Shown in pieces: positions 1 to 64,000 of a stretch of 64,000 nucleotides of DNA. The notes below the pieces were generated by a model. That model made no database searches. It was given only the letters and a program-made list of their open reading frames with translations, and was not told the origin of the DNA. Made by a program: the position numbers and the translations under genes. Source of the stretch: Eledone cirrhosa (taxonomy: Eukaryota); assembly GCA_964016885.1 (NCBI GenBank), contig OZ024740.1, positions 423,026,001 to 423,090,000 of the forward strand, in the 5' to 3' direction. Numbering within the stretch: position 1 is the first letter of the stretch; each line of letters starts with the position of its first letter.

Positions 1-3000
1 AGGTGTTGATAGAGAAGATCAGAAGTGTGGAGAGAGTGGTTGACAGGTCTGGATGTAAGGAGAGCTGGACCTTGGGAGAAAGAGGAGGTGTTGATGTGGA
101 AGGTAAGATGTGTGGAGAGAGTGGTTGACAGGTCTGGATGTAAGGAGAGCTAGACCTTAGGACAGAGAGGAGGTGTTGATGGAGAAGGTAAGAAGTGTGG
201 AGAGAGTGGTTGACAGGTCTGGATGTAAGGAGAGCTAGACCTTAGGACAGAGAAGAGGTGTTGATGGAGAAGGTCAGAAGTGTGGAGAGAGTGGTTGACA
301 GGTCTGGATGTAAGGAGAGCTAGACCTTAGGACTGAGAGGAGATGTTGATAGAGAAGGTCAGAAGTGTGGAGAGAGTGGTTGACAGGTCTGGATGTAAGG
401 AGGGGTGACCTTAGGACTGAGAGGAGATGTTGATAGAGAAGGTCAGAAGTGTGGAGAGAGTGGCTGACAGGTCTGGATGTGAGGAGAGCTGGACCTTAGG
501 ACAGAGAAGAGGTGTTGATGGAGAAGGTCAGAAGTGTGGAGAGAGTGGTTGACAGGTCTGGATGTAAGGAGAGCTAGACCTTAGGACAGAGAGGAGATGT
601 TGATAGAGAAGGTCAGAAGTGTGGAGAGAGTGGTTGACAAGTCTGGATGTAAGGAGAGGTGGACCTTAAGACAGAGAAGAGGTGTTGATAGAGAAGGTCA
701 GAAGTGTGGAGAGAGTGGCTGACAGGTCTGGATGTAAGGAGAGCTGGACCTTAGGACAGAGAAGAGGTGTTGATGGAGAAGGTCAGAAGTGTGGAGAGAG
801 TGGCTGACAGGTCTGGATGTGAGGAGAGCTGGACCTTAGGACAGAGAAGAGGTGTTGATAGAGAAGGTCAGAAGTGTGGAGAGAGTGGTTGACAGGTCTG
901 GATGTAAGGAGAGGTGGACCTTAGGACAGAGAAGAGGTGTTGATGGAGAAGGTCAGAAGTGTGGAGAGAGTGGCTGACAGGTCTGGATGTGAGGAGAGCT
1001 GGACCTTAGGACAGAGAAGAGGTGTTGATAGAGAAGGTCAGAAGTGTGGAGAGAGTGGTTGACAGGTCTGGATGTAAGGAGAGCTGGACCTTAGGACAGA
1101 GAGGAGGTGTTGTTTGAGAAGGTCAGAAGTGTGGAGAGAGTGGTTGACAGGTCTGGATGTAAGGAGAGCTAGACCTTAGGACAGAGAGGAGGTGTTGATA
1201 GACAAGGTCAGAAGTGTGGAGAGAGTGGTAGAGAGGTCTGGATGTAAGGAGAGCTAGACCTTAGGACATAGAGGAGATGTTGATAGAGAAGGTCAGAAGT
1301 GTGGAGAGAGTGGTTGACAGGTCTGGATGTAAGGAGAGGTGGACCTTAGGACATAGAGGAGGTGTTGATAGAGAAGGTCAGATGTGTGGAGAGAGTGGTT
1401 GACAGGTCTGGATGTAAGGAGAGCTAGACCTTAGGACAGAGAGGAGATGTTGATAGAGAAGGTCAGAAGTGTGGAGAGAGTGGTTGACAGGTCTGGATGT
1501 AAGGAGAGCTAGGCCTTAGGAAAGAGAGGAGGTGTTGATAGAGAAGATCAGAAGTGTGGAGAGAGTGGTTGACAGGTCTGGATGTAAGGAGAACTGAACC
1601 TTAGGAAAGAGAGGATGTGTTGATAGAGAAGATCAGAAGTGTGGAGAGAGTGGTTACAGGTCTGGATGTAAGGAGAGCTAGACCTTAGGAAAGAGAGGAG
1701 GTGTTGATAGAGAAGATCAGAAGTGTGGAGAGAGTGGTAGAGAGGTCTGGATGTAAGGAGAACTGGACCTTAGGAAAGAGAGGAGGTGTTGATAGAGAAG
1801 ATCAGAAGTGTGGAGAGAGTGGTTGACAGGTCTGGATGTAAGGAGAGCTAGACCTTAGGACAGAGAGGAGGTGTTGATGGAGAAGGTAAGAAGTGTGGAG
1901 AGAGTGGTTGACAGGTCTGGATGTAAGGAGAGCTAGACCTTAGGAAAGAGAGGAGGTGTTGATAGAGAAGGTCAGAAGTGTGGAAAGAGTGGTTGACAGG
2001 TCTGGATGTAAGGAGAGCTAGACCTTAGGACAGAAGGGAGGTGTTGATAGAGGTCAGAAGTGTGGAGAGAGTGGTTGACAGGTCTGGATGTAAGGAGAAC
2101 TGGATCTTAGGAAAGAGAGGTGTTGATAGAGAAGATCAGAAGTGTGGAGAGAGTGGTTGACAGGTCTGGATGTAAGGAGAGCTGGACCTTAGGACAGAGA
2201 GGAGGTGTTGATTGAGAAGGTCAGAAGTGTGGAGAGAGTGGTTGACAGGTCTGGATGTAAGGAGAGGTAGACCTTAGGAAAGAGAGGAGGTGTCGATAGA
2301 GAAGGTCAGACGTGTGGAGAGAGTGGTTGACAGGTCTGGATGTAAGGAGAGCTAGACCTTAGGACAGAGAGAAGGTGTTGATAGAGAAGGTCAGAAGTGT
2401 GGAGAGAGTGGTAGAGAGGTCTGGATGTAAGGAGAGCTGGACCTTAGGACATAGAGGAGGTGTTGATAGAGAAGGTCAGAAGTGTGGAGAGAGTGGTTGA
2501 CAGGTCTGGATGTAAGGAGAGCTAGACCTTAGGACAGAGAAGAGGTGTTGATGGAGAAGGTCAGAAGTGTGGAGAGAGTGGTTGACAGGTCTGGATGTAA
2601 GGAGAGCTAGACCTTAGGACTGAGAGGAGATGTTGATAGAGAAGGTCAGATGTGTGGAGAGAGTGGTTGACAGGTCTGGATGTAAGGAGAACTGGACCTT
2701 AGGACAGAGAGGAGATGTTGATAGAGAAGGTCAGAAGTGTGGAGAGAGTGGTTGACAGGTCTGGATGTAAGGAGAGCTAGACCTTAGGACAGAGAGGAGG
2801 TGTTGATAGAGAAGGTCAGAAGTGTGGAGAGAGTGGTTGACAGGTCTGGATGTAAGGAGAGCTAGACCTTAGGACAGAAGGGAGGTGTTGATAGAGGTCA
2901 GAAGTGTGGAGAGAGTGGTTGACAGGTCTGGATGTAAGGAGAACTGGACCTTAGGACAGAGAAGAGGTGTTGATGGAGAAGGTCAGAAGTGTGGAGAGAG

Positions 3001-6000
3001 TGGTTGACAGGTCTGGATGTAAGGAGAGCTGGACCTTAGGACTGAGAGGAGGTGTTGGTAGAGAAGGTCAGAAGTGTGGCGAGAGTGGCTGACAGGTCTG
3101 GATGTGAGGAGAGCTGGACCTTAGGACAGAGAAGAGGTGTTGATAGACAAGGTCAGAAGTGTGGAGAGAGTGGTTGACAGGTCTGGATGTAAGGAGAGCT
3201 AGACTTTGGACAGAGAGGAGGTGTTGATAGAGAAGATCAGAAGTGTGGAGAGAGTGGTTGACACGTCTTAATGTAAGGAGAGCTGGACCTTAGGACGGAG
3301 AGGAGGTGTTGATAGAGAAGGTCAGAAGTGTGGAAAGAGTGGTTGACAGGTCTGGATGTAAGGAGAGCTAGACCTTAGGACAGAAGGGAGGTGTTGATAG
3401 AGGTCAGAAGTGTGGAGAGAGTGGTTGACAGGTCTGGATGTAAGGAGAACTGGACCTTAGGAAAGAGAGGTGTTGATAGAGAAGATCAGAAGTGTGGAGA
3501 GAGTGGTTGACAGGTCTGGATGTAAGGAGAGCTGGACCTTGGTAGAAAGAGGAGGTGTTGATGTGGAAGGTAAGATGTGTGGAGAGAGTGGTTGACAGGT
3601 CTGGATGTAAGGAGAGCTAGACCTTAGGACAGAGAGGAGGTGTTGATGGAGAAGGTAAGAAGTGTGGAGAGAGTGGTTGACAGGTCTGGATGTAAGGAGA
3701 GCTAGACCTTAGGACAGAGAAGAGGTGTTGATGGAGAAGGTCAGAAGTGTGGAGAGAGTGGTTGACAGGTCTGGATGTAAGGAGAGCTAGACCTTAGGAC
3801 TGAGAGGAGATGTTGATAGAGAAGGTCAGAAGTGTGGAGAGAGTGGTTGACAGGTCTGGATGTAAGGAGAGCTAGACCTTAGGACTGAGAGGAGGTGTTG
3901 ATGGAGAAGGTCAGAAGTGTGGAGAGAGTGGTAGAGAGGTCTGGATGTAAGGAGAGCTGGACCTTAGGACATAGAGGAGGTGTTGATAGAGAAGGTCAGA
4001 AGTGTGGAGAGAGTGGTTGACAGGTCTGGATGTAAGGAGGGGTGGACCTTAGGACTGAGAGGAGATGTTGATAGAGAAGGTCAGAAGTGTGGAGAGAGTG
4101 GCTGACAGGTCTGGATGTGAGGAGCGCTGGACCTTAGGACAGAGAAGAGGTGTTGATGGAGAAGGTCAGAAGTGTGGAGAGAGTGGTTGACAGGTCTGGA
4201 TGTAAGGAGAGCTAGACCTTAGGACTGAGAGGAGGTGTTGATGGAGAAGGTAAGAAGTGTGGAGAGAGTGGTTGACAGGTCTGGATGTAAGGAGAGCTGG
4301 ACCTTAGGACAGAGAGGAGGTGTTGATTGAGAGGGTCAGAAGTGTGGAGAGAGTGGTTGACAGGTCTGGATGTAAGGAGAGCTAGACCTTAGGAAAGAGA
4401 GGAGGTGTCGATAGAGAAGGTCAGACGTGTGGAGAGAGTGGTATAGAGGTCTGGATGTAAGGAGAGCTAGACCTTAGGACAGAGAGGAGGTGTTGATAGA
4501 GAAGGTCAGAAGTGTGGAGAGAGTGGTTGACAGGTCTGGATGTAAGGAGAGCTAGACCTTAGGACAGAGAGAAGGTGTTGATAGAGAAGGTCAGAAGTGT
4601 GGAGAGAGTGGTAGAGAGGTCTGGATGTAAGGAGAGCTGGACCTTAGGACATAGAGGAGGTGTTGATAGAGAAGGTCAGAAGTGTGGAGAGAGTGGTTGA
4701 CAGGTCTGGATGTAAGGAGAGCTAGACCTTAGGACAGAGAAGAGGTGTTGATGGAGAAGGTCAGAAGTGTGGAGAGAGTGGTTGACAGGTCTGGATGTAA
4801 GGAGAGCTAGACCTTAGGACTGAGAGGAGATGTTGATAGAGAAGGTCAGATGTGTGGAGAGAGTGGTTGACAGGTCTGGATGTAAGGAGAACTGGACCTT
4901 AGGACAGAGAGGAGATGTTGATAGAGAAGGTCAGAAGTGTGGAGAGAGTGGTTGACAGGTCTGGATGTAAGGAGAGCTAGACCTTAGGACAGAGAGGAGG
5001 TGTTGATAGAGAAGGTCAGAAGTGTCGAGAGAGTGGTTGACAGGTCTGGATGTAAGGAGAGCTAGACCTTAGGACAGAAGGGAGGTGTTGATAGAGGTCA
5101 GAAGTGTGGAGAGAGTGGTTGACAGGTCTGGATGTAAGGAGAACTGGACCTTAGGACAGAGAAGAGGTGTTGATGGAGAAGGTCAGAAGTGTGGAGAGAG
5201 TGGTTGACAGGTCTGGATGTAAGGAGAGCTGGATCTTAGGACTGAGAGGAGGTGTTGATAGAGAAGGTCAGAAGTGTGGAGAGAGTGGCTGACAGGTCTG
5301 GATGTGAGGAGAGCTGGACCTTAGGACCGAGAAGAGGTGTTGATAGACAAGGTCAGAAGTGTGGAGAGAGTGGTTGACAGGTCTGGATGTAAGGAGAGCT
5401 AGACTTTGGACAGAGAGGAGGTGTTGATAGAGAAGATCAGAAGTGTGGAGAGAGTGGTTGACACGTCTTAATGTAAGGAGAGCTGGACCTTAGGACGGAG
5501 AGGAGGTGTTGATAGAGAAGGTCAGAAGTGTGGAAAGAGTGGTTGACAGGTCTGGATGTAAGGAGAGCTAGACCTTAGGACAGAAGGGAGGTGTTGATAG
5601 AGGTCAGAAGTGTGGAGAGAGTGGTTGACAGGTCTGGATGTAAGGAGAACTGGACCTTAGGAAAGAGAGGTGTTGATAGAGAAGATCAGAAGTGTGGAGA
5701 GAGTGGTTGACAGGTCTGGATGTAAGGAGAGCTGGACCTTGGGAGAAAGAGGAGGTGTTGATGTGGAAGGTAAGATGTGTGGAGAGAGTGGTTGACAGGT
5801 CTGGATGTAAGGAGAGCTAGACCTTAGGACAGAGAGGAGGTGTTGATGGAGAAGGTCAGATGTGTGGAGAGAGTGGTTGACAGGTCTGGATGTAAGGAGA
5901 ACTGGACCTTAGGACAGAGAGGAGATGTTGATAGAGAAGGTCAGAAGTGTGGAGAGAGTGGTTGACAGGTCTGGATGTAAGGAGAGCTAGACCTTAGGAC

Positions 6001-9000
6001 AGAGAGGAGGTGTTGATAGAGAAGGTCAGAAGTGTGGAGAGAGTGGTAGAGAGGTCTGGATGTAAGGAGAGCTAGACCTTAGGACATAGAGGAGGTGTTG
6101 ATAGAGAAGGTCAGAAGTGTGGAGAGAGTGGTTGACAGGTCTGGATGTAAGGAGAGCTAGACCTTAGGACAGAGAGGAGGTGTTGACAGAGAAGGTCAGA
6201 AGTGTGGAGAGAGTGGTTGACAGGTCTGGATGTAAGGAGAGGTGGACCTTAGGACTGAGAGGAGATGCTGATAGAGAAGGTCAGAAGTGTGGAGAGAGTG
6301 GCTGACAGGTCTGGATGTGAGGAGAGCTGGACCTTAGGACAGAGAAGAGGTGTTGATGGAGAAGGTCAGAAGTGTGGAGAGAGTGGTTGACAGGTCTGGA
6401 TGTAAGGAGAGCTGGACCTTAGGACTGAGAGGAGGTGTTGATAGAGAAGGTCAGAAGTGTGGAGAGAGTGGCTGACAGGTCTGGATGTGAGGAGAGCTGG
6501 ACCTTAGGACAGAGAAGAGGTGTTGATAGAGAAGGTCAGAAGTGTGGAGAGAGTGGTTGACAGGTCTGGATGTAAGGAGAGCTAGACCTTAGGACAGAGA
6601 GGAGGTGTTGATGGAGAAGGTAAGAAGTTTGGAGAGAATGGTTGACAGGTCTAGATGTAAGGAGAGGTGGACCTTAGGACAGAGAGGAGGTGTTGATAGA
6701 GAAGGTCGGATGTGTGGAGAGAGTGGTTGACAGGTCTGGATGTAAGTAGAGCTGGACCTTAGGACAGAGAGGAGGTGTTGTTTGAGAAGGTCAGAAGTGT
6801 GGAGAGAGTGGTTAACAGGTCTGGATGTAAGGAGAGCTAGACCTTAGGACAGAGAGGAGGTGTTGATAGACAAGGTCAGAAGTGTGGAGAGAGTGGTAGA
6901 GAGGTCTGGATGTAAGGAGAGCTTGACCTTAGGACAGAGAGCAGGTGTTGATAGAGAAGGTCAGAAGTGTGGAGAGAGTGGTAGAGAGGTCTGGATGTAA
7001 GGAGAGCTAGACCTTAGGACATAGAGGAGATGTTGATAGAGAAGGTCAGAAGTGTGGAGAGAGTGGTTGACAGGTCTGGATGTAAGGAGAGCTAGACCTT
7101 AGGAAAGAGAGGAGGTGTTGATAGAGAAGATCAGAAGTGTGGAGAGAGTGGTTGACAGGTCTGGATGTAAGGAGAGGTGGACCTTAGGACATAGAGGAGA
7201 TGTTGATAGAGAAGGTCAGAAGTGTGGAGAGAGTGGTTGACAGGTCTGGATGTAAGGAGAGCTAGACCTTAGGAAAGAGAGGAGGTGTTGATAGAGAAGA
7301 TCAGAAGTGTGGAGAGAGTGGTTGACAGGTCTGGATGTAAGGAGAACTGGACCTTAGGAAAGAGAGGAGGTGTTGATAGAGAAGATCAGAAGTGTGGAGA
7401 GAGTGGTTACAGGTCTGGATGTAAGGAGAGCTAGACCTTAGGAAAGAGAGGAGGTGTTGATAGAGAAGATCAGAAGTGTGGAGAGAGTGGTAGAGAGGTC
7501 TGGATGTAAGGAGAACTGGACCTTAGGAAAGAGAGGAGGTGTTGATAGAGAAGATCAGAAGTGTGGAGAGAGTGGTTGACAGGTCTGGATGTAAGGAGAG
7601 CTAGACCTTAGGACAGAGAGGAGGTGTTGTTGGAGAAGGTAAGAAGTGTGGAGAGAGTGGTTGACAGGTCTGGATGTAAGGAGAGCTAGACCTTAGGAAA
7701 GAGAGGAGGTGTTGATAGAGAAGGTCAGAAGTGTGGCGAGAGTGGTTGACAGGTCTGGATGTAAGGAGAGCTAGACCTTAGGACAGAGAGGAGGTGTTGA
7801 TAGAGAAGGTCAGAAGTGTGGAGAGAGTGGTAGAGAGGTCTGGATGTAAGGAGAGCTGGACCTTAGGACATAGAGGAGGTGTTGATAGAGAAGGTCAGAA
7901 GTGTGGAAAGAGTGGTTGACAGGTCTGGATGTAAGGAGAGCTAGACCTTAGGACAGAAGGGAGGTGTTGATAGAGGTCAGAAGTGTGGAGAGAGTGGTTG
8001 ACAGGTCTGGATGTAAGGAGAACTGGACCTTAGGAGAGAGAGGAGGTGTTGATGTGGAAGGTAAGATGTGTGGAGAGAGTGGTTGACAGGTCTGGATGTA
8101 AGGAGAGCTGGACCTTCGGACAGAGAGGAGCTGTTGATGGAGAAGGTCAGAAGTGTGGAGAGAATGGTTGACAGGTCTGGATGTAAGGAGAGCTAGACCT
8201 TAGGACAGAGAGGAGGTGTTGATTTAGAAGGTCAGAAGTGTGGAGAGAGTGGTTGACAGGTCTGGATGTAAGGAGAGCTAGACCTTAGGAAAGAGAGGAG
8301 GTGTCGATAGAGAAGGTCAGACGTGTGGAGAGAGTGGTTGACAGGTCTGGATGTAAGGAGAGCTAGACCTTAGGACAGAGAGGAGGTGTTGATAGAGAAG
8401 GTCAGAAGTGTGGAGAGAGTGGTAGAGAGGTCTGGATGTAAGGAGAGCTGGACCTTAGGACATAGAGGAGGTGTTGATAGAGAAGGTCAGAAGTGTGGAG
8501 AGAGTGGTTGACAGGTCTGGATGTAAGGAGAGCTAGACCTTAGGACAGAGAAGAGGTGTTGATGGAGAAGGTCAGAAGTGTGGAGAGAGTGGTTGACAGG
8601 TCTGGATGTAAGGAGAGCTAGACCTTAGGACTGAGAGGAGATGTTGATAGAGAAGGTCAGATGTGTGGAGAGAGTGGTTGACAGGTCTGGATGTAAGGAG
8701 AACTGGACCTTAGGACAGAGAGGAGATGTTGATAGAGAAGGTCAGAAGTGTGGAGAGAGTGGTTGACAGGTCTGGATGTAAGAAGAGCTAGACCTTAGGA
8801 CAGAGAGGGGGTGTTGATAGAGAAGGTCAGAAGTGTGGAGAGAGTGGTTGACAGGTCTGGATGTAAGGAGAGCTAGACCTTAGGACAGAGAGGAGGTGTT
8901 GATAGAGAAGGTCAGAAGTGTGGAGAGAGTGGTTGACAGGTCTGGATGTAAGGAGAGGTGGACCTTAGGACTGAGAGGAGATGTTGATAGAGAAGGTCAG

Positions 9001-12000
9001 AAGTGTGGAGAGAGTGGCTGACAGGTCTGGATGTGAGGAGAGCTGGACCTTAGGACAGAGAAGAGGTGTTGATGGAGAAGGTCAGAAGTGTGGAGAGAGT
9101 GGTTGACAGGTCTGGATGTAAGGAGAGCTGAACCTTAGGACTGAGAGGAGGTGTTGATAGAGAAGGTCAGAAGTGTGGAGAGAGTGGCTGACAGGTCTGG
9201 ATGTGAGGAGAGCTGGACCTTAGGACAGAGAAGAGGTGTTGATAGAGAAGGTCAGAAGTGTGGAGAGAGTAGTTGACAGGTCTGGATGTAAGGAGAGCTA
9301 GACCTTAGGACAGAGAGGAGGTGTTGATGGAGAAGGTAAGAAGTTTGGAGAGAATGGTTGACAGGTCTGGATGTAAGGAGAGGTGGACCTTAGGACAGAG
9401 AGGAGGTGTTGTTAGAGAAGGTCAGAAGTGTGGAGAGAGTGGTAGAGAGGTCTGGATGTAAGGAGAGCTTGACCTTAGGACAGAGAGCAGGTGTTGATAG
9501 AGAAGGTCAGAAGTGTGGAGAGAGTGGTAGAGAGGTCTGGATGTAAGGAGAGCTAGACCTTAGGACATAGAGGAGATGTTGATAGAGAAGGTCAGAAGTG
9601 TGGAGAGAGTGGTTGACAGGTCTGGATGTAAGGAGAGCTAGACCTTAGGAAAGAGAGGAGGTGTTGATAGAGAAGATCAGAAGTGTGGAGAGAGTGGTTG
9701 ACAGGTCTGGATGTAAGGAGAACTGGACCTTAGGAAAGAGAGGAGGTGTTGATAGAGAAGATCAGAAGTGTGGAGAGAGTGGTTACAGGTCTGGATGTAA
9801 GGAGAGCTAGACCTTAGGAAAGAGAGGAGGTGTTGATAGAGAAGATCAGAAGTGTGGAGAGAGTGGTAGAGAGGTCTGGATGTAAGGAGAACTGGACCTT
9901 AGGAAAGAGAGGAGGTGTTGATAGAGAAGATCAGAAGTGTGGAGAGAGTGGTTGACAGGTCTGGATGTAAGGAGAGCTAGACCTTAGGACAGAGAGGAGG
10001 TGTTGTTGGAGAAGGTAAGAAGTGTGGAGAGAGTGGTTGACAGGTCTGGATGTAAGGAGAGCTAGACCATAGGAAAGAGAGGAGGTGTTGATAGAGAAGG
10101 TCAGAAGTGTGGCGAGAGTGGTTGACAGGTCTTAATTTAAGGAGAGCTGGACCATAGGACGGAGAAGAGGTGTTGATAGAGAAGGTCAGAAGTGTGGAAA
10201 GAGTGGTTGACAGGTCTGGATGTAAGGAGAGCTAGACCTTAGGACAGAAGGGAGGTGTTGATAGAGGTCAGAAGTGTGGAGAGAGTGGTTGACAGGTCTG
10301 GATGTAAGGAGAACTGGACCTTAGGAGAGAGAGGAGGTGTTGATGTGGAAGGTAAGATGTGTGGAGAGAGTGGTTGACAGGTCTGGATGTAAGGAGAGCT
10401 GGACCTTCGGACAGAGAGGAGCTGTTGATGGCGAAGGTCAGAAGTGTGGAGAGAATGGTTGACAGGTCTGGATGTAAGGAGAGCTAGACCTTAGGACAGA
10501 GAGGAGGTGTTGATGGAGAAGGTAAGAAGTGTGGAGAGAGTGGTTGACAGGTCTGGATGTAAGGAGAGCTGGACCTTAGGACAGAGAGGAGGTGTTGATT
10601 TAGAAGGTCAGAAGTGTGGAGAGAGTGGTTGACAGGTCTGGATGTAAGGAGAGCTAGACCTTAGGAAAGAGAGGAGGTGTCGATAGAGAAGGTCAGACGT
10701 GTGGAGAGAGTGGTTGACAGGTCTGGATGTAAGGAGAGCTAGACCTTAGGACAGAGAGGAGGTGTTGATAGAGAAGGTCAGAAGTGTGGAGAGAGTGGTA
10801 GAGAGGTCTGGATGTAAGGAGAGCTGGACCTTAGGACATAGAGGAGGTGTTGATAGAGAAGGTCAGAAGTGTGGAGAGAGTGGTTGACAGGTCTGGATGT
10901 AAGGAGAGCTAGACCTTAGGACAGAGAAGAGGTGTTGATGGAGAAGGTCAGAAGTGTGGAGAGAGTGGTTGACAGGTCTGGATGTAAGGAGAGCTAGACC
11001 TTAGGACTGAGAGGAGATGTTGATAGAGAAGGTCAGATGTGTGGAGAGAGTGGTTGACAGGTCTGGATGTAAGGAGAACTGGACCTTAGGACAGAGAGGA
11101 GATGTTGATAGAGAAGGTCAGAAGTGTGGAGAGAGTGGTTGACAGGTCTGGATGTAAGAAGAGCTAGACCTTAGGACAGAGAGGGGGTGTTGATAGAGAA
11201 GGTCAGAAGTGTGGAGAGAGTGGTTGACAGGTCTGGATGTAAGGAGAGCTAGACCTTAGGACAGAGAGGAGGTGTTGATAGAGAAGGTCAGAAGTGTGGA
11301 GAGAGTGGTTGACAGGTCTGGATGTAAGGAGAGGTGGACCTTAGGACTGAGAGGAGATGTTGATAGAGAAGGTCAGAAGTGTGGAGAGAGTGGCTGACAG
11401 GTCTGGATGTGAGGAGAGCTGGACCTTAGGACAGAGAAGAGGTGTTGATGGAGAAGGTCAGAAGTGTGGAGAGAGTGGTTGACAGGTTTGGATGTAAGGA
11501 GAGCTGGACCTTAGGACTGAGAGGAGGTGTTGATAGAGAAGGTCAGAAGTGTGGAGTGAGTGGCTGACAGGTCTGGATGTGAGGAGAGCTGGACCTTAGG
11601 ACAGAGAAGAGGTGTTGATAGAGAAGGTCAGAAGTGTGGAGAGAGTGGTTGACAGGTCTGGATTTAAGGAGAGCTAGACCTTAGGACAGAGAGGAGGTGT
11701 TGATGGAGAAGGTAAGAAGTTTGGAGAGAATGGTTGACAGGTCTGGATGTAAGGAGAGGTGGACCTTAGGACAGAGAGGAGGTGTTGTTAGAGAAGGTCA
11801 GATGTGTGGAGAGAGTGGTAGAGAGGTCTGGATGTAAGGAGAGCTAGACCTTAGGACAGAGAGGAGGTGTTGATAGAGAAGGTCAGATGTGTGGAGAGAG
11901 TGGTATAGAGGTCTGGATGTAAGGAGAGCTAGACCTTAGGACAGAGAGGACATGTTGATAGAGAAGGTCAGATATGTGGAGAGAGTGGTTGACAGGTCTG

Positions 12001-15000
12001 GATGTAAGGAGAGCTGGACCTTAGGAGAGAGAGGAGGTGTTGATGGGGAAGGTAAGATGTGTCGTGAGAGTGGTTGACAGGTCTGGATGTAAGGAGAGCT
12101 AGACGTTAGGACAGAGAAGAGGTGTTGATGGAGAAGGTCAGAAGTGTGGAGAGAGTGGTTGACAGGTCTGGATGTAAGGAGAGCTGGACCTTAGGACAGA
12201 ATTGAGGTGTTGATAGAGAAGGTCAGAAGTGTGGAGAGAGTGGTTGACAGGTCTGGATGTAAGGAGAGCTACACCTTAGGACAGAGAGGAGGTGTTGATG
12301 GAGAAGGAAAGAAGTGTGGAGAGAGTTGTTGACAGGTCTGGATGTAAGGAGAGGTGGACCTTAGGACAGAGAGGAGGTGTTGATTGAGAAGGTCAGATGT
12401 GTGGAGAGAGTGGTTGACAGGTCTGGATGTAAGGAGAGCTAGACCTTAGGAAAGAGAGGAGGTGTTGATACAGAAGGTCAGAAGTGTGGAGAGAGTGGTT
12501 GACAGGTCTGGATGTAAGGAGAGCTGGACCTTAGGAGAGAGAGGAGGTGTTGTTTGAGAAGGTCAGAAGTGTGGAGAGAGTGGTTGACAGGTCTGGATGT
12601 AAGGAGAGCTAGACCTTAGGGCTGAGAGGAGATGTTGATAGAGAAGGTCAGACGTGTGGAGAGAGTGGTTGACAGGTCTGGATGTAAGGAGAGCTACACC
12701 TTAGGACAGAGAGGAGGTGTTGATGGAGAAGGAAAGAAGTGTGGAGAGAGTTGTTGACAGGTCTGGATGTAAGGAGAGGTGGACCTTAGGACAGAGAGGA
12801 GGTGTTGATTGAGAAGGTCAGATCTGTGGAGAGAGTGGTTGACAGGTCTGGATGTAAGGAGAGCTAGACCTTAGGAAAGAGAGGAGGTGTTGATAGAGAA
12901 GGTCAGAAGTGTGGAGAGAGTGGTTGACAGGTCTGGATGTAAGGAGAGCTAGACCTTAGGAAAGAGAGGAGGGGTTGATAGAGAAGGTCAGAAGTGTGGA
13001 GAGAGTGGTTGACAGGTCTGGATGTAAGGAGAGCTAGACCTTAGGACAGAGAGGAGGTGTTGATAGACAAGGTCAGAAGTGTGGAGAGAGTGTTAGAGAG
13101 GTCTGGATGTAAGGAGAGCTAGACCTTAGGACAGAGAGGAGGTGTTGATAGAGAAGGTCAGAAGTGTGGAGAGAGTGGTAGAGAGGTCTGGATGTAAGGA
13201 GAGCTGGACCTTAGGACAGAGAGGAGATGTTGATAAAGAAGGTCAGAAGTGTGGAGAGAGTGGTTGACAGGTCTGGATGTAAGGAGAACTGGACCTTAGG
13301 AAAGAGAGGAGGTGTTGATAGAGAAGATCAGAAGTGTGGAGAGAGTGGTTGACACGTCTTAATGTAAGGAGAGCTGGACCTTAGGACGGAGAGGAGGTGT
13401 TGATAGAGAAGGTCAGAAGTGTGGAAAGAGTGGTTGACAGGTCTGGATGTAAGGAGAGCTAGACCTTAGGACAGAAGGGAGGTGTTGATAGAGGTCAGAA
13501 GTGTGGAGAGAGTGGTTGACAGGTCTGGATGTAAGGAGAACTGGACCTTAGGAAAGAGAGGTGTTGATAGAGAAGATCAGAAGTGTGGAGAGAGTGGTTG
13601 ACAGGTCTGGATGTAAGGAGAGCTGGACCTTAGGACAGAGAGGAGGTGTTGATGGAGAAGGTAAGAAGTGTGGAGAGAGTGTTTGACAGGTCTGGATGTA
13701 AGGAGAGCTAGACCTTAGGACAGAGAGGAGGTGTTGATGGAGAAGGTAAGAAGTGTGGAGAGAGTGGTTGACAGGTCTGGATGTAAGGAGAGCTGGACCT
13801 TAGGACAGAGAGGAGGTGTTGATTGAGAAGGTCAGAAGTGTGGAGAGAGTGGTTGACAGGTCTGGATGTAAGAAGAGCTAGACCTTAGGACAGAGAAGAG
13901 GTGTTGATGGAGAAGGTCAGAAGTGTGGAGAGAGTGGTTGACAGGTCTGGATGTAAGGAGAACTGGACCTTAGGACAGAGAGGAGATGTTGATAGAGAAG
14001 GTCAGAAGTGTGGAGAGAGTGGTTGACAGGTCTGGATGTAAGGAGAGCTAGACCTTAGGACTGAGAGGAGATGTTGATAGAGAAGGTCAGAAGTGTGGAG
14101 AGAGTGGTTGACAGGTCTGGATGTAAGGAGAGGTGGACCTTAGGACTGAGAGGAGATGTTGATAGAGAAGGTCAGAAGTGTGGAGAGAGTGGCTGACAGG
14201 TCTGGATGTGAGGAGAGCTGGACCTTAGGACAGAGAAGAGGTGTTGATGGAGAAGGTCAGAAGTGTGGAGAGAGTGGTTGACAGGTCTGGATGTAAGGAG
14301 AGCTAGACCTTAGGACAGAGAGGAGGTGTTGATAGAGAAGGTCAGAAGTGTGGAGAGAGTGGTAGAGAGGTCTGGATGTAAGGAGAGCTGGACCTTAGGA
14401 CATAGAGGAGGTGTTGATAAAGAAGGTCAGAAGTGTGGAGAGAGTGGTTGACAGGTCTGGATGTAAGGAGAGCTAGACCTTAGGACAGAGAAGAGGTGTT
14501 GATGGAGAAGGTCAGAAGTGTGGAGAGAGTGGTTGACAGGTCTGGATGTAAGGAGAGCTAGACCTTAGGACTGAGAGGAGATGTTGATAGAGAAGGTCAG
14601 ATGTGTGGAGAGAGTGGTTGACAGGTCTGGATGTAAGGAGAACTGGACCTTAGGACAGAGAGGAGATGTTGATAGAGAAGGTCAGAAGTGTGGAGAGAGT
14701 GGTTGACAGGTCTGGATGTAAGAAGAGCTAGACCTTAGGACAGAGAGGGGGTGTTGATAGAGAAGGTCAGAAGTGTGGAGAGAGTGGTTGACAGGTCTGG
14801 ATGTAAGGAGAGCTAGACCTTAGGACAGAGAGGAGGTGTTGATAGAGAAGGTCAGAAGTGTGGAGAGAGTGGTTGACAGGTCTGGATGTAAGGAGAGGTG
14901 GACCTTAGGACTGAGAGGAGATGTTGATAGAGATGGTCAGAAGTGTGGAGAGAGTGGCTGACAGGTCTGGATGTGAGGAGAGCTGGACCTTAGGACAGAG

Positions 15001-18000
15001 AAGAGGTGTTGATGGAGAAGGTCAGAAGTGTGGAGAGAGTGGTTGACAGGTTTGGATGTAAGGAGAGCTGGACCTTAGGACTGAGAGGAGGTGTTGATAG
15101 AGAAGGTCAGAAGTGTGGAGTGAGTGGCTGACAGGTCTGGATGTGAGGAGAGCTGGACCTTAGGACAGAGAAGAGGTGTTGATAGAGAAGGTCAGAAGTG
15201 TGGAGAGAGTGGTTGACAGGTCTGGATTTAAGGAGAGCTAGACCTTAGGACAGAGAGGAGGTGTTGATGGAGAAGGTAAGAAGTTTGGAGAGAATGGTTG
15301 ACAGGTCTGGATGTAAGGAGAGGTGGACCTTAGGACAGAGAGGAGGTGTTGTTAGAGAAGGTCAGATGTGTGGAGAGAGTGGTAGAGAGGTCTGGATGTA
15401 AGGAGAGCTAGACCTTAGGACAGAGAGGAGGTGTTGATAGAGAAGGTCAGATGTGTGGAGAGAGTGGTATAGAGGTCTGGATGTAAGGAGAGCTAGACCT
15501 TAGGACAGAGAGGACATGTTGATAGAGAAGGTCAGATATGTGGAGAGAGTGGTTGACAGGTCTGGATGTAAGGAGAGCTGGACCTTAGGAGAGAGAGGAG
15601 GTGTTGATGGGGAAGGTAAGATGTGTCGTGAGAGTGGTTGACAGGTCTGGATGTAAGGAGAGCTAGACGTTAGGACAGAGAAGAGGTGTTGATGGAGAAG
15701 GTCAGAAGTGTGGAGAGAGTGGTTGACAGGTCTGGATGTAAGGAGAGCTGGACCTTAGGACAGAATTGAGGTGTTGATAGAGAAGGTCAGAAGTGTGGAG
15801 AGAGTGGTTGACAGGTCTGGATGTAAGGAGAGCTACACCTTAGGACAGAGAGGAGGTGTTGATGGAGAAGGAAAGAAGTGTGGAGAGAGTTGTTGACAGG
15901 TCTGGATGTAAGGAGAGGTGGACCTTAGGACAGAGAGGAGGTGTTGATTGAGAAGGTCAGATGTGTGGAGAGAGTGGTTGACAGGTCTGGATGTAAGGAG
16001 AGCTAGACCTTAGGAAAGAGAGGAGGTGTTGATACAGAAGGTCAGAAGTGTGGAGAGAGTGGTTGACAGGTCTGGATGTAAGGAGAGCTGGACCTTAGGA
16101 GAGAGAGGAGGTGTTGTTTGAGAAGGTCAGAAGTGTGGAGAGAGTGGTTGACAGGTCTGGATGTAAGGAGAGCTAGACCTTAGGGCTGAGAGGAGATGTT
16201 GATAGAGAAGGTCAGACGTGTGGAGAGAGTGGTTGACAGGTCTGGATGTAAGGAGAGCTACACCTTAGGACAGAGAGGAGGTGTTGATGGAGAAGGAAAG
16301 AAGTGTGGAGAGAGTTGTTGACAGGTCTGGATGTAAGGAGAGGTGGACCTTAGGACAGAGAGGAGGTGTTGATTGAGAAGGTCAGATCTGTGGAGAGAGT
16401 GGTTGACAGGTCTGGATGTAAGGAGAGCTAGACCTTAGGAAAGAGAGGAGGTGTTGATAGAGAAGGTCAGAAGTGTGGAGAGAGTGGTTGACAGGTCTGG
16501 ATGTAAGGAGAGCTAGACCTTAGGAAAGAGAGGAGGGGTTGATAGAGAAGGTCAGAAGTGTGGAGAGAGTGGTTGACAGGTCTGGATGTAAGGAGAGCTA
16601 GACCTTAGGACAGAGAGGAGGTGTTGATAGACAAGGTCAGAAGTGTGGAGAGAGTGTTAGAGAGGTCTGGATGTAAGGAGAGCTAGACCTTAGGACAGAG
16701 AGGAGGTGTTGATAGAGAAGGTCAGAAGTGTGGAGAGAGTGGTAGAGAGGTCTGGATGTAAGGAGAGCTGGACCTTAGGACACAGAGGAGATGTTGATAA
16801 AGAAGGTCAGAAGTGTGGAGAGAGTGGTTGACAGGTCTGGATGTAAGGAGAACTGGACCTTAGGAAAGAGAGGAGGTGTTGATAGAGAAGATCAGAAGTG
16901 TGGAGAGAGTGGTTGACACGTCTTAATGTAAGGAGAGCTGGACCTTAGGACGGAGAGGAGGTGTTGATAGAGAAGGTCAGAAGTGTGGAAAGAGTGGTTG
17001 ACAGGTCTGGATGTAAGGAGAGCTAGACCTTAGGACAGAAGGGAGGTGTTGATAGAGGTCAGAAGTGTGGAGAGAGTGGTTGACAGGTCTGGATGTAAGG
17101 AGAACTGGACCTTAGGAAAGAGAGGTGTTGATAGAGAAGATCAGAAGTGTGGAGAGAGTGGTTGACAGGTCTGGATGTAAGGAGAGCTGGACCTTAGGAC
17201 AGAGAGGAGGTGTTGATGGAGAAGGTAAGAAGTGTGGAGAGAGTGTTTGACAGGTCTGGATGTAAGGAGAGCTAGACCTTAGGACAGAGAGGAGGTGTTG
17301 ATGGAGAAGGTAAGAAGTGTGGAGAGAGTGGTTGACAGGTCTGGATGTAAGGAGAGCTGGACCTTAGGACAGAGAGGAGGTGTTGATTGAGAAGGTCAGA
17401 AGTGTGGAGAGAGTGGTTGACAGGTCTGGATGTAAGAAGAGCTAGACCTTAGGACAGAGAAGAGGTGTTGATGGAGAAGGTCAGAAGTGTGGAGAGAGTG
17501 GTTGACAGGTCTGGATGTAAGGAGAACTGGACCTTAGGACAGAGAGGAGATGTTGATAGAGAAGGTCAGAAGTGTGGAGAGAGTGGTTGACAGGTCTGGA
17601 TGTAAGGAGAGCTAGACCTTAGGACTGAGAGGAGATGTTGATAGAGAAGGTCAGAAGTGTGGAGAGAGTGGTTGACAGGTCTGGATGTAAGGAGAGGTGG
17701 ACCTTAGGACTGAGAGGAGATGTTGATAGAGAAGGTCAGAAGTGTGGAGAGAGTGGCTGACAGGTCTGGATGTGAGGAGAGCTGGACCTTAGGACAGAGA
17801 AGAGTTGTTGATGGAGAAGGTCAGAAGTGTGGAGAGAGTGGTTGACAGGTCTGGATGTAAGAAGAGCTGGACCTTAGGACTGAGAGGAGGTGTTGATAGA
17901 GAAGGTCAGAAGTGTGGAGAGAGTGGCTGACAGGTCTGGATGTGAGGAGAGCTGGACCTTAGGACAGAGAAGAGGTGTTGATAGAGAAGGTCAGAATTGT

Positions 18001-21000
18001 GGAGAGATTGGTTGACAGGTCTGGATGTAAGGAGAGCTGGACCTTAGGACAGAGAGGAGGTGTTGTTTGAGAAGGTCAGAAGTGTGGAGAGAGTGGTTGA
18101 CAGGTCTGGATGTAAGGAGAGCTAGACCTTAGGACAGAGAGGAGGTGTTGATAGACAAGGTCAGAAGTGTGGAGAGAGTGGTAGAGAGGTCTGGATGTAA
18201 GGAGAGCTAGACCTTAGGACATAGAGGAGATGTTGATAGAGAAGGTCAGAAGTGTGGAGAGAGTGGTTGACAGGTCTGGATGTAAGGAGAGGTGGACCTT
18301 AGGACATAGAGGAGGTGTTGATAGAGAAGGTCAGATGTGTGGAGAGAGTGGTTGACAGGTCTGGATGTAAGGAGAGTTAGGCCTTAGGACAGAGAGGAGA
18401 TGTTGATAGAGAAGGTCAGAAGTGTGGAGAGAGTGGTTGACAGGTCTGGATGTAAGGAGAGTTAGGCCTTAGGAAAGAGAGGAGGTGTTCATAGAGAAGA
18501 TCAGAAGTGTGGAGAGAGTGGTTGACAGGTCTGGATGTAAGGAGAACTGGACCTTAGGAAAGAGAGGATGTGTTGATAGAGAAGATCAGAAGTGTGGAGA
18601 GAGTGGTTACAGGTCTGGATGTAAGGAGAGCTAGACCTTAGGAAAGAGAGGAGGTGTTGATAGAGAAGATCAGAAGTCTGGAGAGAGTGGTTGACATGTC
18701 TGGATGTAAGGAGAGCTAGACCTTAGGACAGAGAGGAGATGTTGATAGAGAAGGTCAGAAGTCTGGAGAGAGTGGTTGACAGGTCTGGATGTAAGGAGAG
18801 CTAGACCTTAGGACAGAGAGGAGATGTTGATAGAGAAGGTCAGAAGTGTGGAGAGAGTGCTTGACATGTCTGGATGTAAGGAGAGCTAGACCTTAGGACA
18901 GAGAGGAGATGTTGATAGAGAAGGTCAGAAGTGTGGAGAGAGTGGTTGACAGGTCTGGATGTAAGGAGAGCTAGGCCTTAGGAAAGAGAGGAGGTGTTGA
19001 TAGAGAAGATCAGAAGTGTGGAGAGAGTGGTTGACAGGTCTGGATGTAAGGAGAACTGGACCTTAGGAAAGAGAGGATGTGTTGATAGAGAAGATCAGAA
19101 GTGTGGAGAGAGTGGTTACAGGTCTGGATGTAAGGAGAGCTAGACCATAGGAAAGAGAGGAGGTGTTGATAGAGAAGATCAGAAGTGTGGAGAGAGTGGT
19201 AGAGAGGTCTGGATGTAAGGAGAACTGGACCTTAGGAAAGAGAGGAGGTGTTGATAGAGAAGGTCAGAAGTGTGGAGAGAGTGGTTGACAGGTCTTAATG
19301 TAAGGAAAGCTGGACCTTAGGACGGAGAGGAGGTGTTGATAGAGAAGGTCAGAAGTGTGGAAAGAGTGGTTGACAGGTCTGGATGTAAGGAGAGCTAGAC
19401 CTTAGGACAGAAGGGAGGTGTTGATAGAGGTCAGAAGTGTGGAGAGAGTGGTTGACAGGTCTGGATGTAAGGAGAACTGGACCTTAGGAAAGAGAGGTGT
19501 TGATAGAGAAGATCAGAAGTGTGGAGAGAGTGGTTGACAGGTCTGGATGTAAGGAGAGCTGGACCTTAGGAGAGAGAGGAGGTGTTGATGTGGAAGGTAA
19601 GATGTGTGGAGAGAGTGGTTGACAGGTCTGGATGTAAGGAGAGCTGGACCTTAGGACAGAGAGGAGGTGTTGATGGAGAAGGTCAGAAGTGTGGAGAGAA
19701 TGGTTGACAGGTCTGGATGTAAGGAGAGCTAGACCTTAGGACAGAGAGGAGGTGTTGATGGAGAAGGTAAGAAGTGTGGAGAGAGTGGTTGACAGGTCTG
19801 GATGTAAGGAGAGCTGGATCTTAGGACAGAGAGGAGGTGTTGATTGAGAAGGTCAGAAGTGTGGAGAGAGTGGTTGACAGGTCTGGATGTAAGGAGAGCT
19901 AGACCTTAGGAAAGAGAGGAGGTGTTGATAGAGAAGGTCAGAAGTGTGGAGAGAGTGGTTGACAGGTCTGGATGTAAGGAGAGCTAGACCTTAGGAAAGA
20001 GAGGAGGTGTCGATAGAGAAGGTCAGACGTGTGGAGAGAGTGGTTGACAGGTCTGGATGTAAGGAGAGCTAGACCTTAGGACAGAGAGAAGGTGTTGATA
20101 GAGAAGGTCAGAAGTGTGGAGAGAGTGGTAGAGAGGTCTGGATGTAAGGAGAGCTAGACCTTAGGACATAGAGGAGATGTTGATAGAGAAGGTCAGAAGT
20201 GTGGAGAGAGTGGTTGACAGGTCTGGATGTAAGGAGAGGTGGACCTTAGGACATAGAGGAGATGTTGATAGAGAAGGTCAGAAGTGTGGAGAGAGTGGTT
20301 GACAGGTCTGGATGTAAGGAGAGCTAGACCTTAGGACAGAGAGGAGGTGTTGATAGAGAAGGTCAGAAGTTTGGAGGGAGTGGTTGACAGGTCTGGATGT
20401 AAGGAGAGGTGGACCTTAGGACTGAGAGGAGATGCTGATAGAGAAGGTCAGAAGTGTGGAGAGAGTGGCTGACAGGTCTGGATGTGAGGAGAGCTGGACC
20501 TTAGGACAGAGAAGAGGTGTTGATGGAGAAGGTCAGAAGTGTGGTGAGAGTGGTTGACAGGTCTGGATGTAAGGAGAGCTGGACCTTAGGACTGAGAGGA
20601 GGTGTTGATAGAGAAGGTCAGAAGTGTGGAGAGAGTGGCTGACAGGTCTGGATGTGAGGAGAGCTGGACCTTAGGACAGAGAAGAGGTGTTGATAGAGAA
20701 GGTCAGAAGTGTGGAGAGAGTGGTTGACAGGTCTGGATGTAAGGAGAGGTGGACCTTAGGACAGAGAGGAGGTGTTGATGGAGAAGGTAAGAAGTTTGGA
20801 GAGAATTGTTGACAGGTCTGGATGTAAGGAGAGGTGGACCTTAGGACAGAGAGGAGGTGTTGATAGAGAAGGTCAGATGTGTGGAGAGAGTGGTTGACAG
20901 GTCTGGATGTAAGTAGAGCTGGACCTTAGGACAGAGAGGAGGTGTTGTTTGAGAAGGTCAGAAGTGTGGAGAGAGTGGTTGACAGGTCTGGATGTAAGGA

Positions 21001-24000
21001 GAGCTAGACCTTAGGACAGAGAGGAGGTGTTGATAGACAAGGTCAGAAGTGTGGAGAGAGTGGTAGAGAGGTCTGGATGTAAGGAGAGCTTGACCTTAGG
21101 ACAGAGAGCAGGTGTTGATAGAGAAGGTCAGAAGTGTGGAGAGAGTGGTAGAGAGGTCTGGATGTAAGGAGAGCTAGACCTTAGGACATAGAGGAGATGT
21201 TGATAGAGAAGGTCAGAAGTGTGGAGAGAGTGGTTGACAGGTCTGGATGTAAGGAGAGGTGGACCTTAGGACATAGAGGAGGTGTTGATAGAGAAGGTCA
21301 GATGTGTGGAGAGAGTGGTTGACAGGTCTGGATGTAAGGAGAGCTAGACCTTAGGACAGAGAGGAGATGTTGATAGAGAAGGTCAGAAGTGTGGAGAGAG
21401 TGGTTGACAGGTCTGGATGTAAGGAGAGCTAGACCTTAGGAAAGAGAGGAGGTGTTGATAGAGAAGATCAGAAGTGTGGAGAGAGTGGTTGACAGGTCTG
21501 GATGTAAGGAGAACTGGACCTTAGCAAAGAGAGGAGGTGTTGATAGAGAAGATCAGAAGTGTGGAGAGAGTGGTTACAGGTCTGGATGTAAGGAGAGCTA
21601 GACCTTAGGAAAGAGAGGAGGTGTTGATAGAGAAGATCAGAAGTGTGGAGAGAGTGGTAGAGAGGTCTGGATGTAAGGAGAACTGGACCTTAGGAAAGAG
21701 AGGAGGTGTTGATAGAGAAGATCAGAAGTGTGGAGAGAGTGGTTGACAGGTCTGGATGTAAGGAGAGCTAGACCTTAGGACAGAGAGGAGGTGTTGATGG
21801 AGAAGGTAAGAAGTGTGGAGAGAGTGGTTGACAGGTCTGGATGTAAGGAGAGCTAGACCTTAGGAAAGAGAGGAGGTGTTGATAGAGAAGGTCAGAAGTG
21901 TGGAGAGAGTGGTTGACAGGTCTTAATGTAAGGAGAGCTGGACCATAGGACGTAGAGGAGGTGTTGATAGAGAAGGTCAGAAGTGTGGAAAGAGTGGTTG
22001 ATAGGTCTGGATGTAAGGAGAGCTAGACCTTAGGACAGAAGGGAGGTGTTGATAGAGGTCAGAAAGTGTGGAGAGAGTGGTTGACAGATCTGGATGTAAG
22101 GAGAACTGGACCTTAGGACAGAGAGGAGGTGTTGATAGAGAAGATCAGAAGTGTGGAGAGAGTGGTTGACAGGTCTGGATGTAAGGAGAGCTGGACCTTA
22201 GGAGAGAGAGGAGGTGTTGATGTGGAAGGTAAGATGTGTGGAGAGAGTGGTTGACAGGTCTGGATGTAAGGAGAGCTGGAGCTTAGGACAGAGAGGAGCT
22301 GTTGATGGAGAAGGTCAGAAGTGTGGAGAGAGTGGTTGACAGGTCTGGATGTAAGGAGAGCTAGACCTTAGGACAGAGAGGAGGTGTTGATGGAGAAGGT
22401 AAGAAGTGTGGAGAGAGTGGTTGACAGGTCTGGATGTAAGGAGAGCTGGACCTTAGGACAGAGAGGAGGTGTTGATTGAGAAGGTCAGAAGTGTGGAGAG
22501 AGTGGTTGACAGGTCTGGATGTAAGGAGAGCTAGACCTTAGGACAGAGAAGAGATGTTGATAGAGAAGGTCAGATGTGTGGAGAGAGTGGTTGACAGGTC
22601 TGGATGTAAGGAGAACTGGACCTTAGGACAGAGAGGAGATGTTGATAGAGAAGGTCAGAAGTGTGGAGAGAGTGGTTGACAGGTCTGGATGTAAGAAGAG
22701 CTAGACCTTAGGACAGAGAGGGGGTGTTGATAGAGAAGGTCAGAAGTGTGGAGAGAGTGGTTGACAGGTCTGGATGTAAGGAGAGCTAGACCTTAGGACA
22801 GAGAGGAGGTGTTGATAGAGAAGGTCAGAAGTGTGGAGAGAGTGGTTGACAGGTCTGGATGTAAGGAGAGGTGGACCTTAGGACTGAGAGGAGATGTTGA
22901 TAGAGAAGGTCAGAAGTGTGGAGAGAGTGGCTGACAGGTCTGGATGTGAGGAGAGCTGGACCTTAGGACAGAGAAGAGGTGTTGATGGAGAAGGTCAGAA
23001 GTGTGGAGAGAGTGGTTGACAGGTCTGGATGTAAGGAGAGCTGGACCTTAGGACTGAGAGGAGGTGTTGATAGAGAAGGTCAGAAGTGTGGAGAGAGTGG
23101 CTGACAGGTCTGGATGTGAGGAGAGCTGGACCTTAGGACAGAGAAGAGGTGTTGATAGAGAAGGTCAGAAGTGTGGAGAGAGTGGTTGACAGGTCTGGAT
23201 GTAAGGAGAGCTAGACCTTAGGACAGAGAGGAGGTGTTGATGGAGAAGGTAAGAAGTTTGGAGAGAATGGTTGACAGGTCTGGATGTAAGGAGAGGTGGA
23301 CCTTAGGACAGAGAGGAGGTGTTGATAGAGAAGGTCAGATGTGTGGAGAGAGTGGTTGACAGGTCTGGATGTAAGGAGAGCTGGACCTTAGGACAGAGAG
23401 GAGGTGTTGATTGAGAAGGTCAGAAGTGTGGAGAGAGTGGTTGACAGGTCTGGATGTAAGGAGAGCTAGACCTTAGGACAGAGAGGAGGTGTTGATAGAC
23501 AAGGTCAGAAGTGTGGAGAGAGTGGTAGAGAGGTCTGGATGTAAGGAGAGCTTGACCTTAGGACAGAGAGGAGGTGTTGATAGAGAAGGTCAGAAGTGTG
23601 GAGAGAGTGGTAGAGAGGTCTGGATGTAAGGAGAGCTAGACCTTAGGACATAGAGGAGGTGTTGATAGAGAAGGTCAGATGTGTGGAGAGAGTGGTTGAC
23701 AGGTCTGGATGTAAGGAGAGCTAGACCTTAGGACAGAGAGGAGATGTTGATAGAGAAGGTCAGAAGTGTGGAGAGAGTGGTTGACAGGTCTGGATGTAAG
23801 GAGAGCTAGACCTTAGGAAAGAGAGGAGGTGTTGATAGAGAAGATCAGAAGTGTGGAGAGAGTGGTTGACAGGTCTGGATGTAAGGAGAACTGGACCTTA
23901 GGAAAGAGAGGAGGTGTTGATAGAGAAGATCAGAAGTGTGGAGAGAGTGGTTGACAGGTCTGGATGTAAGGAGAGCTAGACCTTAGAAAAGAGAGGAGGT

Positions 24001-27000
24001 GTTGATAGAGAAGATCAGAAGTGTGGAGAGAGTGGTAGAGAGGTCTGGATGTAAGGAGAACTGGACCTTAGGAAAGAGAGGAGGTGTTGATAGAGAAGAT
24101 CAGAAGTGTGGAGAGAGTGGTTGACAGGTCTGGATGTAAGGAGAGCTAGACCTTAGGACAGAGAGGAGGTGTTGATGGAGAAGGTAAGAAGTGTGGAGAG
24201 AGTGGTTGACAGGCCTGGATGTAAGGAGAGCTAGACCTTACGAAAGAGAGGAGGTGTTGATAGAGAAGGTCAGAAGTGTGGAGAGAGTGGTTGACAGGTC
24301 TGGATGTAAGGAGAGCTAGACCTTAGGACAGAAGGGAGGTGTTGATAGAGGTCAGAAGTGTGGAGAGAGTGGTTGACAGGTCTGGATGTAAGGAGAGCTG
24401 GATCTTAGGACAGAGAGGAGGTGTTGATAGAGAAGGTCAGAAGTGTGGAGAGAGTGGTTGACAGGTCTGGATGTAAGGAGAGCTAGACCTTAGGAAAGAG
24501 AGGAGGTGTTGATAGAGAAGGTCAGAAGTGTGGAGAGAGTGGTTGACAGGTTTGGATGTAAGGAGAGCTAGACCTTAGGACAGAGAGGAGGTGTTGATAG
24601 AGAAGGTCAGAAGTGTGTAGAGAGTGGTTGACAGGTTTGGATGTAAGGAGAGGTGGACCTTAGGAAAGAGAGGAGGTGTTGATAGAGAATGTCAGAAGTG
24701 TGGAGAGAGTGGTTGACAGGTCTGGATGTAAGGAGAGCTAGACCTTAGGAAAGAGAGGAGGTGTTGATAGAGAAGGTCAGAAGTGTGGAGAGAGTGGTTG
24801 ACAGGTCTGGATGTAAGGAGAGCTAGACCTTAGGACAGAGAGGAGGTGTTGATAGAGAAGGTCAGAAGTGTGGAGAGAGTGGTTGACAGGTCTGGATGTA
24901 AGGAGAGCTAGACCTTAGGAAAGAGAGGAGGTGTTGATAGAGAAGGTCAGAAGTGTGGAGAGAGTGGTTGACAGGTTTGGATGTAAGGAGAGGTGGACCT
25001 TAGGACAGAGAGGAGGTGTTGATAGAGAAGGTCAGAAGTGTGGAGAGAGTGGTAGAGAGGTCTGGATGTAAGGAGAGCTAGACCTTAGGAATGAAAGGTG
25101 TTGATAGAGAAGGTCAGACGTGTGGAGAGAGTGGTTGACAGGTCTGGATGTAAGGAGAGCTAGACCTTAGGACAGAGAGCAGGTGTTGATAGAGAATGTC
25201 AGAAGTGTGGAGAGAGTGGTTGACAGGTCTGGATGTAAGGAGAGCTAGACCTTAGGACAGAGAGGAGGTGTTGATAGAGAAGGTCAGAAGTGTGGAGAGA
25301 GTGATAGAGAGGTCTGGATGTAAGGAGAGGTGGACCTTAGGACAGAGAGGAGTTGTTGATAGAGAAGGTCAGAAGTTTGGAGAGAGTGGTATAGAGGTCT
25401 GGATGTAAGGAGAGCTAGACCTTAGGAATGAGAGGAGGTGTTGATAGAGAAGGTCAGACGTGTGGAGAGAGTGGTTGACAGGTCTGGATGTAAGGAGAGC
25501 TGGACCTTAGGACAGAGAGGAGGTGTTGATAGAGAAGGTCAGAAGTGTGGAGAGAGTGGTAGAGAGGTCTGGATGTAAGGAGAGCTGGACCTTAGGACAG
25601 AGAGGAGTTGTTGATAGAGAAGGTCAGAAGTTTGGAGAGAGTGGTATAGAGGTCTGGATGTAAGGAGAGCTAGACCTTAGGAATGAGAGGAGGTGTTGAT
25701 AGAGAAGGTCAGACGTGTGGAGAGAGTGGTTGACAGGTCTGGATGTAAGGAGAGCTGGACCTTAGGACAGAGAGGAGGTGTTGATAGAGAAGGTCAGAAG
25801 TGTGGAGAGAGTGGTTGACAGGTCTGGATGTAAGGAGAGCTGGACCTTAGGACAGAGAGGAGGTGTTGATAGAGAAGGTCAGAAGTGTGGAGAGAGTGGT
25901 TGACAGGTCTGGATGTAAGGAGAGCTGGACCTTAGGACAGAGAGGAGGTGTTGATAGAAAAGGTCAGAAGTGTGGAGAGAGTGGTTGACAGGTCTGGATG
26001 TAAGGAGAGCTAGACCTTAGGACAGAGAGGAGGTGTTGATAGAGAAGGTCAGAAGTGTGGAGAGAGTGGTTGACAGGTCTGGATGCAATGAGAGCTAGAC
26101 CTTAGGAAAGAGAGGAGGTGTTGATAGAGAAGGTCAGAAGTGTGGAGAGAGTGGTTGACAGGTCTGGATGTAAGGAGAGCTAGACCTTAGGACTGAGAGG
26201 AGATGTTGATAGAGAAGGTCACAAGTGTGGAGAGAGTGGTAGAGAGGTCTGGATGTAAGGAGAGCTAGACCTTAGGACAGAGAGGAGGTGTTGATAGAGA
26301 AGGTCAGATATGTGGAGAGAGTGGTTGACAGGTCTGGATGTAAGGAGAGCTAGACCTTAGGACAGAGAGGAGGTGTTGATAGAGAAGGTCAGAAGTGTGG
26401 AAAGAGTGGTTGACAGGTCTGGATGTAAGGAGAGCTAGAGCTTAGGACAGAAGGGAGGTGTTGATAGAGAAGGTCAGAAGTGTGGAGAGAGTGGTTGACA
26501 GGTCTGGATGTAAGGAGAGCTAGACCTTAGGACTGAGAGGAGATGTTGATAGAGAAGGTCAGAAGTGTGGAGAGAGTGGTTGACAGGTCTGGATGTAAGG
26601 AGAGCTAGACCTTAGGACAGAGAGGAGGTGTTGATGGAGAAGGTCAGAAGTGTGGAAAGAGTGGTTGATAGGTCTGGATGTAAGGAGAGCTAGACCTTAG
26701 GACAGAAGGGAGGTGTTGATAGAGGTCAGAAAGTGTGGAGAGAGTGGTTGACAGATCTGGATGTAAGGAGAACTGGACCTTAGGACAGAGAGGAGGTGTT
26801 GATAGAGAAGATCAGAAGTGTGGAGAGAGTGGTTGACAGGTCTGGATGTAAGGAGAGCTGGACCTTAGGAGAGAGAGGAGGTGTTGATGTGGAAGGTAAG
26901 ATGTGTGGAGAGAGTGGTTGACAGGTCTGGATGTAAGGAGAGCTGGAGCTTAGGACAGAGAGGAGCTGTTGATGGAGAAGGTCAGAAGTGTGGAGAGAGT

Positions 27001-30000
27001 GGTTGACAGGTCTGGATGTAAGGAGAGCTAGACCTTAGGACAGAGAGGAGGTGTTGATGGAGAAGGTAAGAAGTGTGGAGAGAGTGGTTGACAGGTCTGG
27101 ATGTAAGGAGAGCTGGACCTTAGGACAGAGAGGAGGTGTTGATTGAGAAGGTCAGAAGTGTGGAGAGAGTGGTTGACAGGTCTGGATGTAAGGAGAGCTA
27201 GACCTTAGGACAGAGAAGAGATGTTGATAGAGAAGGTCAGATGTGTGGAGAGAGTGGTTGACAGGTCTGGATGTAAGGAGAACTGGACCTTAGGACAGAG
27301 AGGAGATGTTGATAGAGAAGGTCAGAAGTGTGGAGAGAGTGGTTGACAGGTCTGGATGTAAGAAGAGCTAGACCTTAGGACAGAGAGGGGGTGTTGATAG
27401 AGAAGGTCAGAAGTGTGGAGAGAGTGGTTGACAGGTCTGGATGTAAGGAGAGCTAGACCTTAGGACAGAGAGGAGGTGTTGATAGAGAAGGTCAGAAGTG
27501 TGGAGAGAGTGGTTGACAGGTCTGGATGTAAGGAGAGGTGGACCTTAGGACTGAGAGGAGATGTTGATAGAGAAGGTCAGAAGTGTGGAGAGAGTGGCTG
27601 ACAGGTCTGGATGTGAGGAGAGCTGGACCTTAGGACAGAGAAGAGGTGTTGATGGAGAAGGTCAGAAGTGTGGAGAGAGTGGTTGACAGGTCTGGATGTA
27701 AGGAGAGCTGGACCTTAGGACTGAGAGGAGGTGTTGATAGAGAAGGTCAGAAGTGTGGAGAGAGTGGCTGACAGGTCTGGATGTGAGGAGAGCTGGACCT
27801 TAGGACAGAGAAGAGGTGTTGATAGAGAAGGTCAGAAGTGTGGAGAGAGTGGTTGACAGGTCTGGATGTAAGGAGAGCTAGACCTTAGGACAGAGAGGAG
27901 GTGTTGATGGAGAAGGTAAGAAGTTTGGAGAGAATGGTTGACAGGTCTGGATGTAAGGAGAGGTGGACCTTAGGACAGAGAGGAGGTGTTGATAGAGAAG
28001 GTCAGATGTGTGGAGAGAGTGGTTGACAGGTCTGGATGTAAGGAGAGCTGGACCTTAGGACAGAGAGGAGGTGTTGATTGAGAAGGTCAGAAGTGTGGAG
28101 AGAGTGGTTGACAGGTCTGGATGTAAGGAGAGCTAGACCTTAGGACAGAGAGGAGGTGTTGATAGACAAGGTCAGAAGTGTGGAGAGAGTGGTAGAGAGG
28201 TCTGGATGTAAGGAGAGCTTGACCTTAGGACAGAGAGGAGGTGTTGATAGAGAAGGTCAGAAGTGTGGAGAGAGTGGTAGAGAGGTCTGGATGTAAGGAG
28301 AGCTAGACCTTAGGACATAGAGGAGGTGTTGATAGAGAAGGTCAGATGTGTGGAGAGAGTGGTTGACAGGTCTGGATGTAAGGAGAGCTAGACCTTAGGA
28401 CAGAGAGGAGATGTTGATAGAGAAGGTCAGAAGTGTGGAGAGAGTGGTTGACAGGTCTGGATGTAAGGAGAGCTAGACCTTAGGAAAGAGAGGAGGTGTT
28501 GATAGAGAAGATCAGAAGTGTGGAGAGAGTGGTTGACAGGTCTGGATGTAAGGAGAACTGGACCTTAGGAAAGAGAGGAGGTGTTGATAGAGTCAGAAGT
28601 GTGGAGAGAGTGGTTGACAGGTCTGGATGTAAGGAGAGCTAGACCTTAGGAAAGAGAGGAGGTGTTGATAGAGAAGATCAGAAGTGTGGAGAGAGTGGTA
28701 GAGAGGTCTGGATGTAAGGAGAACTGGACCTTAGGAAAGAGAGGAGGTGTTGATAGAGAAGATCAGAAGTGTGGAGAGAGTGGTTGACAGGTCTGGATGT
28801 AAGGAGAGCTAGACCTTAGGACAGAGAGGAGGTGTTGATGGAGAAGGTAAGAAGTGTGGAGAGAGTGGTTGACAGGCCTGGATGTAAGGAGAGCTAGACC
28901 TTACGAAAGAGAGGAGGTGTTGATAGAGAAGGTCAGAAGTGTGGAGAGAGTGGTTGACAGGTCTGGATGTAAGGAGAGCTAGACCTTAGGACAGAAGGGA
29001 GGTGTTGATAGAGGTCAGAAGTGTGGAGAGAGTGGTTGACAGGTCTGGATGTAAGGAGAGCTGGATCTTAGGACAGAGAGGAGGTGTTGATAGAGAAGGT
29101 CAGAAGTGTGGAGAGAGTGGTTGACAGGTCTGGATGTAAGGAGAGCTAGACCTTAGGAAAGAGAGGAGGTGTTGATAGAGAAGGTCAGAAGTGTGGAGAG
29201 AGTGGTTGACAGGTTTGGATGTAAGGAGAGCTAGACCTTAGGACAGAGAGGAGGTGTTGATAGAGAAGGTCAGAAGTGTGTAGAGAGTGGTTGACAGGTT
29301 TGGATGTAAGGAGAGGTGGACCTTAGGAAAGAGAGGAGGTGTTGATAGAGAATGTCAGAAGTGTGGAGAGAGTGGTTGACAGGTCTGGATGTAAGGAGAG
29401 CTAGACCTTAGGAAAGAGAGGAGGTGTTGATAGAGAAGGTCAGAAGTGTGGAGAGAGTGGTTGACAGGTCTGGATGTAAGGAGAGCTAGACCTTAGGACA
29501 GAGAGGAGGTGTTGATAGAGAAGGTCAGAAGTGTGGAGAGAGTGGTTGACAGGTCTGGATGTAAGGAGAGCTAGACCTTAGGAAAGAGAGGAGGTGTTGA
29601 TAGAGAAGGTCAGAAGTGTGGAGAGAGTGGTTGACAGGTTTGGATGTAAGGAGAGGTGGACCTTAGGACAGAGAGGAGGTGTTGATAGAGAAGGTCAGAA
29701 GTGTGGAGAGAGTGGTAGAGAGGTCTGGATGTAAGGAGAGCTAGACCTTAGGAATGAAAGGTGTTGATAGAGAAGGTCAGACGTGTGGAGAGAGTGGTTG
29801 ACAGGTCTGGATGTAAGGAGAGCTAGACCTTAGGACAGAGAGCAGGTGTTGATAGAGAATGTCAGAAGTGTGGAGAGAGTGGTTGACAGGTCTGGATGTA
29901 AGGAGAGCTAGACCTTAGGACAGAGAGGAGGTGTTGATAGAGAAGGTCAGAAGTGTGGAGAGAGTGATAGAGAGGTCTGGATGTAAGGAGAGGTGGACCT

Positions 30001-32956
30001 TAGGACAGAGAGGAGTTGTTGATAGAGAAGGTCAGAAGTTTGGAGAGAGTGGTATAGAGGTCTGGATGTAAGGAGAGCTAGACCTTAGGAATGAGAGGAG
30101 GTGTTGATAGAGAAGGTCAGACGTGTGGAGAGAGTGGTTGACAGGTCTGGATGTAAGGAGAGCTGGACCTTAGGACAGAGAGGAGGTGTTGATAGAGAAG
30201 GTCAGAAGTGTGGAGAGAGTGGTAGAGAGGTCTGGATGTAAGGAGAGCTGGACCTTAGGACAGAGAGGAGTTGTTGATAGAGAAGGTCAGAAGTTTGGAG
30301 AGAGTGGTATAGAGGTCTGGATGTAAGGAGAGCTAGACCTTAGGAATGAGAGGAGGTGTTGATAGAGAAGGTCAGACGTGTGGAGAGAGTGGTTGACAGG
30401 TCTGGATGTAAGGAGAGCTGGACCTTAGGACAGAGAGGAGGTGTTGATAGAGAAGGTCAGAAGTGTGGAGAGAGTGGTTGACAGGTCTGGATGTAAGGAG
30501 AGCTGGACCTTAGGACAGAGAGGAGGTGTTGATAGAGAAGGTCAGAAGTGTGGAGAGAGTGGTTGACAGGTCTGGATGTAAGGAGAGCTGGACCTTAGGA
30601 CAGAGAGGAGGTGTTGATAGAAAAGGTCAGAAGTGTGGAGAGAGTGGTTGACAGGTCTGGATGTAAGGAGAGCTAGACCTTAGGACAGAGAGGAGGTTTT
30701 GATAGAGAAGGTCAGAAGTGTGGAGAGAGTGGTTGACAGGTCTGGATGCAATGAGAGCTAGACCTTAGGAAAGAGAGGAGGTGTTGATAGAGAAGGTCAG
30801 AAGTGTGGAGAGAGTGGTTGACAGGTCTGGATGTAAGGAGAGCTAGACCTTAGGACTGAGAGGAGATGTTGATAGAGAAGGTCACAAGTGTGGAGAGAGT
30901 GGTAGAGAGGTCTGGATGTAAGGAGAGCTAGACCTTAGGACAGAGAGGAGGTGTTGATAGAGAAGGTCAGATATGTGGAGAGAGTGGTTGACAGGTCTGG
31001 ATGTAAGGAGAGCTAGACCTTAGGACAGAGAGGAGGTGTTGATAGAGAAGGTCAGAAGTGTGGAAAGAGTGGTTGACAGGTCTGGATGTAAGGAGAGCTA
31101 GAGCTTAGGACAGAAGGGAGGTGTTGATAGAGAAGGTCAGAAGTGTGGAGAGAGTGGTTGACAGGTCTGGATGTAAGGAGAGCTAGACCTTAGGACTGAG
31201 AGGAGATGTTGATAGAGAAGGTCAGAAGTGTGGAGAGAGTGGTTGACAGGTCTGGATGTAAGGAGAGCTAGACCTTAGGACAGAGAGGAGGTGTTGATGG
31301 AGAAGGTAAGAAGTGTGGAGAGAGTGGTTGACAGGTCTGGATGTAAGGAGAGGTGGACCTTAGGACAGAGAGGAGGTGTTGATTGAGAAGGTAAGAAGTG
31401 TGGAGAGAGTGGGTGACAGGTCTGGATGTAAGGAGAGGTGGACCTTAGGACAGAGAGGAGGTGTTGATTGAGAAGGTCAGAAGTGTGGAGAGAGTGGTTG
31501 ACAGGTCTGGATGTAAGGAGAGCTAGACCTTAGGAAAGAGAGGAGGTGTTGATAGAGAAGGTCAGAAGTGTGGAGAGAGTGGTTGACAGGTCTGGATGTA
31601 AGGAGAGCTAGACCTTAGGATAGAGAGGAGGTGTTGATAGAGAAGGTCAGAAGTGTCGAGAGAGTGGTAGAGAGGTCTGGATGTAAGGAGAGCTAGACCT
31701 TAGGAAAGAGAGGAGGTGTTGATAGTGAAGGTCAGAAGTGTGGAGAGAGTGGTTGACAGGTCTGGATGTAAGGAGAGGTGGACCTTAGGACAGAGAGGAG
31801 ATGTTGATAGAGAATGTCAGAAGTGTGGAGAGAGTGGTTGACAGGTCTGGATGTAAGGAGAGCTAGACCTTAGGACAGAGAGGAGGTGTTGATAGAGAAG
31901 GTCAGAAGTGTGGAGAGAGTGGTTGACAGGTCTGGATGTAAGGAGAGCTAGACCTTAGGACAGAGAGGAGGTGTTGATTGAGAAGGTCAGAAGTGTGGAG
32001 AGAGTGGTTGACAGGTCTGGATGTAAGGAGAGGTGGACCTTAGGACAGAGAGGAGGTGTTGATTGAGAAGGTCAGAAGTGTGGAGAGAGTGGTAGGGAGG
32101 TCTGGATGTAAGGAGAGCTAGACCTTAGGACAGAGAGGAGGTGTTGATTGAGTAGGTCAGAAGTGTGGAGAGAGTGGTTGACAGGTCTGGATGTAAGGAG
32201 AGCTGGACCTTAGGACAGAGAGGTGTTGATAGAGAAGGTCAGAAGTGTGGAGAGAGTGGTTGACAGGTCTGGATGTAAGGAGAGCTAGACCTTAGGACTG
32301 AGAGGAGATGTTGATTGAGAAGGTCAGAAGTGTGGAGAGAGTGGTTGACAGGTCTGGATGTAAGGAGAGCTAGACCTTAGGACTGAGAGGAGATGTTGAT
32401 TGAGAAGGTCAGAAGTGTGGAGAGAGTGGTTCACAGGTCTGGATGTAAGGAGAGCTAGACCTTAGGACTGAGAGGAGATGTTGATTGAGAAGGTAAGAAG
32501 TGTGGAGAGAGTGGTTGACAGGTCTGGATGTAAGGAGAGCTAGACCTTAGGACAGAGAGGAGGTGTTGATGGAGAACGTAAGAAGTGTGGAGAGAGTGGT
32601 AGAGAGGTCTGGATGTAAGGAGAGCTGGACCTTAGGACAGAAAAGAGGTGTTGATGGAGAAGGTCAGAAGTGTGGAGAGAGTGGTTGACAGGTCTGGATG
32701 TAAGGAGAGCTAGACCTTAGGACAGAAAAGAGGTGTTGATGGAGAAGGTCAGAAGTGTGGAGAGAGTGGTTGACAGGTCTGGATGTAAGGAGAGCTGGAC
32801 CTTAGGACAGAAAAGAGGTGTTGATGGAGAAGGTCAGAAGTGTGGAGTGAGTGGTAGACAGGTCTGGATGTAAGGAGAGCTAGACCTTAGGACAGAAAAG
32901 AGGTGTTGATGGAGAAGGTCAGAAGTGTGGAGAGAGTGGTTGACAGGTCTGGATGT
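1..32956 (+). repeat. 85-bp tandem satellite array (about 388 copies; continues beyond window start)
   Basis: Consensus AGGTGTTGATAGAGAAGGTCAGAAGTGTGGAGAGAGTGGTTGACAGGTCTGGATGTAAGGAGAGCTAGACCTTAGGACAGAGAGG recurs at 1, 86, 171 and onward with few substitutions and 1-4 bp indels. It ends at ...GGTCTGGATGT (32956). Confidence 0.99.
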
Positions 32957-34528
32957 TAGAAGTGCTGGACGATTATCAACGAGATGACAGGGAGGAAAAG
33001 AGGGAGTTCGATTCTGATCCAGGGTACAGTGCCCGAAGATAGGAAAAAAATTTGACAGGATAATTTTAAGACCCTACCTTCCACAGCCCAGAATACCAGG
33101 GTGATCAGACAACTATTTTTGGAACTAGATATTGAGACAGGGCCCTTCACCACAGAGGAGCTTCAGAGATCCAAGAAGAAGATCAAGGAGGGCAAGGCGT
33201 ATGGAGTTGATGGAGTGGCATCAGAGGTGATGAGGTGTGATTTTGATGATATCATCCTAGAGTTCTGTAACCAGGCACTGGAGAAAGGAATTGCCCCAGA
33301 TCATATGTTGATCAGTATCATCGTCCCAGTGCCAAAAAAGGGAGATCTCTCTAACACCAACAACTACAGGGGCATCTCACTGACGTCACTTGTGGCTAAG
33401 ACCCTCAACAGGATGACTTTTAACAGGACGCAGACCAAGATGGAGAAGAAGCTCAGTGACAACCAGAATGGCTTCAGAGAGGGAAGATCAACCACCAGCC
33501 ACATCCTGATGCTAGGGAGAATTTTAGAGGGAGCTAGAGCAAAGAGCCTCCCTGCTGTCATGGTTTTCATTGACTTCAGGAAGGCCTATTATTCTGTGGG
33601 CCAAGACTGCCTGATGAAGATCTTATAGGCTTATTGAATCCCCAAAAAGACAGTGGACCTGATATCACTTCTCTGCACCAACACCAGAACCCAAGACATT
33701 ACACCTGGATGATGGAGTTCTTTGAGATACTAACTGGAGGGCTCCAGGGAGATACATTGGCTCCCTACCTTTTCACCATCACAGTGAACTATTGTATGTA
33801 TCTTGCACTGGAGAAACACCAGAACTTGGGCATTACTGTAGCACCGGCTCAGAACAGTAGAGTTAAGGCTTAAAAGATCTCAGATACTGAATTTGATGAT
33901 GACATAAATTTGGTGACAAACACAGTGAAGGAGGCAGAGGAGTTGATGCAAGAGGTGGAGACTGTGTTGATGAGTGTGGTACGGAGAATGGATGAGAGAA
34001 AGACAAAGTATCTGATGGAGAACATCAAAGAGCCAGAGAAGTTTATGAATGTGGGCGGAGAGCCGCTAGAGTTGGTTGAGGACATCCGGTATCTGGGAGC
34101 AAAGATTGGGAACACATAGGATAATGTGGTGGAGAGGAAGAGCAAAGCCTGGGCGATGTGCCACAATTTGAGATCAGTGTAGAAGTCGGACCTTTGTAAA
34201 AACATGCAGATCGTCCCTTTGTTGCTACAGTGGAATCTACTGTATGGGTCATAGACTTGGACACTGACCAAGAGTCTCTCAGATAGTGGATGGGTGCTAC
34301 ACGAGGATGTTGAGGATGGCTCTGAACATTAATCAGTAAGCACTGAGGATGAAGAACTCAGAGCTGTATGGGAACCTCTCCAAAATCAGCTCAAAAGTGA
34401 CACAGGTGGTGACTGAGGTTAGCTGGACAGAGTTGACACTGCACTCAATGGTCCCGTGGGAGCACCTACACAGACACACTGGAAGAGGGGGACACAGGAT
34501 GACATATGTTGATGCCCTAAGGGCAGAT
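32900..34528 (+). mobile_element. Degenerate non-LTR retrotransposon ORF2 (RTE/RTEX-like), linker + RT + C-terminus
   Basis: Motifs GPFTTEEL..KEGKAYGVDG, VPVPKKGDLSNTNNYRGISL, NQNGFREGRSTT, FIDFRKAY, GLQGDTLAPYLF, EFDDDI (decayed FADD), YLG and C-terminal GRGGHRMTYVDALRAD. Broken by stops and frameshifts (ORFs 33101-33628, 33634-33873, 33910-34119, 34349-). Confidence 0.9.
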
Positions 34529-34663
34529 AAAAACAGACCACCGAAAAAAAAAGAACGAGCTCCCCCACACCCCAGGGTTTCAAAAGATCGGAGAAGGGAA
34601 GGAAAACTTTGCTGTTCTTTACAGAAGATAAACACATTTGTTGTTTCAAAGTAAAATATATTA

Positions 34664-34860
34664 TAGTGGGATATAGAGAGAGGGAGAGAATTTGATGGTT
34701 CAGTGAGAGAGGGGGGAACTGTGAGAGAGAGAGAGTGAGGTATTTAATAGGACATAGAGAGGGGTAATTGTCAGAGAGGTAGAGAGAAATGTATGTAGTG
34801 GAATATAGAGAGGGACAGAGAGTTTGGTAGTTTAGTTAGAGAGGGGGAATTGTGAGAGGA
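34664..34860 (+). repeat. Diverged ~80-bp GA-rich minisatellite, left part
   Basis: Units containing GTGGGATATAGAGAG..TTTAGTGAGAGAGGGGGAATTGTGAGAG. Same motif as 40575-41160. Confidence 0.75.
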
Positions 34861-35101
34861 ATTTCTATTTATTTGCCACCAGGGCATCAAAGATTGGGAC
34901 AAATACAAAGGGGGGAGTTTACATACATTTAAAAAGACGTGTAAAAAAACATATAACAAATTAAATTTAACAATCGATGTCCTCAATAGGGAGGGGCGTT
35001 GACATGGGTCGCACACACCCCCGAAAAAATGTGCAACCCTCCTCTTCAGGAGCACAAAGAGCGGGTGCTCCCTTCCTCTTCTCATTCTTCTCCTCTCTCA
35101 C

Positions 35102-38100
35102 TTACAGGCTGATATAGAGAGAAGGCCCATTCACTCGGGCCATTCTCGCTACTTTCACCCACCTTTCATAAAACTTTCTGGGGTAGAGCACCTCTCTCTC
35201 CATTCTGATCCTTCTTCTAAAGTGGTACTTGAAAAAAAGGACCAGTTGTTGGCCGGAGAGAAAGGTGTCTGACCTCAGCCCTTTCAACCTTGTCCACTAT
35301 ACAACCTCTTTCGCCATAGCTATCACACAGAGGAAAACCGCCTCTCCTTCGTTTTTGAAAGGGGGAGGCGGTTTGATCGTGACAATGTTCTCGGTGGTCA
35401 ACCGGATTGGTCCCACACGCGACAGTAGTCGTTCCACATAGCCCCACATGTCAGCAACGCCCGGGCAGTGTACGAATGCGTGTGCGACAGTTTCCTCGTC
35501 ACGCACGCATCTCGGACAGATTTTCTTCGAGGGGTCCCTACCCGGGCGCCCATGTCTGTAGAGCTTGTCCCGAACGGGTAGAGCTCCTCGGTAACATTGC
35601 CAAGCCAGGGACTTTTAGAAGTTGTCCATCGGTCCCGGGCCAAACGTCCTACCGAACAGACTGGCTAGCTCATCTTCCTCCATGCCCAGAGCCTCTCCGA
35701 GAGCGTCGTCGCACTTACTGCGCACCAACCCTCTATAGAATGTTGAGGTTGAGTCTCCACTGATTGCCGGATCCGCTTGCCAGAGGGCCGTGAGCGCCTG
35801 GGCACATTCAATGTGCCAGTCGCCCACTTTTCTCGGTCTTTGCTTGACCCAGGATTGCAGCTCGGTGAGTGAGACGAGTCTCGGAAAGGCTTGCCTCACA
35901 AACAGGGCCCACACCGGCTGACCGGTGAGGAATACCTGGAGGTGCCGTAGCCTTAATGCGTGTCTACGCATCGTCAGCCACGGCATCCCCAGCCCTCCGT
36001 TCGAAGGATGTTGACAGCAGATGAATCTTCTCACCAAAGGAGCCCGCTTCTTCCAAAGAAATCGGAAGAACGCGCGCTCCATTTTGGCGAGTGTTTTCTC
36101 TGGGCAAGGCACGACGGTCAAGCGGTAGTAGATGACGGACGCTATATAAGCGTTCGCCACCTCCGCTCAACCTTTCAGGGATAGTTTGCACTCGACCCAC
36201 TTCTGGGCGAGTGCAAACACCTTGCCCGTTACCTCGTCCCAGTTTTTCTCCACCTGGAGGTCCGGTCCGAACCAGACCCCGAGCAGCTTCACCGGTCCCT
36301 CCGTCCAGCGTCCGACGATGCCGTCGGAGGGCATCGGTTTTCCCCTCCACGTCCCGAGTTGCAAACCGACTGACTTATCCCGGTTCAGCTTGTCTCCTGT
36401 GAACCTTTCATATTCCTCCAGTAAGGTGCCGATCTTCCCGATTTCCGAGGTGTACGACACCATTACTGTCACGTCATCGGCGTAGGCCGACACCGCTTTC
36501 CGCAATCCCGGTTCCAACTTCCGCAGTAGTGGCTCGAGAGCCAGCACATACAGAAGGGAGGGGAGAGGGCATCCCTGTCAGATGGATCGCGTGATTTGGA
36601 ACGGCTCCGAGAGGTAGCCGTTCACCTTGACCCTCGAGCAGGTGTTGCTGCTGTGCATTGCAGCAATCCGGCCCCTGAAAACGGGTCCGAAGCCTGCCGC
36701 CGCGAGCACCGCATCCAGGTACTGATGGTCGACCCTATCGAACGCCTTAGATTGATCCAAGTTGATCAGGGCCCCACCAAAGCCGGATTCGTTCTCTACC
36801 CTCTCTACAATGTATCGCATGAGGTGGAGGTTGTCGTGTATGGAGCTGGACGGGATTGCGCATGTCTGCGCTTCTCCTACCAGGTTCCCGACGACAAGCG
36901 CCAACCTCTTCGCTAACACCTTGGCCAAAATCTTTAACTCTGTGTTTAGCAGAGTTAAGGGCCTGAAGTTATCTATGTCATCCCCCTTGATCTCGTCCTT
37001 CCTCACCAGCGTGACTACGCCCTTGGTCACAGAACTGGGAATTCTCCCGTTCTGTTGCCAGTTGCAGTAGACCGCTTCGAGGAGACCGGAGAACAAGCCC
37101 GGCATCGCTACATAAAGTTCGTATGGTAGACCATCGAGACCCGGAGATTTGCGTTTGCCGCATTGGCTCAGCGCTTCCCCTATTTCAGCGGCTGAAATCG
37201 GCCTCTCGCAGGTCTTCGCCTCCCCGTCCGAGAGCCGCGCCAGACCGTCGAGGTATGGACCGAAATCCATGGCCCCACCCGGCTCGCCGCCCCTCCCGAA
37301 CAGTAGTGCAAAGCGCCGTTGAAAGGCCGCGCTCATCCGCTCAGGTTCAAGGATCACGCGTCCATCCTGGTCCTTCAAAGACCGAATCGTGGACTTGTTT
37401 CCACTTTTTGCCTCTGTCACTTGGGCCCAGCTAACAACTTTGGCTCCCTCGTTACCCATAGCACGTATTTTACTCCTGACAACGCAGCCCTCGTGCTTCG
37501 CATCAAAGAACTGGTCTAGGGCCGTTCTTGACGCCAGCACGCCGGCCACGTTGCCACTCCTAATCGCCTCTTCTACTCTATCTATTAATTCCCTTTCAGT
37601 TCTATTCCTATCTGTTGCTAATTCCTGACTAAAACCTATCGATTCTATTCTAATTTCTCTCTTGAGAGAGCCCCACCACCTGCTGTTGACAATTTACCCC
37701 CGTCAACCGCTGCTTAACTAGTGTGCTAATCCGCTTACTGTAAGCTTTGTTTGTCGGTAAAGACAAGTCTAGCTTCCAGTAACCGGGTCCTTGTCTATGA
37801 GTTCTATCAAGGTTGACCACTCCGGTCACCAACTTGTGATCCGAATAGTCAACCATGAACATTCGTGGACAGCTTAATATGTCCCTATCCTTATTTCTAA
37901 CTAGGAACCTATCTAGGTACGACCTAGATGTTCCGCTGCGATTAGTCCACGTCCACAGTGGCACAGTCGGAAAATCTAGTCGATATCTATCGGCCAGATC
38001 AAATCGGCCGATTAATCGTTTGAGGCTGTTACACCCCCCTCTATCGGGACATGCCCCTACATAGTCCCAACGTGAATCCAGGATACCATTCCAGTCCCCC

Positions 38101-38515
38101 ACTAAAAGCAAGGAGCGAGACGTTCCCAGGAAATTCTCCAGGCGTCAGAAGAAGTGCGGTCGCAGTGTCCCAGATGGGGCATACGCTGCCACCAGCCTGA
38201 AAGCTCCACCTTCACTACTGCCGACGTCTAAAACCACCAGTCGACCCTCCGGGTCCAGGTGTACCTTCTGTGTGGCAAGATCCAGGTATTTTCGCAGCAG
38301 AACGACAACCCCACCCCACTCCTCGGCTGACAGAGAGATGCGTAGATCTCAAAGTCGTCGAAGATGGGGGCCAGTTGGCGCTCGCTGCTGATCCTGGACT
38401 CGCAAATAACCATTACACCCACTCTGTGCGACCTGAGGTCATTTAAGAGTTTGCCCTGTTTTCAGGACATCCCCAAGCCGCGTGCATTCACACATCCAAC
38501 TCTTATATTGGCCAT
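35102..38515 (-). pseudogene. Tx1-like ORF2: AP endonuclease + reverse transcriptase + C-terminal CCHC (zf-RVT), frameshifted
   Basis: Starts MANIRVGCVNARGL (ATG 38515). EN motifs GDWN, YLDRFLV, SDH, GPGYWK. RT motifs KSPGLDGLPYELY, NFRPLTLLNTELKILAK, LDQSKAFDRVDH, QGCP, YADD, GGLGMP. C-terminal CPRC..DEETVAHAFVHCP. Stop at 35102. Confidence 0.92.
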
Positions 38516-38556
38516 GTTGGTGCTGAAGAGTTAAAAGGAAGAGGAAAGGAAATTAC

Positions 38557-40374
38557 TTACCTCTTCGTCTCCTGGGGATCAGGCTGCACAATTTCCATGG
38601 GGGTGTTGGAAGGGTTGTTTGGTGGGGTGGTGGTTTGTGGTGGGCTGAGGACATCAGTGTGTGGTGGGATTGGGGTGTTTGGTGGGGTGTGGGTGTCTGG
38701 TGTGGGGGTGGGGAAACATCTCAATAGGACGCTGTTAAGTGGTTTGATGCAGGTGGTCCCCACATGCATTGGATGGTTCTTTTTCAGAGTTACATAGGTT
38801 TCCGTTGGGACCCTAATCATCATTAGGTGCGGTTTGTTCGCTGCGTAGGTGAAAGTGATCCCTTCGGTTTCCACCGAAGGGTTATTGTCTATTGCTTTCA
38901 TCAAAGTTTTATTGTTCTTGTTAATGTATGTATAGTGTTTTTGTTGTGTTGTGTTTGTTTTTGTTTTTGTTTGTTGTTCTTGTGCGTGTTTGCGTTTTGT
39001 AGTATGTGTTATGTTTTCGGGTGGGGTGGGTTTTTTGTTTCTGATGTTTGTTCTGTTTGTGCTGGTAGTTGTGTGTTTGTTGCATTTTTGTTAATGTGGT
39101 GCCCTTTTTTTTCCTTTTCACCTGTTGAAAGGGTTCTCCCTTGTCGCACTGGGTGACGTTGATACGGAGTCCTCTTCCGTGTTGTTGGGGAGGGGTATAT
39201 TTTGGGGTTTTGTTGTGGTTGCTTTTGTATTTGTTTTAAGTGGGGAGGGGTTGGGTGGAACAGTGTCTTGTGTTGTTATTTTTCCGTGTTGTTGTAGTTG
39301 TTGTTGTTGTTGTGGTGGTGGTTGTGGTGGTGGTTGTGTTGTTGTGTTCGGGGTTGGCAGAAGAGCCTTTTATTTTTTTACTCGTTAATTGAGGACAGGC
39401 AGCCCTCAGGTGACCCCTACTTAAGCAGTGGTAACATGACGGCCGCTTTCCCTCCACTGAAATGTTTATATAAGTTAGCCCGTCCAGAGGCACGCGTTGT
39501 GGGATATTCGCTATTCGTTCTGGGCTCATTTGCACCAGAACTTCTACGCTGGTCCCACCAAATACACCTCCGGAGGACTTTCCTACTGAAATTATCCTGT
39601 CTTCATCAAAGTCAATGAATCCACATAGTATCCACCAAATATTTACATTTGGTGTGATACTCATAATTTTTATTCTTTGTGTCCTTTTTCCCCTGTATGT
39701 GGGGAAAAAGGTGAAGCGGGGGGACACAATGGGTGATACAGAGTATTTTTGTGCTGTTGGCTGGTTATTCATTAGCACCGAAATGCTACCAAACAGTTTT
39801 CCTTTTTGGATGAAGGTTATGTCCTTCATTGCATCTTTTAGAACCAGCTCAATTTCATTTTGTGATAATTGAGCTGGTTTTCTTGTTTCGTTAGATATTG
39901 TCCTGAAAACCACAGTTTTCAGGACAGCCTCTCTACGTAATACCTGTGGAGAATTGATGCTAAAAGCACCATTTTCGCCAAAAGTCACGAATTGTTTTGC
40001 GTCTTGTAGTAGTTGTTTAGCATTTGTTATGTCAATTGGCGTGTATAGTTCGTTTTTTTTACAGTCTGTGCGAACGTTGCTTTGGTGTTGTTGTCTTTTT
40101 TGTTGCTGTTGTTGTTGTCACTGTTGTTGATATTGTTCATGTTTTCCTTGGTGTTGTTATTGTTGCAGTTATTGGTTGTGGTGTTATTATCATTGTTCTT
40201 GTTGTTGGTGCTGGTATTATTTACCGGGTTTGGTTCCGTGGTTTCAATATTTTCAACGTTTTTCGATAATGCGAGGAGGGAAGGCTGCAAGCTTTGTACT
40301 CCTACCTTCCCTCCACCACTTTTCTTAGTGAACGTGGTACTCACGACAGTGTGCGAGGTTGAAATGGCATCCAT
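38557..40374 (-). pseudogene. Tx1-like ORF1 (nucleic-acid binding, CCHC zinc knuckle), frameshifted
   Basis: ORF pieces 40027-40374, 39236-39988 (CYHCLSRGHLRAAC = CX2CX4HX4C) and 38557-38904, with Asn/Thr-rich low-complexity tracts, directly upstream of ORF2. Confidence 0.8.
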
Positions 40375-40574
40375 TGTTGACTACCAAGTCTACACAGTTT
40401 TGAGATGAAAATGAAAATTTCGCCCCAGAAAGGGGCGAAAATTAGTTGACTCAACGTCTGAAGGCCCAGGCAAGGGGTTAAACTAAACAATGCTAACAAA
40501 TTGAACAATGAACTCACAGTTTTTTTTTAACAATAATCCGTAAAAATCCGGAGCGAAGTAATACACGAGTTTGT

Positions 40575-41160
40575 TGGTTTAGTGAGAGGGGGGGGGGATT
40601 GCGAGTGAGTGAGGTATGTAGTGGGATATAGAGAGGGGCACAAATTTTGCTAGTTTAGTGAGAGAGGGGGAATTGTGAGAGTGTGAATGAGTGAGGTATG
40701 TAGTGGGATATAGAGAGGAGAGAGTTTCATGGTTTAGTGAGAGAAGGAAAATTGTGTGAGTGATAGAGAGTGAGGTATGTAGTGGCATATAGAGAGTTTG
40801 GTGCTTTAGTGAGAGAGACGTATTATGAGAGAGTAAGGTACGTAGTGGGATATAGAGAGGGGAAGAGAGTTTGATTGATTAGTGAGAGGGGGAAATGAGA
40901 GATTGTGAGAGAGTGAGATATGTGGTGGGATATATAGAGGGAGAAATGTTTAATGGTTTAGTGAGAAAGGGGGAATTAAGAGAGTTAGAGAGTGAGGTAT
41001 CAAGTGAGATATAGAGAGTGAGAGTGAGTTTGGTGGTCTATTGAGAGAGAGGGGGAATGTTGCTCTAGTGATAGAGAGTGAGTAATGTAGTGGGTAGAGA
41101 GAGGATAAGATAGGTATAATGTTTTAGTGAGAGACGGGAAATATTGTGGAGAGAGTGACA
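40575..41160 (+). repeat. Diverged ~80-bp GA-rich minisatellite, right part (about 7 units)
   Basis: GTGAGGTATGTAGTGGGATATAGAGAG recurs near 40609, 40691, 40770, 40832 and further downstream. Confidence 0.85.
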
Positions 41161-41277
41161 AAATAAATATAGGAGGGAAGAAAATGTTATAATCTTGGGT
41201 CTCAGTAAAGCGGATGTGTATGTGTGTGTGTTTATATGGGTGTGTGTGTGTGTTTATATATATGTGTGTGTGTTTAT

Positions 41278-42112
41278 CCTGTTTGTAATTGACCTTTGAG
41301 GTGCTTCAACTTTCATGATACTTTGTTTCATGTGGGGAGACCACAGTAGACAACAGTATTCAAGGTGGAGTCGGGCAAAAGTGGAGAAGAGAAGGATAAC
41401 AGTGTGGATATCTCTCGACTGGAAAGTTCTAAGAATCCAGGAACACATTCTGCGGGCCATATCAACTTTGCTGTTTATATGAGTGGCCCAGCTTATATTG
41501 TTGTCCACAATTACTCCCAAGTCTCTGATGTTGTTGGATGAAGGAAGAGAGTATGGTAGTTTCAGGGCATCCTCATTTCCAAAGTGGATTAACTCAAATT
41601 TATCCTTGTTCAGCAGCATGTTGTTCTTTTCTGCCCATTGGATAACAGCCAGTAGGTCTGACTGAAGGTAAGTCCGGTCACCCACTTCATTGATGACCTT
41701 CTGGAGCTTGGAATCATCTGCGAAGATTCTTATGTTGCTGTATTTGATGATGTCAGTAATGTCATTAATGTAGATGATGAAAAGAAGTGGGCCCAACACA
41801 GTGCCTCGCGGAACACCACCACTGACTTTGGCTGGGCTTGGTTTTACTCCTTCGACTACAACATGTTGGGCTCTGTCTGTCAGGAAACACTTGATCCATT
41901 ACTCTTTTAGAACATATACTACACTTTGATCTTAGCCAGAGACACCAATGTTGGATAGTTTTTTCAATAGAACCTTGTGATCAACCCTGTCAAAGGCCTT
42001 GCTGAAATCAAGGTAGATGACATCAGTGTTGGAGCCCTCTCCCAAAGCTCTCAAAATGTCAGCAAAGTGATGCAGGAGCTGCGTTAGGCTGTCCCTTCCA
42101 TCACAGAACCCA
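41278..42112 (-). mobile_element. CR1/Jockey-group LINE RT fragment
   Basis: YLDFSKAFDRVDH (near 41980-42020), GVPRGTVLGPLLFIIYIND, IFADDSKL, RDLGVIVD, RLHLEYCCLLWSPH. Confidence 0.85.
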
Positions 42113-44682
42113 TCATCATCATCATCATTTAACGTCCATCTTCCACGCTAGCATGGGTCTGGACAGGAATTGTCCCACTTGAGGCAAGATTGGTTGTCTT
42201 GATCAGGACTGTCTGGCGGGTTTTCTACAGCTGGATGCCCTTCCTAACACCAACCACGTTTACAGTGTGGACTGGGAGGTTTTTACCGTGTTACCTATAC
42301 GGCCACATTACAGCGCGGATTGTGTGTTTTTTTGTCGAGACACCTACACGTCCTCATTTATTTAAGACTGGATGTTGTGGTACCAACATAGCTTTACAAT
42401 CGAAAGGGGTGGTGTAGATGGCGGTGGGGGTAGGGGTAGTGGGACGGGGTGTATTTTGGTTAAGAGGTGCCTACTGACTGTAGGTTTCGCTTTGTACTTA
42501 GGCCAGGCGGGTCTTCTGTATTACTACGTAGCGCCAACGATCTTGGTCCAGTGACAATGTCTTGGAGAGGTGTAAGTTTGTGAGGTCGGATTTTATTAAG
42601 TCGTCCCAGGTTTTTCTGGGTCTGCCTACTCCGTGGCTACCGTCTATTTTGATCGCCCTGCACTTTTTTATACAGCTGTCATCTTTCATGCGCATCACGT
42701 GACCATACCAACTTAGTCTTCTCTCGAGTAAACAGCATCTGACCCCTCTTATTCCTAATTTCTCACTTAGTTCATTTATGCTTTGCCGTTCGCGTATATT
42801 ACTATTACACATCCAACGGAGCATGCTAGCTTCGTTCCTCTCCAGTCTGCTAGAACCTCTGCACATAAGGCCCATGTCTCACTGCCATGTAACATCGCTC
42901 TTCGTATGCAGGCATCATACAGCCTGCCTTTTATTTTTAAGAGAGAAACCTTTAGTGGCCAATAGTGGTGTAAGCTCTCTGAACTTTTTCCATCCCGTTC
43001 GGACTCTAGCTACTGTACTTTCGGAGCACCCTCCACCACTGCTGATTTTGTCACCCAGGTAACGGAAGGTGTCCACTATTTCTATAGAACCATCTGGGTA
43101 ATGGAATGAGCTAGTATTCTGTGGGCATTTGCTGCTACTTATTGCACCAGAGCACCGGCCACATAAAATCTATATTCTTAGTTAGCTTACCTGTGATCCC
43201 ACTACATCTTTTATGAACCCATACTTTGCATTTGGGACATAAAATGGAGTTTCTGCCTACTCCTTTCCTACACACTGAGCATGGCCATTTCCCAGATGGG
43301 ACCAGTGCCCTATTTTCTTTCCTACATATTAAAACTTTAGTCTTAGACAAGTTAACTTTAATGCCTTTTGATTCTAGGCATTAATGTTTGGAATTTCTTC
43401 TCTAGTTCAGCCATTGATTCGGCTATGACCATTAGATCATCTGCGTATAGAAGTTCCCATGGGCAGCCGGTCTTGAACTCCTCCGTTATAGCTTGGAGGG
43501 TGATAATAAATAGGAGGGGGCTAAGGACGGAGCCCTGATGAACACCAACTTTTACGCTAAACTCTTTGTTAATTCTAACCTTGCTGACTGTTTCTTTATA
43601 CATGGCTTGTATAGCTCTGACAAGCCATACATCTACACCTAGTTTTCTAAGAGCCCACCAGATAATGGAGCGGGGGACTCTGTCAAAGGCTTTCTCCAGG
43701 TCTACAAAAGCTAAGTAGAGGGGTTTACTTTTAGCTAGGTACTTCTCTTGTAGTTGTCGTACAATGAAAAGAGCGTCTGTGGTACTTTTACCTGACACAA
43801 ACACGAACTGCATTTCATCTAGATCAATTCGTTCTCTGATTAGTTGCACTATTACTTTTTCCGTGACCTTCATGACTTGGTCAATTAATTTAATGTCTCT
43901 ATAGTTTCCCCTATCTAGGGCATCTCCTTTACCCTTGTAGCAGTTAATGATGATGATGCTACGCCAGTCCTTTGGTACGACCCCATTCTGTATTACTTGG
44001 TTAACTATCCTGGTGACCATAGTGTGACCATAGTGTGTTCTAGATGCTTTCAACCTTTCAGCAACTATTTCCGAAGGCCCATCCGCCTTGCCCGCCTTCT
44101 TATCTTTGATTGCCTTACTTATTATACTTTCTTCAACTTGCACTGCTAGTCCCTCTATTGGATCGATGTGGGGGAGACTGTCTTTCTCCCATTTATTCTC
44201 CTCATTTAGTAGCCTTTCGTAGTGACACTGCCAAGCTACCTTCTTATCAGCGTCAGTGATGGCAAGTACACCATCATCATTAAGGACACACTTCTCCCCG
44301 ACAATATCACGGTTCTCCTTGACACATTGTCTAGCAATCCTGAACACCTCACGTTTTTGGTCTTCACGTTGTAGAACATACTTGAACTTTCTTTCCTCTG
44401 CTTCCCTTCTTGCAAAGTACACTTGTCTCCTAGCTTCCCTCCTGGCCACTTGATAGTCTTCTCTACTTCCCCCATCCCGCCATACCTTCCAAGCCTGCTT
44501 TTTGGCCTTGATCGACTCCTCCACCTTACTGTTCCACCACCAAGTTACTCTCCTCCTGCTGATAGGTCTGCTCCAGCCACAGATTCATCTGTCGCCTTCA
44601 GCAAGTTAGCTTTCAGGAATTCCCACTGTTCCTCTATATTGTACGACTCTAATTGCTCTTCCTTACTGTCGAAAGCATCAAG

Positions 44683-44685
<3 letters not shown>
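42112..44685 (-). mobile_element. 5'-truncated RTE-clade LINE with (GAT)n tail
   Basis: ORF 43358-44524: YKGKGDALDRGNYR, FVDLEKAFDRVPR, GVHQGSVLSPLLF, LLYADDL. Cys-rich CSVC..CPKC..HKRC insert (43135-43350). C-terminal WYGHVMR..GRPRKTW (42498-42875). 3' end TGGACGTTAAATGATGATG at 42112-42139. Confidence 0.92.
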
Positions 44686-44740
<55 letters not shown>

Positions 44741-44742
44741 GT

Positions 44743-44835
<93 letters not shown>

Positions 44836-44836
44836 C
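44686..44836. repeat. Compound (TA)n(CA)n(TA)n microsatellite
   Basis: Direct reading. Confidence 0.98.
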
Positions 44837-45313
44837 ATATGAAAATATCCAGGACCCGACGGCTGAGCCCCGGCTGTTTCAACAGGTAGATCCGAACTAA
44901 AGCACTGGTATTTGAGCGGCGGGAATCTAGCTGAACTCCTCAGGGGTATAGTCCATATATGGGCAGGCAGTCTATGCAAAAAAAAAAGCCTTTAAAGTTC
45001 TCGGTGGTCAGTGATCGGGGTAGGTGAGTGTGAGGGGTGTTTACATTTGTTCAAATGTACATCTTGGTAAAGATAACTGGTTTAGTCCTGCCTTATCCCA
45101 ATAAATGTTTTGAATTATCTTGTTTTATTACACTCATGGCGGCAAGGAAAGAAACTAGACAGAATGATAAGTAGGAAAAAGTGGGTAACTAGACCTATTG
45201 ACCTGAAGATGTTAACCTTGCTAGTAGAGCACACACGCAATTAAGAGAGAATTCTACTTTAGCAAAAATGACATTGTACTTAGCTACATTAGGTTCAAAA
45301 AGAAAAAAAAACA

Positions 45314-45464
<151 letters not shown>

Positions 45465-46772
45465 CAGGGTGGGGCATAAAAACTGTTACAAAATAAAATG
45501 CAAATAGTTCTTGAAAAAAACATTTATTTCAAGATCTGATTTCAACAAATAGTAAGTAATATACTATTAAACAACTGCCTGCCCAAAAATTTATTCGAAA
45601 TGCTTTCCTCTAGCTCTCACTACTGCTCGAAGACTTGTAGGAAAGTCTTCGATGGCTGCACGAACAGTTTCCATGGGTATTTTCTCCCATACTTTATTCA
45701 GTTTTGATTTTAGAGTTTCAATATTTTGGTTAGGAGTAGAGCAGGCTTCACTCTCAAGAATTGACCATAAGGAAAAATCGGGAGGGTTGGGATCTGGTGA
45801 TGTCGGAGGCCACTCTTCCTTACTGATCCATGCAGGACAATGGTCTCTGCACCACTGTTGTGTTACGCAAGCAGTGTGGCTCGTTGCTCCATCTTGTTGG
45901 AGAGTCCAAATGTCATCGCCATAAACAGATATGCACCATGGCATCAGTGCTCCTTCCAAAATATCCTTTATGCAAAGTTCTTTGTTAATTTTAACTCCTT
46001 GAGGCACAAAAATCAGAGGAGACTTCCCTCTTTCAGAAATGGCTGCCCAAGCCATCACTGATGCTGGTTTCCCTGTTCTGAACACTTTTCCTACACTTGA
46101 AGGAATTGCTTTGAGACTTTTTGCAAGTAGTCGATCATTTTGATGATTGTGAGACTGCTGCACAGTGAATAACTTCTCATCTGTAAAGGTCATGTTTTAC
46201 AGCGTGCCATCCTTGATACGGTCCAATAACAGTTTACTTCTCGAGAGCCTATTTTCAATTGTGGCTGCAGAAAGAAGCTGCCTCTTTTGGAACTTATAGG
46301 GTGACATCCCCAGATCATCTCGACATATCCTCCGTATAGTCCTCGGCGATGTTTCTGCTTCTTCTGCCATTTTTCTCATGGACCTTCTTGGATTACGCCT
46401 TATTTTTTCCCTCACACTTTTAACAAGTTTTGGTGTTCTTGAGGTGCGAGGGTGTCCGGATTGAGGTCTGTCTTTGGGTTTGGAAGTGTCCTTAAATCGA
46501 TTAATTGTCCTTTTGATCAACATTCTATTGATCTTAAGAATTTTCCCCAGTTTAAATATCTTGGGTGGAGTCAGGCCTTTTTCATGCTTCTCTATAATGA
46601 ACTTTCTTTTCAATTCTATGGACATTGCAAATAGTTAATGGAGTAATTTTCTGAAAAATAGTTAATATGGTTATAGTGCATGGATTTGATACAAATATAT
46701 TGGTTATATTAACAACATAATGTAATTTTAAATTGATTTAAAACTTTGTAACAGGAATTATGCCCCACCCTG
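45465..46772 (-). mobile_element. Complete Tc1/mariner DNA transposon, DD37D (maT) family, 1308 bp
   Basis: 28-bp TIRs CAGGGTGGGGCATAAaaaCTGTTACAAA / CAGGGTGGGGCATAAttcCTGTTACAAA. TA on both sides within (TA)n tracts. Confidence 0.95.
45591..46625 (-). pseudogene. DD37D transposase (344 codons, one in-frame stop at 46197-46199)
   Basis: N-terminal HTH region with SGHPRT (GRPR-like). Catalytic FTDEK, QQDGATSH and WPPTSPDPNPPD, with 37 residues between the 2nd and 3rd Asp. ORFs 46197-46625 and 45591-46193 share a frame. Confidence 0.92.
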
Positions 46773-46806
46773 TATATATATATATATATCATTATTATTA
46801 TTACTA

Positions 46807-46928
46807 ATAATTGTTTCTACTTTAGGCACAAGGCCAGCAATTACCCAGTGTATTACTGGTACTTTATTTTATCGACCCCGTAAGGATGAAAGGCAAAGTT
46901 TACCTCAGCGTGATTTGAACACAGAATG
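46807..46928 (-). mobile_element. tRNA-derived SINE fragment with Nin/Deu-like core
   Basis: Reverse complement reads GTTCAAATC..CTTTGCCTTTCATCCTTACGGGGTCGATAAAATAAAGTACCAG..GCTGGCCTTGTGCC. Confidence 0.8.
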
Positions 46929-46964
46929 GCAATTACTAATAATGAGTTCAGATGAGTTCAAATC

Positions 46965-47135
46965 AGTCTGAGTTCAAATCCCGCCGAGGTTAACTTTGCC
47001 TTTCATCCTTACGGGGTCGATAAAATAAAGTACCAGTCACGCACTGGGGTCGATTTAACCGACTTTCCCCTCCCCCAAAATTGCTGGCCTTGTGCCTATA
47101 TAAGAAACCATTATAAAGTAGAAACAATTATTATT
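46965..47135 (+). mobile_element. tRNA-derived SINE fragment with Nin/Deu-like core
   Basis: B box GAGTTCAAATCC followed by GCCTTTCATCCTTACGGGGTCGATAAAATAAAGTACCAG and 3' TGCTGGCCTTGTGCC. Confidence 0.82.
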
Positions 47136-47562
47136 ATATATATATACACACACGCTTCTTCTATAACATTTTCTTACTCCTCTCTCTCTTTCATTGGAAG
47201 TCATCGGCTGTGTTCAAATCTAGAGGTGGATGGGCTCCACTAGCTTTAAATGACCCCCCCCCCCCCACATTATTATCACTACGGCGCCCATACGACTACA
47301 TCAGAAGTTAGGGTTCAAGTCATTTCGTTCAGGCAAGTTAAAGAAGAACGATAACTAGAGTAAATTAATGTTAGAGTTGTTTCCCTTTGAAGACAAATTC
47401 TTTCGCATATTTCTTTTAAGTTTGTAAACCAGGTATGCTCCTTTTTACCCTTTCCCACTGGTTTTTTCATTACTTAATTTTGTTTTTATCTTTTTTTAAA
47501 TATTTCCATCATTGTATAACTTTTGTAGTTGAGATAATAAACTTGAAAAATCCAATAAGTAG

Positions 47563-47765
47563 ATGTACAATATTGTACAATATTGTACAATATTGTACAG
47601 TATGGTACAATATGGTACAATATTGTACAATATGGTACAATATTGTACAATATTGTACAATATTGTACAGTATGGTACAATATGGTACAATATTGTACAA
47701 TATGGTACAATATTGTACAATATTGTACAATATTGTACCATATTGTACAATATTGTACAATATTG
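47563..47765. repeat. 10-bp self-complementary tandem repeat (TATTGTACAA)n, about 20 copies
   Basis: Direct reading, with variants TATGGTACAA and TATTGTACAG. The reverse complement of the unit is a rotation of itself. Confidence 0.97.
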
Positions 47766-48215
47766 TCACTGGACCGAGATCTTTGGCGCTACACAGTAAT
47801 ACAGAAGACCCGCCTTACCTAAGTACAAAGTGAAACCTACTACAGTCAGTAGGCACCTCTAACAAAAATACACCCCGTCCCACAACCCCCACCCAATCCA
47901 CATCACCCCTTTCAATGTAAAGTTATGTTGGTACCACAACATCCAGTCCGAAACAAATGAGGTCGTGTAGGTGTCACGACAAAAAAAAACACACAGTCCA
48001 CACTGCAATGTGGCTGTGTAGGTAACACGTTAAAAACCTCCCAGTCCCACACTGTAAACGTGGTTGGTGTTAGGAAGGGCATCCAGCCGTGAAAAACCGT
48101 CGGCAGTCATATGCGAGCAAATCAACCACTCTTGCCTCAAGTGGGAAAACTCCCGTCCAAACCCATGCAAGCGTGGAAGATGGACGTTAAACGATGATGA
48201 TGATGATGATGATGA
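47763..48215 (+). mobile_element. 3' fragment of the RTE family seen at 42112-44685
   Basis: TTGTCACTGGACCGAGATCTTTGGCGCTAC..CAGAAGACCCGCC matches the reverse complement of 42498-42560. Ends TGGACGTTAAACGATGATGAT. Confidence 0.9.
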
Positions 48216-48331
48216 TTGTACATCTACTTATTGGATTTTTCAAAATTGTACAATACTGGATTTTTCAATATTGTACAATATTGTACAGAAGTAGGCATGG
48301 AAAATTAAGTTATTTTACTTTATCTCTCCAA

Positions 48332-48407
48332 TTTCTTCTTCTTCTTCTTCTTCTTCTTCTTCTGCTTCTTCTTCTTCTTCTTCTTCTTCTTCTTCTTCTT
48401 CTTCTTC
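48332..48407. repeat. (CTT)n microsatellite, possibly the (AAG)n tail of a minus-strand LINE remnant at about 48408-48530
   Basis: The repeat is read directly. The LINE-tail interpretation is inference. Confidence 0.85.
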
Positions 48408-48992
48408 CTGACAGGGTCATGGGGTGCAGAGTCCTCAAACACTGCTTCCAGCAGGTCCTGACAGAAGCAACCGTCACCAACTGATCCGGTTCGATCCCCA
48501 GGTGTGACCATGGATGTTATAAAATCTATCCAGCGAGTTTTTCCTGAGACATTCTAACTATATGTCCATAGTATCGGAGCTGTGGTCTCTCAATTCGAAG
48601 AATTAGCGGCTCTACCTGGAGTGACTCTCTCATCTCTGAACTAGGCACTCTATTGAGTGACTTTACTTCAAAGACCCTTTGGAAGAACCCAATTTCGGCC
48701 GCTTTTGCATATTGAAATTATTAAAAAGCTTTCCTATAGCAGAATAACAGGTGGCCGGACTGGTGATGTTCCTTTAAAGTTTTATTGTTGCAAAAACACT
48801 ATATATATATTTCAATGGCCTGTTTACGTAAGAGCTTGACGATATCATCAGCTGTGGATTGCATAATTAGTTACTCTCTTCCCCTGCTCTCTCCCTCTCG
48901 CTCTCTCTCCCCCTCTCTCTCTTTCAAGCGTTAACCTAATATATTCCTTACATATACTATACCGATTGTATTGTTATTTCTGTTTACTTTTT

Positions 48993-49612
48993 ACATACAT
49001 ACATACATGGTGGCTGCCAACTCGTTTTCGAGTACGGCCACTACTTTATATCCATGTAGGAGAACCCCTACCGATGCGCTGAACAAGTGTGACCTTTTAG
49101 TCCAGCCAGCGACTTGAAAACTCTGGTACAAACACTACACTTGTGACAATTATTGAATATAGTGCTGGGCCCATGGTACCATGTGACGACAAGTGCAGAG
49201 AGATCTCCAGATATAAAGCAATGCCTGTGCCATGAAGCTTTTATAGTGAGCAAAGGCACTGCACAGAGCCAGTCCCACTCTCTTAACCAAGATGATATTT
49301 ACCAAAAAGAAGAACAAGTCAACATCATTGGATACCATCAGGGTTGCAGGTGTTATATCAGAGTTTTCCTTCTCCTAGAATTCTGCCTTGACAAAGACTA
49401 AGGGGTCATCTCTCCTGGTGATTTTGGATGGCCATTGACTCTTAAGAGCTCCTTTGCCCTTTGACAGGTTTTGATTTTAGTCCTGCAGGATGTCCAAAGT
49501 CACCCTCCTCACCAAGAAACCTTGGTTGGGTTGCCAGTTTAGTCGCTAACGACCCGACCATGAGACAGGTTGTACTGGGATACATGTTACCAGTACACCA
49601 GCTGGTGACCTG
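48993..49612 (-). mobile_element. Non-autonomous RTE-derived element, copy A, (ATGT)n tail
   Basis: Minus strand carries the RTE 5'UTR-like CTAGGAGAAGGAAAACTCTGAT, then CSVCTRVFKSLAGLKGH (C2H2-like RTE C-terminus) and the 3' end TGGCCGTACTCGAAAACGAGTTGGCAGCCACCATGTATGT. Near-identical copy at 58990-59404. Confidence 0.8.
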
Positions 49613-52600
49613 ACATACATACATACATACATACATACATACATACATGATGGCTGCCCCTCGTTATCGAGTATGGCCATTGCACGAGAAAAAAAAACGA
49701 TAATAATAACAATAATAATAATAATTGTTTCTACTTTTGGCACACGGCCAGCCATTATCCCAGTGCATTACTGGTACTTTATTTTATCGACCCCGTAAGG
49801 ATGAAAGGCAAAGTTAACCTCGGCGGGATTTGAGCTCAGAATGGCAAGGGCCGTAACACGCACGCACATAAACATATCCACACACACGTTAGCAATTAAC
49901 AGTGCTGCGATCGAATGTGGCTTTTTAGCCCAGCCAATGATCTAAAATATCTTGCACAGAGTTGGCAACCAAAACATTCACGTATGCGATTCGAGATGCC
50001 TCAAAGGCAACTTTCCCCTCATATTCAGTCTTTCTCCATTTATTACGATCAGCAGCAATATTTTCCCATGTATCAGCAGAGGCTTTCAAGGAATCCTTAT
50101 ACCTCTTTTTTGATTTATGTGGAGGTCATTTTCCTTTAACTAACTCTCCATAAAAGAGTTGTTTTGGTATTCTAGAATCCTTCATCCTGGCAAGGTGACC
50201 TCTCCAACGGAGTTTTTGCTTAAGCAGTTACAGAAAGAGCTTTCCAAAATCTCGACATCACTGATGTGGTCCCGCTAGTGAACGCCATGGATTCGTCTGA
50301 GACACATCTGATGGAAACGCTCCAATTGCTTAAGGTGGTGTCGATATGTGACCCAGGTCTCGCAGGCATAAAGAAGAGAAGAGAGTACACATGCCTTGTA
50401 CACCTTTACCTTTGTCTTCTTGCATATGTCTCGCCGACCCCAGAGTCGCCTTTCTAGCTTTCTGAAAGCATCACTTGCTTTCCTAATCCTGAGTGGGATT
50501 TCATTATCAAGGTTGCCGTATCGATTGACAGTGCTTCCCAGGTAGACAAACTGATCAACTACTCCAAGTCGTTTACTATATACATAGATATTTGGTTCAC
50601 TGTACTGCTTACCGGGGGCAGGTTGGTACATGACGACGGTTTTCTTGAGACTGACAATCAATCCTAGAGCAGTGCAAGCATCAGAAAATATATTCAAAAT
50701 GTGCTGCATATCACTCTCTGTGTGCGCTACAAGATCGCAATCATCTGCATACAAGAGATCTCTTATGATTGATGTAAATTCTTTTGTTTTTGCAGCAAAG
50801 CGCCTGGTGTTAAATATGCTACCTCAGGTTCGATATCGGATGTAAACATCATGCTCGCAATTCCTGAATGCAATACAGAAAACCATTGCAAAGTATATAG
50901 CAAACAGCGTCGGTGCTGGAATATTCCCCTGTTTCACTCCATTTTTTACTGAGATAGGCTCCGACATGTTACAGATCCAAACCTTGTTCCATGCACTTCT
51001 CCTGGAGCTGTCTAGTTGAGAAGATCATATAAGTAGTGCCGCGCCCAGCACGAAGACCACATTGACTTTCAGGAAGAACACAATCTGCAATGTGTGTCAG
51101 AAGACGGTCCAGAAGCACCCTACATAAATCTTTCCCTACGACAGAAAGCAATGATATACCTCTGTAGTTCCCACAATCATTCCTGTTACCCTTTCCCTTG
51201 TACAAGACCACCATTACTGCATCTCTCCAGTCCTCAGGTACGGATTCATTAGCTCATATCCTGCCAAAGAAAGAGTGAAGATGTTGCAGAAGTCTCTCAC
51301 CACCATATTGTAGGAGCTCTGCATGTATGCCATCCATACCTGGAGACCTTCCACTGTTCAGCTTCGAGATAGCCACTGCAACCTCCACAAGCGTCGGAGG
51401 TTCTGCAAGAGCTACTTTGAAAGGACTTTCTGGAATGAGATTGAGGAAATCTTCATTGACGACAGACGGCTGATTGAAAAGCTCATGAAAGTGCTCTCGC
51501 CACCTTCATAGAATTCCTTGTGAGTTACGAAGAAGTTCTTTGCCATCCTTGTTGCGAAGCGGCGTCACCAGAGAAGACGGTCCATAAACTTCACACAAGA
51601 GACTGTACAACAGCTTTGTGTTATTGGAATCTGACGCAGTTTGTATCTCATCAGCCTTCTCACTCCACCACTGATCCTTCATCTGAGAAAGACTCCGCCT
51701 AACACGTGATTTCACATCCTTGAGTTCCTTATGCAACATATTCTTCTTCTGTGGTTTTGCCGTCAAGTAGCGTGACAGAGCACGCGTCTTATCAGCCAAC
51801 AAGTCTTCTATATATTCATCATTCTCATTAAACCAGTCTTGATGTTTTCTCTGCACCAATCCCAGAACACGCCTGCCTACATCATGAACCGACTTTTTAA
51901 GGGCCGGCCAATCCTCACCAAGATCTGCAACCTGCATATCTTCTCGGAATGTCCTCTTCACATTTTTATCCCTAAGACGAGCAGCATTCAATCTTCTGGG
52001 CAGGGTAACACCAGGAGCCCGAATTCTACGTTTAGTGATTAGTTTCACTTCTGCGCGTACCAGGCGGTGGTCCGTCCAGCACTCAGCTCCACGAAGAGCA
52101 TGAACACACTGCACATCCCATCTGTCACGCATCCTGACTAGGACGTAGTCCAAAAGATGCCATGCCTTAGATGCAGGATGCATTCATGTAGTCTTAAATT
52201 TGTTCTTTTGTTGGAACATGGTGCTGGTAACACACAGATCCAGCTCCTCACACATCTACAGCAGGAGCATACCATTGTTGTTACACTTTCCCACCCCATG
52301 CCTTCCGATTACATTCCATGAGTTAAAATCCCTACCCACTCTAGCATTAAAGTCACCAAGTACGATGACTTTGTCTGCCTGAGGGATATTTCTTAAAACA
52401 CCTTTCAAGGCATGAATTGTTGGAGCAATCACACTCACCAGGGTCGGATATCTTCCTTTGTCCAGCGGAATTCTCATGGACATAAGACGCTCACTAATCC
52501 CTACTGGGAATTCTTCTAATTTATCCACAAGAACAGTCTTAACAGCAAATGCTACCCCAGCTTCTCTTCTGGTTCCTTCATCTCTTCCTTTCCATAAGAA

Positions 52601-52894
52601 TGTATATTCTCCACAAAATTCTGTAAGATGACTATCTCCAGCTAACCTCGTCTCAGATAAAGCTACGATGTCAAGAGCGTAACGTCGAAGCTCCTTTGCA
52701 ACAAGAGCGGTCCTTCGTTCAGGACGTTCCAAGGAATCCCTGTCAAGCAGCGTCCGTTTGTTCCAGCAGCCAAGACTAAATGCCTTGTTTGGCTCTATTA
52801 CAGTGGCACAATGACGAGCGGGCCCAGGCTGGGATAACCTGGGGCCCCTGCCCTTATTGCCAATTATCTCTTTTATATTGTTTTGGAACATCAT
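49613..52894 (-). mobile_element. RTE-BovB-like LINE (EN + RT + C2H2), degenerate, with internal RT deletion and (ATGT)n tail
   Basis: EN: LGCWNKRTLLD, PERRTALVAKEL, ALSETRL, LGDFNARVG, MHPASKAWHLLDY, TDHRLV. RT: NYRGISLLSVVGK, PESQCG, GVKQG..APTLF, LYADD. The DxxKAFD region is missing near 50968. C-terminal CQLCARYFRSLAGLKSHIRSQH, stop at 49896. Tail at 49613-49690. Confidence 0.92.
49719..49856 (-). mobile_element. Nin/Deu-core SINE fragment inserted in the RTE-BovB 3' UTR
   Basis: CTGGTACTTTATTTTATCGACCCCGTAAGGATGAAAGGCAAAGTTAACCTCGGCGGGATTTGAGCTCAG, the same family as 46807 and 57371. Confidence 0.85.
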
Positions 52895-52912
52895 TGAATT
52901 GGGAAAAAAAAG

Positions 52913-52991
52913 TAATAATAATGGTAACAATAATAATAATAATAATACATACATACATACATACATACATACATACATACATACACACACA

Positions 52992-53072
<81 letters not shown>
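52913..53072. repeat. (AAT)n(ACAT)n(CA)n(TA)n compound microsatellite
   Basis: Direct reading. Confidence 0.95.
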
Positions 53073-53074
<2 letters not shown>

Positions 53075-53080
53075 TACGTA

Positions 53081-53194
53081 ATAAATTGTGGTCCGATGCA
53101 TCACTGATTCTTCGTTTTCCATATTATCATACTCTGCTCCGAGTATGATAATATGGAAAACGAAGAATCAGTGATGCATCGGACCACAATTTAT
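53081..53194. repeat. Perfect inverted repeat, 54-bp arms, 6-nt loop
   Basis: 53081-53134 is the exact reverse complement of 53141-53194. Loop TGCTCC. Flanked by (TA)n. Confidence 0.95.
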
Positions 53195-53248
<54 letters not shown>

Positions 53249-53438
53249 TTACATAATAAGCAACACAATATCATTATTTCATTACCAAAGGTTTCAAGAA
53301 ACTAGATGATTCTTGCAAGAAAACCTCAGCTCGTTCGACAGACGAAACAATTATATTGTGTTGTTTATTATGTAACTAAATAGCCCTGTACTATACATAG
53401 AGCACTCTTCTTTTCTTTACCTTTCCTGCGGAAATACT

Positions 53439-53516
<78 letters not shown>

Positions 53517-53519
<3 letters not shown>

Positions 53520-53628
53520 GGAATGAGTAGGACCCCGACGGCTGAGCTCAAGCCGTTTCGACGGCTAATTCCAGAATTAGCCGTCGAAACGGCTTGAGCT
53601 CAGCCGTCGGGGTCCTACTCGTTCCTAT
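53517..53628. repeat. Near-perfect inverted repeat, 55-bp arms, 2-nt loop
   Basis: ATAGGAATGAGTAGGACCCCGACGGCTGAGCTCAAGCCGTTTCGACGGCTAATTC-CA-reverse complement, with one mismatch. Confidence 0.95.
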
Positions 53629-53808
53629 TACCCACTCTACTACCCTAAGTATTGAGTACTTTGGTGCGTTATGGTCCACCTGGTTCCTTACCACATTTCC
53701 TTCGTTATATATATATATATACGTAGGTCCCGGGTTGAGTCGGGGATAACCACAGTAAGTAAGGTACTCAATACATGGCAGAGTAAAATATATTTATTGT
53801 ATAGAAGG

Positions 53809-53859
53809 AGCTTCTACAGGACTAGTACTGTTTCATTCCGATGAAATCTTCAGGAAGCT
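53809..53859 (-). ncRNA. Type I hammerhead ribozyme (PLE-associated)
   Basis: AGCTTC-CTGAAGA-TTTCATCGGAAT-GAAACAG-TACTAGTC-CTGTA-GAAGCT: CUGANGA and GAAA core, stems I-III, GUA cleavage triplet. Confidence 0.8.
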
Positions 53860-53866
53860 GGGTGTC

Positions 53867-55375
53867 TTACCTAGACTACGTGCTGCCTCACCCCTCCCAC
53901 TCTGGAATAGGACATCAGAGGCAATCACATGGTTCCGGGACTTGCCCGACAAAAGCAACACCCGCTTCCTGCAGCTAGACATCGAGGACTACTACGCCTC
54001 CATATCAGAGAGCCTGCTGATTGACGCGATTAACTTCGCCAGGAACTTTACCACAATCACCGAAGCCGAGCAGGATGTGATCCTCCATGCACGTAAGACT
54101 TTTCTTTACCATGACAGATCCCACTGGATCAACAAAAAATCTGAGACCCCCTTCGACGTTAGCATGGGCGCTAGCGACTCAGCTGAAATAAGTGACCTTG
54201 TGGGTCTGTTCATCCTCCACAGGTTGAAGACCCTCTTCACAGGCCTCTCCGGCGGTCTCTACCGAGATGACGGCCTCTTTGCCCTCCACAAAATCAACCC
54301 CAGGACCACGGATGGGTTCAGGAAAAACCTTTACACCTTCTTTAAAAACTTAGGCCTTAGGATTACCTTAGATTCGAACTTAACTAAAGCTAACTTCCTA
54401 GACGTTACCCTCGACTTAGAAACTTCCCTTTACTACCCGTACCACAAACCTAATGAATCCCTTAGATATATAGACGTTAATTCTAAACCCCCCCCCCCAA
54501 AAAAAAAAATATATTAGACAGCCTAGTGAAAAGTGTCTCCATTAGGATATCTAGCCTCGCCGCCAATGAAGATATCTTTAGAGCAGCAGCCCCCTATTAC
54601 AACGAGGCCCTGGTCCGCAGCGGCTTTAGAGATAAGATCACCTACCTTAGTATAGCCCCACGCCCACCCAGGAAGAATAGGCGAAGGCACATTAGCTGGT
54701 ACAACCCCCCCCTTCAACCGCGAAGTTTCAACACCTGTAGCTAAAATTTTCTTCACTCTCTTACAAAAACACTTCCCCACCCAACATAGGTACTATACAA
54801 TCCTTAATAAGAATACCATTAGACGCTCTTACTCTACCACACCTAATCTAGCTAGGAACTTAGCCAACAATAACGTCAAGAAGCTAAATAAGTCTACTTT
54901 TTCCGAAGCCCATCCAGCAACCGATGGCAATTGCAATTGCCCTGATAAGACTACCTGCCCCCTCAACAACAACTGTCTAAAAAAAGATCTCGTCTATATA
55001 TGCGATGTACTCTCAGGCCCCGATGAAAAAAGAAACTCGTACATCGGGATGACTTCTAACAGTTTTAAGACTCGCTGGTACGCCCACACACATTCGTTCC
55101 GGCGCCCAGACAAATCTAACCAAACAACACTCGCCGCCCACATCTGGCACCTTAAAAGGAACTCCATCCCCTTCAAGACCCAATGGAGACTACTCCAGAG
55201 AGCGCGATCCTACACGGGAGGCCATAATTGCTGTGACCTCTGTATCTCCGAGAGCTATGAGATTCTATTCGCCAAAGGCCCTCTCCTTAACACGATCTCG
55301 GAACACTCCCCTAATTGCATGCACAAGAACTATGCAAATTACAAAAACTACAGACTCACCCGGCCCCCCGATTGC
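53867..55375 (+). pseudogene. Penelope-like RT (partial) + C-terminal GIY-YIG endonuclease, two frameshifts
   Basis: [87 protein letters not shown]. Frameshifts fall at homopolymer runs near 54490-54509 and 54705. Confidence 0.9.
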
Positions 55376-56024
55376 CCCTCCCCCAATATCACCACCCCAC
55401 CCCGTCCCCCATCCCACTTCCGTCCCTCCATCTCTCATTATTACCTCCTTTCCTCCCCTCTATCTCTCATTATTACCTTCTTTCCTCCCCTCCAGGTCTT
55501 ATATATTGTGTTGTACCTCTGAGTAAGGTTCCGTGGCCGCACACACAAATTCACGTATATATCTGCTCATGTTTGCATACGTGCAGTTATGAACTACTGC
55601 ACGCACACGTTCGAGATTTATTTATTTATCTATTTATTTGTATATTTATTTATTTATTTATTTATTTATTTATTTGTTTATTTGTTTATCTGTTTGTTTG
55701 TTTGTTTGTTAGTTAACTCATTTATTTATTAATTAATAAGTGAATGATTAAGTAATGAATAGATAAAAGATAAAAGATAGGTAATGAATAGTGAATGGTA
55801 AATAATAAATAATAATTAATTACTTGATGATAATATTAATAACTTAGTAGTGATAATTATTATTTTAATCCTCTATCAGGCTCAGTTTATAATTTGTCCC
55901 ACTACTTTTTCCCAATATATTATAGATACATGTATGTGTGCGAACGAGTGCGTGTATGTGTATATGTGTTTATGTGTATGTATTTGTATGTGTGTATGTG
56001 TATGTATGCGTGTGTGCATGTATA

Positions 56025-56068
<44 letters not shown>

Positions 56069-56480
56069 TCCTCTCCCCCACCCCTCTATCCACACACGCA
56101 CATACACTCCGACCTACACCCCACCCCACACACACCTCTTCCTGAACATGCAACCCCGTTCTTCCCCCAACCCTTGCTTTCACATACACACACACACACA
56201 CACACACACGTACACCTACACACACACACCACCTTCAGCCCTCCCCGCTCGGACACCCCGTCTCCCTCTCCTCACTCCATCCACCACCACCACCCCTACA
56301 CACCCCTCACCCTTCCACCACCTGTTTTACCCCTTTTTAATTTCAGTTTATTCTGATCATGCTTTTATATTTATTTTTATTTTTAATTTCATTCGCACCG
56401 TTTCCTCCCACCCCCTTTTCGCTATATGTCTCTCCACCACTCCCCTACACACCCTTTGAACTCTCTTCCCACACACTTCT

Positions 56481-56512
56481 CACCTGAGGAAGGGTTTATG
56501 CCCGAAACGTCG
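56481..56512 (+). ncRNA. Hammerhead-like motif (core and stem II only)
   Basis: CTGAGGA-AGGGTTTATGCCC-GAAACGTC. Stem II GGG/CCC is present, but no convincing stem I partner was found. Confidence 0.4.
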
Positions 56513-56586
56513 TTCCCCACAACCACCCCACTCTCCAGAGCGTGAAATTAATAAACTTTTTTCTTGTGTGTATATATATATATATG

Positions 56587-56633
<47 letters not shown>

Positions 56634-56928
56634 AGATATGCACATATATATATATGTGTGTGTAAGTGTTTATGTATGTGGTTGTGAGTATGTAAATATA
56701 TCTCATTCTTTCCATTCTACAAAAACACTCTGGCCACCTGTAGCTTGTATGTTAACTTGACCACTCACCTCAGTCTGTGCCATGATTCGGTCTTGTTTAT
56801 TTTCTAATACCAACCCACCTAAAAAAAAATATAAAAAAAAAATTTCCCTACTATATATCTGTTGAATTACTATTCTTGGGGTTTTTATTTATTTTTATTT
56901 ATTTTTATTTATTTATTCATTTATCTAT

Positions 56929-56959
<31 letters not shown>

Positions 56960-57167
56960 CTTATTTATTTACTTTTTCTTTTTCTTTTCCTTTTATTTTA
57001 CAAAAGCACTCTGGCTAATTGACCACTCCCCAAAGAAAAAACGGCCTGTGACATGTTGTGGTCCTGTGTATCTAAATACCATCCTACCCCCCAAAATCCC
57101 CCCCCAGCCACCACCCCTCCCTTACCACTACCTAAATGTATAAATACCAGAACTTAATATGACACCC

Positions 57168-57218
57168 AGCTTCCTGAAGATTTCATCTGAATGAAACAGT
57201 ACTAGTCCTGTAGAAGCT
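57168..57218 (+). ncRNA. Type I hammerhead ribozyme at PLE 3' end
   Basis: AGCTTC-CTGAAGA-TTTCATCTGAAT-GAAACAG-TACTAGTC-CTGTA-GAAGCT. Predicted cleavage after 57212. AATAAA follows shortly downstream. Confidence 0.82.
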
Positions 57219-57295
57219 CCTTCTATACAATAAATATATATATATATATATATTTGTATATATATATATACATACACAGCCACTATCATGTAGAT

Positions 57296-57326
<31 letters not shown>

Positions 57327-57370
57327 GCGTGTGCATGTGTGTGTGTGTGTGTGTGTAATAATTATGATAA

Positions 57371-57563
57371 AATAATTGTTTCTACTTTTGGCACAAGGCC
57401 ATCAATTACCCAGTACATTACTGGTACTTTATTTTATCGACCCCGTAAGGATGAAAGGCAAAGTTAACCTCGGCGGGATTTGAACTCAGACCGTAAAGGG
57501 AGGACGTAACTATGCTGGAAAGCATGGCGTCCGACCCTCTACCGATACTGCCAATCCACACCC
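57371..57563 (-). mobile_element. tRNA-derived SINE with Pol III A and B boxes and Nin/Deu-like core
   Basis: Minus strand: A box TGGCAGTATCGG (57553-57542), B box GAGTTCAAATCC (57487-57476), then GCCTTTCATCCTTACGGGGTCGATAAAATAAAGTACCAG. Confidence 0.85.
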
Positions 57564-57797
57564 GTGGTATGCGCTCGGCTAGGTATACCGGCATTATCTT
57601 TCAGGAATCTCCCCTCCACTCCAATGCAAAGATACCGCACTCCCTCTCAAGTCAGCGAGGATGTGTGTGGAGGAGGGGGGGGGGGTTAACGTGCTCTGAT
57701 GTTGGGTTTGAATAGTTAAAAATCGTACTCAGTAGTTTTGCAAGGACCTGTATGGCACACTGATGATGTAATGCAATGTGGATGCAATCAGCTTGGG

Positions 57798-57927
57798 AAG
57801 AGTTGAAATTAATACATGCAAGATTTCATAGCTCTAGCATCACTCCTTCCAAGTCAGCCTATGAACCTTTCAGCCTACTCTCGTATATATTTACACAGCT
57901 CCGTATATATACCTCACACTCTCTTTT

Positions 57928-57961
<34 letters not shown>

Positions 57962-58300
57962 AAGAGGGGGTGAGTGATACATGTGTATTCCTATACACAC
58001 CGTAAGTAGACTCTCAAACACACCTATTACGGGAGATAATCAGGGAATGAAGTTAAGAAGAGTAGCCTCCCTTAAAAGTTAGTTGTTCGGAAATTGAGAA
58101 CATTTTTACTGTAAAATGTTTGCAAAATGCTTCTGATTGCAAACATTTTACAGTAAAAATGTTCTCAATTTCCGAACAACTAACTTTTAAGGGAGGCTAC
58201 TCTTCTTATCTTCATCCCCTGATTATCTCCCGTAATAGGTGTGTTTGAGAGTCTACTTACGGTGTGTATAGGAATACACATGTATCACTCACCCCCTCTT

Positions 58301-58373
<73 letters not shown>

Positions 58374-58504
58374 AAAAAGAGAGAGTGAGGTATATATACG
58401 GAGCTGTGTAAATATATACGAGAGTAGGCTGAAAGGTTCATAGGCTGACTTGGAAGGAGTGATGCTAGAGCTATGAAATCTTGCATGTATTAATTTCAAC
58501 TCTT
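57798..58504. repeat. Large inverted duplication (arms 57798-58125 and 58137-58504, 11-nt spacer)
   Basis: The arms are reverse complements apart from a few substitutions and different (TA)n/(GA)n lengths. Confidence 0.95.
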
Positions 58505-58613
58505 ATTAATAACTGCACTGTTTCTTTCCAGAGACGATGTTGAAAAATAAACCTCATTTGGTCATGCCATGAAAGTATCTTGGTCAACCTATGAACTTTG
58601 AAGGTGACTCTCG
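58419..58613 (+). mobile_element. Mariner-type MITE or internally deleted remnant
   Basis: TA-CGAGAGTAGGCTGAAAGGTTCATAGGCTGAC ... GTCAACCTATGAACTTTGAAGGTGACTCTCG-TA: imperfect TIRs with TA flanks. Confidence 0.6.
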
Positions 58614-58620
58614 TATAATA

Positions 58621-58940
58621 CATACTTCATGGCTGCCTCCTCGTTATCGAGTATGGCCATTGCACGATATAACATTAGTAATAATTATTAATTAATGCTT
58701 TTGTGCAATAGCTGTGCGTGAAGATCTTTTTAAAGAGAGGAAAGACTGTGCACTGAGTCAATCCCTCTCTCTCTCTCTCTGAACGACAGTAGCTATAACC
58801 CGAAAAGAATAAAAGATCAACATCATCGGTAACTACTGAGCTGCAGGTTTTATGTCGAAGTTATCCCAGTATCCTGAGTTGCCTTCTCCTACAAGAATGC
58901 CCTGACAAAGGCTAGGGGTAACTTCACTCCCAGTGGTTTA
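58621..58940 (-). mobile_element. Diverged non-autonomous RTE-derived element, copy C
   Basis: Shares ATGGCTGCC.CCTCGTTATCGAGTATGGCCATTGCACGA with the RTE-BovB tail at 49650, and TCAACATCAT..GCAGGT..CCTTCTCCTA..TGACAAAGGCTA with copies A and B. Confidence 0.65.
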
Positions 58941-58989
58941 ATCGCGCGATTGGGTATCCAGCCCGACTATTTCTATGTCCCCGCACATA

Positions 58990-59404
58990 TACATACATAC
59001 ATACATGGTGGCTGCCAACTCATTTTCGAGTACGGCCACTACTTTATATCCATGTAGGAGAACCCCTACCGATGCGCTGAACGAGTGTGGCTTTTTAGTC
59101 CAACCAGCGACTTGAAAACTCTGGTACTTGTGACAATTATTGACACATAGTGCTGGGCCCATGGTACCATGTGATGACAAGTGCAGAGAGATCTCCAGAT
59201 ATAAAGCAATGCCTGTGCCGTGAAGCTTTTATAGTGAGCAAAGGCACTGCACAAAGCCAGTCCCACTCTCTTAACCAAGATGATATTTACCAAAAAGAAG
59301 AACAATTCAACATCATTGGATACCATCAGGGTTGCAGGTGTTATATCAGAGTCTTCCTTCTCCTAGAATTCTGCCTTGACAAAGGCTAAGGGGTCATCTC
59401 TCCC
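58990..59404 (-). mobile_element. Non-autonomous RTE-derived element, copy B, in (ACAT)n
   Basis: Near-identical to 48993-49414 except for an 11-nt deletion and a few substitutions. Bounded by (ACAT)n on both sides. Confidence 0.85.
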
Positions 59405-59445
59405 ATACATACATACATACATACATACATACATACATACATACA

Positions 59446-59476
<31 letters not shown>

Positions 59477-59481
59477 CTATA

Positions 59482-59631
59482 TGGCGTTAGAAAGGGCATC
59501 TAGTTGTAGAAATCAAGACAAAAACAGTTCTGAATGAGCAAGACAAGATCACCTGACCTGGCATTTCTCACAAGACAACTCGTCTAACCCACGATAGCGT
59601 TGAAAAATGAATGTTAAACGGTGATGATGAT
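59482..59631 (+). mobile_element. Short RTE-type 3' end remnant with (GAT)n tail
   Basis: GGCGTTAGAAAGGGCATCTAG..CGTCTAACCCA..TGTTAAACGGTGATGATGAT resembles 48066-48215. Confidence 0.6.
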
Positions 59632-59712
59632 ACACACATACAAACACAAACACACACGTGCGCACACACACACACATATATATATACACATATATATACA
59701 TATACACACACA

Positions 59713-59767
<55 letters not shown>

Positions 59768-59779
59768 TTAATATAGATG

Positions 59780-59830
59780 AGATTCTACAGGACTAGAACT
59801 GTTTCATTCATTAGAAATCATCAGGAATCT
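59780..59830 (-). ncRNA. Type I hammerhead ribozyme (PLE-associated)
   Basis: AGATTC-CTGATGA-TTTCTAATGAAT-GAAACAG-TTCTAGTC-CTGTA-GAATCT. Stem I covaries with the other two copies. Confidence 0.82.
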
Positions 59831-60009
59831 GGGTATCAAAAAATAAATATGGTATTTATAGGTCTCTACAAGTGGTAGGAGAGGGTGGGAAGTTGGATGG
59901 GTGCAGGTCATTGGTTGATAGAAAAGGGAATTCATTAAAAGCTAATTCTACAAAGCTATAGTTAATTTTTATTTTTATTTATATTTATTTATGTTTTTAG
60001 AGCAACAAG

Positions 60010-61236
60010 AAATCTCAGACCCCATTTGACGTTAGCATGGGGGCGAGTGACTCGGCCGAAATTAGCGACCTTGTGGGCCTGTACATCCTACATAACCTGA
60101 AGAACCTCTTTACCGGCCTAACTGGAGGTTTATACCGAGACGACGGCCTCTTCGCCCTGCATAAGGTTAGCCCCAGAACCACCCATGGGTTTCGGAAAAA
60201 CTTAAGCTCTTTCTTCTCTAATCTAGGATTTAGTATAACTATAGATTCTAATTTGACTAGGGCCAACTTCTTAGATGTCACTCTCGACCTAGATACTTCC
60301 CTCTATTACCCGTACCACAAACCTAATGAGTCCCTTAAATATATTAATGTTAATTCAAACCACCCCCAAAACATTACTGATAACCTAGTAAAAAGCGTCT
60401 CTATTAGAATATCTGGCCTCTCCGCCAACAAAGATATTTTTAATGCATCTGCCTCCTACTACAATGACGCCCTAGCCCGTAGCGGATTTAAAGATAAGAT
60501 AACTTACCTAGAAACCACCGCAAAATTGCAGAGGAGGAATAGACATAGGCAGATTAGCTGGTACAACCCTCCCTTCAATAGAGAGGTATCTACTCCGATA
60601 GCTAGGATTTTCTTCACTTTACTGAAATTACACTTCCCCATACAACATAGGTACTACACCATCTTTAATAAGAACACTATAAGACTTTCTTACTCCACCA
60701 CACCTAACCTAGCTAGGAATATAGCCAACCACAACTCTAAACTAAATAAGCCAACCACCTCCGAAACCAATCCCCGGACTGGGGCTCTATGTAATTGCCT
60801 AAATAAGGAAGCATGCCCACTAGAAAACAAATGCCTCACAAATGACATCGTATACAAATGCGATGTCATCTCGGGCACCGAGGATTGCAAAAAAACTTAC
60901 ATCGGCATGACCTCCAACACTTTTAAGACCCGCTGGTATGCCCATACCCACTCCTTCAGAAGACCGGATAAATCAAATCAAACAACACTCGCCTCCTACG
61001 TTTGGGACCTCAAAAGGAACTCCACCCCCTTCACGCTTAATTGGAAAATACTCCAGAAAGCGCGCTCTTACAACGGAGGACACAAGGGCTGCGACCTTTG
61101 TATTTCAGAGAGCTACGAAATTTTATTCGCCAAGGGCCCGCTACTGAACAAACTCTCTGAACACTGCCCGAACTGCATGCACAAGAACTTTGCAACATTC
61201 AAACACTTTAAGCCAGTGTTAAAGCCCGATGGCTAA
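60010..61236 (+). CDS. Penelope-like RT C-terminal half + GIY-YIG endonuclease (uninterrupted, 5'-truncated)
   Basis: 399-aa ORF 60037-61236 plus a few upstream in-frame codons: [69 protein letters not shown]. Confidence 0.88.
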
Positions 61237-61379
61237 AAACGACCTCCCCCTACTGGCCCCTATACCTCCTCCCCACCCTACCCCCACCCCTCCTCAACCT
61301 GAAATACGGCCACTATGGTCATGTGAGTACCTCTTTCGTATCTACATTTTCTGCCTGTAGAGGTGTCTTTATGTGCCTG

Positions 61380-63860
<2,481 letters not shown>

Positions 63861-64000
63861 ATGTGTCTGTTGATTTTGGCATATTGTTGATTAGTTTAAG
63901 AGAAGTTCGAAGATAATAGTAAGATATGCACTCAGTATTTTGAATCTGTCTGCAGAATTCCCTAGACCTTTGTCACTTAGTAGAACCTTAATGACTTTAG

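What the first reader, a model, noticed from the sequence alone, without database searches (positions are those of the whole stretch)
1..33200. 33-kb satellite apparently amplified from an 85-bp piece of LINE ORF2, still fused in frame to its source element
Seen: the monomer translates as EEVL(I/M)EKVRSVERVVDRSGCKES(W/*)T. The last copy runs with no junction into ...KEVLMEKVRSVERVVDRSGC*KCWTIINEMTGRKRGSSILIQGTVPEDRKKI*QDNFKTL...VIRQLFLELDIETGPFTTEEL, the same frame as the RT ORF at 33101 (codon starts 32942 and 33101 are congruent mod 3). The LINE sequence just past the array (TGTTAGAAGTGCTGGAC) still aligns to the monomer (TGTAAGGAGAGCTGGAC). Knowledge: this peptide resembles the EN-RT linker of RTE-like LINEs, and TE-derived satellites are known but more often come from UTRs, LTRs or TIRs. 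Inference: a satellite birth site, where an internal coding segment expanded about 390-fold in place.
Basis: partly seen in the sequence, partly recalled or inferred. Interest (0 to 1): 0.85.

Follow-up and report, generated by a model that had tools for sequence, protein, structure and literature searches.

The report
Satellite born inside one dead LINE
A 208,000-letter block of about 2,450 copies of an 85-letter repeat lies in the middle of one broken jumping gene, whose left and right parts meet the block exactly on either side, so the block likely grew there from a single internal duplication: an unusually complete example of a known way in which satellite DNA is born.

Summary
Confirmed, and larger than reported. 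The 85-bp array runs 207,768 bp (about 2,450 units, no gap, no inserted element), 175 kb of it upstream of the window. All 29 other LINE copies examined carry the unit once, in the endonuclease-RT linker of a 3.3-kb single-ORF, RTE-like element. At the far end, 389 bp of the same LINE run straight into unit 1, so the array sits inside one truncated, decayed copy. All 906 genome-wide junction matches and all 1,319 matches to the unit's own variants lie in this array; the ancestral form has 955 dispersed matches. Both flanks and the units are about equally decayed (7-9%). Growth likely came from adjacent block duplications, up to 82 units long. Corrections: the endonuclease half is absent, there is no separate ORF2, and 'in frame' is only register, since stops are fixed and 85 is not a multiple of 3. 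TE-derived satellites, including ORF-derived ones and ones that keep parental ends, are published; earlier notes of this scan report similar cases elsewhere in this genome. Its value is a complete birth site with known ancestor. No function is shown.

The parts
1..32970 (+). Right-hand 33 kb (388 units start in the window) of a 207,768-bp head-to-tail array of an 85-bp unit. The array begins 174,798 bp before the window (C1:422,851,203). The 389-bp 5' piece of the host LINE lies just before that (C1:422,850,814-422,851,202), outside the window.
32886..32970 (+). Last unit; equals nt 1,526-1,610 of a full-length family copy (endonuclease-RT linker). Its last 14 nt carry three changes that are rare in the array (unit positions 72, 75, 78); the one at 72 is shared with unit 1.
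32971..34527 (+). 3' piece of the host LINE copy (rest of linker, RT, C-terminal region), decayed, about 13-15% mismatch to other copies; the last 100 nt or so of the element and its tail are missing.
33056..33628 (+). Longest stop-free remnant of the host ORF in this frame (190 aa) with the start of the RT domain.
   Evidence: RVT_1, E 1.7e-11

Best explanation
The array is a single-locus satellite whose 85-bp unit is a piece of the endonuclease-RT linker of an RTE-like LINE, lying exactly between the 5' and 3' parts of one decayed copy, and it likely arose there by one tandem duplication after that copy had died and then likely grew by repeated homology-directed duplication of blocks of whole units. 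Shown: unit identity, both junctions, single locus in the assembly, matching decay of the three parts, adjacent near-identical blocks. Inferred: (1) an old, truncated copy decayed neutrally; (2) an 85-bp segment was duplicated head to tail through an almost blunt join (repair or replication slip; no flanking direct repeat in the source); (3) out-of-register repair or unequal exchange added blocks of about 1-7 kb, and conversion mixed variants, pushing the two LINE halves 208 kb apart; (4) the size reflects an expansion-tolerant chromosome region rather than a property of the LINE. It is predicted to be non-coding heterochromatic DNA without a selected function.
For: Unit present once in 29 of 29 other copies at 8-14% mismatch and at the same place in 10 further copies. 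5' flank collinear with family copies for 389 bp up to the first base of unit 1; 3' flank resumes at the next base after the last unit. Junction pattern: 906 matches genome-wide, 906 in this array. Unit-specific pattern: 1,319 and 1,319. Ancestral pattern: 955 dispersed matches on both strands. Letters seen in at most 1 of 39 other copies: 5' flank 6.9%, 3' flank 9.1%, mean unit 8.4%, commonest unit 5.9%. Both flanks carry older-subfamily alleles (16 of 17 and 31 of 38 diagnostic sites). A G>T at unit position 3 makes a stop in the ORF frame, is in 2,285 of 2,315 full-length units and in unit 1, two bases from the 5' junction, and in none of the 38 other copies aligned there; of 9 genome-wide matches to that junction 14-mer only this one is in this LINE. 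271 runs of 6 or more near-identical units cover 75% of units; the longest are adjacent: 82 units with 1 mismatch, 56 with none. No fixed higher-order repeat; mean pair distance is 6.6-6.8% at every separation.
Against: The last 14 nt of the last unit have three changes where the array mostly keeps the ancestral letter (4, 36 and 7 of 2,315), which fits an early duplication with a long-isolated right edge. Fixed differences in the unit can also arise by homogenisation after birth, so they date the units' common ancestor, not the first duplication; the estimate rests on 3-6 sites. The rare letter shared by units 1 and 2,442 needs either a reversion or an inside-out expansion, and is not explained. 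No target-site duplication can be tested, as both ends of the host are lost. The 'older subfamily' set was partly chosen by likeness to the 5' flank. Exact patterns would miss a diverged or unassembled array. The block pattern does not tell unequal exchange from break-induced or rolling-circle synthesis, and identical adjacent blocks could be assembly errors.
Confidence: 0.75

Rival explanations
1. Same birthplace, earlier start: the first duplication was made during or soon after insertion (for example a template slip of the reverse transcriptase), stayed a short repeat, and the differences now fixed were spread later by homogenisation.
For: Three nearly private changes in the last 14 nt of the last unit. 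Published work suggests tandem repetition of TE parts can start at retrotransposition (PMC3389668, passages).
Against: No other copy has this junction, also with ancestral letters allowed at three pattern positions. Unit 1 carries the fixed changes right up to the 5' junction, a stop codon two bases in among them, where later conversion would have little homology to work with.
Confidence: 0.12
2. The repeat was amplified off the chromosome or at another copy (excised circle, rolling-circle synthesis) and entered this LINE copy by homologous recombination with its 85-bp segment.
For: An almost blunt head-to-tail join is what circularisation would give; variants are evenly mixed along the array; a single crossover would leave collinear flanks too.
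Against: No donor: the unit's variants occur nowhere else in the assembly. Units and flanks are equally decayed. Nested adjacent block duplications point to stepwise growth in place. A circle cut from this same copy cannot be excluded but is still birth from this copy.
Confidence: 0.08
3. The origin is right but the size is inflated by assembly: perfect adjacent blocks are false duplications.
For: Adjacent blocks of 56 units with 0 and 82 units with 1 mismatch.
Against: 850 distinct unit sequences; most blocks differ by several bases; short-read contigs of run X1 lie across both unit junctions at very high depth, one junction contig alone at 1,026 against 5.3 for the unique flank (X1 may be the source sample, and none of the 8 listed pieces has 31 letters on both sides).
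Confidence: 0.04
4. A 5'-truncated LINE inserted into or beside an older, unrelated satellite through microhomology.
For: None found.
Against: The unit is an integral, in-frame part of every family copy examined, including three with an intact 1,031-aa ORF, and LINE sequence continues on the far side of the array.
Confidence: 0.01

Closest known systems
SINE-derived satellites (sSat) of squamate reptiles, PMC10702118 (abstract, Squam3 results section and Discussion read)
   Same: The whole unit is an internal piece of a retroposon; the terminal unit runs on into parental sequence, in minor variants at both ends; arrays reach about 1,000-1,200 units; long arrays are more homogeneous.
   Different: Here the parent is a LINE coding region; both flanks are kept to the base; there is one locus, not tens to thousands; about 2,450 units.
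ORF-related satellites listed by Zattera and Bruschi, PMC9659126 (passages and section 2 read): chicken HinfI from CR1, Phodopus PROsat and seal Pvc 20 from LINE-1 ORF2, cetacean common satellite from the L1 3' end
   Same: Satellite sequence drawn from a LINE, including its ORF.
   Different: As the review words them, these are similarities of (part of) a monomer to a LINE; I did not read the primary papers. Here the whole unit is LINE and the source copy still brackets the array.
Ogre-derived satellites of Lathyrus sativus, PMC7004042 (abstract only)
   Same: Arrays expand inside retrotransposon copies, and mainly in particular chromosome regions.
   Different: They start from short tandem arrays already carried by the LTR element; here the source is a single, non-repeated coding segment.
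TE-derived tandem repeats in the human genome, PMC3389668 (passages)
   Same: Local duplication inside TE copies; 94% lack the flanking direct repeat or incomplete end unit that the two standard models need, as does this one.
   Different: Most have two units; none of this scale appears in the passages seen.
CEN178 mutation spectrum in Arabidopsis, bioRxiv 10.1101/2025.06.02.657473 (abstract and spectrum section read)
   Same: Tandem insertions of whole units (1-31 units, mean 1.9 kb) and conversion between units; the block pattern here looks alike.
   Different: That is a functional megabase centromere, observed across generations; here blocks are inferred from one assembly and no centromere role is shown.

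Membership tests
Satellite DNA | Long uninterrupted head-to-tail array of a homogeneous unit | tested here: met
   207,768 bp, 2,442 segments, 3.9% mean difference from the commonest letters
Satellite DNA | Heterochromatic state (H3K9me3) or centromere chromatin (CENP-A) | not testable with these tools
   No chromatin data; no CENP-B-box-like motif (motif recalled), which says little outside mammals
TE-derived satellite | Unit homologous to part of a TE that occurs dispersed and unrepeated | tested here: met
   29 of 29 copies, once each; 955 dispersed ancestral matches
TE-derived satellite, born in place | Parental sequence continues collinearly on both sides | tested here: met
   389 bp 5' and 1,557 bp 3', no gap or overlap at either junction
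TE-derived satellite, born in place | Both halves are one insertion (shared target-site duplication) | tested here: inconclusive
   Both ends of the host are lost; same subfamily alleles and similar decay support one copy
TE-derived satellite, born in place | Orthologous site with a single unit in a sister species | not testable with these tools
   No related genomes are held; one contig of organism B matches the unique 5' flank but stops short of the LINE
Non-LTR retrotransposon with apurinic-type endonuclease (parent) | Endonuclease and RT domains in one ORF | tested here: met
   L027: Exo_endo_phos_2 aa 189-327, RVT_1 aa 616-851
RTE clade (parent; features recalled) | About 3.2-3.6 kb, single ORF, no ORF1, very short 3' end with a simple-repeat tail | tested here: met
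   3,301-3,309 bp in 4 copies, one 1,031-aa ORF in 3 of 4, (TAGA)n/(TA)n tail; length range for RTE-BovB from PMC10294476 passages
RTE clade (parent; features recalled) | RT phylogeny groups with named RTE elements | not tested
   The 120 listed homologues carry no clade names; the label stays 'RTE-like'
Coding fusion or domesticated repeat protein | Open frame through units into RT | tested here: not met
   Fixed stop at unit position 3, period not divisible by 3, longest + frame 73 aa
Higher-order-repeat satellite | Fixed multi-unit period, such as a 170-bp dimer | tested here: not met
   Even lags 6.71%, odd lags 6.69%; no dominant lag

The most novel reading that the evidence does not exclude
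This is a fully readable satellite birth site in a chromosome domain that turns chance duplications into large private arrays: the ancestor (hundreds of sibling LINE copies), a clock (the two flanks) and the growth steps (nested kilobase duplications, a rare variant stranded at both edges) are all preserved, and neighbouring arrays in the same 2 Mb are likewise single-locus. If the domain is a centromere or a comparable repair hotspot, it would show satellites being born repeatedly from whatever sequence lies there, and this young array may be entering centromeric chromatin.
Probability: 0.15. Interest if true: 0.8.

Novelty: new variant of a known kind. Interest (0 to 1): 0.5.

Why it matters
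How a unique sequence becomes a satellite is usually inferred from partial similarity long after the source is gone. Here the ancestral unit, both junctions and an internal clock survive, so every variant in 2,450 units can be polarised, mutation and conversion inside an array can be compared with the unrepeated flanks of the same element, and an ortholog in a sister species would show the state before or just after the first duplication. It also shows that no pre-existing repeat, UTR or terminal repeat is needed, and that an array can reach 200 kb without spreading to other loci. It reveals no new mechanism and no function.

Tried and rejected
Endonuclease half at the far end: not there; BLAST of 29 copies against 45 kb of upstream flank stops at the 389-bp piece. 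Missing 3' tail of the host: no hit in the rest of the window or upstream flank. Flanking direct repeat at spacing 85 in the source: none of 4 nt or more in the top lists for 4 copies. Special structure of the source segment: purine-rich (95th percentile of 85-nt windows in the element) but not extreme, ordinary folding energy, no strict G4. Dimer or other fixed higher-order repeat: none. Divergence gradient along the array: none (3.4-4.2% per 150 units). Public runs: no RNA holder listed, which says nothing on expression. Contigs of organisms B and D (X4, X6) cover the LINE form of the unit with loose ends into LINE sequence and give no cover beyond the unit junctions; contigs cannot prove absence, so this is not counted as evidence. 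RAD reads of another individual (X8) gave 8 reads, all LINE-type, uninformative. Source elements for four neighbouring arrays: no BLAST hit in the loci held. Paper search for the RTE definition found nothing. Searches of earlier notes by sequence and near this place found nothing. The organism was not determined here; 'octopus-like' comes from earlier AI notes and was used only as a search word.
Full report
Observation. TRF finds an 85-bp array at 1-32970 with 388.8 copies and 93% matches. The window is G000:C1:423,026,001-423,090,000, about 20 Mb from the end of a 443-Mb contig.

Is the unit part of the LINE? A search with the 443 bp after the array gave 1,838 candidates, 40 scored, 30 fetched, one of them the window itself. 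All 29 others have the unit once, directly upstream and in frame, at 8-14% mismatch to the commonest array unit; L011 keeps only the last 61 nt and L020 has a small local duplication. Ten more copies found with the 5' flank agree (L091 was left out as the same place as L019). Full-length copies are 3,301-3,309 bp in the 4 measured (a fifth, L096, was dropped when the anchor failed), have one 1,031-aa ORF in 3 of 4, end in a (TAGA)n/(TA)n tail and sit in TA microsatellites. The ORF has endonuclease (aa 189-327) and RT (aa 616-851) domains; the unit is nt 1,526-1,610, near aa 464-491, in the linker. This architecture is RTE-like (features recalled; length range from PMC10294476 passages). I did not test the clade by phylogeny, as the homologues are unnamed. 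There is no separate ORF2.

The far end. With 220 kb of upstream DNA the array starts at C1:422,851,203 and is 207,768 bp long, without N and without inserted elements: 2,442 segments, about 2,448 units. Upstream lie 389 bp that align to the family and run to the first base of unit 1. The 3' piece resumes at the base after the last unit and runs 1,557 bp. The host spans nt 1,132-3,209 of 3,309: it lacks the endonuclease domain and the last 100 nt, so no target-site duplication can be tested. The join between units is almost blunt, and the source has no direct repeat at spacing 85.

One locus. The junction pattern, with ancestral letters allowed at three positions, has 906 matches in the genome, all on +, and 906 lie in this array. 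A pattern of the unit's own variants has 1,319 and 1,319. The ancestral pattern has 955 matches spread over both strands. Of 9 matches to the 14-mer at the 5' junction, one is this locus and 8 are unrelated sequence. Exact patterns would miss a diverged or unassembled array.

One copy, one clock. Letters found in at most 1 of 39 other copies make up 6.9% of the 5' flank, 9.1% of the 3' flank, 8.4% of the mean unit and 5.9% of the commonest unit; at thresholds 0 and 2 the figures are 5.7/6.6/5.2/3.5% and 8.2/10.0/9.6/7.1%. Both flanks side with an older subfamily (16 of 17 and 31 of 38 sites; the set was partly chosen through the 5' flank). Private changes in the flanks are largely non-synonymous and include stops (pN 0.085 on both sides), as in neutral decay. 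Near-fixed changes in the unit include a stop two bases from the 5' junction, present in unit 1 and in 2,285 of 2,315 full-length units. So the common ancestor of today's units lived when the host was already roughly half to two thirds as decayed as now (inference from 3-6 sites). Against a late first duplication: the last 14 nt of the last unit have three changes that are rare in the array. One of them, T at position 72, is shared by the first and last unit and by only two others; from the counts such sharing has about 1% chance (my arithmetic). It fits an older small array pushed outward by an expanding interior, or a reversion; I cannot decide.

Growth. Units differ from the commonest letters by 3.9% with no gradient and from each other by 6.6-6.8% at every distance. 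There is no fixed higher-order repeat. Instead 271 runs of 6 or more near-identical units cover 75% of the array; 11 of the 45 longest are adjacent duplications of 14-82 units, among them 82 units with one mismatch and 56 with none. This resembles the whole-unit tandem insertions and conversions seen directly in Arabidopsis CEN178 arrays and tied there to homology-directed repair (bioRxiv 10.1101/2025.06.02.657473, abstract and spectrum section). The mechanism here is inferred by analogy. Short-read contigs of run X1 lie across the unit junctions at very high depth, against 5.3 for the unique flank; X1 may be the source sample and summed depth is no copy number. One contig of organism B matches 396 bp of the unique 5' flank with 32 differences and 8 gaps, so an orthologous site probably exists there.

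No coding meaning. The shared frame follows from collinearity. Each unit shifts the frame, the fixed stop closes it, and the longest stop-free frame on + is 73 aa.

Setting. Twelve of 20 one-kb samples across C1:422.0-424.0 Mb fall in other tandem arrays of nine unit types; I sampled no control region. Two were mapped: a 42-mer has 35 matches, all at one place; a 40-mer has 74 of 80 at one place and 6 dispersed. This suggests a region that tolerates or drives expansion, not a property of this LINE. Earlier AI notes on other pieces of this genome describe similar LINE-born arrays; I did not check their loci.

Comparison. TE-derived satellites are well documented, and a review lists ORF-related cases (HinfI, PROsat, Pvc 20) and finds no part of a TE clearly preferred (PMC9659126). 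Squamate SINE-derived satellites are the closest match: internal piece repeated up to about 1,200 times, parental sequence at one end or, in minor variants, both (PMC10702118). Lathyrus satellites expand from arrays already inside Ogre elements (PMC7004042, abstract). Human TE-derived repeats are common, mostly two units long, and mostly lack the marks of the standard models (PMC3389668, passages). Eight searches listed no single-locus array of this size from a LINE coding segment with both flanks kept; the library omits most subscription journals, and I read no supplements, where the two-ended sSat variants are shown.

Verdict. Observation confirmed; interpretation supported with corrections. 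Birth from this copy is very likely (about 0.9 across the first two explanations); a post-insertion first duplication followed by block duplication is the best single account (0.75). New variant of a known kind; interest 0.5, for a complete and testable birth site without a new mechanism or a shown function.

Noticed in passing
G000:C1:422.0-424.0 Mb (L063-L070, L097-L108): 12 of 20 one-kb samples lie in other tandem arrays, with units of 24, 40, 42, 46, 47, 61, 65, 69 and about 356 bp: a mosaic of unrelated arrays. No control region was sampled.
   Followed up: partly
L066 (C1:422,649,729-422,651,177) and L108 (C1:421,989,735-422,002,624): The 42-bp array is single-locus (35 of 35 matches); the 40-bp array has 74 of 80 matches at one place and 6 dispersed, which hints at a dispersed source element.
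   Followed up: partly
window 34860-40400, - strand: A second, different LINE with ORF1-like, endonuclease and RT frames (RVT_1 at 36578-37690) sits between two stretches of a purine-rich repeat of about 79 bp (34660-34860 and 40600-41030), as if inserted into it.
   Followed up: partly
unit 1 (C1:422,851,203) and window 32886-32970: First and last unit share a T at unit position 72 that occurs in only 4 of 2,315 full-length units.
   Followed up: partly
L092-L095: Young full-length copies of the family (3.3 kb, intact 1,031-aa ORF in three) lie inside (TA)n microsatellites on both sides, suggesting a target preference; the family may still be active.
   Followed up: partly
array, units about 1,400-1,650: A 7-bp deletion across a unit junction recurs six times and marks nested block duplications; 82-bp units (81 copies) form another marker lineage.
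   Followed up: partly
window 41254-61236: Further decayed mobile elements: RT-like frames at 41254-41898, 43358-44584, 50275-53071, transposase-like frames at 45591-46634, two Penelope-like frames at 53759-55522 and 60001-61236 (labels from recalled motifs), and a 2.2-kb (TA)n tract at 61471-63709.
   Followed up: no
L058:4317-4712 (unique 5' flank): A contig of organism B (run X4) matches this flank with about 8% differences: a handle on the orthologous site.
   Followed up: partly

Follow-up and report, generated by a model that had tools for sequence, protein, structure and literature searches.

The Hydra clade of Penelope-like elements (PLEs) has already been reported with hammerhead ribozymes, inverted copies of the tail at the 5′ end and a family from octopus (Craig et al. 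2021, PMC8557442). In its supplement, Penelope-13_HM (File S1) carries a 5′-truncated inverted copy with an antisense hammerhead, and File S2 gives hammerheads for 25 families of the clade; by hand count, 14 have the same U/U flanking stem II as the motifs described here. According to the same source the role of hammerheads in PLEs is still unclear, and we found no cleavage assay of a Hydra-clade hammerhead in the PLE hammerhead literature available to us. Pairs of motifs on opposite strands have been noted in Schistosoma (PMC4209133). In the literature on non-LTR retrozymes, axolotl motifs are described as cutting better as dimers, and consensus lengths of 51 to 972 bp are given for these elements (PMC7229834; bioRxiv 10.64898/2026.07.22.740005). 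Non-LTR retrozymes are recognized by tandem arrays in which every head-to-tail unit contains a hammerhead, and by expression as circular RNA. A description of the family presented below was not found in the literature on octopus or cephalopod hammerheads, retrozymes and Penelope elements, and the main text of PMC13282606 has no mention of 'ribozyme' or 'Hydra'.

In the window, i.e. the whole 64-kb stretch of DNA analyzed, two elements (A and B) display the domain order and motifs of this clade, inverted tail pieces and an intact catalytic core, with (TA)n at three element ends. We consider it highly probable that A and B are 5′-truncated Hydra-clade insertions with a type I hammerhead in the tail and a flipped copy of this tail in front, likely the result of a template switch, and that the ribozyme, with a predicted cut after GUA, most likely acts as a pair held together through a CUAG in loop III.

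Using a structural descriptor we obtained exactly three complete type I hammerhead motifs in the window: A1 at 53809..53859 (minus strand), A2 at 57168..57218 (plus strand, in the sense 3′ end of element A) and B at 59780..59830 (minus strand). These are the same three named in the original prediction. By chance, 0.015 matches are expected (mean of 200 block-wise dinucleotide shuffles of 33001-64000, maximum 1), and at the observed stem lengths the descriptor matches in none of the 200. All three share the layout stem I (6 bp), CUGANGA, U, UUC-loop-GAA, U, GAA, ACAG-8 nt-CUGU, A, stem I. The CUGANGA and GAAA segments, the ACAG/CUGU stem III and the GUA site were seen in each motif as predicted. 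The letters of loop II (ATCG, ATCT, TAAT) also agree with the prediction, as does a CTAG within loop III, which is 8 nt long on a helix III of 4 bp. The predicted cuts follow the A at 53815 in A1, position 57212 in A2 and the A at 59786 in B. The earlier description of these hammerheads as minimal does not hold: min-HHRs have no helix III or one of 1-2 bp, a bulged base before stem II and G10.1-C11.1, and the 4-bp helix III, 8-nt loop and U/U closing rule out this identity for the three motifs. A further minimal core, CTGAGGA...GAAACGTC at 56484-56511 (plus strand), which the original prediction had overlooked, does fit the min-HHR pattern, unlike the three full motifs; it is degenerate, with a stem I of only about 2 bp, and fails the descriptor. 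Rfam returned no hammerhead match over 50000-64000, 57100-57228 or 56440-56560. This result is uninformative because Rfam mostly missed the control set too: among ten loci picked as descriptor-positive, its sole matches were the two canonical motifs on the minus strand of one locus (L059).

Since the two copies in element A are nearly identical, differing at 1 of 51 positions, the window contains two independent ribozyme sequences and not the three covarying ones that had been proposed. The hammerheads of A and B are 86% identical, and all 7 differences are tolerated by the structure (P ~0.0015 under random placement), which is a sign of the structural selection that had been proposed. Covariation is weaker than claimed: the stem I sequences were given correctly, but in this comparison of two sequences only 1 of 13 base pairs is changed on both sides, a score matched by 166 of 500 shuffles. 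The stem I variants GGC/GCC and GAC/GTC, which come from the consensus letters of loose ends, have a compensatory look; as they are unphased and their offsets ambiguous, they were excluded from the covariation count.

Stem II consists of 3 bp (UUC/GAA), is A-U-rich and flanked by a U/U pair, and lacks the usual G10.1-C11.1. Together with the low in vitro activity reported for metazoan PLE hammerheads (PMC4209133) and the spread of Naiads without canonical hammerheads (PMC8557442), this could indicate motifs that are conserved in structure but catalytically feeble or dead, and that persist because they act as a signal for protein binding or priming at the end of the RNA. We regard such a role as rather unlikely, given that all core bases and the GUA site are retained in both subfamilies and that U/U closing is common among Hydra families.

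Folding predictions bear on whether the hammerhead would cut alone or as a pair. The z-scores of single-strand folding ranged from -1.04 to +0.27, none of them significant. In the monomer, the minimum-energy fold is more stable than the hammerhead fold by 1.7-3.1 kcal/mol for A and by 0.3 kcal/mol for B, and stem II pairs with a probability of 0.01-0.19. The pairing probability of helix III is 0.76-0.85 for the A1 monomer, consistent with a monomer mode for which 4 bp and the 8-nt loop are sufficient and the CUAG is incidental, but no more than 0.14-0.25 for A2 and B. Taken alone, helix III is predicted to form a hairpin of -1.4 kcal/mol versus a self-duplex of -15.2 (A) or -12.8 (B). In a model of the 77-nt tandem, the two helix III segments cross-pair at 0.69-0.98 and the double hammerhead reaches -18.4 versus -11.8 for two monomers; the minimum-energy fold (-22.9) is a different structure, and the probability of pairing in cross helix I is only 0.12-0.27. 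The self-duplex and the tandem model thus lend predicted support to the dimer mode raised as a possibility at the outset, and the longer self-complementary loop III would favor cutting as a pair. The CUAG palindrome itself is only mildly special, because approximately 10-12% of loop-letter permutations (161/1680 and 105/840) dimerize as well as the real loop. That its 4 nt are retained says little about a role, the two sequences being 86% identical, and in fungal PLEs hammerheads whose helix III is large are described as cutting as monomers (PMC4209133). Against this, no variant of at least 4% is listed at the CTAG positions in four sequencing runs, in a table limited by contig ends. We hold monomer cleavage to be possible but somewhat unlikely.

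The coding part of element A (53864..55372, plus strand) comprises a 5′-truncated RT with YRDD, the thumb, the CxCx5CP linker and a GIY-YIG-type EN. It is frameshifted at a C11/A11 run (54488-54509) and a C run (54705-54712), and its last frame meets no stop until 55522, passing through low-complexity sequence. In front lies the inverted 3′ terminus (53788..53869, minus strand), 97.6% identical to 57158-57239, of which 79 nt correspond with one mismatch and a few bases are common to the ORF junction. This piece adjoins the ORF, with its truncation point 7-10 nt upstream of hammerhead stem I, and stops at its other end within a short ATATAT; the sense 3′ end passes into (TA)n from 57230, about 15 nt past stem I. 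Between ORF and hammerhead A2, a presumed long 3′ region (55373..57167, plus strand, ~1.8 kb) contains 617 nt of tandem-repeat tracts, a diverged internal duplication (~56700-56825 vs 56980-57100) and, between two (TA)n tracts, a candidate 3′ fragment of a different Penelope-like family (56066..56570, plus strand) that holds the degenerate core mentioned above and is probably nested. The truncated sense part (53864-57239) amounts to 3.4 kb including the simple repeats and this probable nested 0.5-kb fragment. The hammerhead of A lies ~1850 nt past CxH, compared with 97-387 nt in 41 of the 67 related loci that reach CxH, a distance that speaks against the proposed layout; we assume that the tail of A is continuous with its ORF.

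Element B is 76% identical to A in DNA and 73% in protein, with ORF differences of 17/8/53 at codon positions 1/2/3. Its coding part (60001..61236, plus strand) is a 5′-truncated but uninterrupted frame of 411 codons for RT, thumb, linker and EN. The inverted 3′ terminus (59760..~59950, minus strand) starts at a (TA)n tract (59676-59764), is 82% identical to 57139-57274, resembles A upstream as well and is covered by contigs in four runs. About 50 T-rich bases separate this antisense piece from the ORF. On the other side of the ORF, a (TA)-like array spans 61471-63709, and there is no CTGANGA core on the plus strand of 61237-64000, so the sense hammerhead and tail of B are absent from the window. 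We call the inverted piece the 3′ end of B from its homology to that of A, because the sense tail is missing. Of the antisense 3′ ends predicted to be fused to a truncated ORF in both elements, that of A directly adjoins its ORF and that of B lies in front of its ORF across this T-rich stretch.

The 45-nt core at 59783-59827 occurs in public sequencing contigs of four organisms with many different flanks. Contig joints reveal 77-nt hammerhead units connected head-to-tail in one of four runs, and head-to-head joints of the core are also present. Summed contig depth is far greater for the hammerhead core than for the ORF, but this quantity does not give copy number and was left out of the argument. 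The many unrelated flanks and both kinds of joint, the abnormal distance from ORF to hammerhead in A, and the finding that no listed contig bridges the inverted piece and the ORF of B (repeats at 59952-60000 were skipped in the search) might suggest that the 80-200-nt hammerhead pieces, instead of being tails of these ORFs, belong for the most part to a separate family, non-autonomous and retrozyme-like, mobilized by the Hydra enzyme and joined to the ORFs by template switching between different RNAs. This appears unlikely to us, as the A-type hammerhead stands on both sides of ORF A (97.6%) and the B-type beside ORF B, in keeping with co-divergence of tail and ORF. Moreover, the same short pieces arise by extreme 5′ truncation of ordinary copies, and inverted copies of the own tail are the norm in PLEs (PMC8557442). 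A more speculative extension, to which we give little weight, is that the lineage spawned hammerhead-only mini-elements of ~77-80 nt, with one 45-nt core across families and species, head-to-tail pairs and CUAG docking for double-hammerhead cleavage in cis or, between families, in trans. Such units, whose breakpoint would recur 7-14 nt upstream of stem I, would be near-minimal retrozymes on a Hydra-clade enzyme.

Under the preferred reading of truncated insertions with a flipped tail, the C-terminal endonuclease would nick (TA)n and reverse transcription would begin at the UA-rich RNA end, ~15 nt past the ribozyme. An early stop and a strand switch may then fuse the inverted tail to the truncated ORF. 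In transcripts with tandem tails, the hammerheads would join into a double hammerhead and set free RNA of unit length, while the antisense copies would be by-products that do not cut the sense transcript.

The original prediction of Penelope-like proteins with a YRDD RT, a CxCx5CP linker and a C-terminal EN was confirmed by alignment, and its request for clade placement finds an answer in motifs, which assign A and B to Hydra as defined by Craig et al. (2021, PMC8557442). The EN follows the RT, with YRDD, the thumb and then VY...YIG; the Pfam GIY-YIG match is weak (E 0.017, below cut-off), and the alignment to RT-EN proteins covers 93-99% of B. The CxCx5C linker is found in both (CNCPDKTTCP in A, the equivalent segment in B), CCHH is missing as there is no CxxC between VY and YIG, and by inspection of the alignment CDLC precedes E370 and CMH follows N383 in both elements. 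The divergent RT4(B) region aligns with FDVxMGxYDGAExCEL of homologs, a pattern also in the published Hydra proteins available. Naiad/Chlamys PLEs, with an N-terminal EN and without canonical hammerheads, are ruled out by the C-terminal EN and the hammerheads; Penelope/Poseidon, Neptune and Nematis, as described in the same source, by the missing CCHH, the CX2-5CxxC linker of Neptune/Nematis also being absent. Among the matches listed, the closest proteins are RT-EN ORFs of ~700 aa with 39-45% identity. RWK and DKT were judged from relatives, the N-terminal part being missing in the truncated A and B. Among 120 matches listed, 52 long homologs (at least 660 aa) carry RWK-type in 45, DKT/S in 49, CxCx5CP in 46 and YRDD in 51 cases, and in P0153, the nearest relative with 58% identity to B and 53% to A, the motifs are RWR and DKT. 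In a tree with 39 other homologs, restricted to Hydra-like proteins and without labelled Neptune, Poseidon or Nematis members, A and B form a long branch (1.0 changes per site). A descriptor-positive hammerhead was present in 43 of 79 related metagenome loci, several of them near-duplicates, and neither these loci nor the window contained ORFs of other PLE clades. An exact-pattern scan of metagenome contigs for hammerheads like those of A and B and a PDB sequence search each gave 0 matches, viral contigs held no relatives, and the search for longer fused proteins gave one chimeric match, unrelated in appearance.

Taken together, A and B are, by their motifs, a new family within the Hydra clade that adds one lineage to a published catalog, its architecture being already described for the clade (PMC8557442). 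With the described members they share RT followed by a GIY-YIG-type EN, CxCx5C, no CCHH, the CxxC/CxH flanks, divergent RT4, insertion into (TA)n, matched at the 3′ end of A and the inverted end of B, and a canonical type I hammerhead near the 3′ end; with Penelope-13_HM, the inverted 5′ copy carrying an antisense hammerhead. They differ in an 8-nt loop III with CUAG (0-3 nt in File S2), in the weak 3-bp UUC/GAA stem II and in the ~1.8-kb repeat-rich 3′ region that takes A above the usual <3 kb, a length the published wording ('generally') gives as a tendency. Hydra-1_Obim from Octopus bimaculoides (Files S1, S2 and S7) belongs to the same clade, with the (TA)n preference and a similar RT4, but is a different family, with ~47% RT identity to A (74/~157 residues, hand count), a hammerhead with a 7-bp stem II and 1-nt loop III, and an element of 2507 bp. 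The min-HHRs of PLE pseudo-LTRs (Cervera and de la Peña 2014, PMC4209133) are likewise type I motifs in terminal repeats with proposed dimer action, whereas in the three motifs of the window helix III is complete and G10.1-C11.1 is missing. Palindromic loop III sequences that pair in the dimer are also described for repeat-type hammerheads of Aedes aegypti (Perreault et al. 2011, PMC3088659), where they form a long helix; in the present case a dimer would give a helix of 4+4+4 bp interrupted by two internal loops. The family can serve as a test case, in which the mutable dimer interface and the natural 77-nt tandem make monomer and double-hammerhead action separable in one experiment. Accounts of non-LTR retrozymes (PMC7229834; bioRxiv 10.64898/2026.07.22.740005) likewise describe tandem hammerhead-bearing units derived from PLE tails, but the 64-kb window has no head-to-tail array and the 77-nt unit appears only as contig joints in one run; should such short tandems prove to be real and abundant, they would connect PLE tails with retrozymes in compact form.

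The three predicted hammerhead motifs were borne out in full at the stated positions, with two in element A (53809-53859, minus strand; 57168-57218, plus strand) and one in element B (59780-59830, minus strand), A and B being 5'-truncated Penelope-like elements (PLEs). Each motif runs from stem I (6 bp) through CUGANGA, U, UUC-4 nt-GAA, U, GAA, ACAG-8 nt-CUGU and A back to stem I. A structural hammerhead descriptor matched exactly three times in the 64 kb, at these same motifs, against a chance expectation of 0.015 on average (200 shuffles of the non-satellite half of the window). Within element A, the two hammerheads are identical at all but 1 of 51 positions. Between A and B there are seven differences: a stem I base pair has changed on both sides (C-G to A-U), loop II differs at three bases and loop III at one, and the last lies at the free N7. 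The chance that seven substitutions placed at random would spare the core and helices is P = 0.0015, in a test picked after the motif was seen. The differences tolerated between A and B are fair evidence for constraint on the hammerhead structure. The original prediction had also claimed covariation; one stem I pair indeed changes on both sides, but this is just 1 of 13 pairs and is equalled by 166 of 500 shuffles. Between the A and B ORFs (75.7% DNA identity, 73% protein identity), differences are concentrated at third codon positions (17/8/53 for positions 1/2/3).

Element A opens with an inverted tail (53788-53869), followed by a 5'-truncated frame for reverse transcriptase and C-terminal GIY-YIG-type endonuclease (about 53864-55372) with two frameshifts, both in homopolymer runs. 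A repeat-rich stretch of 1.8 kb separates this frame from the sense tail, which carries the plus-strand hammerhead and ends in (TA)n at 57230. The two tails are 97.6% identical; the inverted copy breaks off 7-10 nt upstream of stem I, near the breakpoint of the possible ~77-nt units of public sequencing run X1, and a few bases at the inverted-tail/ORF junction match both sides. A fourth, degenerate hammerhead core of minimal type (56484-56511, plus strand), with a bulged A, G-C closing, an ACGT palindrome and a broken stem I, sits in a 0.5-kb C-rich piece (56066-56570) flanked by (TA)n tracts; this piece probably represents a nested tail from a different PLE family within A. In element B, (TA)n precedes an inverted tail (59760 to about 59950), and some 50 T-rich bases separate this tail from an open frame of 411 codons (60001-61236). 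Beyond the frame come a TA-like array of 2.2 kb and unrelated sequence, with no sense hammerhead for B inside the window.

From this anatomy and known PLE behavior we infer that the element most likely nicks (TA)n and reverse transcribes from the UA-rich RNA end, and that early termination with a strand switch would most likely generate the inverted tail. For the ribozyme, cleavage is predicted after GUA. Folding predictions give helix III marginal stability as a hairpin (-1.4 kcal/mol); its self-duplex is predicted to be stable (-15.2 kcal/mol for A, -12.8 for B). In a modeled 77-nt tandem, forming the double hammerhead gains 6.6 kcal/mol over folding as two monomers; the minimum-energy fold differs from it, and 10-12% of loop permutations dimerize as well as the real loop. 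Genuine cleavage seems probable, and a mainly dimeric mode, given cleavage, is slightly favored.

Contigs from four public runs (four coded organisms) were compared with 59765-60240. The core (59783-59827) occurs beside many different flanks, the sole variant among those listed lying in loop II at 59810. In run X1, sequence at 59840-59844 is joined back to 59766-59771 (the main joint is covered by 4 contigs; 12 junction forms are listed and there are 3 more), which gives head-to-tail hammerhead units of about 77 nt; such units are possible, the joints coming from one run of short contigs in which a two-copy pseudo-LTR and a longer array look alike. In runs X5 and X6, the sequence of loose ends reads as hammerheads joined head to head.

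Elsewhere, the window holds a strongly G-skewed satellite array (1-32970; 85-bp unit, 389 copies, 93% matches), with related 79-bp units at 40603-41031. A near-perfect palindrome of 707 nt occupies 57798-58504 (inner arms 98% complementary, 11-nt spacer, microsatellites in both arms). Shorter palindromes adjoin (TA)n or (CA)n tracts at 53043-53232, 53517-53628 and 46771-47150; other retroelements may have inserted there as inverted tails only. A SINE-like dispersed repeat recurs at 46791-46932, 49704-49847 and 57356-57491 (90-96% identity, partly inverted pairs). The host is an animal, and its microsatellite load and the copy of this repeat at 57358-57490 may be octopus-like. A broken LINE with APE and RT matches lies at 50275-53071 (minus strand), and by eye we recognized further broken LINEs (33056-33625, 35618-38144, 41257-44584) and a Tc1/mariner-like transposase (45594-46634).

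Searches with B matched 656 proteins, the best 120 at 39-45% identity, and named homologs are cnidarian (Oculina, Sanderia). The nearest relative in a library-wide search, P0153, is 58% identical to B and 53% to A and carries RWR and DKT. Among the 52 listed matches of at least 660 aa, 45 have an RWK-type motif, 49 DKT/S and 46 CxCx5CP. Both A and B proteins contain CxCx5CP, and CxxC and CxH around conserved E and N; neither has a CxxC between VY and YIG. As described by Craig et al. 2021 (PMC8557442), the Hydra clade of PLEs is defined by this same set of features: a CxCx5C linker, no CCHH motif, CxxC/CxH flanks, RWK and DKT. A and B are sisters on a long branch in a 41-row tree; because this tree has no labeled outgroup, their Hydra placement rests on the motifs, which make membership very probable.

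The same source describes hammerheads as universal in this clade and inverted 5'-truncated copies as a common PLE feature; in its File S1, Penelope-13_HM is an entry with such a copy, and Hydra-1_Obim is an octopus family. The latter differs from the family of A and B, with about 47% RT identity (hand count) and a different hammerhead. Of the 25 families whose hammerheads appear in File S2, 14 share with A and B the U/U flanking stem II (our count). Loop III has 0-3 nt in the File S2 families compared with 8 nt in A and B. Hammerheads occur in 43 of 79 related metagenome loci, several of them near-duplicates, and here too loop III has 0-3 nt in all motifs but one, which has a TA-rich insert. 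The hammerhead lies 97-387 nt downstream of CxH in 41 of the 67 loci reaching CxH, whereas in A the distance is about 1850 nt. In loci L014, L015, L031, L049, L052, L055 and L059, a Hydra-like ORF is flanked on both sides by hammerheads that are identical or nearly so, a direct pseudo-LTR layout. L059 also has two canonical Rfam Hammerhead_1 motifs (2636-2682 and 2917-2963, minus strand) 281 nt apart, antisense and directly downstream of the Hydra-clade element with its own hammerheads at both ends; the pair is possibly a retrozyme dimer beside a PLE. For other animal hammerheads, both a palindromic loop III and action as dimers have been described (PMC3088659, PMC4209133). Overall, A and B represent a new family in a clade that is already known and whose architecture has been published; the family may already be deposited in Repbase or Dfam.
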